Shown here: positions 1 through 64,000 of the stretch, one piece after another | Numbering within the stretch: position 1 is the first letter of the stretch | Layout of the letters: each line of letters opens with the position of its first letter | Assembly (NCBI GenBank): GCA_965637545.1 | Contig: OZ281501.1 | Coordinates: 18,910,001 to 18,974,000, forward strand | Length of the DNA stretch: 64,000 nucleotides | Direction of reading: 5' to 3' | DNA from: Phallusia mammillata | Taxonomy: Eukaryota | Position numbers and translations under genes: made by a program | The notes under the pieces: generated by a model | What the model was told of the DNA's origin: nothing | Database searches by the model: none | Seen by the model: only the letters and a program-made list of their open reading frames with translations

Positions 1-805
1 AGAGTTTTTTTTTCTTATCGGGTATATTTCTTCTTTCTGATTTGTTAAAATCCGACACATTGCGTAACACTGTTTCTTAATTTATAAACTTTGGCAATCT
101 CTGGAAACAAAATCACAAACTCGTTTCACTCAAACTGCCTAAAGCGAGTGGATGTTCAATATCATATAGAGTTGTATCCCAGGAAATCCCGGGTTTGGAC
201 AGAAACTTTCCCACTTTTATCCTAAAACTCCAACCCAATGTCAACTCAACACGTTGAAGCAGTATACATGACGTCAGTTTACAACGTTTTATTCATCCCA
301 CAATCTATGTGTGACGGTTAGTCAGGAAAACTTGCATTTATTGTGGATGTTCACAGTTTTACAGGATAAAACTGATGTTCTTACAACGACTTGTATTGGG
401 GATTAACCATATTTTTGCATGTTAACTTTGACCAACTTTTTAAAGTAATCTATAAAATTACTTTATCTTCGATTTTTTTCATAAATATTTTTTTTATAAT
501 TTTTTAGTTATTCAGATGCCTTTCAGATGTCGACGATTTTCCAATAAAATGGGTCGTGGGTTCGACTCCCGCGAATGGAAGTTGACCGTGCTTGGATATT
601 TGTCGATTTCGAGCAACATCACGATCTCAGATGTCGCATGAGCCGAACCAGAAAGTAATCTTGCCATTCAAGCACACGTGTTGAAGTTTTATTCGTCGAA
701 ACGTTGCGTGACGAAGCAACTCTGTAGCACGAATCAGCAAATACATAAGCATTATACGCCATTACATTCTCATTATTTGGTCGAATGGTGACATTTAACA
801 CAGAG

Positions 806-2831
806 TTAAAGAAAATAAGAAACACACGCTGCTATAAGACAGATTAGAAATGACACAATTACAAAAGCTTCACGTTTCATTTTCTGATAAGTTGGGTCGT
901 TTTTCACCCGGTCATCGTATATTGTTGCTCCTTGATTTTTGTGTGGAAACGGACGATCTGGGATTGGAAGGTTTAAGAAGTTGCACAATGGTTCCCATCC
1001 TTCCTTTACGCTGTACACAAGCAACCTGTCCTTGGGAGCATTCTGGAAACAAACAAAAAATCGAACAACAAAGCATCCAGCAACAATATTTCAGTAACTC
1101 ACCATGAGAACAGCTGCATGATGTTGTCTGTATCTCACTGTCCGCAAGATGGCACTGTCGGGCCACTTTGTAAAAGGGAAAAGAGGTCGAGGCCCTTCTA
1201 TAATCCCAACTGCAATGGAACAATAAAATAGGAAAGGAATTGTCTAGTTTGTTTAATCAGAAGTATATATATATATTAATTTACGTTTTAAGATATTTGT
1301 TTCATGGCAGATGGTGGGAAAATGTAACATAGATCGCAATAACTTTTTCAACCTAGCTGGCTTACCGTCCAACAAAACATATTTAAACAAATCTGTAATC
1401 AAACTAATGTTGTGATATTTTTACTCAAACCTAGTAAGAAATTTCACTCAGACTAGAACAGTGGTTCTCAACCTTTTTGCCTTTGCGGACCCCTTTTGGT
1501 ACTGTGAAGCTTGTCGCGGACCCTTTGAAGGTTTTGGTAATTTTGTCTTTTTTTTATTAACAAGCAACCCGAAAAAGGTGCAGAATATACCAACCACGTT
1601 TGGTCCAGGACCAAAATTTCAATTATTTTGACTGGGCTGCGACATCCGAACTCAATAATAAAGAGCATTGTGATGTGACGTTGTTTGCCACTGAAAATTT
1701 ACCTCTGTTGCATCACAATGGGTTAAAATGTCACAATGCATTTTGGTTTGTCGCCTAGGAAGAACGATTTTAAACAAGTTTCATGCTATTTTAAAACGGT
1801 GAGACATATTTTTTTTAAATAGAGCTTTATCAATATCGTTGTCTGCAAAATTAGGAAGTTGTCGCGGACCCCCTGAAAACGCTTCGGACCCCCGGTTGAG
1901 AACCACTGGATGAGAACAATGGTGGGAAACTTTTTTATTCATGATGGTTCGAAGGGGCCGCATTGAGTGTGTTTTTCATGTTATTTCTTGGTTTAGGTTT
2001 CTTAAACTGTTCAAAGTAAGTTAACATAAAAGGTACAACAAAGGCCACATAAGTCCACGAGTGTTTGACTTGAAGGCCACATGTGTTGTTGTTGTTGTTG
2101 TTCTGATACTTACGAAATGTTTGAAGGAATTTGAAAAACCTCCATCCAGTTGGTGAAAACATGAGAAGGAAATTACTAGATGTGTTGTTTGCCATCGCAG
2201 TGTGCTGGTTCATTGCGCTACAAACCAGGCTTTTCTCATCCCGGTTGGTGTAAACTATCTGCAAATGATGAACAGTGAACAACACAATGAGAAAATTGTA
2301 CCAAGAAGTCAATTCACTTCAACTTAACAACTTAATTCATAGCGTCACAATGGCACTGCACAATTGTCAAGGAAAAAGCTACGCAACGTTGAAAAGTCAT
2401 GGAGCGCAAACAGTGCATGTCACAATCGGTGGATCATGACTACATGCGCTGCAGCCAGACCGTACTTGAAAGAAAAGTAGCCTCTACTCAATTTAAATAA
2501 ATTTGTTTTGAAGGTTGTACCTTGGCCTCTGGAAAAGCTTCAGCCAGTTGCTCCCAAAAATTGTAGGTTGGGTAATCAGTGACGGCATCGACATCTTTGT
2601 AAGACTCACGAATATCATCCAACGTCGCCTTCCCATCAATGTAATCATACCAAACCTGCGTGGAAAATAACTCACTTTTTCAGCACGGCTTAAAACAAAA
2701 AAACTAAATACCTGACGATGATAAAGAAAGTTTTCCATGCTGTCGTGCACTGTAAGTCCCAATATTCGTAAAGCTTCTGCCATTGTTTTAGTTCCAGTCT
2801 TTGCTACTCCTGCCATTATTACCTTCATCAT
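806..2831 (-). CDS. Sulfotransfer_4-like (Schistosoma-type) sulfotransferase, copy 1, C-terminal tail anchor
   Basis: Exons 2712-2831, 2521-2655, 2114-2258, 1103-1209, 806-1042, all GT-AG and in frame (about 247 aa). Contains GVAKTGT (5'-PAPS loop), AVTDYP, TNRDEKS (3'-PAPS), EGWEPLCNFL and PFPHKN, and ends in hydrophobic AFVIVSFLICLIAACVSYFL*. Confidence 0.85.
1459..1908. mobile_element. hAT (Charlie-like) MITE in intron 3 of copy 1
   Basis: TIRs CAGTGGTTCTCAACC...GGTTGAGAACCACTG. Degenerate 8-bp TSD gactagaa/gatgagaa. The paralogous intron of copy 6 (about 20170-20190) lacks the insert. Confidence 0.8.
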
Positions 2832-4673
2832 GTACCAAGAAAGTCAAATCCTATTTTTTTAAAAACTGAACAGTTTTGAATTACACAGAGAAAAAGTAAA
2901 GAAGTTGACTATTCCAGACAACTATTCCAACATCTTGAGCTGCAGACAATGAACACTGTTTCGACCTATAACAGCGGTTTCCAACCTGTGGGTCGCCTGA
3001 CAATTTGCCTGGGTTCGGCTAAAGCAGTGGTTCCCCAATGATTTTAGGCAATGGACTACTAGCTTCATAAAATAAACCCAGTTTTTTTTAATTAATAATA
3101 CTTATGCTCCCATTAATTCACAAAATTGCGGCTTTCTGAATGGTTAAAATCCCAATCTTCTACAAAATTACTTCGAAATAAGTGGACAGTCAATCTTTTT
3201 TCTTCGCTAACTTGATAATTAAGCTCTAAACTTTAGCCATTTTCAGCCACATTATCAAACCGAGCATTGCAACAACAAATTTACATTCGTTACGTTTATT
3301 CAGTCACATTTGGTGATTTTTTTCAACCACAAACCATGAGCTTGGCTGTGTTTATGTTAATTGATGTACGGGTGGTAACGTTGCGCCTGTTTGATACAGA
3401 GAAAATTGTGGCAACAATCAAATGCTTCGACCAATCAAATTTATCGCCTGTATTCAATTTCTGTTTGGAACCGCATCGTACAATTTGCCTTTCTGTAATT
3501 TTTCATTTATTACCACAAGGTTTTAACCGATGGGGAACCGTGTATATCAAAACTTATTCCACCAACCTATCCGAATAACAGCGTAGCTGCATCTTTCCAC
3601 AAATTGTAGCCTTACCTTTCTCGCGCTACATAACGTCCCAACGTTGCACAGCTATTTCCAGCTTGGTGAATATTTTAGCGCCGTTTTGATGCTGCGAATT
3701 GTATCGCCACCTGAAATCAATTCAATGCAACTCAACCAGGGTCGGTGAACCGCACAACGAAATTCGACAACGCCTGCGTAATAACGCTTGATTGACAAAC
3801 CATATCCAAACCAAACTTGAGGTTGGCATCAGTGTGAATTTGCGGTGTTACTTGGAGAAATAAGTTCTGTTGCTTAAAGAGTTTTTTTTTCTTATCGGGT
3901 ATATTTCTTCTTTCTGATTTGTTAAAATCCGACACATTGCGTAACACTGTTTCTTAATTTATAAACTTTGGCAATCTCTGGAAACAAAATCACAAACTCG
4001 TTTCACTCAAACTGCCTAAAGCGAGTGGATGTTCAATATCATATAGAGTTGTATCCCAGGAAATCCCGGGTTTGGACAGAAACTTTCCCACTTTTATCCT
4101 AAAACTCCAACCCAATGTCAACTCAACACGTTGAAGCAGTATACATGACGTCAGTTTACAACGTTTTATTCATCCCACAATCTATGTGTGACGGTTAGTC
4201 AGGAAAACTTGCATTTATTGTGGATGTTCACAGTTTTACAGGATAAAACTGATGTTCTTACAACGACTTGTATTGGGGATTAACCATATTTTTGCATGTT
4301 AACTTTGACCAACTTTTTAAAGTAATCTATAAAATTACTTTATCTTCGATTTTTTTCATAAATATTTTTTTTATAATTTTTTAGTTATTCAGATGCCTTT
4401 CAGATGTCGACGATTTTCCAATAAAATGGGTCGTGGGTTCGGATAGAAGTTGACCGTGCTTGGATATTTGTCGATTTCGAGCAACATCACGATCTCAGAT
4501 GTCGCATGAGCCGAACCAGAAAGTAATCTTGCCATTCAAGCACACGTGTTGAAGTTTTATTCGTCGAAACGTTGCGTGACGAAGCAACTCTGTAGCACGA
4601 ATCAGCAAATACATAAGCATTATACGCCATTACATTCTCATTATTTGGTCGAATGGTGACATTTAACACAGAG

Positions 4674-6699
4674 TTAAAGAAAATAAGAAACACACGCTGC
4701 TATAAGACAGATTAGAAATGACACAATTACAAAAGCTTCACGTTTCATTTTCTGATAAGTTGGGTCGTTTTTCACCCGGTCATCGTATATTGTTGCTCCT
4801 TGATTTTTGTGTGGAAACGGACGATCTGGGATTGGAAGGTTTAAGAAGTTGCACAATGGTTCCCATCCTTCCTTTACGCTGTACACAAGCAACCTGTCCT
4901 TGGGAGCATTCTGGAAACAAACAAAAAATCGAACAACAAAGCATCCAGCAACAATATTTCAGTAACTCACCATGAGAACAGCTGCATGATGTTGTCTGTA
5001 TCTCACTGTCCGCAAGATGGCACTGTCGGGCCACTTTGTAAAAGGGAAAAGAGGTCGAGGCCCTTCTATAATCCCAACTGCAATGGAACAATAAAATAGG
5101 AAAGGAATTGTCTAGTTTGTTTAATCAGAAGTATATATATATATTAATTTACGTTTTAAGATATTTGTTTCATGGCAGATGGTGGGAAAATGTAACATAG
5201 ATCGCAATAACTTTTTCAACCTAGCTGGCTTACCGTCCAACAAAACATATTTAAACAAATCTGTAATCAAACTAATGTTGTGATATTTTTACTCAAACCT
5301 AGTAAGAAATTTCACTCAGACTAGAACAGTGGTTCTCAACCTTTTTGCCTTTGCGGACCCCTTTTGGTACTGTGAAGCTTGTCGCGGACCCTTTGAAGGT
5401 TTTGGTAATTTTGTCTTTTTTTTATTAACAAGCAACCCGAAAAAGGTGCAGAATATACCAACCACGTTTGGTCCAGGACCAAAATTTCAATTATTTTGAC
5501 TGGGCTGCGACATCCGAACTCAATAATAAAGAGCATTGTGATGTGACGTTGTTTGCCACTGAAAATTTACCTCTGTTGCATCACAATGGGTTAAAATGTC
5601 ACAATGCATTTTGGTTTGTCGCCTAGGAAGAACGATTTTAAACAAGTTTCATGCTATTTTAAAACGGTGAGACATATTTTTTTTAAATAGAGCTTTATCA
5701 ATATCGTTGTCTGCAAAATTAGGAAGTTGTCGCGGACCCCCTGAAAACGCTTCGGACCCCCGGTTGAGAACCACTGGATGAGAACAATGGTGGGAAACTT
5801 TTTTATTCATGATGGTTCGAAGGGGCCGCATTGAGTGTGTTTTTCATGTTATTTCTTGGTTTAGGTTTCTTAAACTGTTCAAAGTAAGTTAACATAAAAG
5901 GTACAACAAAGGCCACATAAGTCCACGAGTGTTTGACTTGAAGGCCACATGTGTTGTTGTTGTTGTTGTTCTGATACTTACGAAATGTTTGAAGGAATTT
6001 GAAAAACCTCCATCCAGTTGGTGAAAACATGAGAAGGAAATTACTAGATGTGTTGTTTGCCATCGCAGTGTGCTGGTTCATTGCGCTACAAACCAGGCTT
6101 TTCTCATCCCGGTTGGTGTAAACTATCTGCAAATGATGAACAGTGAACAACACAATGAGAAAATTGTACCAAGAAGTCAATTCACTTCAACTTAACAACT
6201 TAATTCATAGCGTCACAATGGCACTGCACAATTGTCAAGGAAAAAGCTACGCAACGTTGAAAAGTCATGGAGCGCAAACAGTGCATGTCACAATCGGTGG
6301 ATCATGACTACATGCGCTGCAGCCAGACCGTACTTGAAAGAAAAGTAGCCTCTACTCAATTTAAATAAATTTGTTTTGAAGGTTGTACCTTGGCCTCTGG
6401 AAAAGCTTCAGCCAGTTGCTCCCAAAAATTGTAGGTTGGGTAATCAGTGACGGCATCGACATCTTTGTAAGACTCACGAATATCATCCAACGTCGCCTTC
6501 CCATCAATGTAATCATACCAAACCTGCGTGGAAAATAACTCACTTTTTCAGCACGGCTTAAAACAAAAAAACTAAATACCTGACGATGATAAAGAAAGTT
6601 TTCCATGCTGTCGTGCACTGTAAGTCCCAATATTCGTAAAGCTTCTGCCATTGTTTTAGTTCCAGTCTTTGCTACTCCTGCCATTATTACCTTCATCAT
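4674..6699 (-). CDS. Sulfotransfer_4-like sulfotransferase, copy 2 (identical to copy 1)
   Basis: Exons 6580-6699, 6389-6523, 5982-6126, 4971-5077, 4674-4910. Same translation as copy 1. Confidence 0.8.
5327..5776. mobile_element. hAT MITE (duplicate of 1459-1908)
   Basis: Same TIRs and sequence at +3868. Confidence 0.8.
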
Positions 6700-7969
6700 G
6701 TACCAAGAAAGTCAAATCCTATTTTTTTAAAAACTGAACAGTTTTGAATTACACAGAGAAAAAGTAAAGAAGTTGACTATTCCAGACAACTATTCCAACA
6801 TCTTGAGCTGCAGACAATGAACACTGTTTCGACCTATAACAGCGGTTTCCAACCTGTGGGTCGCCTGACAATTTGCCTGGGTTCGGCTAAAGCAGTGGTT
6901 CCCCAATGATTTTAGGCAATGGACTACTAGCTTCATAAAATAAACCCAGTTTTTTTTAATTAATAATACTTATGCTCCCATTAATTCACAAAATTGCGGC
7001 TTTCTGAATGGTTAAAATCCCAATCTTCTACAAAATTACTTCGAAATAAGTGGACAGTCAATCTTTTTTCTTCGCTAACTTGATAATTAAGCTCTAAACT
7101 TTAGCCATTTTCAGCCACATTATCAAACCGAGCATTGCAACAACAAATTTACATTCGTTACGTTTATTCAGTCACATTTGGTGATTTTTTTCAACCACAA
7201 ACCATGAGCTTGGCTGTGTTTATGTTAATTGATGTACGGGTGGTAACGTTGCGCCTGTTTGATACAGAGAAAATTGTGGCAACAATCAAATGCTTCGACC
7301 AATCAAATTTATCGCCTGTATTCAATTTCTGTTTGGAACCGCATCGTACAATTTGCCTTTCTGTAATTTTTCATTTATTACCGCAAGGTTTTAACCGATG
7401 GGGAACCGTGTATATCAAAACTTATTCCACCAACCTATCCGAATAACAGCGTAGCTGCATCTTTCCACAAATTGTAGCCTTACCTTTCTCGCGCTACATA
7501 ACGTCCCAACGTTGCACAGCTATTTCCAGCTTGGTGAATAGTTTAGCGCCGTTTTGATGCTACGAATTGTATCGCCACCTGAAATCAATTCAACGCAACT
7601 CAACCAGGGTCGGTGAACCGCACAACAGATTCGACAACGCCTGTGTAATAACGCTTGATTGACAAACCATGTCGCAACCAAACTTGAGGTTGGCATCAGT
7701 GTGAAAGCGGTGTTACTTGGAGAACTAAAATGTGTCGTCTAAAGAGTTTTTTTTCTTGTCAAGTTTATTGCTTCTTTCTGATTTGTTAAAATCCGCAAGA
7801 TTGCGCAACACTGCTTTTTATTCATAAACTTTGGTAATCTCTGGAAACAAAGTTTCATTACAAACTTGTTTCACTCAATCTGCCTAAAGCGAGTGGATGG
7901 CCGCGATCATATAATGTTGGAATTCCAGGAAATCCCGGGTTTGGACAGAAACTTTTCCAGTTTAGTCCT

Positions 7970-8158
7970 AAATAACAAACCTGCGTGGGAAATAACTAAC
8001 TTTCTTATCAAGGTTCAAAATGCCACAAACAACCGAAACACCTGACGATGATGTCTAAAATGTTCCATGGTGTCGTGCACTGTAAGTCCCAATATTCGTA
8101 AAGCTTTTGCCATTATTTTTGTTCCAGTTTTTCCTGCTCCAGCCATTATTACCCTCAT
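7970..8158 (-). pseudogene. Truncated sulfotransferase copy 3 (exon 1, intron 1 and a few bases of exon 2)
   Basis: MRVIMAGAGKTGTKIMAKALRILGLTVHDTMEHFRHHRQ at 8042-8158. After the exon-2 acceptor the sequence jumps straight into the intergenic spacer. Confidence 0.8.
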
Positions 8159-9050
8159 CTTTAAATGACGGTTAACTGAGGTCCTTTAATATTGATTTTT
8201 TGAAAAGTCCTAAAAGTCGTCAACTTAAGTTGCGCCCGGTGAATAGCCAAAATAATCCTGAAAGTTATTTATGAAGCACTGAGTTGATAGGTAATGATTG
8301 GAAATTCTTTTTAAACAACGCCACTAGGCCACGTTAAAACTAATCCAAAACTTCCAAAGTATTAAAATATATGCAACCATGAATTACCACATCTGTTTCA
8401 AGGTGGAACTGCAGAATAACTTGTCTCTCGTGCTTTTTAAAGATCCTGTTGTGTTATGAAAACGTCAGTCAAAAACTGTTCACACTTCACCCGAATCACT
8501 CACGCATTTTCACCCATACATCGATTTGCGATGGAAATTGCCGCAACTTGCAGCCACAACGCTTGACTAATGAGGCAGAACTCAGCAAAATATTGAATTG
8601 CAATCGACCAACCTGACATGAGGTTGTTTTGGGTCGGTAAGGCCTGCTCTGAAACACGGCGTTCAGTTCTGTTATAGCACTTAAGAAACTAATCAGCCTT
8701 TCAACCCACAGTTAAAGCTAAACAACAAAATGCTGCAACGAATGGCAAATCATGCCGAACCAACCAAGCAAACCCAAAACAAATACACAAGGTTTGCATC
8801 AGTGCGGTTTTGCGGTCAAAGGTAGGGAGATTATGTTTCGTAGCTGAAATAGTTTGTCTCCATTATTCAGTTTACTACTTTCACACAAATTGTATGAAAA
8901 TGCAGCTTTCTGATTTGTTGAAATCCTCAATTTATAAACATCGTTAATCTCGAGGCCTGGCGGAGCAACTCTGTAGCATGCCTTAACAAATACATCAGCA
9001 TTATACATTATTGCATTTTCACACTTTGACTCTTGTCATTTAACACATTG

Positions 9051-10103
9051 CTAAAGAAAATAAGAAACGCATGCTGCCATAAGACAAAATAACAATGACA
9101 CAATTACAAAAGCTTCACGTTTCATCTTCTGAAATGTTGGGTCATTTTTAAGCCACTTGTCATATATTGTTGCTCCGTGATTTTTGTGTGGAAACGGTTG
9201 GTTTGGAATTGGAAGGTTTAAGAAGTTACACAATGGTTCCCATCCTTCCTTCACGCTGCACACAAGCAACCTGTCTTTGGGAGCGTTCTGGTATAAATAT
9301 TAATGCAAATGAAGTTTGCAAAGTACTTATTTAGTAACAATATTTACAACTCACCATGAGAACAGCTGCGTTATGTTCTCTGTATCGTATTGTCCACACA
9401 TTTGCCCTAAAGTACCAGTTCGCAAATGGGAAAGAAGCCACGTGTTCTCCAAAGATGATTGTGACTAAATAAAATGAATAACGCCAGTTAGTTTTGCTTT
9501 AAACAGTGGTGTATTAAAATCGTTTTTAACAGTTTTACAAGATGTTGCTCTTACTGGTTTTGTTGAGAAAGAAAGATCCCTTTTGACACTTTGAATCTTA
9601 CTAAAATGGTAAAGGAATTTGAAAAATTTCCTTCCAGTTGGTGTAAACATGTACAGAAAATTGTTTGTTTTGTTGCGGGACATTTCAATGTGCTGGTTCA
9701 TTACGCTGCGAATGAAGCCCTTCTCATCCCGTTGTGTTAGAACTATCTGAAAACAACACACAATAGTAAACAAGCCTAATCAAATGACAGATGTACCTTT
9801 GCCTCTGGAAAAGCTTCGGCCAGTTGCTCCCAAAAGTAAAAGGTTGGAACATCAGTGACGGCATCGACATCTTTGTAAGACTCACGAATATCACCCAACG
9901 TCGCCTTCCCATCAATGTAATCATAACAAACCTGCGTGGGAAATAACTAACTTTCTTACCGATGTTAATCGAAATAACCGAAATACCTGTCGATGGTGTC
10001 TAAAGTTTTCCATGGTGTCGTGCACTGTAAGTCCTAATATTCGTAAAGCTTCTGCCATTGATTTGGTTCCAGTTTTCGACACTCCAGCCATGATTACCTT
10101 CAT
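9051..10103 (-). CDS. Sulfotransfer_4-like sulfotransferase, copy 4
   Basis: Exons 9987-10103, 9797-9931, 9602-9746, 9355-9464, 9051-9287, in frame. Has VTDVPTFYFW and a divergent exon 4 (ITIIFGEHVASFPFANWYFRANVW). Confidence 0.85.
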
Positions 10104-11196
10104 AATTACGCAATCGTCAAGTTTGGTCGTAGAAATATTGGTTTTGAAAACTTCACGTTGTATTGTAAACTATCCTGAGGATGGTAAAATCCGACTGTTG
10201 TCTGCATCATTTAAATGTCCAAGAAACAATTCAACAATAGCATCCAAGAGCGCTACTTGACTAAACACGTTTCAAGTTTTAAGTTATATTTAAGACACTG
10301 ATTTGTGCACGCAAACCTTTGTTAAGTGGAACTGCAGAATAATATTTGCCTCTCTGTAAATTTTTACTTATTACAGCAAGGTTAACTGTTGGAAGACAAC
10401 TTTCATCCTTAACGTACTTCACTCAACCAATAGTTAAAACTAAAGAGCAAATTGCTGCAACGAATGAGTAGTATCGCTTAACCAACCAAGCAAACCCAAA
10501 ACAAATACGCAATGTTGGCATCACTGCAGTATTGCGGTCAAAGTTGGGGAGAGTATGTTATGTTGCTATAATAGTTTGTCTCAATTATTCAGTTTAATAC
10601 TCAGTCCGGCTCGCTGATTGTATTTGAGTTTAACACTTCCACATAAATTTTCCTCGTTGTTATTAAAATGCTGCTTTCTGATTGGTTAAAATCCACAGCA
10701 CTCGTGACATTGCTTCTCAATTTATAAGATTCGTTAATACCTACAGACCTAGTTTCACTTTAAACTTGTTTGACTCAAACTGTTCAACCAAAGTGGATAG
10801 TCACGTGATGACATGATGACGAAACACCGATGACGTCAGTTTCGTCACGCTTGAACTGATCCTGATCTCGACTGTCTGTAGGTTACCTCTTATTTTCATG
10901 AACCTTGCCCCACTTTTTTTGTCGTGGTCTTTTTTTTCTAATATGTTTTTTACACTTTGCGGAAGCCTTCGAGTTGTCGAAGATTTTCCAAGTTGATTGG
11001 GTGGTGGGTTCGAATCCCGTGGATGGAAGTTGGCCGTGCTTGGATATTTGTCGAGTTCGAGCAACATCACGATCTCAGATGTCGCATGAACCAGCAGTAA
11101 GTAATCTTGCAAATAACTCAGCAAATACATAGGCATTATACACCATTGCATTCTCATTATTTTGCCTTTTGCCTAATGTTGACATGTAACATAAAG

Positions 11197-12377
11197 TTAT
11201 ATAAAACAAAAAACGCACGCTGCCACAAGACAGATTAACAATGATACAATTATGAAGGCTTCGCGTTTCATTTTCTGATATGTTGGGTCGATTTTAAGCC
11301 GGTCGTCGTATATTGTTGCTCCGTGATTTTTATGTGGAAACGGTTGGTTTGGGATTGAAAGGTTTAAGAAGTTGCACAATGGTTCCCATCCTTCCTTTAC
11401 GCTGTAGGCAAGCAACCTGTCCTTGGGAGCGTTCTGAAAACAAATTGATTCACAAAGTAATCGACTCATCAAGTTTAAAGCATTAAAATTTAAACAACTC
11501 ACCATGAGAACATTTGAATTATGTTCTCTGTATTTTATTGCCCACATGAGCTTACTGAAGGGCCAGTTTGTAAATGGAAAAAGAGGTGGAGGGCCTTCAA
11601 ACATCGCCACTACAAGAGTGAAACAAAATTTAACCGTTAAACAGGATATTGAAAAGTTTGGACATTGAAAAGCATCCGTCAAACCAGTACATTTGATTTT
11701 GTTTCGAAACTTACTAAAAATACGATAGAATTGGAACAATTTCCATCCAGTTGGGGAAAAAGTGAAAAGAAAATTTTGTTTCGTGTTGTTAGCCATCGCA
11801 ATATGTTGGTTTTCTAGACTTCGAAGATAACTCTTCTCTTCTCGTTGTGTCAGAATTATCTAAAAACGAAACACAGTGATAAAATATAAACATAATTGAA
11901 CTAAAAATGTTTTCACTGATATCCGAAGCATTATTTCGAAAATATTGTATTCTTTTCATACGGCCCAATGTTAACGTAACGCTTTATGAGGCGTGACTAT
12001 GTTGACTCAGGCAGGCACACATGGGTCCTATACATGTTCATACATGTTCAGATAGTAATGGTACCTTGGCCTCTGGAAAAGCTTCGGCCAGTTGCTCCCA
12101 AAGGTGGTAAGTCGGATAACCAATGATGGCATCGACATCTTTGTAAGATTCACGAATATCATCCAACGTCGCCTTCCCATCAATGTAATCATAACAAACC
12201 TGCGTGGCAAATAAACAACTTTTTCACCGAGGTTTAAAATGCCACCAATAACCGAAATACCTGTTGATGATAGAGAAAGTTTTCCATGGTGTCGTGCACT
12301 GTAAGTCCCAATATTCGTAAAGCTTCTGTCATTGATTTTGTTCCAGTCTTTGATAATCCTGCCATTATAACCTTCAT
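11197..12377 (-). CDS. Sulfotransfer_4-like sulfotransferase, copy 5
   Basis: Exons 12261-12377, 12065-12199, 11715-11859, 11503-11609, 11197-11433, in frame. Has AIIGYP in place of AVTDxP. Confidence 0.85.
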
Positions 12378-15207
12378 CTTTAACGATTGGTAACTTTAAA
12401 TCCTACCTTTACAGGAGCTTAATATATTTTTTCTGGAAACAAATAAATTGCACTCCAACATTTGAATTAACATTTCTTAAACAACGGAAATGATTCAAAA
12501 TCGGCTCCAAACGCGCAACTGAGATTTCAATTTAACTAAGACTCGCCAAGTCTGCAAATAACTGCTCAACACACAGACTACTACACGAGCCTCATTGGAA
12601 AACTAACGTAAAAACATTACCGCAACAATACATCAAAAAATGCCAGAAACTGTCGCTTCTGTATTTTCGTTTCAACAGGAAATCAGCAAGCTTCTGCATT
12701 GTGATGTGTTTCAGTTTATACAATTGCATCACTCATTTTTTTAGAACTACTTAACAACCAGTGAATAAGGGTTGGAAAATGAGTTTCACGTCTTGACAGT
12801 TCAATAAACCTAATTTCACGTTAAAACGATCAGAATATATCAACCCTAAATCGACATTTTTGCTTCAAATCTTGCAACTGACACTGCTTTCAAATATACT
12901 AGAACTCATAGATTGTTAAAAATAACTCGCCCTATGCGTTTGAGTGCACAACACAGAGACTAGTATAAAAACCTCTTTGGAAATCAACCGAAAAACAGTA
13001 ATGCAATCACAAATTACGTCAAAAAATGCCGGACATCGGTAAAACGTCTGTAATTAGTTTTCTTTACAACACGAAATCAGCAAGCTTCTTTGTTGTTTGT
13101 GTTTCAGTTTTTTCAATTGTATCCCTCAATTTTTTGAGACTTGTTTTCATTGCGGTATATGCATTAGTTTCAGTATGTACAGCAGCACCTATTATAATCG
13201 ATGCTATGAGACTATTTCGATAACTTCCCACTGTGTTCGTATTGAATGTTACATCGAGGAATAAAGGCATTTCCGCAATGCTCGTTTGGACTTTTTACGA
13301 AGGGTTCTTGTAACAATTTTTATTGCGGAAGAAAATATTTTCTACAGCATTGCATGTGGTTCACTAAAAAATCGTTTTCGTTTTTTTTCTCTGCTTATCG
13401 CTCAAACAAAATCTTACGTTAATGCAGATGTAGATGATTATGCTAATTATTGCGTGAGTTCACTAGTTCTTTATTGCTTTTGTGTAGGAATTATGACTTT
13501 TAGCTAAAGTTAAATTACATTATGAAGATAAATCCCGCCTATAAACAAAACCTAGTACCACTCAACCAAGTGATTTTAATGAAAATAACACACAAACAAT
13601 AATGACACACAAGACATAAGGTTAGAACATTCAACTGCAAAAAACAACAGCAATCTGACACTCAGCTCAAAGTAACTGCATTCAACAAGCGCACTGTACA
13701 ACTGCCTCGTTTACAACACTTTCCAACATAACATTAAACAAGGACATATATGCACAATCTGGTGGGCGTAAAATGAAACATGAAATTGGCGTGCCCTCAA
13801 AGCGATGTTATAACTTATACTTATAAGAGAATAATTACGATTAGATAATTACATGAAACTAGCAGGCTTTGAAACACAACGTTTGTAGCTGAATTTGACA
13901 ATGTTAGGCCACAGAAGATATCTCCCAGGTTCAGCGTGGCCAGTCCTGTCCTGTGAGCAAATGTTGACCTGCCCTGAGGGCAAATTGCGTGACTTTGTCT
14001 GACCTTGTGTCTTTGTACAGATAGCTAGGAGATCGGTGAAAGTTTGTTATAAACAAACATGTTGGTTTGACGCAACATGTGCATAAGTTTCATTATTGTC
14101 TTTTCTTTACTTTACCGAAGTTTAGGGTCGATACGGGATTAGATCTCACACCCTTGTGGTCGATACGGGATTGGAACTCACAACCTTGTATTATCAGCTT
14201 GGTCGTTTTGGTAGTGAATAATTTAAACTTGATGCTTTTTTCTTAACGACGGTTTTAAAGTCAAAAGGTTGCGCTGTTTGAAAGTGGAAAAAAGCAAAAA
14301 GAGGCCGACCGTATTAGCTGAACAGTTCTTTTACAAAAAATAAGAAACACACGCTGCCGTAAAACAGCTTCAACAGTTGCATGAAAAAAAAAACGTAACA
14401 ATACCTGAATCGAGATGCATTAAAAAGCAGATAGTCACCCCGTTATTTTGCGCTGATAAAAATTTGTGGCGGGGTTTTGGTTTAGAACAAAATCCAACTT
14501 AACAAGCAAAAAATGTTGAAAGCAATTGATTTATTTGAATAAGAAACTAATGAGCCTTGTTAACCCACAGTTAAAGCTCAACAACAAAATGCTGTTGCTG
14601 CTAGGTATAATATTAGGTTGTTAAAGTTGTGACGTATTAATTAAAACATTTTTCGGATCGGCAAACAGAACAAAGTGAACTGAATAGACCGAATTTAGGC
14701 TAGCAAGTGTACCTATGAGTTCCAATGTAGTCAAGTTGGGTAGTAATTTCAATGTTTTCGCGTTGAAATAGTGTATTGATTTGTCACGTAGATTTATCTG
14801 CTAACGAATTTAAATTACATCACGCAGCAAACTTAGCTTTGTTTCGGTCTTTTTTCAAAACAGTTTTGTAATAGGGTCGGGTTTCAGGCCTTGTTGTTAG
14901 GCCCTTTATACAGCGCTACCACTGATTGTAACATAAATAAAGTAACTTAGAAAAAACCAACTAGAATTGTTAAAAACTTGGAAAGGCGTAAGTTTGGAAG
15001 AGAAAAAGCGACATGCTTTATTTTTCAAACGTTTCGCCAAATGCTCATGCCATTATCATGATCATGGGTATTTTCATTATTAAACTTATAAACAAATCTG
15101 TATGTAGCGTTCCAAGGTTGGTTGTGAAATTTGAAGGTTGTTTAGAGATTTCGCGCAACTGAATCTAAGAGCCACATGGGCAGCTGAAACAACTACATCA
15201 AATAGAT

Positions 15208-15765
15208 CAGTGGTTCTTAACCTTTTTGGTGTGGTTTCCGACTAAAGTCAACCACCAACTACGAATTTCCCCCTCTATTATTTTTATAATGATGTTTTGT
15301 GCCCTACGTTAACAAAAAATATTCTTTAAATGAAATAATTTTGTGAAGCGATTTGGTCTGGAACCCCAAAAGTATACTGCAATCTTATTTAGTTTAATTA
15401 GTGCTTCTGTGAGAGATCGAAGTTTTTGGAATATTGCTTTCTCCTCTGCTTGCAATAGTCATTTTTTGCATCACAATCAACAAAGGAAAGACATTTATTC
15501 GTGCACGATAGCAAAGTCATTGATACTTTTAGTCTTGTCTGTGATGTAACAAACGGCCTTTGGATTTGTATGTGTCTTGTAAGCCTTGCTGAAATTAATC
15601 TTACATGTTGTTGCGGAAAAATGTTAGGAAAGTAACTTTCTACGATTAATTCAAAGCTGGGTTCGACCCTCTGGCCCGAGTTTGGTTACCTGACTTACAT
15701 AATTTCCCTCTGAAAACATTAAATTTCCCACTAGTGGGAAATTTTCCACCGGTTAAGAACCACTG
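15208..15765. mobile_element. hAT (Charlie-like) MITE
   Basis: TIRs CAGTGGTTCTTAACC/GGTTAAGAACCACTG with perfect 8-bp TSD AAATAGAT. Confidence 0.9.
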
Positions 15766-16675
15766 AAATAGATGTTAACGCTAGATTTTAACATCTTGTT
15801 TGTTTACCCTGCTAAGCATAAGTTTGTCAACAATTTCCCGATGTTTACTATCTGTTGACGACGACACAAACACCAACGCGTCATATTATAGAATGTTTTA
15901 ATTGTTGGAACGATTGAAATAGACCCTTGTCAATGACGTCACAATCGGCGTTATCAAGTGACAAAGGTTTGGAAAGTTGAGCTCCGTGGAAAGCGCGCCT
16001 GCGTCAGTAAAGATGCGCTCGGTTTGAATACACGGAGCGGCTGAATACACAACTTACGTCAATCGGATTCCTACGCTGCGCAAACATGTTGATATGAAAG
16101 ATAGCAGGTTGGTATAAATGTGCGGTGAGCTACTGATGTTGGGCTGGGTTCGTGTTAGTCGAATTGAAAGAAGACTGAGAATGATTTATAGCAGTTTGTG
16201 TGAAGTTACTTTTAGCTGCCAGGATAACAATGTTATTGTAAGATTTTTTTAGTTTTGCGTTTCTATATTCTATTTTTTTGGGTAAATAAACAAAGTTAGG
16301 AGGATTTTCTTAATATTTCAACTTCAAAGGTGTTGTTATAGTCAGTTTGTCTTGAGTACATTTGTTTGCTTTCACATATTTATTTGTTAAGCAAGGTAAT
16401 CGCGACATATTCCAAAAAATGACAAAACATGAAAGCTAAAGTTTTCAGTAACCTTTTTGGTAGTTGCAGGATAATTGTTATAGATTAAAAAGCGTGCATA
16501 TATGACAAAAATGAAACAATGAAAAGATTTAGGGGATTGGAAAGTTTAAACTTCAAAAAAATAAATAAAAAAAATAAATCTAATTGTCATTATTATTTAT
16601 TGTGTTTCAGAAAATAAATTCAAGAAAGTGCTTTTTTATATTTTAGAAACACTGTTGTGAAAAACCGCGGAAAAA

Positions 16676-16993
16676 ATGTCGGATCTCGCGTGGAGTTATT
16701 CACCGAAATTCACCCGAAAAGTGGGCCGCCCGACTTTGAGTTCGGTTCCACAAGAATTCAAAACATTTCTGCAGAACAAAATCGCTCCAGTTCCCGCAGT
16801 GAACGAACACGAGCGTGATTACGTCATCAGACGCGCCCTTGCTCTATACCGCCTCTGCTGGTGCAATGTCCCGAACGGATGGCTTATGGTGGATGAAAAG
16901 CTACGCGAGGCGCTAGGAGAAACGTGGATGGAAGAATACGAACAAAGGAACGGAGAAAAGATCGAAGTTCCAAGTGACAACGACAATTTGTGA
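16676..16993 (+). CDS. Uncharacterised 105-aa protein (single coding exon)
   Basis: Clean ORF, GC-richer than its flanks. Preceded by a polypyrimidine/AG acceptor at 16646 and an in-frame upstream TGA. A CpG-rich candidate promoter/leader exon lies at about 15930-16107 with a donor at 16108. No family recognised. Confidence 0.6.
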   Translation: MSDLAWSYSPKFTRKVGRPTLSSVPQEFKTFLQNKIAPVPAVNEHERDYVIRRALALYRLCWCNVPNGWLMVDEKLREALGETWMEEYEQRNGEKIEVPSDNDNL

Positions 16994-17401
16994 ATGTTCT
17001 TATTTCGTGCTTGTTTGTTGAGAAATTGAATTGAAATATGTCCATAAAATTCTTGCTGCTAATTTTCTACGTTTTCTTGCATTATGTCTAATGATATTTC
17101 GCCAGTATAGGCCTAAGTTTGTTTCGTTATTTTCATCGTTGCTTGTTGTATAATTTATAAAAAACAAAACAGGCCTTCCTGCACAAGTTTTCCTCATTGT
17201 GGGTTTTGAAAATAGTAGAAGGCGCCAAACACATTTGTAGAAACGAAAACCTCTGGATTTAGACTTCAAAGCGGTTTTGGTTCGAACCCCGCCATAACCG
17301 TTTTTAAAGTTCACCTCAGAGATGATATGTTAACAGATGTATCGTGGTCCTTATATAAATATTAAACGATGTTTTTCGCTGTTCTTGTATATCATCTAAA
17401 G

Positions 17402-18303
17402 CAGGGGCGGGCAACTTCTCCAGTCGGCGGGCCTGATATGGGAAAATAAAGTACTTGGCGGGCCAGATTCCCGAATCGATACATTAATCGCGTATTTATC
17501 CAGTGATTTAAAACGGATTTTTGACCACCTAAACCAGTGGTCTTCAACCATTTTAGCGAAATCGCCCCCTTGCTAGGGCACTGACTCAATATCGCCCCCC
17601 ATTATATCGTTTTTTTTTTAAGTTCTTGACTCTTGAGCATTTGCGTGCAATTAGATTTACCCAGCACCAACGAATGCTTATGTTAACAGTTAAAACCCAA
17701 TTTAATTGCTACAACAACACTGAGGGTCAATTTCACGCAATTCTAACGCATCCAAGCAAAGTTTGTGACGTCATAGACAAGATAACATCATACGATTATG
17801 CGCAAACTATAGCTATTTTTGTTATTTTGATTAAAAGTAATGGGGCATTACTCGGCAAAAGAGAAACCCATACATTCCTCATTAATAACTTACACTAGAT
17901 TTATCAAATTTAAGGATGATACAAAAACCTCGCAGTTTTTGAAGCGCTAGCAGACCTATAGAAAGTGTAAAAGTGAAACAAGTTTGAGGGAAAGCTCGTT
18001 ACCGTTATATTAAAAAGGTATAGCCGGTCACCATACATAGTGCATACACCAATTTAATGCATACACCACAGACTTAGATAGTTTTTTTTTGCTTAGATAG
18101 TAACGGCGGGAAAGTTTTTTGCTATTGGGGAGCGTTACTGTCCGTTACAACTATAATTTGACGTAGTATGCAAGTAGTGGGGATTGCGGCAGACTGTGGC
18201 CGCGGGCCACATTACCATGTAAGACCCGTAAACTGTCTGCGGGCCGGTCAAAATCCCGTCGCGGGCCGGATCCGGCCCGCGGGCCGTATGTTGCCCGCCC
18301 CTG
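17402..18303. mobile_element. Non-autonomous hAT element
   Basis: TIRs CAGGGGCGGGCAAC/GTTGCCCGCCCCTG, subterminal GCGGGCC repeats, perfect 8-bp TSD ATCTAAAG. A Charlie-like end fragment lies inside at about 17535. Confidence 0.9.
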
Positions 18304-19469
18304 ATCTAAAGTGAGGTTTTTAGTTGTTTTGATGAAAAAATGGTTTTATTCTGGACCTACTGAACAAACTATTTCCATGTATGAAGCTGTGTTTAAGTAC
18401 TTATTTTTATTACTCTCCTTGGAGACGTTTTAACACACTGTTTGGCTCGTCTTATTAAATACAATCAAATATCTGCAATGTCACTTAAACTGTCAACGAA
18501 TGCGAATATCAAAAGACAACTAAGACAACTTTGAATAAACGAAAACTGAGAACCAAAGTTGAGCTGTTTTACGTGAAACGTGCACAAAAATGTTACGGGG
18601 ACACAAGAAAGTTTGATAGGTCACATAAACGTGCCTGCTGGTTTGAAGGAATTGGATTGAGATTATTCCGTAGGGAATAGGGACAGAATTGCACTAAAAC
18701 AATCACCAACTCGGAAATAGCTGCGCAACGTTGAAACGTTATCGGACGCAAAACAGCGGAGGACACAGTTTGTGGATGATGGCTGAATGCGCTGCAGCTA
18801 CACCGTATTGCAAAGGTTATGTACAATGGCGGCCAAATCGAGACAAGGCGTGATCGAAGGACGATTTGTTTAAAATTAAGCCAAAACCCGTCTCGCTGAA
18901 AAAAACTGTGCTGGACAAGGCTATGTTTTCGCCTCCTTATTATATCTAAGTTTTGGGTCTACTTTGGGCTTAACTTACAAAAAGACAATCGAATTAGCGT
19001 GCCAATTTCGACCCACTCACAACCTTATGTCACCAGACAAGCGTTTCTGTGTCGTTTTTGACATAAACAAGATCTACACCCACAGCAAAACGAAGCAGCG
19101 TACTGTCGTGACCAGTAACAAGAAGAAACAATTTCCTCTCCTTTTTTTTCACCAGGAAACAAATGTTTGAAACAAACTACAAATGTTAATTTATTTGCAT
19201 TTAGGTTTCAAGGGGTTCGATAACAAGGGTTAAATGTCAGTTGCTGGAAATGTACAAAATTGTTTTAAACGAAAAAAGTTGCAGTAATGTATTCCGTATA
19301 TGTTATAGTCTTTGTGATCTGGAATTAAGTTTTACAAAACTTTTCTGACATATTAAGGCTCAGTAAAAGATTGTTTCGAAAAGAATTTGGTTAAATTTAC
19401 GTTCAGCACAGTTGAACAACTATTATTGGTATTCAATTATTTAGGGCTGTAATTAACGCAAGTCTCAAA

Positions 19470-20905
19470 ATGAAAGTTATAATGGCTGGGTTTTCGAAAA
19501 CTGGAACCAAAACAATGGCAGAAGCTTTACGAATATTGGGACTTACAGTGCACGACACCATGGAAAACTTTAGACACCATCGTCAGCTATTTCAGGTGTT
19601 TGTGGAATTTAAAACCTTGGCGAGAAAGTTAGTTATTTGCCACGCAGGTTTGGTATGATTACATTGATGGGAAGGCGACGTTGGATGATATTCGTGAGTC
19701 TTACAAACATGTCGATGCCGTCACTGATTACCCAACCTACTATTTCTGGGAGCAACTGGCCGAAGCTTTTCCAGAGGCCAAGGTACACCCCTTACTAACT
19801 TTTCTATCAGTAAGTTAATCATTGAGTTGTTTACTGTTCATCTTTGTCAGATAGTTTACACCAACCGGGATGAGAAAAGCCTGGTCCGTAGCGCAATGAA
19901 CCAGCACACTGCGATGGCTAACAATACAACAAGTAATTTCCTTCTCATGTTTTCACCAACTGGATGGTGGTTTTTCAAATTCCTTCAAACATTTCGTAAG
20001 TTTCAGAACAACATCACATTTGGCCTTCAAGGAAAATGCTTGTTGACTGATGTGGCCTTCATTGTACAGTTTGTTAACTTATTTTAAACGGTTACAGAAA
20101 CCTAAACCAAAAAATAACATGGAAAACACACTCAATGCGGCCACTTCGAGCCATCATAAACAAACAAATTTCCCACCAATGTCTGAGTGAAACATCCCAC
20201 TAGGTGTGAGTAAAAATTACACACTATTGATTTGATTGCAGATTTGTCTAAATTTGCTTTGTTAGACGATAAACCAGCGAGTTTGAAAAAGTTATTAGGG
20301 CTTGTGTTACAATTTCCCACCATCTGTAATTTAACAAATATGATTTCGTTTATGTTTTGCTGGTCTAAGACACATATTGTACCGTTGCAGTTGGGATTAT
20401 AGAAGGACCTCGACCTCTTTTTCCTTTTACAAAGTGGCCCGATAGCGCCATCTTGCGTACAATAAGATACAGACAACATCATGCAGCTATTCTCATGGTG
20501 AGGTGCTGAAATTCTGTGGCTTAACACTTTGCAGACAATCTTGTTATCTCTCAGAACGCTCCCAAGGGCAGGTTGCTTGTGTACAGCGTGAAGGAAGGAT
20601 GGGAACCATTGTGCAACTTCTTAAACCTTCAAATACCAGATCGTCCGTTTCCACACAAAAATAGTGGAGCAACTCTATTCGATGATCGAATTAATAATGA
20701 CTCATCATTTCAGAGGATGAAACGTGAAGCTTTTGTAATTGTGACATTGATATTCTGTTTAATGGCAGCGTGCGTTTCTTATTTTTTCTTAAAGACACAA
20801 TTTAGTGAAGGAATAAACCACGCAACTGCAGCTGAAGCAATGCATTTTGGCGTTAAAAACTTTGTTGAAGGCGCGTTTACACCACAAGCGGCAAAGCAAA
20901 GTTAA
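19470..20905 (+). CDS. Sulfotransfer_4-like sulfotransferase, copy 6 (mutated exon-1 donor, extended C-terminus)
   Basis: Exons 19470-19595 (cryptic donor; the usual donor at 19587 is CT), 19648-19782, 19851-19995, 20391-20497, 20555-20905. The last exon is 38 codons longer than in paralogs. Confidence 0.7.
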
Positions 20906-22266
20906 GCGGGCTATTCTCCACAATTGAATGAAGTGAGAATGTTCACACCAGACGCAGCCTTCGCTCAAATTCGTACAACTTCCCTTAAATTTCGTGGGCG
21001 TAGCAATAAACTGTCTAATTTTCCTGTGTGACTTGACAGCAGTACCAGGAAGAAGGCTGAAACATCTGCATGAGTTTGGGCTAGAGTTCATAACTTCGAA
21101 GCCACTTAGAAAGTCTGGCGATAAGTCAGTTGTCAGTCTTTAAGTTAACCATTCATGATGGTAACATTTGGTCAGAGGTTTTTTATCTTAGTGTAAGGTT
21201 TTGACTGCTAAGCTAGACAAGTGAACAATTACATGAAGACTAAGTATGAAAGGTACAGTGAAGATTTGTGTAAACGTAGATGGGCAGTCATGTTCGATGG
21301 CATGTTGGGGCAAGAGGAGGCACTTTCTTCCCTTAAAATCTTAATACACCTCAAATTTTGTCGAGAAAGCTTGATGAATGAAAAAGTATAATGCATGAAG
21401 AGGTAAAGGAGAGGAATCAATGAATGTCGAAATAAGCGAGTTTAACGAAGTCTGCCTTGTTTACATATATAGTGTTTCCATAATTGGAATTAGGCTTCTA
21501 AACGCAATACCGTCACAAAACAGTGAAACAAGATGACAAATGCCATCTACGTTCCATCGCGATTTTGCTAAGTCATGTAATAGTTTTTCTAAAAAACCTC
21601 GGTAAAGCAATCCCCCTATTATTTTTCGTTACGTATGGCGTACGACGTGAACGTTCAAGCGTGCAAAACTAACGTCATGGGTGTTGCGTCACCAAGTCAA
21701 ACGTGACCATTTACACCGGTTAAACAGGTTGAGTGAAACAAGTTTGAAGTAACACATGACTTGCAGAGATAAGCATATGTTTATAAATTGAGAAGCAATG
21801 TCTGTGTACAGGTTTTGACGACTCTAAACAAGCCCCTAGGCAAATTAGCCGACTAAAGTACAACATTATCTAAACTGATTATTCAAGCACCATGCAGTAC
21901 ATATCAAGTTGTAGCAACATTGATCTGGATTAAGATGGGCTAAAACGTTTCAGCTAAAATTTCAGCAATTATTGGCTGAAGTTGCTGTAGCAAGTGAAAT
22001 TAAAGGAAGGACAGACAATATCGTTCTGCATTTTCACCTACCAAAGAAACTTATACATTAACGGATATATTTTGAAAATTTCAACACTTTGCGAATTCAG
22101 GTTTACAAAACTTGCCCATGGAGTGGCGTTATATACAGCTATTTTAGAATCGTCACCAATCTCTTCATTGCTATCAGTACGAAATTACATTTAACTAATC
22201 TTAGCGGAAAGTTAACTACTTTTTGTCAAAACCAATATCAGGACCTAAGTTAATCCTCCCAAAAAC

Positions 22267-23670
22267 ATGAAGGTTATAGCTGCAGGAGTATCAAAGACTG
22301 GAACCAAATCAATGGCAGAAGCTTTACGAATATTGGGACTTACAGTGCACGACAGCATGGAACACTACAAATACCATCGTCAGGTTTTTCAGTTATTTGT
22401 GGGTTTTTAAACTTTGGTGAGAAAGTTAGTTATTTCTCACGCAGGTTTGGTATGATTACATTGATGGGAAGGCGACGTTGGATGATATTCGTGAGTCTTA
22501 CAAACATGTCGATGCTGTCACTGATTTTCCAGTCCATATATTTTGGGAGCAACTGGCCGAAGCTTTTCCAGAGGCCAAGGTATAATCGTTAATCTAGCTG
22601 TGTTGCATCAGGTGGATCCAGTCGTGGGATTCATTTTTTTGTCAGCCGGTACTATTACAAAAGTCTTATTATGCCAACCGGTTCGCTGATATCATAAAAT
22701 TTAGTGAGACGGTTCTATAGAACCCACCACCCCTTTTGACCTTGTTTCCAGATAATCTTAACCCAACGAGATGAGAAGAGCTACATTCCCAGTGCAATGA
22801 AGCAGAGAATAGCATTAGCAAACAACAAATCATGTATATTCCTTTTCACCTTTTCTCCAACTGGATGGAAATATTTCAAATTCCTTCAAGTTTTTCGTAA
22901 GTTTTAAAAAATATTAAAAATATGTCATGTTTGAGTTAATGAAAACTGTTTCTATGACAAACATGGTAAGAGTAGTAAAACTTTCTTTAAAAACCTTTTA
23001 AGACTTGACTTGACTGGAGATTCGACTTATAGGATTCGTTACCCAACCCTGGTATAATGCAGTAAAGAGATAGGGTTTAAACGACAAATAGTTTTAGATT
23101 TGGCTTACCTAACGCTTGCAGAAAGCAAGTATGTTACGACATGCCAATAACGGACTGAAATGTAATTTAAGTGACAAACATAATAATAAGTAAATGGTCA
23201 AAACGGTAAATTAATCAATATTACGCAGTGACGTAAATTGGCAGTATATGGTAAACAGTATATTTGCAGTTGGTGTCATGGATGGACATCAACCTCTTTT
23301 CCCATTTACAAACTGGCCCTTCAGCGCCAGCTTGCGGGCAATAAAGTATAGACAACATAATGCAGCAGTTCTCATGGTGAGTTGCTGAAATGTTGAAGCT
23401 AAATATTTTGGAGACAATCTTGTTTCTTTCCAGAACGCTCCCAAGGAGAGGTTGCTTGTGTACAGCGTGAAGGAAGGATGGGATCCATTGTGCAACTTCT
23501 TAAACCTTCCAATCCCAAATCGTCCATTGCCACACAAAAATCACGGAGCAACAATATACAATGACCGGGTGAAAAACGACCCAACATTTCAAAAAATGAA
23601 ACGTGAAGCTTTTGTGATTGTGTCATTAATATTCTGTTTTATGGCCGCGTGCGTTTCTTATTTTCTTTGA
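22267..23670 (+). CDS. Sulfotransfer_4-like sulfotransferase, copy 7
   Basis: Exons 22267-22383, 22445-22579, 22752-22896, 23270-23376, 23434-23670, in frame. Has VTDFPVHIFW. Confidence 0.85.
22615..22730. mobile_element. Degenerate hAT MITE (CAGTGGTGGGATTC family) in intron 2 of copy 7
   Basis: Similar to 27634-27813 and 42227-42404. Ends are eroded. Confidence 0.6.
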
Positions 23671-24814
23671 CCCTTTTTAACTGTTAAATATCTATCTTAG
23701 ACCAAATAATGAGAATCCAATGGTGTATAATGCTTATGTATTCGATGAGTCATGCTGTATAGTTGCTTCGTCACCCAATGTTTCGACGAATAAAACTTCA
23801 ACACGTGTCCTTCAAAAAAAATCTCGAAGGCATCTGAAAATTGTAAAAAACAATAGATTTGCAAAAGGAAGACGAAGACAAAAACTAGGGCAAATTCATG
23901 AAAATAAGGGGTAACCTACAAACAGTCGAGATCAGGATCAGTTCAAGCGTGACGAAACTGACGTCATCGGTGTTGCGTCATCATGTCACCACGTGACCAT
24001 CCATGTTGGTTGAACAGTTTGAGTGCAACAAGTTTAAAGTGAAACCATATCTGTAGAGATTAACGAAGTTTATAAATTGAGAAGCAATGTCACGAGTGTT
24101 GTGGATTTCAACCAATCAGAAAGTAGCATTTTAACAATAACTAGGAAGATTTGTCTGGGAGTGTTAAACTGAATAATAGAGACAAACTATTTCAGCGACG
24201 AAACATAATCTCCCCAACTTTGACCGCAATGCCGCAGTGATGCAAACCTTGTGTATTTGTTCTGGGTTTGCTTGGTTGGTTAAGCGTTTTGTTGTTTAGC
24301 TTTAACTGTGGGTTGAAAGGCTGATTAGTTTCTTAAGTGCTATAACAGAACTGAACGGTGTTCAAAGCAGACATTAACGACCCAAAACAACCTCATATCA
24401 GGTTTGTCGGTTGAAGCTCAATATTTTGCTGAGTTCTGCCTCACTAGTCAAGCGTTGCGGCAATTTGCTTCGTGAATCGCTGTGTGGGTGAAGATATGCG
24501 AGTGGTTTGGATGAAATGTAAACAGTTTGTGGTCGACGTTCTTATAGTTTCAAAAAGAACGAGCGATAAAATTATTTCTGCAGTTCCACCTTGAAATAGA
24601 TGTGGTTATTCATGGTTGTATATACTTTGGAAGTTTAGGTTTAGTTTCAAAGTGGCCCAGTAGCGTTATATGAATTTTTTTTAGAATCATTGCCTATCGA
24701 CTCAATGCTTTATAATTAAATTTCAGGATTAATTAGCTACTAACTGGGGGCAAACTAAGTTGACGAATTTAAGGACTTCAATATTAAAGGACCTCAGTTA
24801 ATTAATAATTAAAG

Positions 24815-25851
24815 ATGAAGGTTATAATGGCTGGAGCAGGAAAAACTGGAACCAAAACAATGGCTGAAGCTTTACGAATATTGGGACTTACAGTGCACGA
24901 CACCATGGAAACCTTTAGACACCATCGTCAGGTATTTCGGTTATTTGTAATTTCCAACCTTGGTGAGAAAGTTAGTTATTTTCCACGCAGGTTTGGTATG
25001 ACTACATTGATGGAAAGGCGACGTTGGATGATATTCGTGAGTCTTACAAACATGTCGATGCCGTTACACACTTTCCTGCCTATATATTTTGGGAGCAACT
25101 GGCTGAAGCTTTTCCAGAAGCAAAGGTACCATGCACAGTCAAGGTGTGTTGTTCTGCTACTGTGTGTTGTTTTTAGATAGTTCTAACCCAACGAGATGAG
25201 GAAAGTTACATTCGCAGCACAATGAACCAGCGTACCGCGATGGCCAACAACAAAACATGTATTTTTCTTTTTACATTTTCACCAACTGGTTGGAAGTATT
25301 TCAAATTTCTTCAAAGATTTAGTAAGTTCCGCAACAACTGTGCTTGTCAACAAAGCTATCGTAATACATTTGAAGACATATTTGTCTAAACTGAACAGCT
25401 GTGTCTACAACCACTCTTTATTGAACGGTCAAAATAATCACTTATTTCTTATAGTTGGAATAATCGAGGGACCTCGCCCACTTTTCCCATTTACAAACTG
25501 GCCCTTTAGTGCCATCCTGCGGAGAGTAAGGTACAGAGAACATCATGTAAATATTCTCATGGTGAGTTGCTGAAATTATGATGTTTTGCACTCTGTAAAC
25601 CGATTTGTTTCAAGAACGCTCCCAAGGGCAGGTTGCTTGTGTACAGCGTGAAGGAAGGATGGGAACCATTGTGCAACTTCTTAAACATTCCAATCCCAAA
25701 TCGTCCGTTTCCACACAAAAATCACGGAGCAACTGTTTTTGATGACCGGGTGAAAAACGACCCAACATTTCAGAAGATGAAACGTGAAGCTTTTGTAATT
25801 GTGTCATTACTCATCTGTCTTATGGCAGCCTGTGTTTCTTATTTTCTTTAA
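24815..25851 (+). CDS. Sulfotransfer_4-like sulfotransferase, copy 8
   Basis: Exons 24815-24931, 24991-25125, 25177-25321, 25455-25561, 25615-25851, in frame. Has VTHFPAYIFW. Confidence 0.85.
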
Positions 25852-26801
25852 CTCTATGGTAAATATCAACATGAGCTCCCCAAAATGCGTATGTTTTTGC
25901 TGAGTTGTGCTATATAGTTGCTTTGTCACGCAACGCTTCGACGAATAAAACTTCAACACGTGTCCTTCAATGGCAAGATTACTTTCTGGTTCGGCTCATG
26001 CGACATCTGAGATCGTGATGTTGCTCAAACTCGACAAATATCCAAGCACGGTCAACTTCCATCCACGGGATTCGAACCCACGACCCGATCAACTTGGAAA
26101 ATCTTGGACAACTCGAAGGCATTCGAAAATCGTAAAAAAACAATAGATTTGCAAATGGAAATAAGGGGTAATCTACAAACAGTCGGGGTCAGGATCAGGA
26201 TCAGTTCAAGCGTGACGAAACTGACGTCATCGGTTGTTGCGTCATCACGTTACCATCCACTTTGGTTGAACAGTTTGAATGAAACAAGTTTAAAGTGAAA
26301 CCAGATCTGCATACATTAATGAAGTTTATTATTTGAAGAGCAATGTCTCACAACGCGGGGGATTTCAACCAATCAGAAAGAAGTGTAATGAACCTGATAA
26401 GACAAAAAATATCTCTTTAAGCAACACAAAATAGTTTAGGCCGCAAAATGGCAACCTTAAAATTGACTGAGATGTGCTTTAGAATCATTGTGCAGCGATG
26501 TGATTGAGATGTGCTTGCTTAATCCAGAGTTATCAATTAGGCGTTTCAGCAAGTCGTTGTGCGGTCAGCTGTCTTGGTTCGGAAGGGTCAGAGGGACAAG
26601 TGTTGCGATTTTTGTTCCTTTCAGATACCCAATGTTAGTTCTTAGCAATATTAGCTATAGCAATTAAACCCTAGGTAATTAACACGCTAAGTTCGCACGT
26701 CACTTCAAATGTAAAGGTGTATAAAACTAGTTAAAGAATTATTAATTACACGAAATACAGCAAACTACTACTTAAAAGCAAAATGTATAGTGAAGTATTC
26801 T

Positions 26802-26958
26802 NNNNNNNNNNNNNNNNNNNNNNNNNNNNNNNNNNNNNNNNNNNNNNNNNNNNNNNNNNNNNNNNNNNNNNNNNNNNNNNNNNNNNNNNNNNNNNNNNNN
26901 NNNNNNNNNNNNNNNNNNNNNNNNNNNNNNNNNNNNNNNNNNNNNNNNNNNNNNNNNN
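26802..26958. other. Assembly gap (157 N)
   Basis: Run of N. Confidence 1.
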
Positions 26959-27633
26959 TTTGAAAGAGAGAGACATTTACCGAAACGAGCACTGGTCAGT
27001 TTACACTCGACGTTTATGGGGTCAAGCAAACACGTAACTGACGTCATCATGTCATCACGTGACCATCCACTTTGGTTAAGCAGGTTGAGTAAAGAAAGTT
27101 TGAAGTGGAATCGGATTGGAGAGATTAACTTAGTTTAGAATTTGAGAAGAAATGCAGAGGTTTTTTAGCCAATCAGAAAGCAACATTTTATTACCAACTA
27201 ACTTAGGATGATTATGGAAGTATTAAACTGAAAAATGGAAATAACTGTTACTCCCAACAAACTGGGTGCCGTTGGATTGCTACACTAGCCAATACGGCCT
27301 ATGTCTCGTTACCAGGTGCCCTGATGAGACCTCATAGGTTGAAACAGCGTGCACTGTCTGCAGCTGAAAATAAACTATTATAGCAACAGAACATAATCAC
27401 CTGAACCGCAAAGCAAAACCACAGCAGTGATGCCAACCTTGCAAGTTTGTTTTGGATTTGCTTGGTTGGTTAAGCGTGGTTTGTCGTTACAGCAGTTTGT
27501 GGTTTGGCTTAAACTCTTGGGTAAGAAGACTGAGTGAAGTAAGTATAGGATAAAAATTGTCTTGCTGTAGTAAGTAAAAATTTACAAAGAGTCAAATGTT
27601 GTTCTGCAGTTCCACCATGATAAGGGTTATATA

Positions 27634-27813
27634 CAGTGGTGGGATTCCGATTTTTTGTCAGCCGGTTCTATCACAAAAGTCATATTTTTCAACCGATTCT
27701 GTTACAAAAAGTCCATTGACAGTAACCAGTAATGCTAATCGGTTCGCTGATCTCACAAAATTCCGTGAGACGGTTCCATAGAACCGGTGCGAACCGGCTG
27801 AATCCCACCACTG
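27634..27813. mobile_element. hAT MITE (CAGTGGTGGGATTC family)
   Basis: TIRs CAGTGGTGGGATTC/GAATCCCACCACTG. TSD gttatata/gttgtata. Confidence 0.85.
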
Positions 27814-28049
27814 GTTGTATACAGAGAAGAGTGTATTATGTATAATTTGAAACTTGATTCGGGTTTACCTAAAACACAAGTAGAGCTCTTTGATGGTATT
27901 TAGAATTGTTTCTGGGTGATCGATTTATTGATGCTTAATACAACGTCCAGCCAACAATCGGTTTTTACCATCCTCAGCATAGTTTACATAACATCGAGAA
28001 GTTTTTAAAACTATTACTTTAAGACCTTATAGTTAGTTCCCACTTAAAA

Positions 28050-29184
28050 ATGAAGGCAATAATGGCAGGAGTAGCAAAAACTGGAACCAAATCAATGGCA
28101 GAAGCTTTACGAATATTGGGACTTACAGTGCACGACACCATGGAACATTTTCTCTATCATCGTCAGGTATTTAGGTTGTTAATTGTGGGATTTTTAACCT
28201 TTTAGGTAATTTCCCACGCAGGTTTGTTATGATTACATTGATGGGAAGGACGTTGGATGATATTCGTGAGTCTTACAAACATGTCGATGCCGTCACTAGG
28301 TTACCAACTTTTCACTTTTGAGAGCAACTGGCCGAAGCTTTTCCAGAGGCCAAGGTAAAATTGTCAAACAAACTTAATTGTTTTACTACTTTAATGGTAA
28401 AAATAACGGCCCAAATAGATGCGAAGAGCATGTCGAGCCGTTATTTTCACCATTAAACTTATGAACAGATCCGTACATGCATATTTTACTACTGTTTGTA
28501 GTTTTCAGATAGTTCTAACCCAACGAGATGAGGAAAGCTACATTCGCAGTGCAGAGAACCAGAGAATGGCGCTGGTCAACAACAAGACATGCAGATTTCT
28601 TTACACATTTTCACTCACTGGGTGGAAGTTTTTCAAATTTCTTCAAAGATTGCGTAAGTTTCGTATGTGCCTGTGTCAGAAAAACGTTTTGATACGTTTG
28701 AAGATCTATTTCGTCTAAACTCAATAGCTGCATTTACCAACATTGTTTACTAATCGCCAAAATTTATTACTTAACTTTTCCAGTTGGAATAGTCGAGGGA
28801 CCTCGCCCACTTTTTCCATTTACAAACTGGCCTTTTAGTGCCATCCTGCGGAGAGTGAGGTATAGAGAACATAATGCAAATATTCTCACAGTGAGTTGTT
28901 GAAATTCTGATGCTTAACAATTTGCAGACAATCTTGTTTCCTTTCAGAACGCTCCCAAGGACAGGTTGCTTGTGTACAGCGTGAAGGAAGGATGGGAACC
29001 ATTTTGCAACTTCTCAAACCTTCCAATCCCAGATCAACCGTTTCCACACAAAAATTCTGGAGCAACAATATACGATGACCGGCTTAAAATCGACCCAACA
29101 TATCAGAAAATGAAACGTGAAGCTTTTGTAATAGTGTCATTGCTATTCTGTTTTATGGCAGCGTGTGTTTTTTATTTTGTGTAA
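28050..29184 (+). pseudogene. Sulfotransferase copy 9, pseudogene
   Basis: All five exons are present. Exon 2 has a 2-bp deletion (gggaaggacg vs gggaaggcgacg, about 28249) and a TGG>TGA nonsense codon at 28319-28321. Confidence 0.85.
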
Positions 29185-30100
29185 AGAACAGTTCAGCAAA
29201 TACGTACATCCTCAATCTGCATATCACTGAACTCTTATTTCTAGCAATGTTATTTTGTTTTGCCTCACGATCAAGTGTTTCTTAAATGTTGTTTAAAGAA
29301 AACTGTTGTTTTGGTTTACATTGTGATGTCACACAAAATGGGTGCTGTTCGGGCAAATAAAACCTCAGCACGTGTCCTTACATAATACTTGTACTTAAAC
29401 TTAGATAAAGTAGAAAAATACTGTAATAAACCTTATGCACCTAAGGTAATGAAAAACAAAAACATCAAGTCATTCGTCCTTAAGATGTTGAAATATACAT
29501 ATATTTTGCCTTAACAGCATGAGCAGTAGCTTATTCAAATAGAATCTTCCGTGCCCTTATGTAAAACGGTTTTCCTTGATGGATCAGAAAATCGGTCAAA
29601 GGGCAGCAAACTGAATGTTCAAATTTGGACAAGCAATAAACAAAGAACGAAAATGAAAACGATTTTTAGTGAACCACATGCAAAGGGTTGTACAAAATAT
29701 TTTATTTCGTGAACAAATTGTTACAAGAACCCTTCGTAAAAAGTTGAGCATTGCGGAAATGCCTTTATTCCTCGATGTAACCTTTAATGCGATCACAAAG
29801 ATAATGTCTAGTGTCATAGCATCAATAATAATAGGTTCTGCTGTACAAACTGGAACTGATGCATATACCACAACGAACAATTAGTCTCACACTAAAACAC
29901 GATGCAATACAGAAGGCGGTTGATTTCCTGTTGTAACGAAAATTAATTACAATTGGAAGCTACTACAAAACGTTTTACATTCGATTGACATTTTTTTGAT
30001 ATAATTTGTCACTGTGGTACAGCTTTTCCGTCAGTTCCTGTGTTCTTATGCTAGTCTGTAGGGCGAGTTAGGTTTATCGAACTATATCCGTGAGACGAGT

Positions 30101-30200
30101 GGGTAAAAAACGACCCAACATATCAGAAGATGAAACGCGAAGCTTTTGTAATAGTGTCATTGTTATTCTGTCTTAAGGCAGCGTGCATTTTTTTTGTGTA
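30101..30200 (+). pseudogene. Isolated 3' fragment of sulfotransferase exon 5
   Basis: Encodes KNDPTYQKMKREAFVIVSLLFCLKAACIFFV*. No upstream exons are nearby. Confidence 0.75.
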
Positions 30201-30639
30201 ACTGTAGGCATAGATTTTTTATGTCAATTTGCAAAATACTTAGTTGTCACAAATTTACTTTAGTTTCGTAAACTTACATTTCAATATGCTTTCGAGTTTT
30301 ATGCGGTGTCACGCAACAGTATTGCTTCGTCAGCGTTTGTTGCTGGGATGATTGAAATTTTCACACGTGACCTCCATCTATCTAAGTTTAGACATCTTCC
30401 GTCGACGGGTTTCGAACCCACAACACAATCAACAATACAGTGCTTAACAACTTTGTTTTACCGACAAACGGATGGCGCCCGAGAGGTTTGAAAGAAATTA
30501 CACAGCTACTTCTACTGCATGCAAAGTGGCGAAAATTGGAAGAAGAAGAAATTAAAAAGAGATCACAACAAAAAAGTAGGTCACAGTTCATGAAAACCTC
30601 CAAACTCGAGCAAACAAGATGGTTGGTTTGAATTGTCTA

Positions 30640-31010
30640 CCGAGGTCGTAAAACAACCGAATACTGATAAGGGATTGATGACCACGCGGTTGGCTATGCA
30701 AACAAAGTTTGTTTGACTTTTGGCCACAACCAATACTGTGGCTTTAAATTGGGTGACATGGTAGTTTCTTTCGATACAATTCATGGTTCGCAAGATATTT
30801 TTACAGCACTTTTAATTGGTGAAGTTCAGGTGCATTCCCATTCTCCCAGCAGTTAATGGTATATTGCAGTTTTGAGTAGACAAGGCTATATCATGAAATT
30901 TTGAGGTTTTTAAGGGAACATATTTTCTCAGTTTATACATCAGACAAGTTGTGTTTGTCTGTAAATTATGTTTAAAGCTGAGTGATGTGCTTGAACCAGT
31001 TTAAATTTTT
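30640..31010 (-). mobile_element. Degraded L2/CR1-group LINE ORF2 3' fragment
   Basis: Minus strand reads LMYKLRKYVPLKNLKIS*YSLVYSKLQYTINCWENGNAPELHQLKVL. This matches the non-LTR RT C-terminal pattern LYKLR.YVP..TL..IY.SL.YS.L.Y....WGNA...L..LQN. Confidence 0.65.
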
Positions 31011-31082
31011 CATCCGCTGTAACAGAAATATAATTCATTTTTGACTTGATAAAGTGTTGTTGTCGAGATAAAGCCTAAAAAG

Positions 31083-32186
31083 ATGAAGGTAATAATGGCA
31101 GGATTGTCGAAAACTGGAACCAAAACAATGGCAGAAGCTTTACGAATATTAGGACTTACAGTGCACGACACCATGGAAAACTTTCTATATCATCAACAGG
31201 TATTTCGGTTATTTGTGCCATTTTAAACCTTGGTGAGAAAGTTAATTACTTGACACGCAGGTTTGTTATGATTACATTGATGGGAAGGCGACGTTAGATG
31301 ATCTTTGTGAGTCTTACAAAGATGTCGATGCCATCATTGGGTATCCGACTTACCACCTTTGGGAGCAACTAGCCGAAGCTTTTCCAGAGGCCAAGGTACC
31401 ATTACTAAATATCAACATGTATGGGACACATGTGTGCCTGCCTGAGTGAACAATCGGGTCGTTTGAAACGTTACCTTAACATTGGACACTATGAATTTTG
31501 TATTTTTTGTATTTTATCACTGTGTTTCGTTTTTAGATAATTCTGACACAGAGAGAAGAGAAGAGTTATCTTCGAAGTCTAGAAAACCAACATATTGCGA
31601 TGGCTAACAACACGAAACAAAATTTTCTTTTCACTTTTTCCCCAACTGGATGGAAATTGTTCCAATTCTATCGTATTTTTAGTAAGTTTCGAAACAAAAT
31701 CAAATGTACTGGTTTGATGGATGCTTTTCAATGTCCAAACTTTTCGAAATTCCTGTTTAACGATTGACTTTTGTTTCACTTTCGTAGTGGCGATGTTTGA
31801 AGGCCCTCCACCTCTTTTTCCATTTACAAAGTGGCCCTTCAGCAAGCTTATGTGGGCAATAAAATACAGAGAACATAATTCAAATGTTCTCATGGTGAGT
31901 TGCTCAAATGCTGTGGCTTTAATTTGCAGACAATCTTGTTTCCTTTCAGAACGCTCCCAAGGACAGGTTGCTTGTGTACAGCGTGAAGGAAGGATGGGAA
32001 CCATTGTGCAACTTCTTAAACCTTCCAATCCCAAATCAACCGTTTCCACACAAAAATAGTGGAGCAACAATATACGACGACCGGCTTAAAATCGACCCAA
32101 CTTATCATAAGATGAAACGTGAAGCTTTTGTAACTGTGTCATTGATGTTCTGTCTTGTGGCTGCATTTGTTTGGCATTTTCTTTAA
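31083..32186 (+). CDS. Sulfotransfer_4-like sulfotransferase, copy 10
   Basis: Exons 31083-31199, 31261-31395, 31537-31681, 31788-31894, 31950-32186, in frame. Exons 2-4 are nearly identical to copy 5 (AIIGYP). Confidence 0.85.
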
Positions 32187-32759
32187 CTTCTGACATTGTT
32201 CCTGACTAATTGAGACTAATTTACCGCATATTTTAATTTCCAAAACCTACATGTTAATATCCATTTTTTCTGCTTCCTCTTGCAATGTTGTGGTTACGGA
32301 GATGAATAAATTTTGATACGTAACCAAAGTATTTAAAGTATAAATACCTACTATCGACGGGACTCGAACCCACGACCTAATCAACATCGACAAAAAGTAG
32401 GTTTATTCTAAAATATCAAGGTTAAAGTTCATGACAACCTACCAACTCGAAAATGTCATCAAAGATGACTTTCTGGGTTCTGGAATGCATTCTGTGCAAC
32501 CGTGTGTGCTGAGTGACGTACATCAAAATCTTTCGAAATCGCGAAGAAACATAGCTTTGAAGACATAGATTTGAATAAATAAGAGCAACATGGTTATGTT
32601 ATTGTTTATTTGCTTATGTTACCGCATCATTTATTGCCGTAACTAAAACAAAAGGCAAAAAAATACTATGGACAAATAATTTAAACTATTCGCTGCACCA
32701 TCGAAAACATAAATTTAATGGACACGAATCGTTGTACCCAAAGTCGTTAAACAACCGAA

Positions 32760-33100
32760 TACTGATAAGGTCTTCAAGATTACGCGGTTGGTTATGCAAA
32801 CAAGCTTGTTGACATTGGTCAGTTTGCCGTGTTGTGGCTTTAAATTGGGTCACGCGGCAGTTTCTTTTGATAAGATGTATGATTCGCAAGCTATTATTTT
32901 GCAGCACTTTTAAATGGTGAAGTTCAGGTGCATTCCCACTGCCTAAGCAAGTCATGGCATATTGCAGTTTTGAGTAGACAAGGCTATGATTTCAAATTTC
33001 AAGGGTTTTAAGGGAACATATTTTCTTAGTTCATACATCAGGCCAGAATAATTAACAAGTTGTTTTCAAAGTTGAATGATGTGCTCCGACTAATTTAATT
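32760..33100 (-). mobile_element. Second copy of the degraded L2/CR1-group LINE fragment
   Basis: Reads LMYELRKYVPLKTLEI*NHSLVYSKLQYAMTCLGSGNAPELHHLKVLQNNSLRII. Homologous to 30640-31010. Confidence 0.65.
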
Positions 33101-33539
33101 GATCATGTGTTATAACACTTATATACATAAGCTATATAAAACTGAGGCAGACAACTGAAAAAACTGAAACACAATACAATACAAAAGCTTGTTGATTTCC
33201 TGTTGTAACGAAAATAATTACAATCGGAAACTAGTGCAAAAACGTTTTATCGGCGTCCGGCATTTTTTTGACATAATTTGTCATTGTGGTATTTCTTTCC
33301 TGTTAATTTAAAAAGTGGTTCACATACTAGTCTGTGTGTTGTCCGCTCGAACGTATAGGACGAATTTCTTTAAGTTGTGAGTTCCAGTTAATTTTAAGGC
33401 TGGATCAGTCGCAACACTTGAAGCTTTAAAGTTGATTTTAGGGTTGATATATTCTGATTTTTTTCAGCTTAAAGTTGGTTTATGGAACTGAGAAGCCGTG
33501 AAACTTATTTTCAAACTTGTTATTCACTGGTTGTGAAAG

Positions 33540-35023
33540 ATGAAGGTAATAATGGCAGGAGTATCTAAGACTGGAACAAAAACAATGGCAGAAGCTTTAC
33601 GAATATTGAGACTTACAGTGCACGACACCATGGAACATTTTCTCGATCATCGACAAGTATTTCGGTTATTTGTTGCATTTTAAACCTTGGTGAGAAAGTT
33701 AGTTATTTCCCACGCAGGTTTGGTATGATTACATTGATGGGAAGGCGACGTTGGATGATCTTCGTGAATCTTACAAAGATGTCGATGCCGTCACTGATTA
33801 CCCGATTTTCCACCTTTGGGAGCAACTGGTCGAAGTCTTTCCAGAGGCCAAGGTACTATCACTAACTATAGGGACCCATGTGTGCCTGCCTGAGTCAACA
33901 GTCACGCCACTTAAAACGTTACCTTAACATTGGGCCGTATGAAAACAACAAAAACTGAATGAAGAATACAAACTTTGAAGTTCGTGATATTGCTTGTGCA
34001 ATAATACTAATAAAACATTTCTAGTCAAATGCATTGATTTAATACTGTGTTTCGTTTTTAGATAGTTTTAACACAAAGAGATGAGAAAAGTTATCTTCGA
34101 AGCGTTGAAGACCACCTTGTAGCGATGGCTAACAACACAAAACTAAATTTGCTTTTCACTTTTTCACCAACTGGATGGAAATTGTTCCAATTCTATTGTA
34201 TTTTTAGTAAGTTTCGAAAGAAAATTGAGAGTTTAGAAAACCTGTGCTTGAACATGTATTAGCAGATGTGACTATTTTCACAACCAAAGCACTCACGGTG
34301 TTTTGCAATCTTGTTACATTCAATCTTAACATTTTAGACACAAGAGCTGAACAACCTTCGATCGTGAACACGTGTAATAAAACATGGCGGCCGTGAACAC
34401 AGCAACAAACAAACGTAACAATACAGATAGTGATCTCATAAATATTTAACTGATTTCTATATATTGTTCAACCAAATCAATGTATTAAGTAAGAAATCAA
34501 TCGGGTCTTTTTAGCCACCAATGCGATATTATAAGACATACCTTACTTCTTCAAGTCACTGAAGATTATTTTTCCAATTAAATAGTTTAACTATTGTTTT
34601 ACTTTCGTAGTGGCGATTTTTGAAGGCCCTCCGCCCCTTTTTCCATTTTCAAAGTGGCCCTTCAGCAAGCTCAGTTGGACGATAAGATACAGAGAACATA
34701 ATTCAAATGTTCTCATGGTGAGTTGCTGAAATTTTAATGCTTTAAACTTGATGAGACGATTACTTTGTGAACCGATTTGTTTCCAGAACGCACCCAAGGA
34801 CAGGTTGCTTGTGTACAGCGTGAAGGAAGGATGGGAACCATTGTGCAACTTCTTAAACCTTCCAATCCCAGATCGTCCGTTTCCACACAAAAATCACAGA
34901 GCAACAATATACGACGACCGGCTTAAAAACGACCCAACATTTCAGAAGATGAAACGTGAAGCTTTTGTAATTGTGTCATTGATGTTCTGTCTTGTGGCTG
35001 CATTTGTTTGGCATTTTCTTTGA
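33540..35023 (+). CDS. Sulfotransfer_4-like sulfotransferase, copy 11
   Basis: Exons 33540-33656, 33718-33852, 34062-34206, 34611-34717, 34787-35023, in frame. Has VTDYPIFHLW. Confidence 0.85.
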
Positions 35024-35294
35024 CTCTAGGCAATATTTCTGACTAATTGAAACTAATTTACCGCATATTTTAATTTCTGAAACCTATGTGTCAGTAATAT
35101 TCTGCTGTGCCATGCAGGGTTTCTGTTGCTATGACGAATAAAACTTTAACACGTGTCCTTGAATGGCAAGATTACTTTCTGGTTCGGCTCATGCGACATC
35201 TGAGATCGTGATGTTGCTCGAACTCGACAAATATCCAAGCACGGTCAACTTCCATCCGCGGGAGTCGAACCCACGACCTAGCCACTACTGAGAA

Positions 35295-35611
35295 CAGAGT
35301 TGTAAACAGGCCTGAAATTGGAGCCCGAAAGCACAAGCCCTAAGCCGGGCACGGACTCAATTCGTTTTGGCCCTAAAGTTTGATTGACAGGCCTATACAT
35401 TGAAGCCTCACGAAAGACCAAGACAACAAACACAATCAACAATCGGTCTTTAACAAGGCGTTTTTGGGCTGCTTGACAATAGGTCAGGTCCAGCAACAGG
35501 CTACCTAGCTACATACATGTATTTACAAAAATACTGACACAGGGTGTAAAGTCGGGCCCGTTTTTTCGAAGAAACCCAAGGCCGAAAAGCCCGTCCCGAC
35601 TTACAACTCTA
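35295..35611. mobile_element. hAT-like MITE
   Basis: Ends (C)AGAGTTGTAA...TTACAACTCT(A). TSD actgagaa/cctgagaa. Interrupts the conserved post-gene spacer. Confidence 0.7.
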
Positions 35612-36674
35612 CCTGAGAAACACAAAAGTCTGCGTGGGTTAAACGACTTCGACCACGTGCTTGTTGGACTAAAACCGCTTGGGTTTCGGTTCTATACGTC
35701 ATCGCCTAACAAGTCGATTACACTGGCAATTGGAGGGTGCCCGAGAGGTTTAAAAGAAATTACATAGCTTTATTTCTGGAGCAGGCAAAGTGGCGAAAAT
35801 TGAGAAAACAAAAAATAAAAAGAGATCACGACAAAAAAGTAGGTCAAAGTTCATGAAAACCTCCAAACTTTGAGTGTTCAAGATTGATTTCACATTCGTA
35901 AGCAACATGTCATTAAAGCTGGGTTCGAAATGCGTTATGTGTAACCGTATGTGCGAAGTGACATGCGATTTGTATTTAATTTATACCGCTTGGCAGCCCG
36001 AAGCTTGCTCGGGAACCAGCTTTAAGCACGCACGCAGACAAATTGGGTTGATTTCTACATAAAAGACAAATGACGAAATAATTCAATCCAAGTTTTGAAA
36101 CAGCTTTCCAGTTGTTGTAGTTTCCATTTTTCACTTCGTTATTCCTTCGATTGTTTTCAACAAACGATTCATTCCACAACTCGACAATCAGAACAATGAC
36201 GCAATCCAACAATAGACATTTAAATAATTGACGCACGCTACGTCACACATATGATTATCGCGTCACAATTCGAACAAACCAAACGGAGCAGTAACCTACA
36301 GATGACGTCAATGTGAACGCAAAAAATAGATCGATCACGTGATGGATTGCCATGACGTAACCCGTCTGTGACGTATTATACAGAAAAACATCCATTCGCC
36401 AAGAAACGATTTGAAAATAGAAACTGGTTGTTTTTGACAAATAATCGAAGTAATGATAGGCCGGTTGTTTCCATAATTTGAAGGTGTCGCACCAAATTTA
36501 GTATCGCATCCATCATATAATGGTTTGGGAACATACTTACGCTGTTTTTTTCGGCTGTCAAAGTATTGGTGGTTACATTGTTATATCTGCTCCTGCGCCC
36601 AAACACACCCGACCGCTGCTGCTCAACCAAGCGCGACGCTACTGTGATCACGTGACGAGAGCGGGATCACGTGA

Positions 36675-39600
36675 TCAGGTGAACGGGCCGCCTGATGACG
36701 TGGCACGGTCGAGGTCTTTCATCTGTTGTCGGATATACAAGACTCTGTGGTGAAGACAAGGATTTGAAAACAGGTTTAGTGGAGACTTTGTAGTGAGGAG
36801 ATTAAGTTTTGGTGGCAAACTACCTTTGTTCTTGTAATGTTGAGAGGATTTCGGCCGTTCGCACTTGCGATCTGGCTTGGGTTAAATGCGCGTTCAAGTC
36901 CAACACATGTTCCGACATAAATTTGTAGAAATCATCTGCCAGGCGGTGGCACTAGAGAGGCAAACGCAATACAGGGTTACTGAGAGCTATGCACATAATT
37001 GTGTCATCACAATCATTTCTTTGCACAATAAATACGGATAAAAATATCTAATTTTTAATGCACTTGTCATCAAAAACCTTAATTGTACCAAGTATTTGCA
37101 ATTTTACAAACCTTTAACCTTTTAAAATTACCTTTACTCCTACACAAACAAAAAGGACTTTGTTGTTTAAAACAAACAAGATGTACATAAAACATGAACC
37201 ATTATCCAACCCACAAAGTATGGAGTATTTGTAAATTCTTTTCACCAAGACACATTTAAAAATCTCATAATCTTAAGGCGGATAATTACAAAAACAAACA
37301 ACACAATTGTATTATACTGAAGTTCATACAAGATCTTTTAATATTTTTCACACCTGTTTTTCACAATGTTCCGATGGCCAGTTTTGTACATGCAACAATG
37401 CTGAAGGGTCAAATACATTTCGCAAAGCATTTAATTGAAAGAATTCCGGCACCATAGTTTCAACTTCACCCTTTGATTCAAGGTTGTTAATTTCCATGGG
37501 TTGTTGGTCGATAGACTCTCTGTTAATGTAAAAACATATCATGAACCTTATTCGTGTACAAACATAAAAAATTAGTTAGTTATCAAAAAAAGAGCACACT
37601 GCCACATACTAGGAGCCTCCAAAGTGTTTTTGCCTAGAAAAAAATCCTTTTTAAGTGAAAAGAAATCAAAACAACGAGATCAAAATCAAATTTTATATGT
37701 TTCATATGATTTTCAGCAACAATATTCAATTTTGTTTCTTATTTTTAAAGACCCATTTCAACCCATTTTTGCAGTGTACTTTGAAGACCCCTGTGTCTAA
37801 TGCTATAAATACTAAAAAATAAAAAAAACAAGAGAAACAATTTTGAAAACTGAATGTAAACAACAAATTTTGGCCGATCATAGTTTCTGAGTTAAAGCCT
37901 GAACCAAATCAATGACTCTGTAACCAAAAAAGCAAAGTTGGTAAAAATACATAACTTCCACTTAAAAATAAAAACAGCAAAATAAGCCCATACAAGAGAA
38001 GTTATCTTCCACACTGCTGACATACCTTTCTGTGTCAGTGCAAATTCTCTTGCTGGGTGGTTCCCCTGTGTTGTTACCATTAGGCAAAGCTTCTTCAGTG
38101 TCAGTTGAAGCTGTAAATCATATGTTAAAGTAGTAATAGACCAAAACTGCAAAGCCTACTGCTTTACTTTAGATACATTATAGAATTCGTTTGGTTAACT
38201 GTCATATTTTTTATCAAAACATAATAGAGTAAACCTTGGTTAATGCAGTCCCGTTTGGACCCAAAATTTGCCTGGCAAAGATCTAAAAGATTAATCGATG
38301 TCGATTTCTTGAAGCCTTACTACATTACAAATTATTTGTACCTCGAGTTTTGTCTAAAATAGGCAAAGACCCAGGTTAACGGAATCCGGTTTAACTGAGG
38401 TTCAATGTATGGACTAGTATGTGCCCAGAAAAATGCGAATGTTTAGTTTAAAGTTTGCCAAATGCAAAAGCAGTATGTAACTCTTTTGGTGGAATGCATG
38501 ACCATCCAGTGCCAACGTATGATAGGTTTTGGTTGTGTACCAACATCACCTTAAAAGTATGGGGCACAAAAATATCTAGATTTCAATGGCATGCGGAACC
38601 CAACCATTTAATACAATGTCCTTACAAAGTGATTTTCACAAATGAATACCAAAAAAGTTACCTTTATTTTTTGCAGCTTTTAATAGAAGTTGAAGAGCTG
38701 CAAACAAAAAGTTTGTTTTATATAACTAACAAAATACTGCAAAAATCACATAAGCACAATCCCGACCATTTTCCAAGTTGCCCTTCGTCTCATTTGAGCT
38801 GTTGTTGGACGTTAACACATTGGACAGGGTTCGAACAAATGCTGTAGCTGCCGACTCTGTGCATTGTGTCGAGGAATTATCGTCTGTGTTTGCGGACGAT
38901 AACACTATGAACATGAAACAGGTTACCATTTAAATGTTTACACACATACAGCATGTCTGAAGTAAAAAGTGTAAGATTCAAAACAAGTCAGTTTTGGAAT
39001 ATACAGAGTTAAACAGAATAAAGGGGTACTGTGCAGATTTGAATGGTGTCACAGAAGAATCAGAACGTACATAAAAATCAACAATTTTTTTTCCTAGTAC
39101 ATTTTTTTTCAAAGATTTATAAACATAGTTACGGACAAATTGACTAAGTTACTATCTTCATTACAACTTGATATATGATATAAAAACATTTTACAGAACT
39201 ACAGTTTTTAACACGACACCCAAAAAACAAGCCAATTTTTTTACATTTAACTACCAACCTTTTTCAGAATCAATAGAGCTTTGTGACAGTTGTATATTGT
39301 TTGTTGAGTTTGGAGTTCCGTTAATCTCCACCAGCGGCGGTGGTTTGCTGCCGTCCCAGTTTGAATAATCGTAAAACTCGCCAGTAGAGGGCACATAACT
39401 CTCTGACTTGGTGAGAACTTGTCCGTTGCTTCCCACACTAGTTGTGACATGATTTACAACTTGTTGAGTTCGTGTGGTGGTTGTAGACGTGGAATACGAA
39501 CGATAATCTTTATCGGTATTCACAGACTGCCTGCGTGAGTCTTTTTGCTCGGACGTCCGCAAGTCCCGGTAGTCCACATCACCACGGTAATCACGGTCTC

Positions 39601-42600
39601 CGCCTGTTGCTTTGCTGCGATAGTCCCGATCACAAAAGTCTTTGTTTCGACTCCGATAGTCTTTATCGTCTGCATTATGACTCGTTGTTTTGCTCGACGT
39701 TGAGTGGGAACTGCTATGGCTGGATTTAACCTGACCTGATACAAAATTCATCTTGGCATTTAGACACATTTTTTTTTTCTTGAAATAGAAGGGTAATAAT
39801 GGCTAATTTTATCTTCACAAGTAAAAATCTTTACAATGCAAAGCAGTATTACATTTGTTTAGTTTAGTGTAGGCCAACTGTTTTAGTGTGGTGGCACTTA
39901 AAGCAGCCTGCAAATAGGCCATGAAGAAAAGGGAAAAGCTCAGCTCACAAATTATCACTCAATTAGATTTAGGAAACAAAACGATTCGTTTAACTGCAAG
40001 ATATCAAGTACAACTGGTTGATTGAAATAAGTCGTTATTCTTCAAAGCAATGCATGTTTGTTGCACAGCAAGCATACAACAAGGAGAAAAACTTGTTTTT
40101 TTTACTAAAATAGTGAACAGACGATATCTGGGCTGTCACCAAAATTTTTGAGAAAAAACACAGTCTTCGAAGGTAAATGTTACCTTTCTGCGTTGAAGAC
40201 TTCTTGTCCCGTGGTTTCAGATCAATTGCTTCACTGAAAGATAATTGGAAAAGGTTACTTCAAACAATGCATTCAGTATATATATAAAGTGTAAAGCAGA
40301 GTGTTACAAGTAGAGAACATGAAGGAGTACAGTTTGAGGAGGGGCTTTGTAAAAACTCCTTTCTACCAAAAGGAGCTGAGTTTGCTGTTCTGATTGACCG
40401 TAACACTTTTTCAACAATATAGATTTCCTAACACATACTTACTTACAAAAGAGTTCAAGACTAAAAAAAACTGTGCTAGCAAAAAGAAAATAAATCAATG
40501 CGACTCTATGTTGCTCTAAAGCAGTGGTTCCCAACCTTTTTGTAGTCACGGACCCCTTTTATAAATTTTATCGGACCGCAGACCCCTAACGTAATTTTGT
40601 CTTTTTAAGTTTCCTGCATTATACGTTATTATACCTTCATTTTTTGGGGGCAGAATTTTAATCAACCTTCACAGTCCTTTAATCTCAATAAAGTTCTGTA
40701 CTATGGCTGTCAATGCACTAAAAGAGATAAATTTTCTAGTGTACTATACTTGAAAGTAGGGTTGGCCCGATACCAATATTTTGAACCGATACCGATACCC
40801 GATATTTTACCCCAAAAGTACTGCGATCCGATACCGATACCCGATACTTTGCAAACAAGCAAAAACATTTTCAAACTGATGTATTTGTAATGTGTTTTCC
40901 CATCACAGTTAATTTAACAACACACTCAATCTAATAAATCACTTAAGGCCGTAAAATGCCCAGGTCTGGCAAAGACTCTTTGGCAAATCAGCTGGCGAGC
41001 TAACGATGCCCTAACGACGGTGGTGCATTGGATGCATAACTAACGATTGGTACACTTGTTGTTACGCATCTGATCACTTGATTACGTTTATGCTACGCGC
41101 TTTGCAACGTCTTACCGGCGTCTATTGTTTGTAACGTCTTACCGGCGTTAATGTTTTACGACTTTGACAACAAAAAACATTTAACGATCATGGCTTTAGG
41201 CAGAGAATGGGATTGTCTGTTAATATCCCCAAAACAGTGAAGGAATCCCAAAACATATGACGTTTGGGTCATTTCTTAACGCCAACTTTTGTATTGCAAA
41301 ATCGCAGGTAGTTTAATTGGGATTTACAAGTTCACCTAACGGCATAGAAAATAATTTATCACTGATAACACTATAGTGGAATCCTATAGGAATGTCTAAA
41401 TACACTTGGCCATACAAATTAAACACCTGCCGTTTCGAAACTTATGCTTACAAACGTCTACAATGAACTTTGTGCGTTATGACGCTCGCTCGCAATTAAC
41501 GCGGGCCTAAAAAACGTGTTGCGGCATTAAGTCGCTGTAGCGATTTAGGTCATCTTATTTCGTTAAATCCAAAACAAACGCGTTTTTTAGTTGCAGTCCC
41601 ATAAATATTTTATCACAGCCGATGGTTGTTGTTTTTTGCCTCCTTTCATTTTCAATTTTACACATGATAAAGTCTCAAAAAAAGTATCGGTACTTGTACC
41701 GATACCGCTAAAGTATCGGACGAGTACCGATACTGCTCGAAGTATCGGGTATCGGCGCCGATACAGTACTATCGGGCCATCCCTACTTGAAAGCACAAAG
41801 AATTTTATTGTTAATGTGTGTTGTGATGTCACAATGGAGGTAACAATTACAAGTTTTCCTGGCCCAAGGGTTTGATAAACAGTTTGCACTTATAGGATTG
41901 TAAAAACGGTTTGGGAACTTAAAAATATTGCACTGTTATTAATGCTACTGTAAATGTTTGTCTCCACGGACCCCCTGAAACCATCTCACGGACCCCTTGG
42001 GGGTCCGCGAACCCCAGGTCGGGAACCACTGCTCTAAAGTGTGAAAATTGGCCTAAACCAATCACAGTTATATATGGACTCATGCAGACAGAAGATATGA
42101 TTTGCACTACCCTGGAACAAAGTATACAGCCACCAAAGACTTGATTTTATGTGCATATCATAGGAGGCATGTAAAAGTAATTCCTTCTGTGCTACACCTT
42201 GCTAGTGTAAACTGAAATGACAGCAGCAGTGGTCGGATTCAGCCTGTTCACACCGGTTTTATAGAACCTCCTTCGAAATTTTATGAAATCACTGAACCGG
42301 TTAGCATTACTGGTTACTGTCAATAGACTTTTGTAACAGAATCAGCTGAAAAATATAACTTTTGTGATAGAACCGGCTGACAAAAAAATTGAATCCCACC
42401 ACTGGACAGCAGCACAAGTTTGTGACTCTCTTCATCCTACAAAGTTAGCTTATCAGTAAATTGCACCTTTCTCTCCAATCATCTGGCTTCTCCCACTGGG
42501 AAACCTCTGACACATTGTTGTAGAAATAGATTTTCCCAGACGAGCTGATGTGTTCTGACCAGTTGCCACACCCACGCAACGCCCCTTGTACCTACAATAA

Positions 42601-45007
42601 CACATGTCATGTTCACAATATATACAGGTCCAATTACAGGATATTAGTTGTCAACTTTTTCCACTGAAACTGTTCAACTCGAAAACGTATACACAAAATG
42701 AAAGTTTATTGAAAATGCCAATACAAAAGTTTTTTGCATTAGTCACAAAATGATTTTACTTAAGTTGCTTAATGCAGAAGGCAATAGATTTATTAATGTT
42801 ATTATAAAATGCTATCACAATTATTGCAATTAATGCTATTGTTGTTTTTTTGCATTCAAAAAGCATATTTTGTGGTAAATTTGACTTGTACAATTTAGCC
42901 GTTTCTATGAGAAATTTTCAAACACAGCAGGAATATACAACAAAGCTAACCTACTGAGAAATGCCATGAAAAAGCACAAATTTAATGTTTATATTTACAG
43001 CCAAATTTATTACTAATAGATATGGGGTGTGTAGATTTACCTTGTGATGTTTGGTTTTGTCTGATGAGGATTTTGACACATGGTTTGATGGACCTGAGAT
43101 GAATTTGTGGGATTCATTACCAGTCTACTTTTTTCAAAAAAGGTTTGCACAAAAAATATCAATGTGATTTGATTGGAAAAAGTTACTGGGACCAGCTTTG
43201 AAAGCATATTTATAAATTATTAAACAAGGCAATAAAGTGTTACATTTTGCCAAGTTACCAATAAACGAATTGTTTTTTCTCTTTCAATCATTTCATATAC
43301 AGTCATAGCTGTTGGAAAACCTACTAAGATTTGAAACAGCTTATCTTCAGTCAGTTAACACAATAATCCCCAACCTTTTGAGTTGTGAGATAAAGACGAC
43401 TTTGTTTTCTGCGAAGAATCCGACTTTCTAGCATCTCGTTCCCTTCCATGCGAGGAGGATAGGCGATGACCGCTGACTGACATGTGCTGCAGATACAAGC
43501 TCAAACTGTTGGGCTTGTTTATGAATTTTACAAAGAATGTCTAATAATAATTTTGGCGGTTCCTAATGTTTAACTATTACAATCATTACATGACTGTTCA
43601 TCTAAACATGTCTTGTAGAATAATCAGTTCCCAGTGTTTTGTTTATATATTATCATTACAACTTATATATATATATATGAAGAGTTTGGATTTTTTGTCC
43701 ATCCAATTTCATGGTGGTTTCAAGACTAAATCAGTAACTAACTGCTGCAACATAGGTGTATATTTAAGTGGCCTGTTAGTGTTTATTAATGCGGTAAAAG
43801 TAATGCAAATCTATAAAATTTTGAGACGGTACTTCATGGTACAAAAATGATACAGAATAGAAAAACTTTTTGTCCAAGATTTTCTAGTTTCAATATTTGA
43901 AATTACTGCATACAAATAAGTTTGATAGAAATCTTACCTGCATAACTGGCTTTTTGCTTGGATCATACCTGAAATAGAAATATGCAACTGAAAACACAAC
44001 TGCATTTTCCAGACACATTTGAATTTGTCCATGATATTTTTCACACTTGTCATATATAAATATACATATATATATATTCGACATTATATATAAACACAAA
44101 CTATACATGAGTGTGGCACTTAAACGCAGTATGCATTGCAAGTTTAACATGTCATCATAATTAATGCAAGAAGACCATGTCTGATACAATCAATTTATAC
44201 ATATGAGTGGCTAAATGCAAAATAAGCAGTGACTTATTTTTTGATTTTTCTAAAAAATAAACAAATAAACTATATAGATAGATAGTAAATATATATATAT
44301 ATGTAATAGAAAAATACAATTTTAACTTTATTGGGTATTCAAATCAAAAATTATACACAGGTAAAACTGAAACCATTTGAACATACTTATTTTGTAATTT
44401 ATATTCCATTCATTTCTACCGTTCCCTAAATATTGGCTGGTATGGGACCTAAAATTAAAATCTACACCATTTTCACTGTTTTTTTGCTTCAAATTTACAC
44501 TGAAAAACAAGTTTTGTATAATGCCTGCTTCAAGATCACCTGATTATCTATATTTAGATTTGACCAGTGTAATTTGTTCACAAAAATTCGCTTTTAAACT
44601 TTAAAGGGTGTTGTGAATTTCTCCACAGACAAGTTTCTATGAAAAATGTTTTTAATCATTGTTCTTTCAGTGTGTTGTGTTGTACAAGATTTTCAATGTG
44701 GCTAAATTCAACTGATACTTTTGTGTGGTGGACTTGAATATTTTAATGCTACTGGGAAGTTTTGCAATCAGTGTAGATGAAATGTGTAATTTGTTTTTTG
44801 TACGAAATCCATGTTGGGTTGGATGGTTTGGTTTCCAGCAAAAGAAAAACTCATAGATTTTGTTGCTGTTATAACTGTGGTAGAGCACATATCGCAACAA
44901 AAATGCCTTTGAATTGTTTACAAAACTAAATGAATTAACAACATAATATTTCAGGCAACACAACTTCAAATATACCCTTCAATTTGCGACGAGCCTCTCT
45001 TGTACAT
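36675..45007 (-). CDS. WAC: WW domain-containing adapter protein with coiled-coil
   Basis: 12 phase-compatible exons: 44976-45007, 43938-43968, 43375-43486, 43041-43093, 42467-42591, 40184-40233, 39259-39735, 38767-38904, 38026-38110, 37354-37519, 36824-36951, 36675-36744. WW domain [31 protein letters not shown] motifs, [15 protein letters not shown] and C-terminal [28 protein letters not shown] match vertebrate WAC as I recall it. Confidence 0.93.
38225..38409. mobile_element. Tigger/pogo-like MITE
   Basis: Ends (TA)GAGTAAACCTTGGTTAA...TTAACTGAGGTTCAATG(TA). An inverted homolog lies at 53030-53203. Confidence 0.6.
40522..42031. mobile_element. Charlie-like hAT MITE (host of a nested insertion) in a WAC intron
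   Basis: TIRs CAGTGGTTCCC(A/G)ACC, perfect TSD CTCTAAAG. Same family as 1459-1908. Confidence 0.9.
40757..41785. mobile_element. Ac/Ds-like non-autonomous hAT nested in the previous element
   Basis: TIRs TAGGG(T/A)TGGCCCGATA, subterminal CCGATA repeats, perfect TSD CTTGAAAG. Confidence 0.9.
42227..42404. mobile_element. hAT MITE (CAGTGGTGGGATTC family)
   Basis: TIRs plus perfect TSD GACAGCAG. Confidence 0.9.
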
Positions 45008-45249
45008 CACCACGCATCACAAGAAATTATCGCAAAATCTTTCATCAGAAGTACCTGGCAACTAAAAGATTGTAAATACAACTAATAATAACTTTTTAAA
45101 TTAGGTTGTTGATACAGTTCTCAATACAATTAAGTGATATTTACTTTTATGTCATATGTTGGGAGTAATTTTAAAACTTAACACATTTATAACTGAATAA
45201 CATACTAAAGAGTTTGAAAAAGTTGCAAAAACTTACCAATATTTCGCCA

Positions 45250-46008
45250 TTTTACTGCTGGAAATTGTGGAACTTAAGAAGAAATTTGCATTTTCTTTAC
45301 CACAAGATGTCGCAAATTGCCACAAACAACCACAGAAAAAAAGCACAAAGACTTCAGTACCACGCCTTTCCATTATTTTATTTTGAAAGTTGCTGTTGAA
45401 CGTTTGACGCCAATTATCATCAAATATATATTTTAAATTTTACGTTGACAGTATTATGTTGCTTTAATATGAATTGGCTAACTTAGCTTAAAGTTGGTAT
45501 TCAGTCCTGCCGAAGTTTTCCACATTATACCCATTGTTAAAACTGCGGGTATTTACAAATGCTGTATTTCACATTTACTAAATCATAACTTAAATATTGC
45601 AATCTCAAATCTGAAAAAAAATGTTATTACCCAAACCAAACTACTACAAGTTTGTAAATTTGCCACGTTTAATCAGAGTAAAACAATTTTATTTGTGTCG
45701 CAGGTTGCAGCTCTTGTCAGCTAGACTGTGTGGTAAAAAACGTTATGCGGTGTAGTTTTTAATTGTGTAAAATATATATTTCAACATTTTACGACGAAAC
45801 TTGCCTGTGATGTTGTGGATTCCAATCTTTTTGTGTAAGTTTTCTATGTGGACAACAAAAGTTGCGACATTAATTGACAATTGGCGGGTTAATGAAACTT
45901 GACAATTCGGTTTTAAACATTATTTTTTAAGATATTTTACGCAGTTGTGTAGTGAAGTGCTGTAGAAACCTGGCATGCACAAAATATTAGAGCTGTTCTG
46001 TGTTGAAA
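45250..46008. promoter_or_regulatory. Probable bidirectional promoter region for WAC and CASC3
   Basis: The start codons diverge only 1 kb apart (45007 minus, 46009 plus). A WAC leader-exon donor lies at 45236. TSS positions are not determinable from sequence. Confidence 0.55.
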
Positions 46009-49000
46009 ATGGCTGAAAGACGGCGTTTGCGACCCGCAAGAAGTGATAATGAGGAAGTTTTATCAGAAGGAGAATCTCAGGTTCCACACGCTCTCTCGCT
46101 GTCACAGTCGGTAAGATTGTTTGTAGATACATATTTACGTGTATATTGTCTTACTTTATTGCTAATGTTATCATTTTAAATGAGGCTAAAGCAATAACAC
46201 AGACATGCTGCTCTAACAGTTTCTAAAAGTTACTGAAAAGATGTTGTTCCCTTTTTCACTTCAACTACATGTCCTGTACTGTTTATGACTTCATATAAGA
46301 AACTTAAGCAAGAAACATTGCAACTTTATATCTTCCTAGAATAAAAAAAAGCAATAGAAATTCAAAACTTTATGTTTAGTTTGTGTATAACTGGAACTTT
46401 TTTAAGCATGTGTCATTTCATTGTTTGTTTTATTTTTATCCTTGGTTAGTCAGCAATGCCTTATGCTCATGAGAAGTGTTTTATTGCAATTCTGTTGAAT
46501 TATAAGACAGACATAGTTATTGGGGCAAAGAAAAACCGAAATATGCAATTACCTAGATTCAGTCTGTGATAAAACACATTTTTGATTTTGTTTTGAATAA
46601 TAAACCACCACTTATGTGCAGGATGGTGGATCTGAAGGAGGTTATGTTGATCTTTCTGAATATGAAACTGATGAGGATGATTATCATTCACAACATTCAG
46701 TAAGTGAAATTATTCCCATTGCATGCAACATTAAAAAAATGTCTACTTTTCCCTGCACAAAATAACATAACCATATGGAATCTTTGGAACACTATATACG
46801 TCTGTTCATAAGTTTAATGATGAAAATAATTGCCCAAATAACGTTTAAAATATAAAGCAAGTTGCTTTTTACGTGTATTTGGGCCGGCATTTTCACCATT
46901 AAACATATGGAATGTAAAACACAAAATAAAAATGACATGGTAAAAGCTACATATTTATTCATATTGTTTTTCAAATGTATTTTGGTATTCAGAGTGACGA
47001 GGAGGTTGAAGCTCCTCCCGAAAAGTCCCCAGATCAGTTTGAAGATGCAGAGGAAGATGCAACTGGAGTAGAAAGAGGAAGTGGAGACGGGAAGGTAGTT
47101 GGGCTTTGTACTAACTTGTTCCGAAATTTTAAGCATTTAGCTTTAGTCTTAAAAAAGATGATTTCATTGTCAAATAATTCGAGTAGTTTTGTTGTAAACT
47201 TAGTTAATGCTAATTTTCAGTTTGCAATGAACTATCAATATATGCCTAGTTACTGGATTTTACTCTGTAAGGGTTAGGTAAAGATTTCGATGTGCTAAGA
47301 TTTTTTTTCTGCTTTGTAGGAGCAGTCTGACAGTGATTTTGAGCCGAAGAAGAATTTCGTAAATGTGTCCGAAGAAGCAGGTGATCCTGAAGTTAACGAG
47401 GAGGGAGAGGAAGAAAAAGAATCTCCCTGTTTTATTCCGACCAAAGGAAACTTTTTCCAACATGACACACGATCACAAGATGTCAGGGGAGGGTAAGAAA
47501 CTATAGAAATATTTGTAAAAAATAAATGAGCATAAAAGTATATTTGGATGTTTCAATAATTGGTACCAAAAAATATCCAATTCAAGAAAAACATCAAATA
47601 AATATCGGACATTTTTTTGAAAACACATGCATCCAAAGTTTTGAGCATTGGAGAATGAATGATTTCCCAACAATAGGCAGGGTAATGTCTTGGTTTAACA
47701 CCTTTTTTTTTTCTTTGACATTTGCTATTGTCTTGTAAGCAACCAAGCTGTATTTTAAATATATACTGACACTGATAAATTGGAGGTTTAACTTTCTTGT
47801 GAGGAATCATAAGCTTCCTTGTGGAGTAAATTGATTTAGATTGCTATAAATTAAACTACTCACGCCTTTCAAAGTAACACACAGCCTTTATTGTTATGAT
47901 ACCATAGTTAAACATTGTGTTGTTGTTTTGTTACATTGTAGGAGAACCACGGTCAGAAATTTTCGGACAAGACCTGACGCGTCGCGATGGCTGCATGATA
48001 AATTTGATGAAAGAGAACAAACTCCAAAAAGTCGAGAAGATCTTATTGCTGAATATGGTTATGACATCCGAGCACATTCATATGGCAAACCGCCCACAAA
48101 TACAAGAGGGTATGTGAACAAGTAATGAGTAGCTGGTATACACAACAGGCTTTGTAAATTAGATTGTTCAAGAACCGGAAAAATTGTCTGTTTGTTTTGT
48201 AGTTTTTTGTGAGTTTGCTTTACAATGATGGACCAAGTATTTAAAAGAATAATATAAGGTCAAATTAGTTTCTAGACCTCTTATAGTACCACAGAATTTT
48301 TTAAGCTAATGTTCTATAAAAGACAAAAAATAACTCACAGAGACCCAGTTTTATATAGCATTAACCTCAATATTCTCAGTCCAGCAGCCAAGAATTTTGT
48401 CAGTCAATTTTGCATGGAAAATATTTCTGTAATTTATTTCCAGCGGGACAAGAGGTCAACGTCGTCCTTTTGGTCGTCATGACATGAATCGAGAACAACA
48501 TCACTTTCGGCAGCAAAACCACAATGCCAACTCGCATAATAATGATTACGGCAATGGTCAAGCTTGGCCTAGACTTAATAAGGTAAAATCAGGTGCATGG
48601 TACATGGTGGTAAATTTAAAACACTTCCCTATAATCCTGATTTTGTAATGAATAAATCTGCTGATATTGCTATAAAAAACAACATGATTATATTTTTGGA
48701 AGTTTTAACACATAACGACAAAACATTTTAATAGCACTTGGAATCAGTATTTGATTTTGTGGTGTAAGTGTATAACGGTATTTAGTGATAACTTTTCCTA
48801 AGCTTTTGATTACATGTGCATAACAATACCACAGGATTTTTTCATTTACTACAATTTTTGTTGCAGGAAAGACCAAGAGATCGGCAAGCTCCCTCCAACT
48901 ATAGAGATACAACTATTAGGACTCAAGATTTCCGAGCTTCAAGACGTAATTATCTGAGAAATGATCAGAGGGAAAGAGATCAACAATATAGAGGTAGAGG

Positions 49001-52000
49001 TGGCATCCATTTGTTTTTGATTTTCTTGTTGTTTGAACACAAAAATCCCAGACTAAAATTGAGTTGTAGTTGACAAAACAAGATATAGCACACCAGGTTC
49101 ACTTCAGGGCTGATCCCAGCTTTGAATTGATGTTAATCTTAATGGTAGTGCTACTGACGCGGTGCCTCCTAGGAGATCCAAAAGTGCCTAATTTTAAAAA
49201 TGGTATATCTCAAAAAATGCTAACGGTTAGGGCTATTAGGGTCGGGGTAAGGTATTAGCATTTAAAATTCAATAAAACTAACCCAAAAAATTAGTTACTA
49301 ATGTAAAATTTTTAAACATTTGCATCCTAAACCAACCCTCTTTAGCCGCTAAATAAATAATTCAGCTCTTTACGCCACCTATCGAAAATTAAGCACTTTT
49401 GGATCTCCTAGGAGGCACCGCGTCAGTAGCTCTACCAATCTTAACTGATTACAATCTAAATGAGTATTTTCTCCCAAACAATAACCTTTATGGCTTCACA
49501 GAACCAAGACAACCACCCAATCGGCCGAACAGAGCAGATTATTCACAGAAGCCGAGAAAACCGGCAAAAGAAGATCAGGCATCACCACCAGCATCTGATG
49601 AAGAAGAGGTTTTATTGTTTTCTTTTTACACTTAGTTGTCCAGCATGGTTTTATGTCATAAATTACTTAATCGACTGTACAAGTTTTTTTTTTATTATTT
49701 TGTCTGGCTGAAACATGTTTACTTAAAAGAACAAAGCTTTCTGTTGATAAGTAAACTCAGAAATTTAAAAACCAGGTAAAAAAGGTGATATTTGAATTTT
49801 TCACACATGTTTACTGAGAAAATCTGGCAATACTGTATTAGGATTTTCCACAATGTTATGCACAAAATTTTATGGTGATTGTAAAATACACTTTTCAAAT
49901 TTTCAGTGGGATGTTGGTGATCAGGAACGAGAAGAAAAACCTGAAGAGAAACGAAGCTCTCCGATGCACAAAACAAACAAACCAAGTGATTCAAGCAGAC
50001 GTTCACAGCCACAAGCATATTCACAACAGAGGTAGAGGCTTTACAATTTAGTTATGTTGCATTCTGTTTTAAATGTTTACTGTTGTTTAATAGACATGGA
50101 AAGCGAAGTGAGGGCAACATTACTGAAAAGCTGAAGAATATTTCAATTTCACAGTCCAAAGAGGTGAGTCATGATTTAATACATGTCTCAAGGCTCAAAA
50201 AGGACAATAAATACTTTATAATTATTTCTAACAACAAATAAAATTGCATGTGCTCCTTAAAACTTGTAGCATTACTTTTTTATCGGTGTTACAGTTTGTT
50301 ATGGGTCCCCTTCCATGAAGGGGACACATATTGTTTTTGTCTATATTTTTTTTTTCTTTTTTCTTTTTTTCTTTTTTCTTTTTTCTTTTTTTCTTTTTTT
50401 CTTTCTAACGCAGATTTGTTCCCACGTTTTGTTCAACAAAGAATGGTTCAAACTTTTTCAAATTTACACACATTACAGATATTGGTCTAAAGATGGTCCA
50501 TGTGAATTTTGACCCCGTTTGATCCCTCGGTTCACCCACAGCCCCCCAAAACGTGAAATTTTTAGCGCGGATTTGTTCCCACGTTTTGGTCAAGAAAGAA
50601 TGGTTCAAAGTTTTTCAAATTGACACACATAATAGGTATTGGTCTAAAGATGGTCCATGTGAATTTTGACCCCGTTTGATCCCTCGGTTCACCCACAGCA
50701 CCCCAAAACGTGAAATTTTTAGCGCGGCTATTGTTCCCACGTTTTGGTCAAGAAAGAATGGTTCAAACTTTTTCAATTTTACACACATTACAGATATTGG
50801 TCTAAAGATGGTCCATGTGAATTTTGACCCCGTATGACCCAGAGATTCACCCACAGGCCCCCGAAACGTAAATGTGTCTAACGCTCGTTTGGTCAAGAAA
50901 GACACTGTAGGCAGAAGTACCAAGAGAGTAACTCACTGGTTTACGATAGCGGGAGGGCTCAGCTTGACGTCGGACAGACGTTTTACGAGACATCGTTTCA
51001 GTGATTAGAAATCAGCTGTTTTGCACAGCAATGCTATGTCGTTTTATTAAGTTATCACTCACATTTTTAGTTTTGGCGAAGGTTTTACACCTATGACGTG
51101 ATTTAAGCCTAATAACCGTGCTTCGGTTTTGTATATGTCAAGAAAAACTTTGTTAATAAAAGTTAAGATGAAAAAATTAACTTGACTTTTTTGCCAAATA
51201 AATGTTTTTTTAAATGCTCGCTGTCAGGTTGGCCGCCGCATGATCACGGGTTACTTAAGGTCAACTTGTCGGTATTACAAACACAGCTCAGAACTTTCTT
51301 CATAACGTAGCGTTTTTTTAACAATCAATTTAGGAGTCAATACTCAAGGCATGTATAAATTAGGCTTAACAGTATTGTTGAACACGAATGACGGCGTGCT
51401 ATTGAAAACGGTGTCAAAAGGTCAAACAGTCGTTTGGCGTGTGCACCCTGAGAGGTTACTACAGGTCAATGGTACTCATTTTGCGAAACAAAGTTATATG
51501 AAAAACAATTTGTTATGTATACACTTGTAGCAAATTGCTTTTTAATTTAAAGTGTCTGTAACACAACTGTTACAGCTTTCTCAAAAAAATTGCCCGACCT
51601 TGGAGGACTATATCTGGGTTAAAGCAAGAGATTAGATTAAAGTCTTTGTTACGTTTTTTTAATGTTTTTGTAATTACATGACAATAATAGTGCAAAAAGA
51701 ATACGAACAATTTTTTTTATTGTTGGGTTAATGCTTTCTAAAAATTTGTCCTTAAGAATGTAAAAATCACCGCAACATTTGTTTACCGTAAATCCGCACA
51801 AACATGCGTGTGGGGACCCATTAGTTTTTGTTTACAAAAACAATCATATGTGTAGATCAAATGATGTGTATAGTAAATTGGTAAATATCGTATAGAATAT
51901 ATAAAATGGAAGTATATCAGAAAGCCACTCTTCTAGTTATGAGTACATTTCAGCTTGACCTTGAAATATAACTTTGTAGCAGCCACGGAGATACTCATCG

Positions 52001-55000
52001 TTGCGACAGAGAAACGCTGACTCCCCTTCAGAACCAGCGAGACCCCAACATTACCCTCCTGCCCCAACTTTACCCCCAGAGTGGACAAAGAAAAGGGAGG
52101 GTCAGTTGAAACCTAACAGAGGTCAGTGAAATAAATGTTGTTTCGTATTTTAAGCAGCACTTCGCATGGAATCAATATGTTTGCCCTGTCAAACAAACAA
52201 GTTTCATATCTTCCTGTGTTTTCCATATACAGTACTTTTATTTGTCCCTGGAAATTAAAACAGCAGAAAAAAACCCTTGGTATTTGGGTCTTACTCATTT
52301 TTACTCTTTGGCCTGTTTTTATAAATTTGACACACTTTTGCCACTTGTATCCACAGCTGTGCCTTGCATATCATTATCAAAATTACAATTTTTGCCACCA
52401 CTGTGGCCCAGTAAACTTTTCACGAGAGCTAAAACATTTTTTTGAGCCTTTTACTGCACAACAATTATCTCAGTACTTTATTTTACCAAGAAACTCCAAC
52501 CCAGCCATCACCTGCAGTCCAATCGAACCACATCCAACAAAGCACACCGACACCAGATCGACCTACAGAACCAACACAGAATGAAATGCTCATGGCATCG
52601 TATATACAACAGCATCATCAACAGCAACAACACCAAGCTACTCCACCACCTGCCCCTGTTTCCATGCCAACAGCAGTGCCATACAGCATAGGTATGGGTT
52701 GCTAGGCCCAATGAACCACAGGAGAATTCTAGTACACAAGATTGTACACTAGCTTTGCTTAAACGGTTTTTCACAGGCTTGTGGGTCAAATTTTGTTGCC
52801 AACTTAGTATCTAGCATTTAATGCACAGAAAAGTTTAACTGAGATTGATTGTACAACATGTGTTAAAACAGATGATTTATTCAAAAAGCATTACTGCCAT
52901 AGGGCTTATGTATAGAGACCACATCATAGTGCAGAGGTTTGGTCAACCTGCACTATGATGACAAGAGCGATTGTTAAAATGTCTGCATTAAGATGTATTC
53001 TATATGTTTTTGCTTTTCACGATGATATGCAGTAAAACTTGGTTAAACCAGATTCGGTTAACCTGGATCTTCACATAATATAGTTTGGACAAAACTAAGG
53101 TACAGATGATTTGTAATGTGGTAAGACTTGAATTAATCGACATCGGTTAATTCGGATCACTGGACAAATTGTCTGGTTCAATCGGGTTTACTAAGGTTTA
53201 GTGTATTTGTTCGTAAACTCTATTTCAATTCTTTCGTGAGCTCTTGCATCAGTGTGAAAGGTGTGTTACAGCATTACTAAAAAGTTGATGATTTGTTTCA
53301 GCCGATTTCAGTTCACCTGCTTTGGAACTACCCAAGAGTGATCAGTCACTGTTGCCCGACAACGCAAGTATTTCCTCTCAAATGCAGTGGTATGAAAGTA
53401 AGTACACCTAACCAGGCAATTCTCTTGGTAAAAAATTAAACAATAAGTAAACAGATCAAGTTTTGTAGCTGTTCAGCCTTGATTTAATGCCCAGTAAACA
53501 TTGAGTAGTTTTGCACATGTATTCCAGCAAAGGCAGTGGTGGGATTCAGCCGGTTCGCACTGGTTCTATAAAACAGTCTCACGAAATTTTATGAGATCAG
53601 CGAACCGGTTAGCATTACTGGTTACTGTCAATGGACTTTTTGTAACAGAACTGGCTGAAAAATATGACTTTTATGACAGAACCGGCTGAAAAAAATTTGA
53701 ATCCCACCACTGGCTGTTGGCAATTCTAAAATTTTGCTGAGTTTTTCACAATGACTTTGTATTACAGCTGCAATGGCTTACCAAGCAATGCTGACACAGA
53801 ACGTCCTGAACCATCCCCCACCACCTACTTTACCCCCATTGTTGCCACAGCAACCATCAATCTTGTCGAATCTGCCCAATCCTGAACAAGTATGTTGAAG
53901 ATTTATTGTGTGTTTCACATCAGTAAAAATAGTTGTATGACGAAGTTCGCACTGCTCACTAAATTTTTACAAAACATATGAATTCAAATTGTTAGCTCAC
54001 TATGCTCTTTTAACTTTATCGCCCACATTCAGGTTAGAATTTTTGCTGATGTGCATTGCATGACTGAGTTGGCACTGTGATGCTCACTGAATTTTACAAA
54101 ACAGCTGGTGCTGAGCACTGCAACCCAGGGTTAGGACTGCGGAATAAGAGAAACAACTACAAGCAATTTCTATTGAAAATATTGGCAAACATTGTTATGT
54201 TTAATTATAATAAAACCATTTGTATTCCACCTCACTGAACATTGTGGCGAAGTGGGCAGTTTGGTTCGTTAACATTTAATAATTTGTTGTTGTTTTTTCA
54301 GGTTGGAACCCCAGGATTGTTAGTGGGTGAAGAGCAAAAAAACCCACAAGCCCAGTTACCCCTTGTATCGCAGGCTGGAACCCCTGGTAATCAAAACTAT
54401 AGCCACTTGTGGTCACTGGGTGTCACTAAAGGTATATGTAATATTCTTTCAGATATTGGAGCTCTTGGTTCTTTGGCATTTCCTCCACCTTTACCACACA
54501 ACTTTCAAAATGAATTCATGCAAAGGTAAAACAAACTTAAGGTTTTGTTGGTTGTGGCAAAGAAATATCAACGTTGTGTTAATTTTCGAAATCTGCCATA
54601 GTATTGCATCCAGGATTGAGGAGTCAGTAAAAAAAATCTGACTCCAATGCCATTTTAAAATTTTCCAGCTTTGAACTCTCTAACGTCTAACCAAAAACAA
54701 AGCATTTGTGTTGCGCTTGCACATTTCATTGCTTTTTTATCAAAATGGACCAAAAGTCAGATTGGCCAAAAAATGTAAAGACTCAAACCCCATAATATTT
54801 TGAAAAACTACGACTTTAAAACCCCTTACAGCGACTTTGTTGAATTGTTTTGATAACCCTGCTTTCATTGATTACAGAAACTTGATGTCGGAACGCCCGA
54901 TGGCTCCACCGATGCAGGTCCCATTCTCTCACACCCCTGGTCTCCTGGGTCAGCAAGTTGGAGGGGTAACCTACTACGCAAACCTGCCCCACTCTGTACC

Positions 55001-55100
55001 GATATCCGGGGTTCACAACATGATCCCGGGAAACACCCAGATTGGGTCACCGCTCCGCTCAGCCAATTCTGCTATTCCTATAAGGCCTCCGATGGAATGA
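46009..55100 (+). CDS. CASC3: Exon-junction-complex protein CASC3/MLN51/Barentsz
   Basis: Exons 46009-46110, 46622-46699, 46993-47094, 47320-47492, 47942-48109, 48444-48582, 48867-48993, 49502-49608, 49907-50031, 50094-50163, 51980-52100, 52491-52691, 53302-53397, 53768-53889, 54302-54386, 54453-54525, about 54878-55100. Motifs: MAERRR start, Btz/SELOR domain PCFIPTKGNFFQHDTR and RWLHDKFDEREQTPKSREDLIAEYGYDIR, PRRYSSLRQR, C-terminal GGVTYY...AIPIRPP. Confidence 0.93.
49143..49437. mobile_element. MITE with about 45-bp TIRs and a 7-bp TSD
   Basis: TIR TGGTAG(T/A)GCTACTGACGCGGTGCCTCCTAGGAGATCCAAAAGTGC. Flanked by ATCTTAA on both sides. Telomere-like GGTTAGGG motifs inside. Superfamily unclear. 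Confidence 0.85.
50417..50900. repeat. About 157-bp tandem repeat x3 in a CASC3 intron, preceded by a T/C-rich run (50348-50405)
   Basis: TGTTCCCACGTTTTG recurs at 50417, 50574 and 50732. Confidence 0.9.
53030..53203. mobile_element. Tigger/pogo-like MITE
   Basis: CAGTAAAACTTGGTTAA...TTACTAAGGTTTAGTG(TA). Reverse-complement homolog of 38225-38409. Confidence 0.6.
53534..53712. mobile_element. hAT MITE (CAGTGGTGGGATTC family)
   Basis: Both TIRs are intact. No recognisable TSD. Confidence 0.8.
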
Positions 55101-55545
55101 CAGGCCCATGGGGCTCCTGGGGAATCCCTTACGAACCCAGTAGTTTTGCCGTAAAACGGGTAAACTGTGCCGTTAGGCATCGCAGCAACTAAGTTTTATA
55201 ACCATTAAGTGCGATCATTATCTGGCGGTTGTTTCTTGCGAGAATTTGTTTGTGCCTTACTCGAGTTTCGAGGCACTTTGTTCGTTTCTGGCTGTTTTTG
55301 TTGATTCTAGCATCGCCATTGTTTCGTAATAAACGTGGAAGTCACGACCAACGCCAACGTGGCGATTTTCAAAAAGAACGATTGTTTATTGTCAGTGTGT
55401 AAAATTTAAAAAATGGGGGGTTGTAACGGTGTGACTTTGTTGTAGCGAAATGTACCAAAGTAGGTTTACAAACACTTTTTTGGTTCTAATTTCACTGGCG
55501 GCCGCACATGCGTCTACTAAATGAAAGTTCCTTCAATGTCTAAAT

Positions 55546-55619
55546 CGGTGGTTCTCAACCATGGTCTTACAGGCTTACATGAAGGGGGGGCATGGTCCAC
55601 GAAAGGTTGAGAACCACTG
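55546..55619. mobile_element. 74-bp minimal Charlie-like MITE
   Basis: C(G/A)GTGGTTCTCAACC TIRs with perfect TSD GTCTAAAT. Confidence 0.85.
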
Positions 55620-56267
55620 GTCTAAATGAAAATTCCTTCAGTTATATGCGAACATCTAACTAAACGTACGGTTGTGCACCACATGCCTCCAATTTAAGCT
55701 CCGACATTTTCATATATCAAACTTCATGTGACATAAGACAAACAACATGAAAGAATTTTACAAAAACTCAACGAATTGCAGTACCAGTTACTGTCAGAAA
55801 CACTTTGGCACTTCAATTTAATACATCACCACAAACCAGCAGGCCAGACAGCGAGCTGCAATTACGTTGAATTTACAACGGGTAATAAATATATACGAAC
55901 GGTCGAGTGTTTTCTTTCATAACATGCTGTGACGCCAGCTAAAATTACTTCACTCTCTGTAAATTGCAGCACATAAACTTGCTAGTTAAGAGCAAATTAT
56001 ATTGTTGGAGATCTTTACAATCAATTTAAACCCACGCAAATGGCTGTTGTCGTTTTTGTTTCGTAATTTTGAAAGTTGTCCAAATTATGCCCAACCAAAA
56101 ATATGCAAAAAACTACTTCAAAATAAATCATGACCTTTTGGCATTACTATATTTAAATTATGTTCATAATGACGTCTTTTCAACAAAATTCTACAAAAGA
56201 TTTACATAAATACTGAGGAAATTGATCATAGCAATCGAAGAGATGCCAAACTAGTCATGGCTCTGTA

Positions 56268-56629
56268 AGTTCACTAAGAGGTCTACCAGGTCAAACAGAC
56301 TAATTAGATAAGCTCTCCACAGCTAAGTACGCACTAATTGATGCAAAATACTTTTCCCGTACCAACCCACGAGTCACATTAGCACTCAACTTTCGGCGAA
56401 CCCGGTTACTAAACTTATTCAACACGATTTTAGCCTCACAGTTCAGCGAAACTATCACAGTATGTAATCAGTTCCGGTACAGCCAACTTTTCCAGCTGTT
56501 GTCCTTAAGGTGACCTTGCAAATCCCGGCAAAGTCTCCACACTTACGGTCATCACCGCACAAATTCCACAAGGTTACGTCAAGGTGACTTAGAGGTTACA
56601 GCAACAAACAACTGCAAGGTCCAAGGTCG
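56268..56629 (+). promoter_or_regulatory. Cluster of nuclear-receptor half-sites, including DR5-spaced pairs, upstream of RAR
   Basis: AGTTCActaagAGGTCT (56268-56284), AGGTTAcgtcaAGGTGActtagAGGTTA (56571-56598), AGGTCCaAGGTCG (56617-56629). Confidence 0.4.
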
Positions 56630-59543
56630 TTTATGAGTCACAATACCATACCTCGTGCGTCATAATATCCTATTTTTCCCGGAAATTTGCGGGTTAGGTA
56701 CTTTGTTACTAGAAGAACTCATCAAGCCGTATTTACTTGTCAAACTTAAAATGTTTGCGTTTTGGGCTTCCCTTTGTGTACGTTTAGCTGTAAAGCCAAG
56801 TCTACTATATGTTGTTCTACACTTCAACGAGTTTTAACACTATGTTTTACGTATACACATTGGAAAGGAAATTTTTCTTAAGTTGTATGTTGAATGTACA
56901 CAAAAAGGTGAAAGCTGCCAGCAGTTCATCATTTAAATTTACATAAATATCACGTAGAAGGGCAATGTACAGAAGGCAAGTAGTAGTACGTTTAAGAGCA
57001 CCATGTACATACTACAGTCACAACTGAGCTGAAGTGCTACCTACGTGCACAAATAATTTGAATGATTGATGCTCCGGCCAGCGCGGCGGTCGCAGAAAGG
57101 TCACACCACTTTCGCATCGCGGAACCGGGGTGAACCAAAGTTTACAGCGTCAGTGAAACAACAGCCAGACTGCTGTAAACCACGCTTGTACCGTTTGTTT
57201 ATCCTGAAATCACAGAGACAATTTGTTGTGTAGTATTTACAACTGACTACAGTAGGTGCTGGTTTTAGTGCAGGGTTTTGTTGTCAGTGTTGCAATGCGG
57301 TGTGAAGGGGACAGATTTTATGCTTCCTGTGTGTCAGCCTGAGGTTACACACTGTCACTGGCAGTTCGCGCTGATCTACCGCACGAACTCTATGAGGGGA
57401 TTTTTCTGGCTTCAAAATTACATGTTTCTGCAGTTCAGGACCTTTTAGGCTTTTAGCCCGCGCCTGAAACTTGGTTCGGTGTAAAAATTTGGAATAAAAC
57501 CGAAAACTGGAGGATTTTTATGTTAGTTAAGTCTTGCAGCCGCAGGTGCAATGCAACATTAGTTTTGTTCAAAAGTGTTTTAGTGGGACAATGTATGGTA
57601 TTGCTGTGTTATGTTCATGTTTTGTGAAATAGACTTGTTGTGTTTGTGGATGTATATTATATGTCTCCTTAGACATGAGCCGTTTTTCAAAAGATTTTGT
57701 CATTGTTATCAAATGTTCAAAGTCAAAAATGTTTATAATTTAGGGATGCTACTGTAAATTTTAGGCCTGAAAAAGATTGTTGTGGTGATTCAAAAGTTTG
57801 CGTGTCAAGCAATTATGACAAACAATAGCGTGGTACTTTCCCAATGTGTAAACCCCATAGATTTTAATTGCGGATTTACTCGGCTATTGTAACTGTCGTT
57901 TAATTAGAAGTGCGTTAATTATACATAGTGAAACATGCTTTTTATAATAAATGTGTCGTTCAGGCTGCAACATATTTTCTTATGATTCCTCTAAATTGCG
58001 CTGCAGAGACTTTACGATTTTGAAGGGGGTACTTACGTAAAATTTAATTCGTTTATTGTACAAATAGATGTAAGTAACAAAACTTGGATTGAAAGTCATA
58101 GTTTTAACGCGATTGTATCTTGTTTTCTGCCATTTGTATCTCAAGTCATATCTGAAACAGATCACACTTGACATTCGCCTCATAACATCGATATTTCGAA
58201 ACGGAAAAGTCAGGTCTTTCATCCTGTCCGACGCCGATCTTATTGTGCGATAGCGAGGTCGTCTCAGGCAGAATATATCCCCCTACGCAGTCTGTAGAAG
58301 TCTGGTGCGGAGGTGGTACATTTTATAGTTGAAGTGCACGGTCTTAGTCATGTTATGACAGACCCGATGTTGCGCAGGATAAGATAAGGAACTCAACAAT
58401 TTTTTTGGGGAGATGAAAGGTTGAGTGTTATTTGGTTACAAAGATTCAGAGGCAGTTTTTTCTCCGGAACAGATTTTCGATTTCGTGTTTTGTGTCAGTT
58501 TTGTGGACGTTTTATGTGTTAAAAATATTGGCTTGCAGCAGACAAAAAACTGTGAAAAAGTGGCGTTAATGTGTTTTGGGATCAGAACTTTGAGGTTTTA
58601 ATTTGTATTGATCGCTTAGGGTGGTTTGTGACTATTGTCCAATTTGTTTTTCAAGACATTGTGTCTAATCCGAAAACACGAAATTTGCAATGCAATGCAA
58701 AAGCGTAAATTACGTGTTAGAACGAATTATTAAGTATTGATTTTTGTCCGTAATAATGAAATGTTGACGTAAAGCAGTTGAACCTTTGTGTGCTGAAACT
58801 GTTGGAAAACAGAATCAGTCAGTTCTAGGTAAATAAAGTTTACAATTGGCCTAATTGGCATCACCCCTATATTCCAAAATATTCGTTGAAAATCTCATCT
58901 ACGTTTGCATACTAACTCAATTCTATTTTGTTTTTCTGGTTTATTTTAACGCAGCAAATTTGGTCTGGTTATCAAACAATGGAATGCATAATTTCTGACC
59001 AACAACATTTCAAACATTACTCCACATCCAGTTCACCAGCTATTGTTTACTGTGACTTGGTGAGTACAGATTCGATTCTGTTAAGATGTACGCTTACTTT
59101 CACTTGTTTGACATTTGCCCGCTTTATGTGTTGTCTGATATTTTTAAAAACGTCTTTTAAACAAAGGTTTCCACAAATATTGTCATTAACGGCGAAGTAA
59201 TGGCAATGTTTAATGCCATTGGATATAATCAAATTTCTTTTAGTTAGGTCGCTCTTTAAGTTTGTGTGTTCCCAATTTTTTATAAACAATTGCAATAGAT
59301 TTTACAAGATATTATGTAGTCTAATAGCGCTTTCGTGTTTTCGGGGCGAAATATATAAATATTTGTTACAACGAGATCAGACAACTGTGTTGCGGGACAA
59401 ACCGAAACCCAAAACAATCAAGTTCGTAACATCCGAATATAGTTACAAGTGTGTAGAGTTGTGAATTAAACTGAAACCAATATGAACCCACGCAACTTAA
59501 ACTGACACAAAACAATCAGTTCGCCTAAAGTTGAACACAAACA

Positions 59544-59793
59544 ATGACCTGTCGTCCCTCGCGATTCGGATTAACAACAATCGTATCAGCGCACGTGTTC
59601 GGTTCAACGGGCGGACATCGACTAACACGACCCGATCACTTGTTTCCGCAGCAGGGCGCCCCCTGTCGATCGCCCCCCAAACAACACGCGATGACGTCAC
59701 CGCACACCCATCACGTGACCTACGTTGACCTTGACAGGTTCGGAACCCATGTGACCGGAAGTTTCGCACTCGATTTCGGAAAACATTTCTCAT
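59544..59793 (+). CDS. RAR: Probable first coding (A-region) exon of RAR
   Basis: ORF from ATG 59544 ends at a strong phase-1 donor (T|GTGAGT). The phase matches the acceptor at 60913. No homology recognised in this exon itself. Confidence 0.5.
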
Positions 59794-60913
59794 GTGAGTT
59801 TTTGTTTGTTGTTTTAAAAATTTCGTGTACTTGGTTTTGTTTAAAACGATTTGACAAAGTACTGACCTGTATTCAAAATATTCTATATTGGAAACGGTAG
59901 ATAACTTGTGTTTAGAGAAAACTTAAACTGTTTGGTGCTGTTAGTTTTATCTTCGAAGCCACAACACAATGCGAACTTGAGCGGGGTCAAAGCTCCGGTA
60001 TGCTTTGCCCAAGGGCATATTGAATGTACTGCATCCTGTCGTATAACTAGGACATGGTTAATGGCAGCGTATCGTCGTGGAAGTTGACGTCAACACAGTT
60101 CTGTATAAATCTTACACAGAAAAGAGTTGGTTATACCAAAAAATCATAACCTTGACATACCATACATTGTTGTAGTTTGATAATAACCTTACCAATTGTC
60201 CAATGTCGATAAACACAAATAATCATCATGAGTTTGTTGTGAAAATGCTTAAGTTTAAAAGCAAAGAATCATTCAGTGGTATGTTTTTGGCTGGAGCAAT
60301 TTACAAATTCGAATATCACTAACCATTTGCATTACAAAATATGAGAACAAACAAGCGCCTGGTCCAGCTATTACTTCATATGATCGACCCACAATAAACG
60401 CAAACATGCGTAAAACAAAGCTGTGACAATGCAACCAAAGTTTATGTCAACAAACCGCGTTTAGGTTTCTGTATTCATAAACTGCAGTTTAAACTGAGGA
60501 CACAGGCTATATCATGTCAATAACATGTCAGTGTTTGCATTGATACTCGGCATTACAATATTGCTGGCGGGTAATATGGAGACATTTACTACGTCACTTG
60601 TCTGCAAAGATCCGGATTAAGCCAAGTGACCTTTACATGACATTGTAGTGACGAGTGCAAATCATAAATTAAAGGAAGTGCACGCTTCGTTACGCGAACT
60701 GAACCTTCCATTTAACAAACGACTTGTTCTTTTCAGTGAAACGCCATTCAGGGGCATTGTTATGTCACACAAGCATTGAATGGATGCAAACAACCTCATT
60801 TGGTTTCTTTAGTAACCTTGGAGTGAACCAGAATTACGTCACTGGAATTTAAATTTTTGCTTTCCACAAAATGACGTAATCGATAGAACACAGCATTATG
60901 TTTTGACAACCAG

Positions 60914-61119
60914 CTTATGACGTCATAATGTTATGTGCAGCGTCACAATCGGACGGAGGCAGTATCTGCTCGAGCGGAACGACTTCTGATTACGAGGCAG
61001 TGGGATGCGTGACGTCACCGGACTCACCGCTGCCACCGCGTGTCTACAAGCCGTGTTGTGTTTGTGGAGACAGATCGTCGGGTTATCACTATGGTGTGTC
61101 TTCATGTGAGGGATGCAAG
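60914..61119 (+). CDS. RAR: Retinoic acid receptor, exon with B region and first zinc finger (rest of the gene lies beyond the window)
   Basis: [35 protein letters not shown] followed by a phase-0 GT donor. This is the RAR signature [29 protein letters not shown] with its conserved intron. Confidence 0.92.
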
Positions 61120-62899
61120 GTAATGTGCGAAATTCACTGTGGTGGAATTATACATAGAAAATACCGAAAAAGTGTTTCGTCCACCAGGTTGCATATTTAA
61201 CAAATTTGTCTTTAATACGAAGTTATTAACAATAATGGGATTATGTATGTCGGCTGGCCTCATGAAAATTGTAGAAGAACACCAGAAAGGCTTAAGATTT
61301 TTTACGATATTTTTTGCCAGACATAGTTATTTATAGACTTTCCTTTTTAACTGAAACGGCGAATATAAAAAAATCATCCGGCTAAACGAAACGAAAAAAC
61401 ATGTTGTATGCCTAGGAATGGCACTATCTTATTTTGCCTAAAGAAGAACTTAGACTTAAACTTGAAAGTGGGTTTAGTGGTCGAAAAAGTCAAACAAATT
61501 TGTGGTTCGGGTGACGTAATGCACCGTGTCCATACAAGGTAATGTCAAACCACTCTTAACATTTTGTACTGACCATAACAACAAAAAATCTGTTCAAGTA
61601 AACATATTCACTATTTTCAAACTCTCTGGAAGTTACGATTTTGTATCAGCCATTTTTTTATGGTTTGCAACACGGTTTTATTTAAAACTTTCGAAACCTC
61701 AATTTGCGACAATAATATATGAAAACCTTTAACTTTATTGTTTACATGGTACTGTCACAGTGGTGAGTAATGTCAAAAATTAAAAGGTTTACGTCAACTT
61801 ATTCAACAAAATAAAATTTAATTTGGTTGCAGATTGGCAAAACCACAATTTGTAAAACAATTTCCTTTTACAAGATTTGGCACATTTTAAAATGCGTAGA
61901 CTAGATTAGATTTCCAATAAAACTTTCCCATCACTTACCCCCATGTTTTAAATTAAATTCCCGTGCGAGTTAAGATTAAAACGAAGATTGGAAGGGCACG
62001 GAAGGTTCAGAAAACAAGCGATAAACTCCTTTTCAATTTCCAGCAATTTCGCTTTCACCCGACCTGTGGTCGTGAAACAGAGTGAAAATAAAACAATAAA
62101 TTTTAGTTGGGCGCAAGTAAAGTGGTAATAAAATTGCATGCTGACTTTATTCAATTTCTTATTACTTCGCAGTGATCACTCGAGTTACCTTAATTTGAAT
62201 AGAAATATTGAAGGTTTGAATTCACAAAACCACTTGCTCGCTGTAAATACCCGATTTATTGAGGCAAGGCACTGAACTAACCCTGTTTGGGAGGGAGAGA
62301 TTTTTACTTGCCTTGCAATCGTGGCAAATTGCAGAAACGGCTGTTTATACGTTGCATTAAAATTGCCAAAAATCGTTTTTTAAAGAAATTTTCTTGTTAC
62401 TCAGTACCACTGGTATGAGAGAGGGCCTATATATTTTAATTTTCTTACTGTTCTGTATTTAAACGAATTTTCAGGTGCAAAGAAATGCGATCAGTGCTTT
62501 CAGTGTCACGCGAGCTTCCAAAACATTTCAGAAATACCTCAAAAACCAATTTTCGTGGAAACACAGACCGCCTTGTGGCCATTATGTCTGAACCACGAAC
62601 AAATTTAGTTTTCTTTGCCACAAACTGTCTCAAGTACAAGATCCCGGGCAGATAAAATCTCAAATCAGCAAAAAGTTTCAGCTTCAAACAAACCCTTGGT
62701 GGCCACTGACAACCGGGTCACGTGGTTGATGACGTGTGAGGGAATGACGTAATGAGGCGATTAAGAGAAAAACAAAATTCATTTTAAATGTTGATGGTTA
62801 AAGTTTTTATTGCAACCCAGCGGTGGAATTCAGTTGTTAAGTGTTTACAACATTTGAATCGGCAACAGGTGACAGCGCTCTGCGCACAAGGCCATCTCA

Positions 62900-62941
62900 A
62901 GGTCAAACCGACCTCAGCTCTCAACGACCTCTGTCTGACCT
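62900..62941 (-). promoter_or_regulatory. Candidate intronic DR5 RARE with adjacent IR3
   Basis: Minus strand AGGTCAgacagAGGTCG (62925-62941). Plus strand AGGTCAaacCGACCT (62900-62914). Confidence 0.5.
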
Positions 62942-63260
62942 TGCTATCCCTTACATGACTGTCAACTACTGAAAGGTTGTGTTGAACCTAAAACACGAAA
63001 CATTTTATACGCGAAACCACAAAGCAACTAGAAAGTGATTGCGCTCTGATATTACTTTCCACGGTTTGGGATTACATGCTTCTTAACTTGCTGACAAAAC
63101 GCACAGCACACGCAATTTCCAAACTTAAAAATAAACATACATAGTTTGATGAACTTATTAAAACTGAATTGCACACCGATGTATATCAGCTTTGGCGCTG
63201 CATTCTTAAACTGAGGTTTTGAGACTCTTTATCTTGGTAATCAACATGAAGCGGAAGCTG

Positions 63261-63673
63261 AACCTTTTACACTACCCACAGCGGTACATGACCCGGGGTT
63301 AAACCTTTTACACCACCCACAGAGGTACATGACCCGGGGTTAAACCTTTTACACCACCCACAGAGGTACATGACCCGGGGTTGAACCTTTTACACCATCC
63401 ACAGCGGTACATGACCCGGGGTTAAACCTTTTACACCACCCACAGAGGTACATGACCCGGGGTTGAACCTTTTACACCATCCACAGCGGTACATGACCCG
63501 GGGTTAAACCTTTTACACCACCCACAGAGGTACATGACCCGGGGTTGAACCTTTAACACCATCCACAGCGGTACATGACCCGGGGTTAACCTTTTACACC
63601 ACCCACAGAGGTACATGACCCGGGGTTGAACCTTTTACACCATCCACAGCGGTACATGACCCGGGGTTAAACC
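63261..63673. repeat. 41-bp minisatellite x10 with an 82-bp dimeric higher-order pattern; units carry DR5 motifs
   Basis: Unit AACCTTTTACACCA(C/T)CCACAG(A/C)GGTACATGACCCGGGGTT(A/G). The two variants alternate from unit 3 onward. Confidence 0.95.
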
Positions 63674-64000
63674 TGTGTTAGCACACCACCATGCGGTTAA
63701 AACTGGCATGATATTTGCGAAATATCGTGTTAAAAATCATGTTTGTTATGTCAGTGAGCTTGTATGCCGTAAATACAATACAAGGATTAAAATTGCAAGA
63801 CTTTTTGCAAACTAGCTTCCACAAAATTGCTTAACATACGGATTTTAGTGCGATGTACGTTACAAAAAGTATTTTTTAATTCGAATTTTTCTTGTATAAG
63901 GCAATTTCATACCTGCCAAAAAACGTGTTTTTGTGTTTGTTTCGTTTCCGTATCAAAAAATACCTTTTTAACGGTTTTAGATTCATCTAACCGTTCAACA

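What the first reader, a model, noticed from the sequence alone, without database searches (positions are those of the whole stretch)
806..35023. Birth-and-death cluster of at least 12 Schistosoma-type sulfotransferase loci in a chordate
Seen: 9 intact five-exon copies, 1 frameshifted pseudogene and 2 fragments, in two divergent arms, all with the same exon sizes (117/135/145/107/237 with minor exceptions). Known: GxxKTGT, TDxP, RD-x(n)-S and GWEPLCxFL are motifs of the Sulfotransfer_4 family typified by the Schistosoma oxamniquine-activating enzyme; this is not the classical vertebrate cytosolic SULT family. Inference: a lineage-specific small-molecule sulfation or detoxification system. Ascidians are known to make sulfated sterols (e.g. 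the sperm attractant SAAF) and alkyl sulfates, so this is a candidate enzyme family for such chemistry.
Basis: partly seen in the sequence, partly recalled or inferred. Interest (0 to 1): 0.75.

Follow-up and report, generated by a model that had tools for sequence, protein, structure and literature searches.

The report
Sea-squirt tail-anchored sulfotransferase gene cluster
A sea squirt (Phallusia mammillata) carries ten tandem copies plus four remnants of a Schistosoma-type small-molecule sulfotransferase gene; this is a real, lineage-specific expansion of a family already annotated in tunicates, and what it sulfates is unknown.

Summary
Window 806-35023 carries ten full-length five-exon genes (117/135/145/107/237 nt). 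Four lie on the minus strand and six on the plus strand, head to head. There are also four relics, not two.

Eight loci have canonical splice sites and open frames (A and B encode the same protein). Copy E has a CT donor and a lost stop codon. Copy H is a clear pseudogene.

Exons match Pfam PF17784 (Sulfotransfer_4) in collinear order. A public P. mammillata protein, 98% identical to copy F, scores 180.7 bits over the whole profile. Its AlphaFold model matches Cpz8, SgdX2 and the Schistosoma sulfotransferases best.

All copies form one clade apart from the Ciona and Clavelina paralogs. Pairwise dN/dS is 0.15-0.41. Exons 1, 2 and 5 look homogenised by gene conversion. Exons 3-4 keep the duplication history.

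Every copy ends in a 20-residue hydrophobic tail. This predicts a membrane-anchored, cytosol-facing enzyme, a trait shared widely in the family.

The N gap lies in the G-H spacer and touches no exon. Whether it hides another copy cannot be told.

Verdict: a new member of a known kind, of moderate interest. Other notes of this scan mention sulfotransferases elsewhere in this genome, but none describes this cluster.

The parts
806..2828 (-). Copy A, intact. Exons 2712-2828, 2521-2655, 2114-2258, 1103-1209, 806-1042. A second in-frame ATG lies 3 nt upstream, at 2829-2831.
   Evidence: GT-AG introns, 246-aa open frame; exons hit PF17784.
4674..6696 (-). Copy B, intact, with a protein identical to A. 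Exons 6580-6696, 6389-6523, 5982-6126, 4971-5077, 4674-4910.
   Evidence: 1-3514 against 3878-7382 is identical except for a 9-bp indel and 2 mismatches at 563-577.
8042..8158 (-). Relic holding exon 1 only, most like copy G (91% nt), with a GT donor retained. It lies 70 bp from a 3'-flank-like segment (7755-7972), which suggests exons 2-5 were deleted.
9051..10103 (-). Copy C, intact and the most divergent. Exon 4 is 110 nt. Exons 9987-10103, 9797-9931, 9602-9746, 9355-9464, 9051-9287.
11197..12377 (-). Copy D, intact. The Asp of the TDxP motif is replaced by Gly (IIGYP). Exons 12261-12377, 12065-12199, 11715-11859, 11503-11609, 11197-11433.
14332..14370 (-). Weak relic of the exon 5 tail.
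   Evidence: nhmmer E 1.5e-3; tblastn E 0.84
19071..19154 (+). Degenerate exon 3 relic upstream of copy E.
   Evidence: nhmmer E 2.2e-5
19470..20905 (+). Copy E, doubtful. The intron 1 donor is CT, with a cryptic GT 9 nt downstream that would add Leu-Phe-Gln in frame. A 1-nt insertion before the stop codon extends the frame by 38 residues. Exons 19470-19586, 19648-19782, 19851-19995, 20391-20497, 20555-20905.
22267..23670 (+). Copy F, intact and 98% identical to the public P. mammillata protein CAB3262602.1 (P0001). Exons 22267-22383, 22445-22579, 22752-22896, 23270-23376, 23434-23670.
24815..25851 (+). Copy G, intact. The Asp of the TDxP motif is replaced by His (THFP). Exons 24815-24931, 24991-25125, 25177-25321, 25455-25561, 25615-25851.
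26802..26958 (.). Assembly gap (N) in the G-H spacer. No exon touches it.
28050..29184 (+). Copy H, a pseudogene. It has a 2-nt deletion and a TGA stop in exon 2, and TD changed to TR. Exons 28050-28166, 28222-28354, 28509-28653, 28784-28890, 28948-29184.
30081..30194 (+). Relic of the 3' part of exon 5 (linker and hydrophobic tail).
31083..32186 (+). Copy I, intact, with Asp replaced by Gly as in D. Exons 31083-31199, 31261-31395, 31537-31681, 31788-31894, 31950-32186.
33540..35023 (+). Copy J, intact. Exons 33540-33656, 33718-33852, 34062-34206, 34611-34717, 34787-35023.
12378..19469 (.). Central 7-kb spacer between the two head-to-head arms. It holds two weak relics and no Pfam-recognisable ORF.

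Best explanation
This is a tandem gene cluster that arose in the Phallusia lineage. It encodes 246-residue PAPS-dependent O-sulfotransferases of the S. mansoni type (Pfam PF17784). Residues 1-208 form the catalytic domain. This domain has a P-loop for the 5'-phosphosulfate (G7-x-x-K-T-G-T13), Arg90 and Ser98 for the 3'-phosphate, and Asp66, which is the counterpart of SmSULT Asp91 that hydrogen-bonds the acceptor hydroxyl. There is no signal peptide. Residues 227-246 form a hydrophobic helix that ends at the C-terminus. I therefore infer a tail-anchored enzyme whose active site faces the cytosol, where PAPS is made, at a membrane surface. There it would sulfate small hydrophobic hydroxyl-bearing acceptors; whether these are endogenous lipids or sterols, or xenobiotics, is undecided. 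The cluster grows by tandem duplication and inversion. It loses copies by frameshift, splice-site loss and deletion. It exchanges exons 1, 2 and 5 among paralogs by gene conversion, while exons 3-4 stay copy-specific. In SmSULT these two exons correspond to the helices around the acceptor pocket. Shown here: gene structures, family, fold, motifs, monophyly, purifying selection and the mosaic identity pattern. Inferred: catalytic activity, membrane topology and substrate class.
For: Gene models have GT-AG introns and open frames. PF17784 is hit exon by exon in collinear order and over the full length of P0001 at 180.7 bits. P0001 is 98% identical to copy F, has the same 246-residue length and reads identically across all four exon junctions. 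The nearest PDB sequences are Cpz8 (9kf1), SgdX2 (8y9p) and SmSULT (4mua). The AlphaFold2 model has pLDDT 96.1 and a helix at 218-245. Foldseek's top 19 hits all belong to this family (E 6e-13 to 5e-10), and the next best hit is at 6e-4. The TDxP Asp aligns with the D of 'TTDLP' in SmSULT, which is Asp91-Leu92 after the +2 chain offset. That residue hydrogen-bonds the accepting hydroxyl (PMC4618941; PMC12414012). Characterised relatives are PAPS-dependent enzymes acting on small molecules; for example Cpz8 sulfates phenols (PMC11677658). The window copies and P0001 form one clade (SH-aLRT 99) that excludes the Ciona and Clavelina paralogs. dN/dS is 0.15-0.41 for all 28 pairs and 0.25 for the tail segment. 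Exons 3-4 define the groups (A,E), (D,I,J) and (F,G,H), with C alone. Exons 1, 2 and 5 are 86-97% identical among all copies with scrambled nearest neighbours. For example, D and I are 99% identical in exon 3 but only 87% in exon 5. The hydrophobic tail is kept in all copies and in tunicate, cnidarian and flatworm homologs and some bacterial ones. Fungal PF17784 proteins LdrG and LdrH sit on lipid droplets (bioRxiv 10.1101/2022.11.24.517872).
Against: I could not check whether the public record behind P0001 is an mRNA. No enzymatic data exist for any tunicate member. Three intact copies lack the Asp (G has His; D and I have Gly), so not all may catalyse the same chemistry. Positions equivalent to the SmSULT pocket are not significantly more variable than others (1,191 of 10,000 random sets reach the observed mean). 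No 15-codon window reaches pN/pS of 1. Diversifying selection on the pocket is therefore not shown. The tail-anchor topology rests on hydrophobicity and a predicted helix only.
Confidence: 0.8

Rival explanations
1. This is the reader's suggestion: a dedicated biosynthetic role. The paralogs would make ascidian sulfated natural products, such as the egg-derived sulfated steroid sperm attractant SAAF or alkyl sulfates, with copy turnover tracking species-specific chemistry.
For: A membrane-anchored, cytosol-facing design would suit sterol or long-chain alcohol acceptors. SAAF is a sulfated steroid released by ascidian eggs (PMC8835908, PMC10668965). Within my paper searches, no sulfotransferase for SAAF turned up. 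The clade is lineage-specific.
Against: Nothing ties these genes to gonad expression or to sterols. The family is expanded independently in Clavelina and is present in cnidarians, flatworms and bacteria, which fits a general conjugation role equally well. One or two enzymes would suffice for SAAF, so ten are not needed.
Confidence: 0.1
2. The sulfate would serve as a transient leaving group or donor rather than as the end product, as with SgdX2, SmSULT acting on oxamniquine, and Cpz8. On this reading the cluster drives dehydration, alkylation or sulfate-relay chemistry.
For: The nearest solved relatives are titled or described in this way: 'bacterial activating sulfotransferase SgdX2' (8y9p), the Schistosoma enzymes (which I recall activate the prodrug oxamniquine), and Cpz8 in caprazamycin synthesis (PMC12414012; PMC11677658).
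Against: These are three distant members at 24-29% identity. Nothing in the window, such as a partner enzyme gene, points to a pathway. The neighbours are only a nuclear-receptor gene and unassigned ORFs.
Confidence: 0.07
3. The copy number is partly an assembly artefact. A and B would be one gene or two haplotypes laid in tandem, and the array around the N gap would be mis-joined.
For: A and B are identical over about 3.5 kb including introns. The same spacer repeat flanks the gap. From my own knowledge, not tested here, ascidian genomes are highly heterozygous.
Against: The A and B units differ by a 9-bp indel and 2 mismatches, and identity decays gradually at the unit edge (3515-4103, about 50 differences). 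That looks like a conversion tract between real neighbours, not an exact assembler duplicate. The other eight copies differ by 7-30% in protein sequence, so they cannot be artefacts.
Confidence: 0.15
4. The cluster is largely a graveyard. Most copies would be untranscribed or non-catalytic, and only copy F, which has a public protein record, would function.
For: Only one P. mammillata protein of this clade is in the protein collection. Copies E and H are damaged. Copies D, G and I lack the Asp.
Against: dN/dS is 0.15-0.41 in every pair, including D-I at 0.15. Splice sites and frames are intact at eight loci. The collection seems to hold few P. mammillata records at all, and no contig encodes even P0001.
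Confidence: 0.08

Closest known systems
Schistosoma mansoni sulfotransferase SmSULT-OR (PDB 4MUA/4MUB), the type member of PF17784 / IPR040632
   Same: Same Pfam family and fold (Foldseek E about 4e-11, TM about 0.7). It shares the P-loop, the RD...S motif, the GWEPLCxFL motif and the TDxP Asp that corresponds to Asp91.
   Different: Identity is only about 25%. The ascidian proteins end in a 20-residue hydrophobic tail right after the domain. Here the genes form a ten-copy, five-exon tandem array. Three copies have replaced the Asp.
Streptomyces Cpz8 (PDB 9KF1/9KF2) and SgdX2 (PDB 8Y9P), bacterial PF17784 enzymes of natural-product pathways
   Same: These are the best sequence and fold matches (phmmer E 2e-22 and 7e-21; Foldseek E 6e-13 and 3e-12; TM to target 0.82-0.85). 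They are PAPS-type sulfotransferases that act on small molecules.
   Different: They are soluble bacterial proteins of 212-256 residues encoded inside biosynthetic gene clusters. No partner enzymes lie next to the ascidian array.
Predicted PF17784 paralogs of other tunicates (Ciona intestinalis LOC108950450 and LOC101242769; more than 20 Clavelina lepadiformis loci)
   Same: They are 38-45% identical, of similar length (245-285 aa), carry the same domain and mostly have a C-terminal hydrophobic segment. All are annotated only as uncharacterised or as 'sulfotransferase family protein'.
   Different: They fall outside the Phallusia clade, so the expansions are independent in each lineage. Many carry 15-25 extra residues after the hydrophobic segment.
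Vertebrate cytosolic SULTs (Pfam PF00685, Sulfotransfer_1)
   Same: Both use PAPS and have a P-loop fold, and both are presumed to have a phase-II-like conjugation role. Both occur as tandem, lineage-specific gene expansions.
   Different: This is a different family: P0001 scores 16.2 bits against a cut-off of 22. The catalytic base is Asp rather than His. The ascidian proteins are predicted to be membrane-anchored rather than soluble.
Aspergillus oryzae LdrG/LdrH (PF17784 proteins on lipid droplets)
   Same: Same domain family, and both associate with a lipid surface from the cytosolic side (bioRxiv 10.1101/2022.11.24.517872).
   Different: The fungal proteins bind through amphipathic helices, not a terminal hydrophobic anchor. 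They regulate droplet number and size, and no enzymology has been reported for them.

Membership tests
Pfam PF17784 Sulfotransfer_4 (InterPro IPR040632, S. mansoni-type sulfotransferase) | Profile match above the curated gathering score (22.8 bits) over the whole domain | tested here: met
   Exons of A and G score 33-35, 34-35, 13-19 and 55-59 bits at collinear profile positions, and exon 4 is silent. P0001, 98% identical to copy F, scores 180.7 bits over profile 1-214 of 215.
Pfam PF17784 Sulfotransfer_4 | N-terminal P-loop for the 5'-phosphosulfate, G-x-x-(K/R)-T-G-T | tested here: met
   G7, K10, T11, G12 and T13 are invariant in all ten exon 1 copies plus the relic. They are nearly invariant across 81 family members.
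Pfam PF17784 Sulfotransfer_4 | R-D-x(7)-S segment (3'-phosphate binding) after strand 84-88 | tested here: met
   R90 is invariant and S98 is at least 90% conserved across 81 members. Both are present in all intact copies. D and I read R-E-E instead of R-D-E (alignment).
Pfam PF17784 Sulfotransfer_4 | Asp of the T-D-x-P motif (SmSULT Asp91), which contacts the acceptor hydroxyl | tested here: inconclusive
   The Asp is present in A, B, C, E, F and J. It is His in G, Gly in D and I, and Arg in pseudogene H. It is at least 90% conserved in the family. Equivalence to Asp91 rests.
Pfam PF17784 Sulfotransfer_4 | C-terminal E-G-W-E-P-L-C-x-F-L motif | tested here: met
   G15, W16, P18, C20, N21 and F22 of exon 5 are invariant in nine copies. 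G183, W184, P186 and C188 are invariant in 81 members.
Pfam PF17784 Sulfotransfer_4 | Fold like the solved members | tested here: met
   The AF2 model has pLDDT 96.1. The top 19 Foldseek hits are Cpz8, SgdX2 and the Schistosoma SULTs (E 6e-13 to 5e-10).
Pfam PF17784 Sulfotransfer_4 | PAPS-dependent sulfate transfer to an acceptor hydroxyl | not testable with these tools
   This needs recombinant protein and an assay.
Classical cytosolic SULT (Pfam PF00685 Sulfotransfer_1) | Profile match above the gathering score (22 bits) | tested here: not met
   P0001 scores 16.2 bits, E 0.007.
Tail-anchored membrane proteins | No signal peptide, and a single hydrophobic helix within about 30 residues of the C-terminus | tested here: met
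   The P-loop strand starts at residue 2. The last 20 residues are hydrophobic (Kyte-Doolittle 2.5 over 19 residues, ending at the C-terminus). The model has a helix at 218-245. The tail is conserved in all copies.
Tail-anchored membrane proteins | Post-translational membrane insertion with the N-domain in the cytosol | not testable with these tools
   This needs localisation and protease-protection experiments.

The most novel reading that the evidence does not exclude
The array encodes membrane-tethered, cytosol-facing sulfotransferases that make the species-specific sulfated sterols (SAAF-type sperm attractants) or alkyl sulfates of ascidians. On this reading, gene turnover in the cluster underlies species-specific gamete chemistry. 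The Asp-less copies D, G and I, which are still under purifying selection, would use a different catalytic base or act as non-catalytic partners.
Probability: 0.07. Interest if true: 0.75.

Novelty: new member of a known kind. Interest (0 to 1): 0.33.

Why it matters
This cluster gives a complete, curated map of one tunicate expansion of a sulfotransferase family that seems to be missing from vertebrates. No vertebrate appeared among the 94 hits. A tunicate genome paper lists tunicate-only orthogroups with sulfotransferase domains (PMC8704543).

The map covers the intact, doubtful and dead copies, the conversion mosaic, the natural Asp-to-His and Asp-to-Gly variants, and the predicted tail anchor. 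It yields a ready set of paralogs for recombinant substrate screens. Such screens bear on ascidian sulfated metabolites and on phase-II-like detoxification in the sister group of vertebrates.

As it stands, this is an ordinary lineage-specific gene family expansion.

Tried and rejected
- **Contig look-up.** An exact look-up of contigs encoding P0001 found nothing.
- **Diversifying selection.** No 15-codon window has pN/pS of 1 or more. Positions equivalent to the SmSULT pocket are not significantly more variable. The idea of positive selection on the pocket was dropped.
- **Mirror-image duplication of the two arms.** This was rejected. From the centre outwards the groups run D, C, relic, B, A on one arm and E, F, G, H, relic, I, J on the other, and these do not mirror each other.
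- **A P-loop kinase identity.** Adenylate and gluconate kinase appear only at Foldseek E of about 1e-2, against 1e-12 for the family.
- **Paper searches.** The 'SgdX2' search matched only grant numbers. The search for tail-anchored sulfotransferases returned nothing.
- **The big representative search.** It was not run. The family scan had settled the identity, and that library carries no taxonomy, so it could not test absence from vertebrates.
- **Joined models.** Searches went exon by exon by reference, or used the public protein P0001. Exons were concatenated only inside local scripts, for translation, identities, dN/dS and the tree.

Full report
**What is there.**

The window is AT-rich (36-40% G+C) and has one N run at 26802-26958. 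I built one gene model by eye from the minus strand at 806-2831. I then mapped it back by tblastn, by exon-wise nucleotide alignment and by exon profile HMMs.

This finds ten complete five-exon units. A, B, C and D lie on the minus strand at 806-12377. E, F, G, H, I and J lie on the plus strand at 19470-35023. The two arms are transcribed away from a 7-kb central spacer.

Exon sizes are 117/135/145/107/237 nt. The exceptions are exon 4 of C (110 nt), exon 2 of H (133 nt) and the read-through exon 5 of E. Every intron is GT-AG except intron 1 of E.

Four further relics exist:
- exon 1 at 8042-8158(-);
- the 3' part of exon 5 at 30081-30194(+);
- a degenerate exon 3 at 19071-19154(+);
- a weak exon 5 tail at 14332-14370(-).

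No copy lies in 35024-64000.

**State of each copy.**

A, B, C, D, F, G, I and J have open 246-247 codon frames.

A and B encode the same protein. Their DNA (1-3514 against 3878-7382) is identical apart from a 9-bp indel and two mismatches at 563-577. Identity decays over 3515-4103. This looks like a very recent duplication or a conversion tract between neighbours. An assembly effect cannot be excluded without reads. The repeat runs off the left end of the window, so more copies may lie upstream.

E has its intron 1 donor changed from GT to CT. A GT 9 nt downstream would keep the frame and add three residues. A 1-nt insertion in the last T run removes the stop codon and adds 38 residues. I call E doubtful.

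H has a 2-nt deletion and a TGA stop in exon 2, so it is a pseudogene.

The exon 1 relic at 8042-8158 lies 70 bp from a segment (7755-7972) that matches the 3' flank of A and B. This suggests an internal deletion of exons 2-5.

**The assembly gap.**

The gap lies 951 nt after G's stop codon and 1,092 nt before H's start. No exon or reading frame depends on it.

The same spacer element lies on both sides (26241-26336 and 27051-27145; both match 23898-24177 in the F-G spacer). The join is therefore not verifiable and a further unit could be hidden.

**Family.**

I searched exon by exon by reference. Exons 1, 2, 3 and 5 of A and G hit Pfam PF17784 (Sulfotransfer_4) at profile positions 1-37, 43-92, 93-141 and 175-214.

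A word search with a stop-free ORF of copy D returned P0001, a 246-residue Phallusia mammillata protein (UniProt A0A6F9DHI4, CAB3262602.1). It is 98% identical to my model of copy F and reads identically across all four exon junctions. This identifies the species, validates the gene model and gives a full-length reference.

P0001 scores 180.7 bits on PF17784 over the whole profile. It falls below the cut-offs of Sulfotransfer_1 and Sulfotransfer_3. PF17784 is InterPro's 'Sulfotransferase, S. mansonii-type' (PMC11625862).

Against the PDB, the exon profiles and P0001 find only Cpz8 (9kf1), SgdX2 (8y9p) and the Schistosoma sulfotransferases. An AlphaFold2 model of P0001 built on 81 homologs has mean pLDDT 96.1. 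Foldseek ranks those same proteins first (E 6e-13 to 5e-10). The next hits are tyrosylprotein and heparan sulfotransferases, at E 6e-4 and above.

**Active-site residues.**

The P-loop (G7, K10, T11-G12-T13), R90, S98 and the GWEPLC motif are conserved in all intact copies and in the family.

The Asp of T-D-x-P aligns with the D of 'TTDLP' in SmSULT. The chain index runs two ahead of the native numbering, as Pro16, Val127-Val128 and Asp144 confirm. This residue is therefore Asp91-Leu92. Asp91 hydrogen-bonds the accepting hydroxyl of oxamniquine (PMC4618941; PMC12414012).

This Asp is kept in A, B, C, E, F and J. It is His in G and Gly in D and I. D and I also read R-E-E for R-D-E. D and I are nevertheless under purifying selection (dN/dS 0.15).

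**C-terminal tail.**

The domain ends at residue 208. Residues 227-246 are uniformly hydrophobic and end the protein, preceded by K-M-K-R-E. The model makes residues 218-245 one helix. No N-terminal signal exists, since the P-loop strand starts at residue 2.

I therefore infer a tail-anchored protein with its catalytic domain in the cytosol. The trait is not special to this cluster. Most tunicate and cnidarian homologs, a flatworm homolog and some bacterial ones have a comparable segment, while shorter bacterial members lack it. Fungal members bind lipid droplets through amphipathic helices.

**Evolution.**

In a tree of 50 family members, the eight distinct window proteins and P0001 form one clade (SH-aLRT 99) on a long stem. 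This clade stands apart from the Ciona and Clavelina paralogs, which have expanded independently. That tree used the quick method, and some long outgroup branches are flagged.

Pairwise dN/dS is 0.15-0.41 for all pairs.

Exon-wise identities show a mosaic:
- Exons 3 and 4 define the groups (A,E), (D,I,J) and (F,G,H), with C alone. Identity between groups is only 66-80%.
- Exons 1, 2 and 5 are 86-97% identical among all copies, with scrambled nearest neighbours.
- D and I are 99% identical in exon 3 but 87% in exon 5.
- Synonymous divergence is 0.19 in the domain part of exon 5 and 1.0 in exon 3.

This is the signature of gene conversion in the terminal exons on top of birth and death.

I found no evidence of positive selection. 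No window reaches pN/pS of 1, and pocket-equivalent positions are not significantly more variable.

**Function.**

Characterised relatives are PAPS-dependent enzymes acting on small molecules. The best-supported reading is membrane-tethered O-sulfation of small hydrophobic acceptors.

Nothing here discriminates between xenobiotic conjugation and the biosynthesis of ascidian sulfated sterols or alkyl sulfates. No paper I found names a SAAF sulfotransferase. A tunicate genome paper lists tunicate-only orthogroups with sulfotransferase domains as uncharacterised (PMC8704543).

**Limits.**
Exons were joined only inside local scripts, for translation, identity, dN/dS and the tree.
- The large representative search was not used.

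**Earlier notes of this scan.**
- One follow-up had named the genome Phallusia mammillata (s1-408678), which my result confirms independently.
- Other notes mention sulfotransferases elsewhere in this genome, but none describes this cluster.

Noticed in passing
window 60928-61200 (+): This ORF contains a nuclear-receptor C4 zinc-finger exon (Pfam PF00105, E 5.7e-8).
   Followed up: partly
window 27634-27813; 53534-53712 (-); 42227-42404 (-): A dispersed repeat of about 180 bp, 87-92% identical, occurs in the G-H spacer and twice outside the cluster. It is probably a small mobile element.
   Followed up: no
window 23898-24177; 26155-26429; 27042-27236; 10656-10899 (-): A spacer element of about 250 bp recurs downstream of several copies. 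It occurs twice in the G-H spacer, once on each side of the N gap.
   Followed up: partly
window 12065-12199 (-), 31261-31395 (+), 24991-25125 (+): Copies D and I replace the family's nearly invariant Asp (SmSULT Asp91) with Gly, and copy G replaces it with His. D and I also change R-D-E to R-E-E. All three genes are intact and under purifying selection.
   Followed up: partly
window 1-805 and the left edge: The A/B repeat unit (period about 3,870 bp) is already running at position 1. The array may therefore continue to the left of the window.
   Followed up: no
window 39251-39769 (-): A 172-codon ORF rich in Asp-Tyr-Arg repeats and Ser/Thr has no Pfam match. It could be a low-complexity exon or a chance ORF.
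   Followed up: partly
intron 1 of all copies (e.g. window 24932-24990): The first intron, 55-64 nt long, is nearly as conserved among paralogs as the flanking exons. This is consistent with conversion tracts that span exons 1-2.
   Followed up: partly

Follow-up and report, generated by a model that had tools for sequence, protein, structure and literature searches.

The variable patch in exon 2 of a tandem array of Sulfotransfer_4 genes in the ascidian Phallusia mammillata is probably an island of old divergence between paralogs, left unconverted in an array that evolves in concert and held under ordinary purifying selection. The array lies in a window of 64,000 nucleotides (contig OZ281501.1; all positions given here are those of the window). 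In copy 8, the patch is located at 25060 to 25095 on the plus strand (codons 63 to 74, AVTHFPAYIFWE) and covers the catalytic loop leading from a beta-strand to a helix. The copies are a recombination mosaic and are evolving in concert, and no evidence was obtained for DIVERSIFYING selection on the patch, which appears hypervariable because the differences in its flanks would have been erased. Overall, the array is a case of ordinary concerted evolution combined with a modestly interesting, putative natural series at the catalytic base.

The window contains about eleven Sulfotransfer_4 loci on two inverted arms, with copies 1, 2, (3), 4 and 5 on the minus strand (806 to 12377) and copies 6 to 11 on the plus strand (19470 to 35023). 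With the exons of copy 8 as query, blastn located ten loci of five exons in the window, plus several fragments. The gene models, which have canonical splice sites, comprise five exons encoding 246 amino acids, the introns being short and of the GT-AG type, and eight copies could be aligned without gaps over the 246 codons. The GC content of the window is about 0.37. Each protein ends in a predicted tail anchor, a hydrophobic stretch of 20 residues preceded by basic residues. Copies 1, 2, 5, 7, 8, 10 and 11 are apparently intact. An exon-2 profile search against 1.84 billion representatives led to an uncharacterised protein of P. mammillata (P0001), which is collinear with the copy-7 splice model and shows 5 differences to it in 246 residues. 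Identity does not exceed 45% for the nearest relatives outside Phallusia, found in Clavelina and Ciona, so that the array represents a lineage-specific expansion.

On the minus strand, copy 1 (806 to 2828, patch 2554–2586) and copy 2 (4674 to 6696, patch 6422–6454) carry the Asp discussed below and are identical in sequence; copy 2 is part of a perfect direct repeat of 2,937 bp. Copy 3 (8042 to 8158) is a truncated relic, a lone exon 1 followed by intron 1 and the initial 9 nt of exon 2. Copy 4 (9051 to 10103, Asp type, patch 9830–9862), in which the exon-4 acceptor is moved by 3 nt and the private changes look neutral (12 synonymous versus 33 nonsynonymous), is possibly decaying. Copy 5 (11197 to 12377, patch 12098–12130) is intact and of the Gly type (GGT, 12119–12121). 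On the plus strand, copy 6 (19470 to 20905, Asp type, patch 19717–19749) is doubtful as a gene, the donor of its intron 1 being changed from GT to CT and its normal stop lost through a 1-nt insertion. Copy 7 (22267 to 23670, patch 22514–22546) is of the Asp type. Copy 8 (24815 to 25851; exons 24815–24931, 24991–25125, 25177–25321, 25455–25561 and 25615–25851), the only His type, is intact with all splice sites GT-AG. A run of N occupies 26802 to 26958. Copy 9 (28050 to 29184, patch 28289–28321, Arg at the Asp position) is a pseudogene, its exon 2 having lost 2 bp and carrying an in-frame TGA (TGG to TGA, W73); its private changes (6 synonymous, 18 nonsynonymous) look neutral as well. Copy 10 (31083 to 32186, patch 31330–31362) is of the Gly type (GGG, 31339–31341), with exons 2 to 4 sister to copy 5 and a copy-11-like exon 5. 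Copy 11 (33540 to 35023, patch 33787–33819) is of the Asp type, and its exons 2 to 4 are sister to the Gly pair.

An earlier note on this DNA had described the patch as hypervariable within an exon otherwise almost invariant. All patch peptides it had listed are present, namely VTDYPTYNFW (copies 1 and 2), VTDVPTFYFW (4), IIGYPTYHLW (5 and 10), VTDYPTYYFW (6), VTDFPVHIFW (7), VTHFPAYIFW (8), VTRLPTFHF* (9) and VTDYPIFHLW (11), as are the variants SMENFLYH, TMENFRHH, SMEHYKYH and TMEHFLDH at the end of exon 1, and the codons at the Asp position of copies 5, 8 and 10 are correctly placed (GGT, CAC at 25069–25071 and GGG, respectively). Within exon 2, 23 of the 30 patch columns vary compared to 16 of the 105 columns outside the patch (Fisher 5e-10, with the patch chosen post hoc), and a scan statistic with permutations preserving the codon position confirmed the clustering (p < 5e-5). 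The description holds for the patch against the rest of exon 2 but not against the gene as a whole, since nucleotide diversity is equally high in the patch (0.25–0.28) and in exons 3 and 4 (0.25–0.37), compared to 0.04–0.07 in the flanks. What is unusual is the uniformity of the flanks in exon 2, of the core of exon 1 and of early exon 5. A second variable patch is found at the end of exon 1 (24902 to 24931 in copy 8, plus strand; codons 30 to 39), encoding the N-terminal turns of helix 30–45. It groups copies 4, 6 and 8 against copies 1, 5, 9, 10 and 11, which is at odds with the tree of exons 3 and 4.

Recombination among the copies was detected with the PHI statistic (0.382 versus 0.453 ± 0.008 after permutation, p < 2e-4) and by conflicting maximum-likelihood trees for the patch plus exons 3 and 4, for exon 5 and for the exon-1/2 flanks. 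In AU tests, the topology of the patch plus exons 3 and 4 was rejected by exon 5 (0.0065) and by the exon-1/2 flanks (0.03), and the other topologies were in turn rejected on the data of the patch plus exons 3 and 4 at <1e-6. Single pairs illustrate the mosaic. Copies 5 and 10 are 2 to 3 nt apart in exons 3 and 4 but 26 nt apart in late exon 5; in that stretch, copies 10 and 11 differ by 9 nt. In the exon-1 patch, just 1 to 2 nt separate copies 4, 6 and 8, although these belong to three clades. Between copies 6 and 7, no difference was seen in the 105 nt of the exon-2 flanks versus 11 differences in the 30 nt of the patch; between clades, 9 to 16 of the 30 patch nucleotides differ. The pseudogene copy 9, despite its neutral-looking private substitutions, nonetheless has the flank sequence common to the other copies. 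The clades (1,6), (5,10,11) and (7,8) are found both with the patch and with exons 3 and 4, and the patch is thus to be read as old divergence not erased by conversion. Through introns 1 and 4, which are short and can be aligned, the adjoining exons are tied into homology blocks of 300 to 400 nt, while introns 2 and 3 (50 to 904 nt) are unalignable, leaving exon 3 isolated and unconverted. Pairwise semi-global identity was uninformative for introns (0.77 in shuffled controls), and a multiple alignment of intron 1 was used instead.

According to the favoured explanation, four old clades, (1,2,6), (5,10,11), (7,8,9) and copy 4, about 30% apart in exons 3 and 4, would have been subject to ongoing gene conversion or unequal exchange. 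This would have homogenised a block consisting of exon 1, intron 1 and exon 2 and a second one reaching from the end of exon 4 via intron 4 to exon 5, each block being kept together by its short alignable intron. Two islands in the first block, namely the catalytic loop (codons 63 to 73) and, at the exon-1 end, the first turns of helix 30–45, would have retained the old divergence. Purifying selection would act on the patch no differently than on the rest of the gene (omega about 0.3), and the islands may persist by selection against conversion tracts that overwrite paralog-specific active-site residues. The models of Innan and Teshima reportedly yield such divergence peaks around functionally distinct sites in tandem paralogs evolving in concert. 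The array resembles conversion-resistant islands of this kind in its homogenised flanks, an island following the old tree, the recombination signal and an ordinary omega; it differs in that selection on the present island is deduced solely from its location in the active-site loop. Some features speak against the explanation. The island boundaries are very sharp (3 to 6 nt), and the 3' flank of the patch comprises only 36 nt and adjoins an unalignable intron, which is short for an independent conversion tract.

The mosaic might also be real and the islands neutral. In this case, a 30-nt stretch at 30 to 50% divergence would block heteroduplex extension by its mismatch density, or mismatch repair would restore it as a block, and it would persist with no selection for paralog-specific function. 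The number of differences between clades in the patch would be sufficient to impede homologous exchange, residues equivalent to the drug contacts show no excess of variation, and omega is ordinary. Nevertheless, we consider neutral islands unlikely. Both islands are located on active-site elements, namely the catalytic loop and the helix which supplies Met38, Phe39 and Ile42 in the sulfotransferase SULT-OR of Schistosoma mansoni (SmSULT). Moreover, the exon-1 island was exchanged between the clades of copies 4, 6 and 8, so divergence alone is no block to exchange.

The short 3' flank, which stops exactly at the exon-intron junction next to the unalignable intron 2, would fit a constraint on the flanks at the nucleotide level, as would the sharp boundaries. 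Under such a constraint, exerted by the splicing enhancers of a short exon, mRNA structure or codon choice, exon 2 would have escaped conversion altogether and the patch would simply evolve at the normal rate of the gene. The flank motifs V-D-A, W-E-x-L and F-P-x-A-K are indeed conserved at the amino acid level across the family. This explanation is improbable, however, as all copies can be aligned over intron 1 (diversity 0.18) in contrast to introns 2 and 3, the trees of the flanks, exons 3–4 and exon 5 are incongruent with a significant PHI, and the flank sequence is also present in the neutral-looking pseudogene copy 9.

Selection was analysed with Goldman-Yang codon likelihoods implemented in our own code (F3x4, M0 branch proportions fixed with free scale, eight beta categories). 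In simulations, the code recovered positive selection (LRT 36–38) and kept the null under M1a; on this tree it detects 10% of sites at omega = 4, while with eight sequences a few sites at omega 2 to 3 could escape the site models. The comparisons of M1a with M2a and of M7 with M8 gave an LRT of 0 for the patch plus exons 3 and 4 (on their own congruent tree) as well as for the whole CDS, and in both data sets no codon class with omega > 1 was found. The earlier note had proposed M8 against M7 as a check on its idea of diversifying selection on the acceptor pocket and had named an omega of 1 or less as refuting it; with omega not exceeding 1, this idea is not upheld. In a maximum-likelihood partition test, which imposes a single topology on segments of differing history, omega was 0.33 in the patch and 0.26 in the flanks (p = 0.68), whereas the synonymous scale was 5.3-fold higher in the patch (2.21 versus 0.41; LRT 15.2, p = 1e-4). 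In both parameters the patch was indistinguishable from exon 3. When a common synonymous rate was forced on patch and flanks, the omega of the patch was inflated to only 1.02. Nei-Gojobori estimates (NG86) for the patch were dN 0.27, dS 1.15 and dN/dS 0.23, with the synonymous values of these 11 codons based on about 8 synonymous sites. The dS of the 5' flank was 0.095, exon 3 showed a dN of 0.24 and a dS of 0.87, and the dN of the patch is similar to that of exons 3 and 4 (0.24–0.26). Third-position diversity was 0.45 in the patch compared to 0.07 and 0.14 in the flanks.

Recurrent diversifying selection on acceptor-pocket residues, with the remainder of exon 2 merely conserved, is thus a very remote explanation: although the patch includes the catalytic residue and the equivalent of the contact Leu92, variability across the family peaks at positions +1, +3, +4 and +5 after the Asp and a forced flank synonymous rate lifts omega, this lift ends at about 1, no site exceeds omega 1, the raised rate is the synonymous one and the dN is that of exons 3 and 4. 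The link to the acceptor pocket held in so far as two patch positions correspond to Asp91 and Leu92 of SmSULT, but equivalents of the drug contacts of this enzyme are not enriched among the variable positions (6 of 14 versus 123 of 245). An exon invariant at the DNA level with a single variable window mimics positive selection directed at a binding pocket; here it is probably the footprint of conversion around old divergence.

All homologues including P0001 carry PF17784 (Sulfotransfer_4). Searched exon by exon, copy 8 scored 35.5 and 34.0 bits with exons 1 and 2 and 18.7 bits with exon 3, the latter below the cut-off of 22.8 bits. A Pfam search with exons 1 to 3 gave no match to PF00685. Single-exon phmmer searches against the PDB retrieved bacterial proteins only (E 0.4–0.8) and did not reach SmSULT, and a profile search with exon 3 gave no matches. 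A full-length profile was therefore built from 37 public homologues, with P0001 as full-length stand-in (proxy for copy 7). It matched the Schistosoma SULTs at 1e-30 to 1e-35 and the bacterial sulfotransferases Cpz8 and SgdX2 at 1e-36. In the AlphaFold model, which refers to P0001 only (pLDDT 95.9), residues 65–72 form a loop between a strand (63–64) and a helix (73–79), and the best Foldseek matches of the model were Cpz8, the Schistosoma SULTs and SgdX2 with a TM of about 0.7.

When P0001 was aligned to SmSULT, in which chain index and residue number are offset by 2 (anchored by Phe39), D66 corresponded to Asp91, residue 67 to Leu92, R90 to Arg115 and S98 to Ser123. By homology, the variable Asp of the V-T-D-x-P motif is the catalytic Asp, as the earlier note had presumed. 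In SmSULT, D91 has been called catalytic (PMC7167500) and is hydrogen-bonded to the accepting hydroxyl (PMC4618941). Asp91 and Leu92 are among the drug contacts of the enzyme (PMC12414012), Leu92 being a contact of oxamniquine. The P-loop, which in this family follows strand 1 and binds the 5'-phosphosulfate, reads K-T-G-T-K-[ST] in every copy and matches R-T-G-T-K-S of SmSULT in the alignment, and R90 and S98, equivalent to the Arg115 and Ser123 that bind the 3'-phosphate, are invariant across the copies. The Asp itself is kept in copies 1, 2, 4, 6, 7 and 11 and replaced by His in copy 8 and by Gly in copies 5 and 10.

SmSULT-OR (Smp_089320; 4MUA/4MUB) and its orthologues in S. haematobium and S. 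japonicum have PF17784 in common with the array and resemble the P0001 model in fold (Foldseek E about 1e-11). The likeness extends to the P-loop (K/R-T-G-T-K-S), the T-D-x-P loop with Asp91 and the aligned Arg115 and Ser123, while sequence identity to the ascidian proteins is only about 25%. In contrast to the fluke enzymes, the ascidian proteins have a C-terminal tail anchor and lack an insertion of four residues as well as longer ones. Their array comprises about 11 loci, and in some of these the Asp is naturally replaced by His or Gly. Cpz8 (9KF1/9KF2, caprazamycin) and SgdX2 (8Y9P, sungeidine) are the top structural and profile matches (Foldseek ranks 1–2 and 9) and have V-D-W-P at the position of the Asp loop. 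Unlike the proteins of the array, with which they share about 29% identity, they are soluble bacterial enzymes encoded in biosynthetic clusters and do not form paralog arrays.

Among about 215 representatives of the family, the Asp column contains D in 195, G in 13, A in 3, E in 2 and S in 1, whereas His was found in none of them. Gly is thus recurrent at this position (about 6%), accompanied by a degenerate P-loop in some cases but not in others. The earlier note had suggested that copies 5 and 10 may be kept intact by selection. Over codons 30 to 168, the stretch in which the two are sisters, 9 synonymous differences stand against 3 nonsynonymous ones (omega 0.07, p = 5e-5), with one of the synonymous differences falling in the Gly codon, and it follows that the Gly protein is held by selection. 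Both copies retain K-T-G-T-K, Arg90, Ser98, His162 and F-P-H-K-N; a degenerate P-loop is found in some other relatives without the Asp. PAPS would still be bound by these proteins, with a side-chain base absent. Arg-Glu in place of Arg-Asp at positions 90–91 was considered as a compensation in Gly types and rejected, as it occurs with Asp and Gly alike.

The His66 codon of copy 8 occupies the position of the catalytic Asp91 of SmSULT-OR. Of the private changes of this His copy, 14 are synonymous and 8 nonsynonymous (p = 3e-5), so that it is constrained as well. In classical SULTs, which also depend on PAPS, a conserved His serves as general base and precedes the Arg/Ser motif binding the 3'-phosphate (PMC11677658), with a catalytic K-x-H (PMC9356239). 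Copy 8 (V64-T65-H66) differs from them by a Val instead of the Lys two residues before the His, and classical cytosolic SULTs belong to PF00685, unlike the array with its PF17784. We take the classical K-T-H-L-P, with distances of 22 residues from His to Arg and 8 from Arg to Ser, to be the parallel of V-T-H-F-P in copy 8, where the distances are 24 and 8. His66 would plausibly act as general base in copy 8, and the different chemistry suggested before for this copy might rather mean that it has gone back to the His base found in classical SULTs.

The Asp, His and Gly states occur in proteins otherwise about 75 to 80% identical and selectively kept. Tentatively, judging from the sequences, the array might form a natural series at the catalytic base, with Asp as the ancestral state, His in copy 8 and Gly in copies 5 and 10. 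If the His form proved active, and if the Gly form either worked without a base on acidic acceptors such as phenols and catechols or were a PAPS- or ligand-binding pseudoenzyme, the Asp-base mechanism proposed for the family would be more plastic than supposed. In that case, the array could underlie species-specific sulfated metabolites of ascidians, of which sulfated-sterol sperm attractants are an example. The array offers a ready test of Asp91 as general base in the drug-activating Schistosoma family. It also documents the expansion, specific to an ascidian lineage, of predicted membrane-anchored sulfotransferases for small molecules.

Five of the 22 private changes of copy 8 fall within 13 nt around the His codon (scan p = 0.009), where GTC ACT GAT TTT CCA is changed to GTT ACA CAC TTT CCT. 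This cluster points to a micro-conversion, the donor being unseen, or else to a multi-nucleotide event.

The private changes of copy 8, i.e. substitutions found in this copy only, are unevenly distributed. Of its 22 private nucleotide changes, 5 are packed into 13 nt of exon 2 around the codon for His, which replaces the catalytic Asp in this copy (scan p = 0.009; codons 64 to 68, 25063–25077, plus strand; entered under the region 25006–25018). Four of the five are synonymous third-position changes. The cluster resembles the trace of either a multi-nucleotide mutation or a micro-conversion whose donor was a paralog not contained in the window.

The array consists of two inverted arms, one on the minus strand (806–12377) and the other on the plus strand (19470–35023). 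Copies 5 and 10, both with Gly in place of the catalytic Asp, are near-identical and are located on opposite arms; exchange therefore takes place between inverted repeats in addition to tandem ones. Relics of further copies in the window, namely an isolated exon 1 still joined to intron 1 (copy 3; 8042–8158, minus strand) and two pieces of exon 5 that code for the tail-anchor region (14331–14367, minus strand, and 30101–30193, plus strand), are consistent with a birth-and-death history. A run of 157 N (26802–26958) lies between copies 8 and 9. Copies 1 and 2 are contained in a direct repeat (578–3514 and 4446–7382; 2,937 bp, offset 3,868 bp), the units of which are 100% identical across 2,937 bp. 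Either the tandem duplication behind this repeat is very recent, or the second unit is a duplicate introduced by the assembly.

Two other copies carry lesions or unusual exon structures. Copy 6 (plus strand) is affected at the intron-1 donor (19587–19588), which reads CT in place of GT, with an in-frame GT located 9 nt downstream, and at the 3' end (20780–20905), where the stop codon is lost through a 1-nt insertion, so that the open reading frame extends 38 codons beyond the tail anchor, to position 20903. Exon 4 of copy 4 (9355–9464, minus strand) has its acceptor AG shifted upstream by 3 nt relative to the homologous site, resulting in one extra codon, and its initial 28 nt are unrelated to those of the other copies. 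The private changes of copy 4 comprise 12 synonymous versus 33 nonsynonymous substitutions, and this copy is possibly a decaying gene.

All copies encode a hydrophobic C-terminal helix following the motif K-M-K-R-E and covering the last approximately 25 residues (in copy 8, 25775–25848, plus strand). This helix is a tail anchor, and with it the catalytic domain would lie at the cytosolic side of a membrane. In contrast, the relatives in Schistosoma and in bacteria are soluble and do not possess the tail anchor of the Phallusia copies. Elsewhere in the family, three protein relatives from the large-scale homologue search (P0020, P0078 and P0109) have Gly or Ala at the position of the catalytic Asp together with a degenerate P-loop (K-C-A/R/C-T-K, where the Phallusia copies have K-T-G-T-K-[ST]) and are candidate pseudoenzyme lineages.

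What the first reader, a model, noticed from the sequence alone, without database searches (positions are those of the whole stretch)
63261..63673. Minisatellite in the RAR intron is a tandem array of DR5 retinoic-acid response elements
Seen: on the minus strand, alternate units read GGTTCAaccccGGGTCA, a full RGKTCA-n5-RGKTCA match, at 63371-63387, 63453-63469, 63535-63551 and 63616-63632. Five other units carry a one-mismatch GGTTTA version and one is a DR4-like variant. Known: the 5' half-site GGTTCA is the same as in the vertebrate RAR-beta2 RARE. Under uniform base frequencies a perfect DR5 is expected about 0.1 times in 64 kb on both strands. The four copies count as one event, but it falls inside RAR itself. 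Inference: a copy-number-tunable autoregulatory enhancer, a VNTR rheostat for RA feedback. I do not know of this being described.
Basis: partly seen in the sequence, partly recalled or inferred. Interest (0 to 1): 0.75.

Follow-up and report, generated by a model that had tools for sequence, protein, structure and literature searches.

The report
Repeat array with receptor-binding motifs
A short DNA stretch repeated ten times inside a sea squirt's retinoic acid receptor gene does carry four textbook docking motifs for that receptor, but they are copies of one recent event in a young, probably length-variable repeat absent from a related species, so a regulatory role is possible but unproven.

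Summary
At 63261-63674 there is a 41-bp x 10.1 minisatellite with four perfect DR5 motifs on the minus strand, at the stated coordinates (0.11 expected per window).

The "RAR intron" claim also holds. An RNA contig splices exon 60941-61119, an RAR-type first zinc finger, to a second-finger exon that lies beyond the window. The array therefore sits 2.1 kb into the intron that splits the DNA-binding domain.

In two other individuals its core has 1.6x and 3.8x single-copy depth (3.6x in the reference), which also suggests length polymorphism.

The four perfect sites are one event. Units alternate in two types, and only one type carries the G that completes the motif. An 82-bp dimer was amplified four times.

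The only long orthologous contig I could fetch has a 1.3-kb intron with no DR5 and no array. No binding or RA-response data exist.

In favour of function, receptor half-sites are enriched across the 5' part of this gene, and the exon keeps the residues that vertebrate RAR uses on DR5.

My odds are about 0.6 neutral young VNTR and about 0.25 real RA-responsive enhancer.

Earlier notes of this scan report conserved DR5 sites in "the RAR gene" 11 Mb away on the same chromosome. That is different DNA, and the relation between the two loci is unresolved.

The parts
63261..63674 (.). Minisatellite: 41-bp unit, 10.1 copies. Units 3-10 form four 82-bp dimers of two alternating unit types.
   Evidence: TRF, unit search, unit alignment.
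63371..63387 (-). Perfect DR5 (GGTTCA n5 GGGTCA), copy 1, at the junction of units 3 and 4.
63453..63469 (-). Perfect DR5, copy 2, at the junction of units 5 and 6.
63535..63551 (-). Perfect DR5, copy 3, at the junction of units 7 and 8.
63616..63632 (-). Perfect DR5, copy 4, at the junction of units 9 and 10.
63576..63591 (-). DR4-like variant made by a 1-bp deletion at the end of unit 8.
60941..61119 (+). RAR-type exon: end of the A/B region plus the first zinc finger. It has a cag acceptor and an AAG|gtaatg donor.
   Evidence: An RNA contig of run X7 covers it at 100% and runs on at both ends into other exons. The best PDB matches are RAR gamma, beta and alpha. Pfam zf-C4. Sequence.
59588..59793 (+). 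5' exon spliced to the DNA-binding exon. The 3' end at 59793 (CAT|gtgagt) is exact. The 5' end is only inferred from the 206 nt of contig that lie upstream.
61120..64000 (+). Intron between the two zinc-finger exons. It runs off the window, because the second-finger exon is not in the window.

Best explanation
This is a young, locus-specific and probably length-polymorphic intronic minisatellite. It grew by replication slippage or unequal exchange inside the intron that splits the DNA-binding domain of an expressed RAR-type gene. The 41-bp unit ends in TGACCC and begins with AACC, so every head-to-tail junction gives a DR5-like arrangement on the minus strand. In most junctions outside the dimer core the upstream half-site reads GGTTTA, one mismatch. 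One unit type carries a G that makes it GGTTCA, a perfect match. The 82-bp dimer of that unit and its neighbour was then amplified four times. The four perfect DR5 motifs are therefore one substitution plus three duplications. Most likely they are a by-product of the repeat with no selected role. Shown here: the anatomy, the intronic position, the single-locus status and the absence from one relative. Inferred: neutrality.
For: (1) Units 3-10 alternate strictly between two types that differ at three linked positions, and only one type carries the G. Three of the four dimers are identical, and the fourth differs by one substitution and one 1-bp deletion, so the amplification is recent. (2) Six of the ten junctions carry a disrupted motif, so the motif is not kept across the array. 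(3) L001 is the only long orthologous contig. Its exon is 79% identical in protein and 80.5% in DNA. Its second-finger exon lies 1.29 kb after the first, and its 20.6 kb hold no DR5, no tandem array and nothing alignable outside the exon. (4) DNA contigs of two other individuals break at the array edges. The core collapses into one 111-nt unitig (82 + k - 1) at 1.6x and 3.8x the flank depth, against a multiplicity of 3.63 in the reference. That fits a single variable locus. (5) A DR5 event somewhere in a gene of 40-60 kb is expected by chance in roughly 7-10% of cases, from 0.11 per 64 kb. (6) There are no flanking inverted repeats, no Rfam match and no ORF, and the RNA depth over the array is like that of other intron sequence.
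Against: (1) The motif is a perfect consensus. (2) The exon keeps the P-box and the pre-finger Arg, Lys and Tyr that vertebrate RAR uses to pair with RXR on DR5 (PMC7515732). (3) A tunicate RAR transactivates with all-trans RA (PMC1500811). (4) RGKTCA half-sites outside the arrays are enriched across 51000-63255: 44 against 25.8 +/- 4.7 in shuffles, with 0 of 300 shuffles reaching 44. Their density is 2.6x that of the rest of the window, and 0 of 20000 random hexamer sets match this. This gene therefore looks like a nuclear-receptor target. (5) Earlier notes of this scan, unchecked by me, report conserved DR5 pairs in another RAR locus of the same genome. (6) Only one relative could be compared, and it is distant.
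Confidence: 0.6

Rival explanations
1. The array is a working RA-responsive intronic enhancer. RXR/RAR heterodimers occupy the four perfect DR5 sites, and perhaps weakly the imperfect ones. They raise transcription of the receptor gene when RA is present, and dimer number sets the strength.
For: (1) Perfect DR5 motifs. (2) RAR-type P-box and DR5-interface residues are conserved in the exon 2.1 kb upstream. (3) A tunicate RAR is RA-activated. (4) Half-sites are enriched over the 5' part of the gene. (5) A stretch 300-600 bp upstream of the array, 62700-62945, is rich in motifs: an E-box, two TGACGT sites and an inverted pair of TCAAGGTCA-type sites. The RNA run also has a low-level contig there. 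(6) The repeat is not dispersed, and its copy number appears to vary. (7) RAR autoregulation through DR5 is established in vertebrates; this point rests on my own knowledge.
Against: (1) There are no binding, chromatin or reporter data. (2) The four sites are a single mutational lineage. (3) Half of the units are disrupted. (4) There is no counterpart in L001. (5) Ciona embryos are reported to respond weakly to RA, with only one validated RARE (PMC3227721). (6) The array lies downstream of the first zinc-finger exon, so it cannot be an internal promoter element of the vertebrate P2 kind.
Confidence: 0.25
2. The array acts through something other than RAR. It could be another RXR partner or a monomeric nuclear receptor on the GGGTCA/GGTTCA half-sites. 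It could be a factor that binds the CACCC-type or CAGCGG-type parts of the unit. It could also be a pre-mRNA element, since the unit is transcribed within the intron.
For: (1) All ten units keep an intact GGGTCA half-site. (2) The locus is most enriched in the AAGGTC(A) extended half-site typical of monomer-binding receptors, with 10 of the 13 window sites lying in 51-63 kb. (3) The array is present in RNA contigs at intron-like depth.
Against: This is motif fishing in a 41-bp unit, since any unit will match something. The unit itself has no AAGGTCA. There is no conservation and no special RNA signal.
Confidence: 0.1
3. The repeat is part of a dispersed transposon or satellite family and only happens to lie in this gene.
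For: Such families are common in ascidian genomes. A very high-copy element fragment does lie in the same intron, at 61151-61215.
Against: (1) The core unitig has only 1.6x and 3.8x single-copy depth in two individuals, against about 460x for the element at 61151-61215. (2) No extra contigs at 85% likeness or more were laid on the array. (3) There is only one copy in the window. (4) There are no terminal inverted repeats.
Confidence: 0.03

Closest known systems
Vertebrate RAR beta2 (also alpha2 and gamma2) DR5 autoregulatory RARE
   Same: It is a DR5 of RGKTCA half-sites within the receptor's own gene. The upstream half-site GGTTCA is the one I recall from the beta2 element (own knowledge). 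The receptor here keeps the residues used on the Rarb2 DR5 (PMC7515732).
   Different: The vertebrate elements are single, conserved, promoter-proximal sites of an internal promoter upstream of the shared DNA-binding exons, and they have been shown to work. This one is a young tandem array 2.1 kb downstream of the first zinc-finger exon. It is not conserved in the one relative compared, and it is untested.
VNTR enhancers whose units carry transcription-factor sites (for example the insulin, MAOA and prodynorphin VNTRs; own knowledge)
   Same: It is a tandem array near or inside a gene in which copy number sets the number of factor-binding motifs. Copy number probably varies between individuals here as well.
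   Different: For those VNTRs, expression effects were measured. Here nothing has been measured. Full-text searches found no paper that describes such a repeat array: one search returned a single paper on another subject, the other none that pairs VNTR with these motifs among those listed.
Repeat-borne nuclear-receptor elements (DR2 elements in Alu; own knowledge)
   Same: Repetitive DNA supplies direct-repeat half-sites as a by-product of its own sequence.
   Different: Those elements are dispersed transposon copies. This is a minisatellite at a single locus.
Ordinary intronic minisatellites of ascidians and lancelets
   Same: Unit length, higher-order dimer structure, sharp edges, recent homogenisation and likely length polymorphism all match. 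Earlier notes list several other minisatellites in this genome.
   Different: Only the coincidence of motif and host gene sets this one apart.

Membership tests
Minisatellite / VNTR | Head-to-tail copies of a 10-100 bp unit | tested here: met
   Period 41, 10.1 copies, 93% matches.
Minisatellite / VNTR | A single locus, not a dispersed family | tested here: met
   The core unitig has 1.6x and 3.8x flank depth in two individuals, and the contigs break at the same edges.
Minisatellite / VNTR | Copy number varies between individuals | tested here: inconclusive
   Depth ratios are 1.6 (X3) and 3.8 (X4) against 3.63 in the reference. These come from contig depths, not from reads that span the array.
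Retinoic acid response element (functional DR5 RARE) | Two RGKTCA half-sites in direct orientation, spaced by 5 | tested here: met
   Four exact matches.
Retinoic acid response element (functional DR5 RARE) | Bound by the RXR/RAR heterodimer | not testable with these tools
   There are no binding data. Only the conservation of the receptor's DNA-reading and DR5-interface residues could be shown.
Retinoic acid response element (functional DR5 RARE) | Confers RA-dependent transcription | not testable with these tools
   This needs a reporter assay or a deletion.
Retinoic acid response element (functional DR5 RARE) | Conserved at the orthologous position in related species (usual for validated developmental RAREs, not strictly defining) | tested here: not met
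   The orthologous intron of L001 is 1.29 kb with no DR5 and no array, and its whole 20.6 kb holds no DR5. This is one distant relative only.
RAR (NR1B) gene as host | C4 zinc finger with a CEGCKG P-box and the RAR-type pre-finger PPRVYKPC | tested here: met
   Sequence. Pfam zf-C4 at 5.7e-08. The five best PDB matches are all RARs: RAR gamma at 7.8e-16 against RXR at 6e-08. Every hit in the protein searches that carries a receptor family name is an RAR; the other named hits are generic labels.
RAR (NR1B) gene as host | Expressed and spliced to the second zinc finger | tested here: met
   A 1512-nt contig of X7 runs on after the exon into sequence that reads GFFRRSVQKN. That sequence is not in the window.
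RAR (NR1B) gene as host | RAR-type ligand-binding domain, and orthology to the single RAR of other ascidians | not tested
   The rest of the gene lies outside the window. Earlier notes place another RAR gene 11 Mb away, so one-to-one orthology is open.

The most novel reading that the evidence does not exclude
A length-polymorphic minisatellite whose dimers each add one perfect DR5 acts as a copy-number-dependent, RA-responsive enhancer inside the receptor's own gene. Individuals would then differ heritably in the gain of RA feedback.
Probability: 0.2. Interest if true: 0.7.

Novelty: new member of a known kind. Interest (0 to 1): 0.3.

Why it matters
If the array were bound and RA-responsive, it would be a natural allelic series. 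It could be used to ask how the number of response elements sets the gain of a nuclear-receptor feedback loop, in an animal where reporter electroporation is routine. It would also show a response element born from a minisatellite. As the evidence stands, it is an ordinary young intronic VNTR that carries a suggestive motif. The more solid gain is a mapped piece of gene structure: an RAR-type exon and intron confirmed by RNA. The second gain is the finding that nuclear-receptor half-sites are enriched across the 5' part of this gene.

Tried and rejected
1. Dispersed repeat or transposon origin: rejected by contig depth, by the single copy in the window and by the absence of terminal inverted repeats.
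2. Structured RNA: no Rfam match in 59000-64000.
3. Coding repeat: no ORF of 70 aa or more crosses the array.
4. Decayed older units in the flanks: by eye both flanks looked like degenerate units. Local alignment against shuffled flanks does not support this (left 301 of 500 shuffles as good, right 38 of 500), so I dropped the idea.
5. Fetching this locus from other assemblies by its exact ORF: nothing on record.
6. More orthologous introns. The profile-free search of 1.84 billion representatives gave one close relative (P0001, giving L001). Two word-index searches gave nothing closer. L002 and L003 are short metagenome contigs where only the exon aligns.
7. Organism B (run X13) holds only the dispersed element and one short intron piece, so it gives no conservation test.
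8. Look-ups of earlier findings by sequence came back blank.
9. Literature precedent for a minisatellite of RAREs: none found in the held library.
10. I searched the exon alone, by reference.
11. The N run at 26802-26958 was left alone.

Full report
**What is there.** The stretch 63261-63674 is a clean tandem array with period 41, 10.1 copies and 93% matches. A search with the consensus unit finds ten copies here and none elsewhere in the window. Dinucleotide shuffles expect 0.11 per window.

**Anatomy of the array.**
- Aligning the units shows that units 3 to 10 alternate strictly between two types. The types differ at three linked positions.
- Only one type ends in the G that turns the minus-strand half-site GGTTTA into GGTTCA.
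- The array core is therefore four copies of an 82-bp dimer. Three dimers are identical. The fourth differs by one substitution and one 1-bp deletion.
- The two leftmost units and the right edge carry the A version.
- The four perfect motifs are one nucleotide state carried along by three dimer duplications, and six of the ten junctions hold a disrupted motif.
- The flanks are not significantly similar to the unit. I had thought by eye that they were, and I dropped that idea.
- There are no flanking inverted repeats, no Rfam match and no ORF of 70 aa or more across the array.

**Is it in an RAR intron? Yes.**
- The ORF at 60928-61200 holds a first zinc finger with the RAR-type pre-finger and P-box. 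It matches Pfam zf-C4.
- The five best PDB matches are all RARs, with RAR gamma at 7.8e-16 against RXR at 6e-08. Every hit in the large protein searches that carries a receptor family name is an RAR; the other named hits carry only generic labels.
- Run X7 carries a 1512-nt contig that covers this exon at 100% identity and runs on into unlike sequence at both ends. It was laid on 60941-61120, but base 61120 is a G that fits the intron start and the next exon equally well, so I place the donor after 61119.
- On the upstream side it continues into sequence that ends at 59793, at a CAT|gtgagt donor. On the downstream side it continues into sequence that reads GFFRRSVQKN, the start of the second finger.
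- That downstream sequence is absent from the window. The exon is therefore expressed and spliced, the intron starts at 61120, and the array begins 2141 bp into it.
- I searched this exon alone, by reference.

**Is the repeat dispersed? No.**
- I laid Logan contigs of two other individuals (X3, X4) on 60700-64000 at 85% likeness. The single-copy contigs stop at 63305 and resume at 63645.
- The core is represented by one 111-nt unitig, the length expected for an 82-bp cycle at k = 31.
- Its depth is 39.1 against about 24 in the flanks of X3 (1.6x). In X4 it is 33.1 against about 8.7 (3.8x).
- In the reference, the same k-mers occur 3.63 times on average.
- A fragment of a dispersed element in the same intron (61151-61215) reaches about 11,900 in X3, roughly 460x.
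- The array is thus a single-locus repeat present in at least three individuals, and its copy number probably varies. These are contig depths, not reads that span the array, so I call the polymorphism likely rather than shown.
- The RNA run holds the array unitig at a depth of 4.7, similar to another intron piece at 3.6 and far below the exon at 52.6. This looks like pre-mRNA.

**Conservation.**
- A search of 1.84 billion representative proteins with the 59-residue exon gave one close relative, P0001, at 83% identity.
- P0001 lies on a 37.8-kb contig of an ENA metagenome assembly, fetched as L001. L001 carries the same unusual CCVCGDR finger.
- In L001 the second-finger exon follows after only 1.29 kb.
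- The 20.6 kb of L001 contain no DR5 and no comparable tandem array. Nothing outside the exon aligns to 49000-64000 of the window, either as DNA or as translated ORFs.
- Two further word-index searches found nothing closer. Two short metagenome contigs align only in the exon.
- The array is therefore lineage-specific as far as can be seen. This rests on one fairly distant relative.

**How unlikely is it?** A random 41-bp unit arrayed in tandem holds a perfect DR5 with probability about 9e-05. The fair question, however, is how often any DR5 event falls in a gene of 40-60 kb. From 0.11 per 64 kb, that is roughly 7-10%. This is suggestive, not compelling.

**What speaks for function.**
- The exon keeps the Arg, Lys and Tyr that in the crystal structure of RXR-RAR on the Rarb2 DR5 form the heterodimer interface, together with the base-reading P-box (PMC7515732).
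- A tunicate RAR transactivates with all-trans RA (PMC1500811).
- RGKTCA half-sites outside the two tandem arrays are enriched across 51000-63255: 44 observed against 25.8 +/- 4.7 in dinucleotide shuffles, with 0 of 300 shuffles reaching 44. Neighbouring regions are depleted.
- The four half-site hexamers are 2.6 times denser there than in the first 49 kb. None of 20,000 random sets of four hexamers reaches that ratio.
- Among hexamers seen at least eight times there, the most enriched is AAGGTC. Ten of the 13 AAGGTCA sites in the window lie in 51-63 kb, with unrelated flanks.
- A perfect AGGTCA-n4-AGGTCA sits in the 5' exon at 59716-59731, and no shuffle produced one.
- This gene therefore looks like a target of nuclear receptors in general, which raises the prior for the array somewhat.
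- On the other side, Ciona embryos are described as responding weakly to RA, with a single validated RARE (PMC3227721).

**Verdict.** The best-supported reading is a young, locus-specific and probably length-variable intronic minisatellite whose DR5 motifs are a by-product (about 0.6). A real RA-responsive, copy-number-dependent enhancer remains possible (about 0.25). Another binder or a pre-mRNA role gets about 0.1. A dispersed repeat is nearly excluded. I found no description of a minisatellite made of RAREs in the held literature, so the idea would be new if true. Nothing here shows that it is true.

**Open puzzle.** The organism name, Phallusia mammillata, comes from earlier notes of this scan. 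I did not verify it independently. Those notes also place "the RAR gene", with a long A/B exon and conserved DR5 pairs, 11.15-11.18 Mb before this window on the same piece. In the DNA contigs, no second exon copy at 85% likeness or more was laid on 60941-61119. A review states that most bilaterians have one RAR (PMC7827873). I could not decide whether this genome has two RAR-type genes.

Noticed in passing
window 59716-59731 (-): A perfect DR4 (AGGTCA, 4-bp spacer, AGGTCA) with a TCAAGGTCA-type extension lies inside the 5' exon that the RNA contig splices to the DNA-binding exon. No dinucleotide shuffle of the window produced one. It is absent from L001.
   Followed up: partly
window 51000-63255: Nuclear-receptor half-sites (RGKTCA) are enriched over the 5' part of the RAR-type gene: 44 against 25.8 +/- 4.7 in shuffles. 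Their density is 2.6x that of the rest of the window. AAGGTC is the most enriched hexamer among those seen at least eight times there, and 10 of the 13 AAGGTCA sites in the window fall here with unrelated flanks.
   Followed up: partly
window 61151-61215: A fragment of a very high-copy dispersed element lies in the same intron. Its contig depth is about 11,900 against 26 for the flanks in X3. It is also present in the second organism of run X13.
   Followed up: no
window 62651-62971: A motif-rich intron stretch lies 300-600 bp upstream of the array. It holds CACGTG, two TGACGT sites and an inverted pair of CAAGGTCA sites at 62898-62943. The RNA run has an isolated 321-nt contig here at depth 3.6 with no spliced ends. 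It may be a regulatory module, or simply pre-mRNA.
   Followed up: partly
window 50402-50873: A second tandem repeat (157 bp x 3) lies upstream of the RAR-type exons, next to a long T-rich tract. Each unit carries three RGKTCA half-sites, and copy 3 has a DR4.
   Followed up: no
earlier notes, 11.15-11.18 Mb before this window on the same piece: Earlier notes describe another RAR gene with a long A/B exon and conserved DR5 pairs. This window holds a separate, expressed RAR-type first-finger exon with a different layout. Either the genome has two RAR-type genes, which would be unusual for an invertebrate chordate, or part of the assembly is duplicated.
   Followed up: partly
L001 10091-11700: In the relative's contig, the two zinc-finger exons are 1.29 kb apart, against more than 2.88 kb here. 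The second-finger exon is unusually divergent for an RAR.
   Followed up: no
window 60870-61015: Several TGACGT motifs, including palindromic TGACGTCA sites, cluster just before and inside the DNA-binding exon.
   Followed up: no
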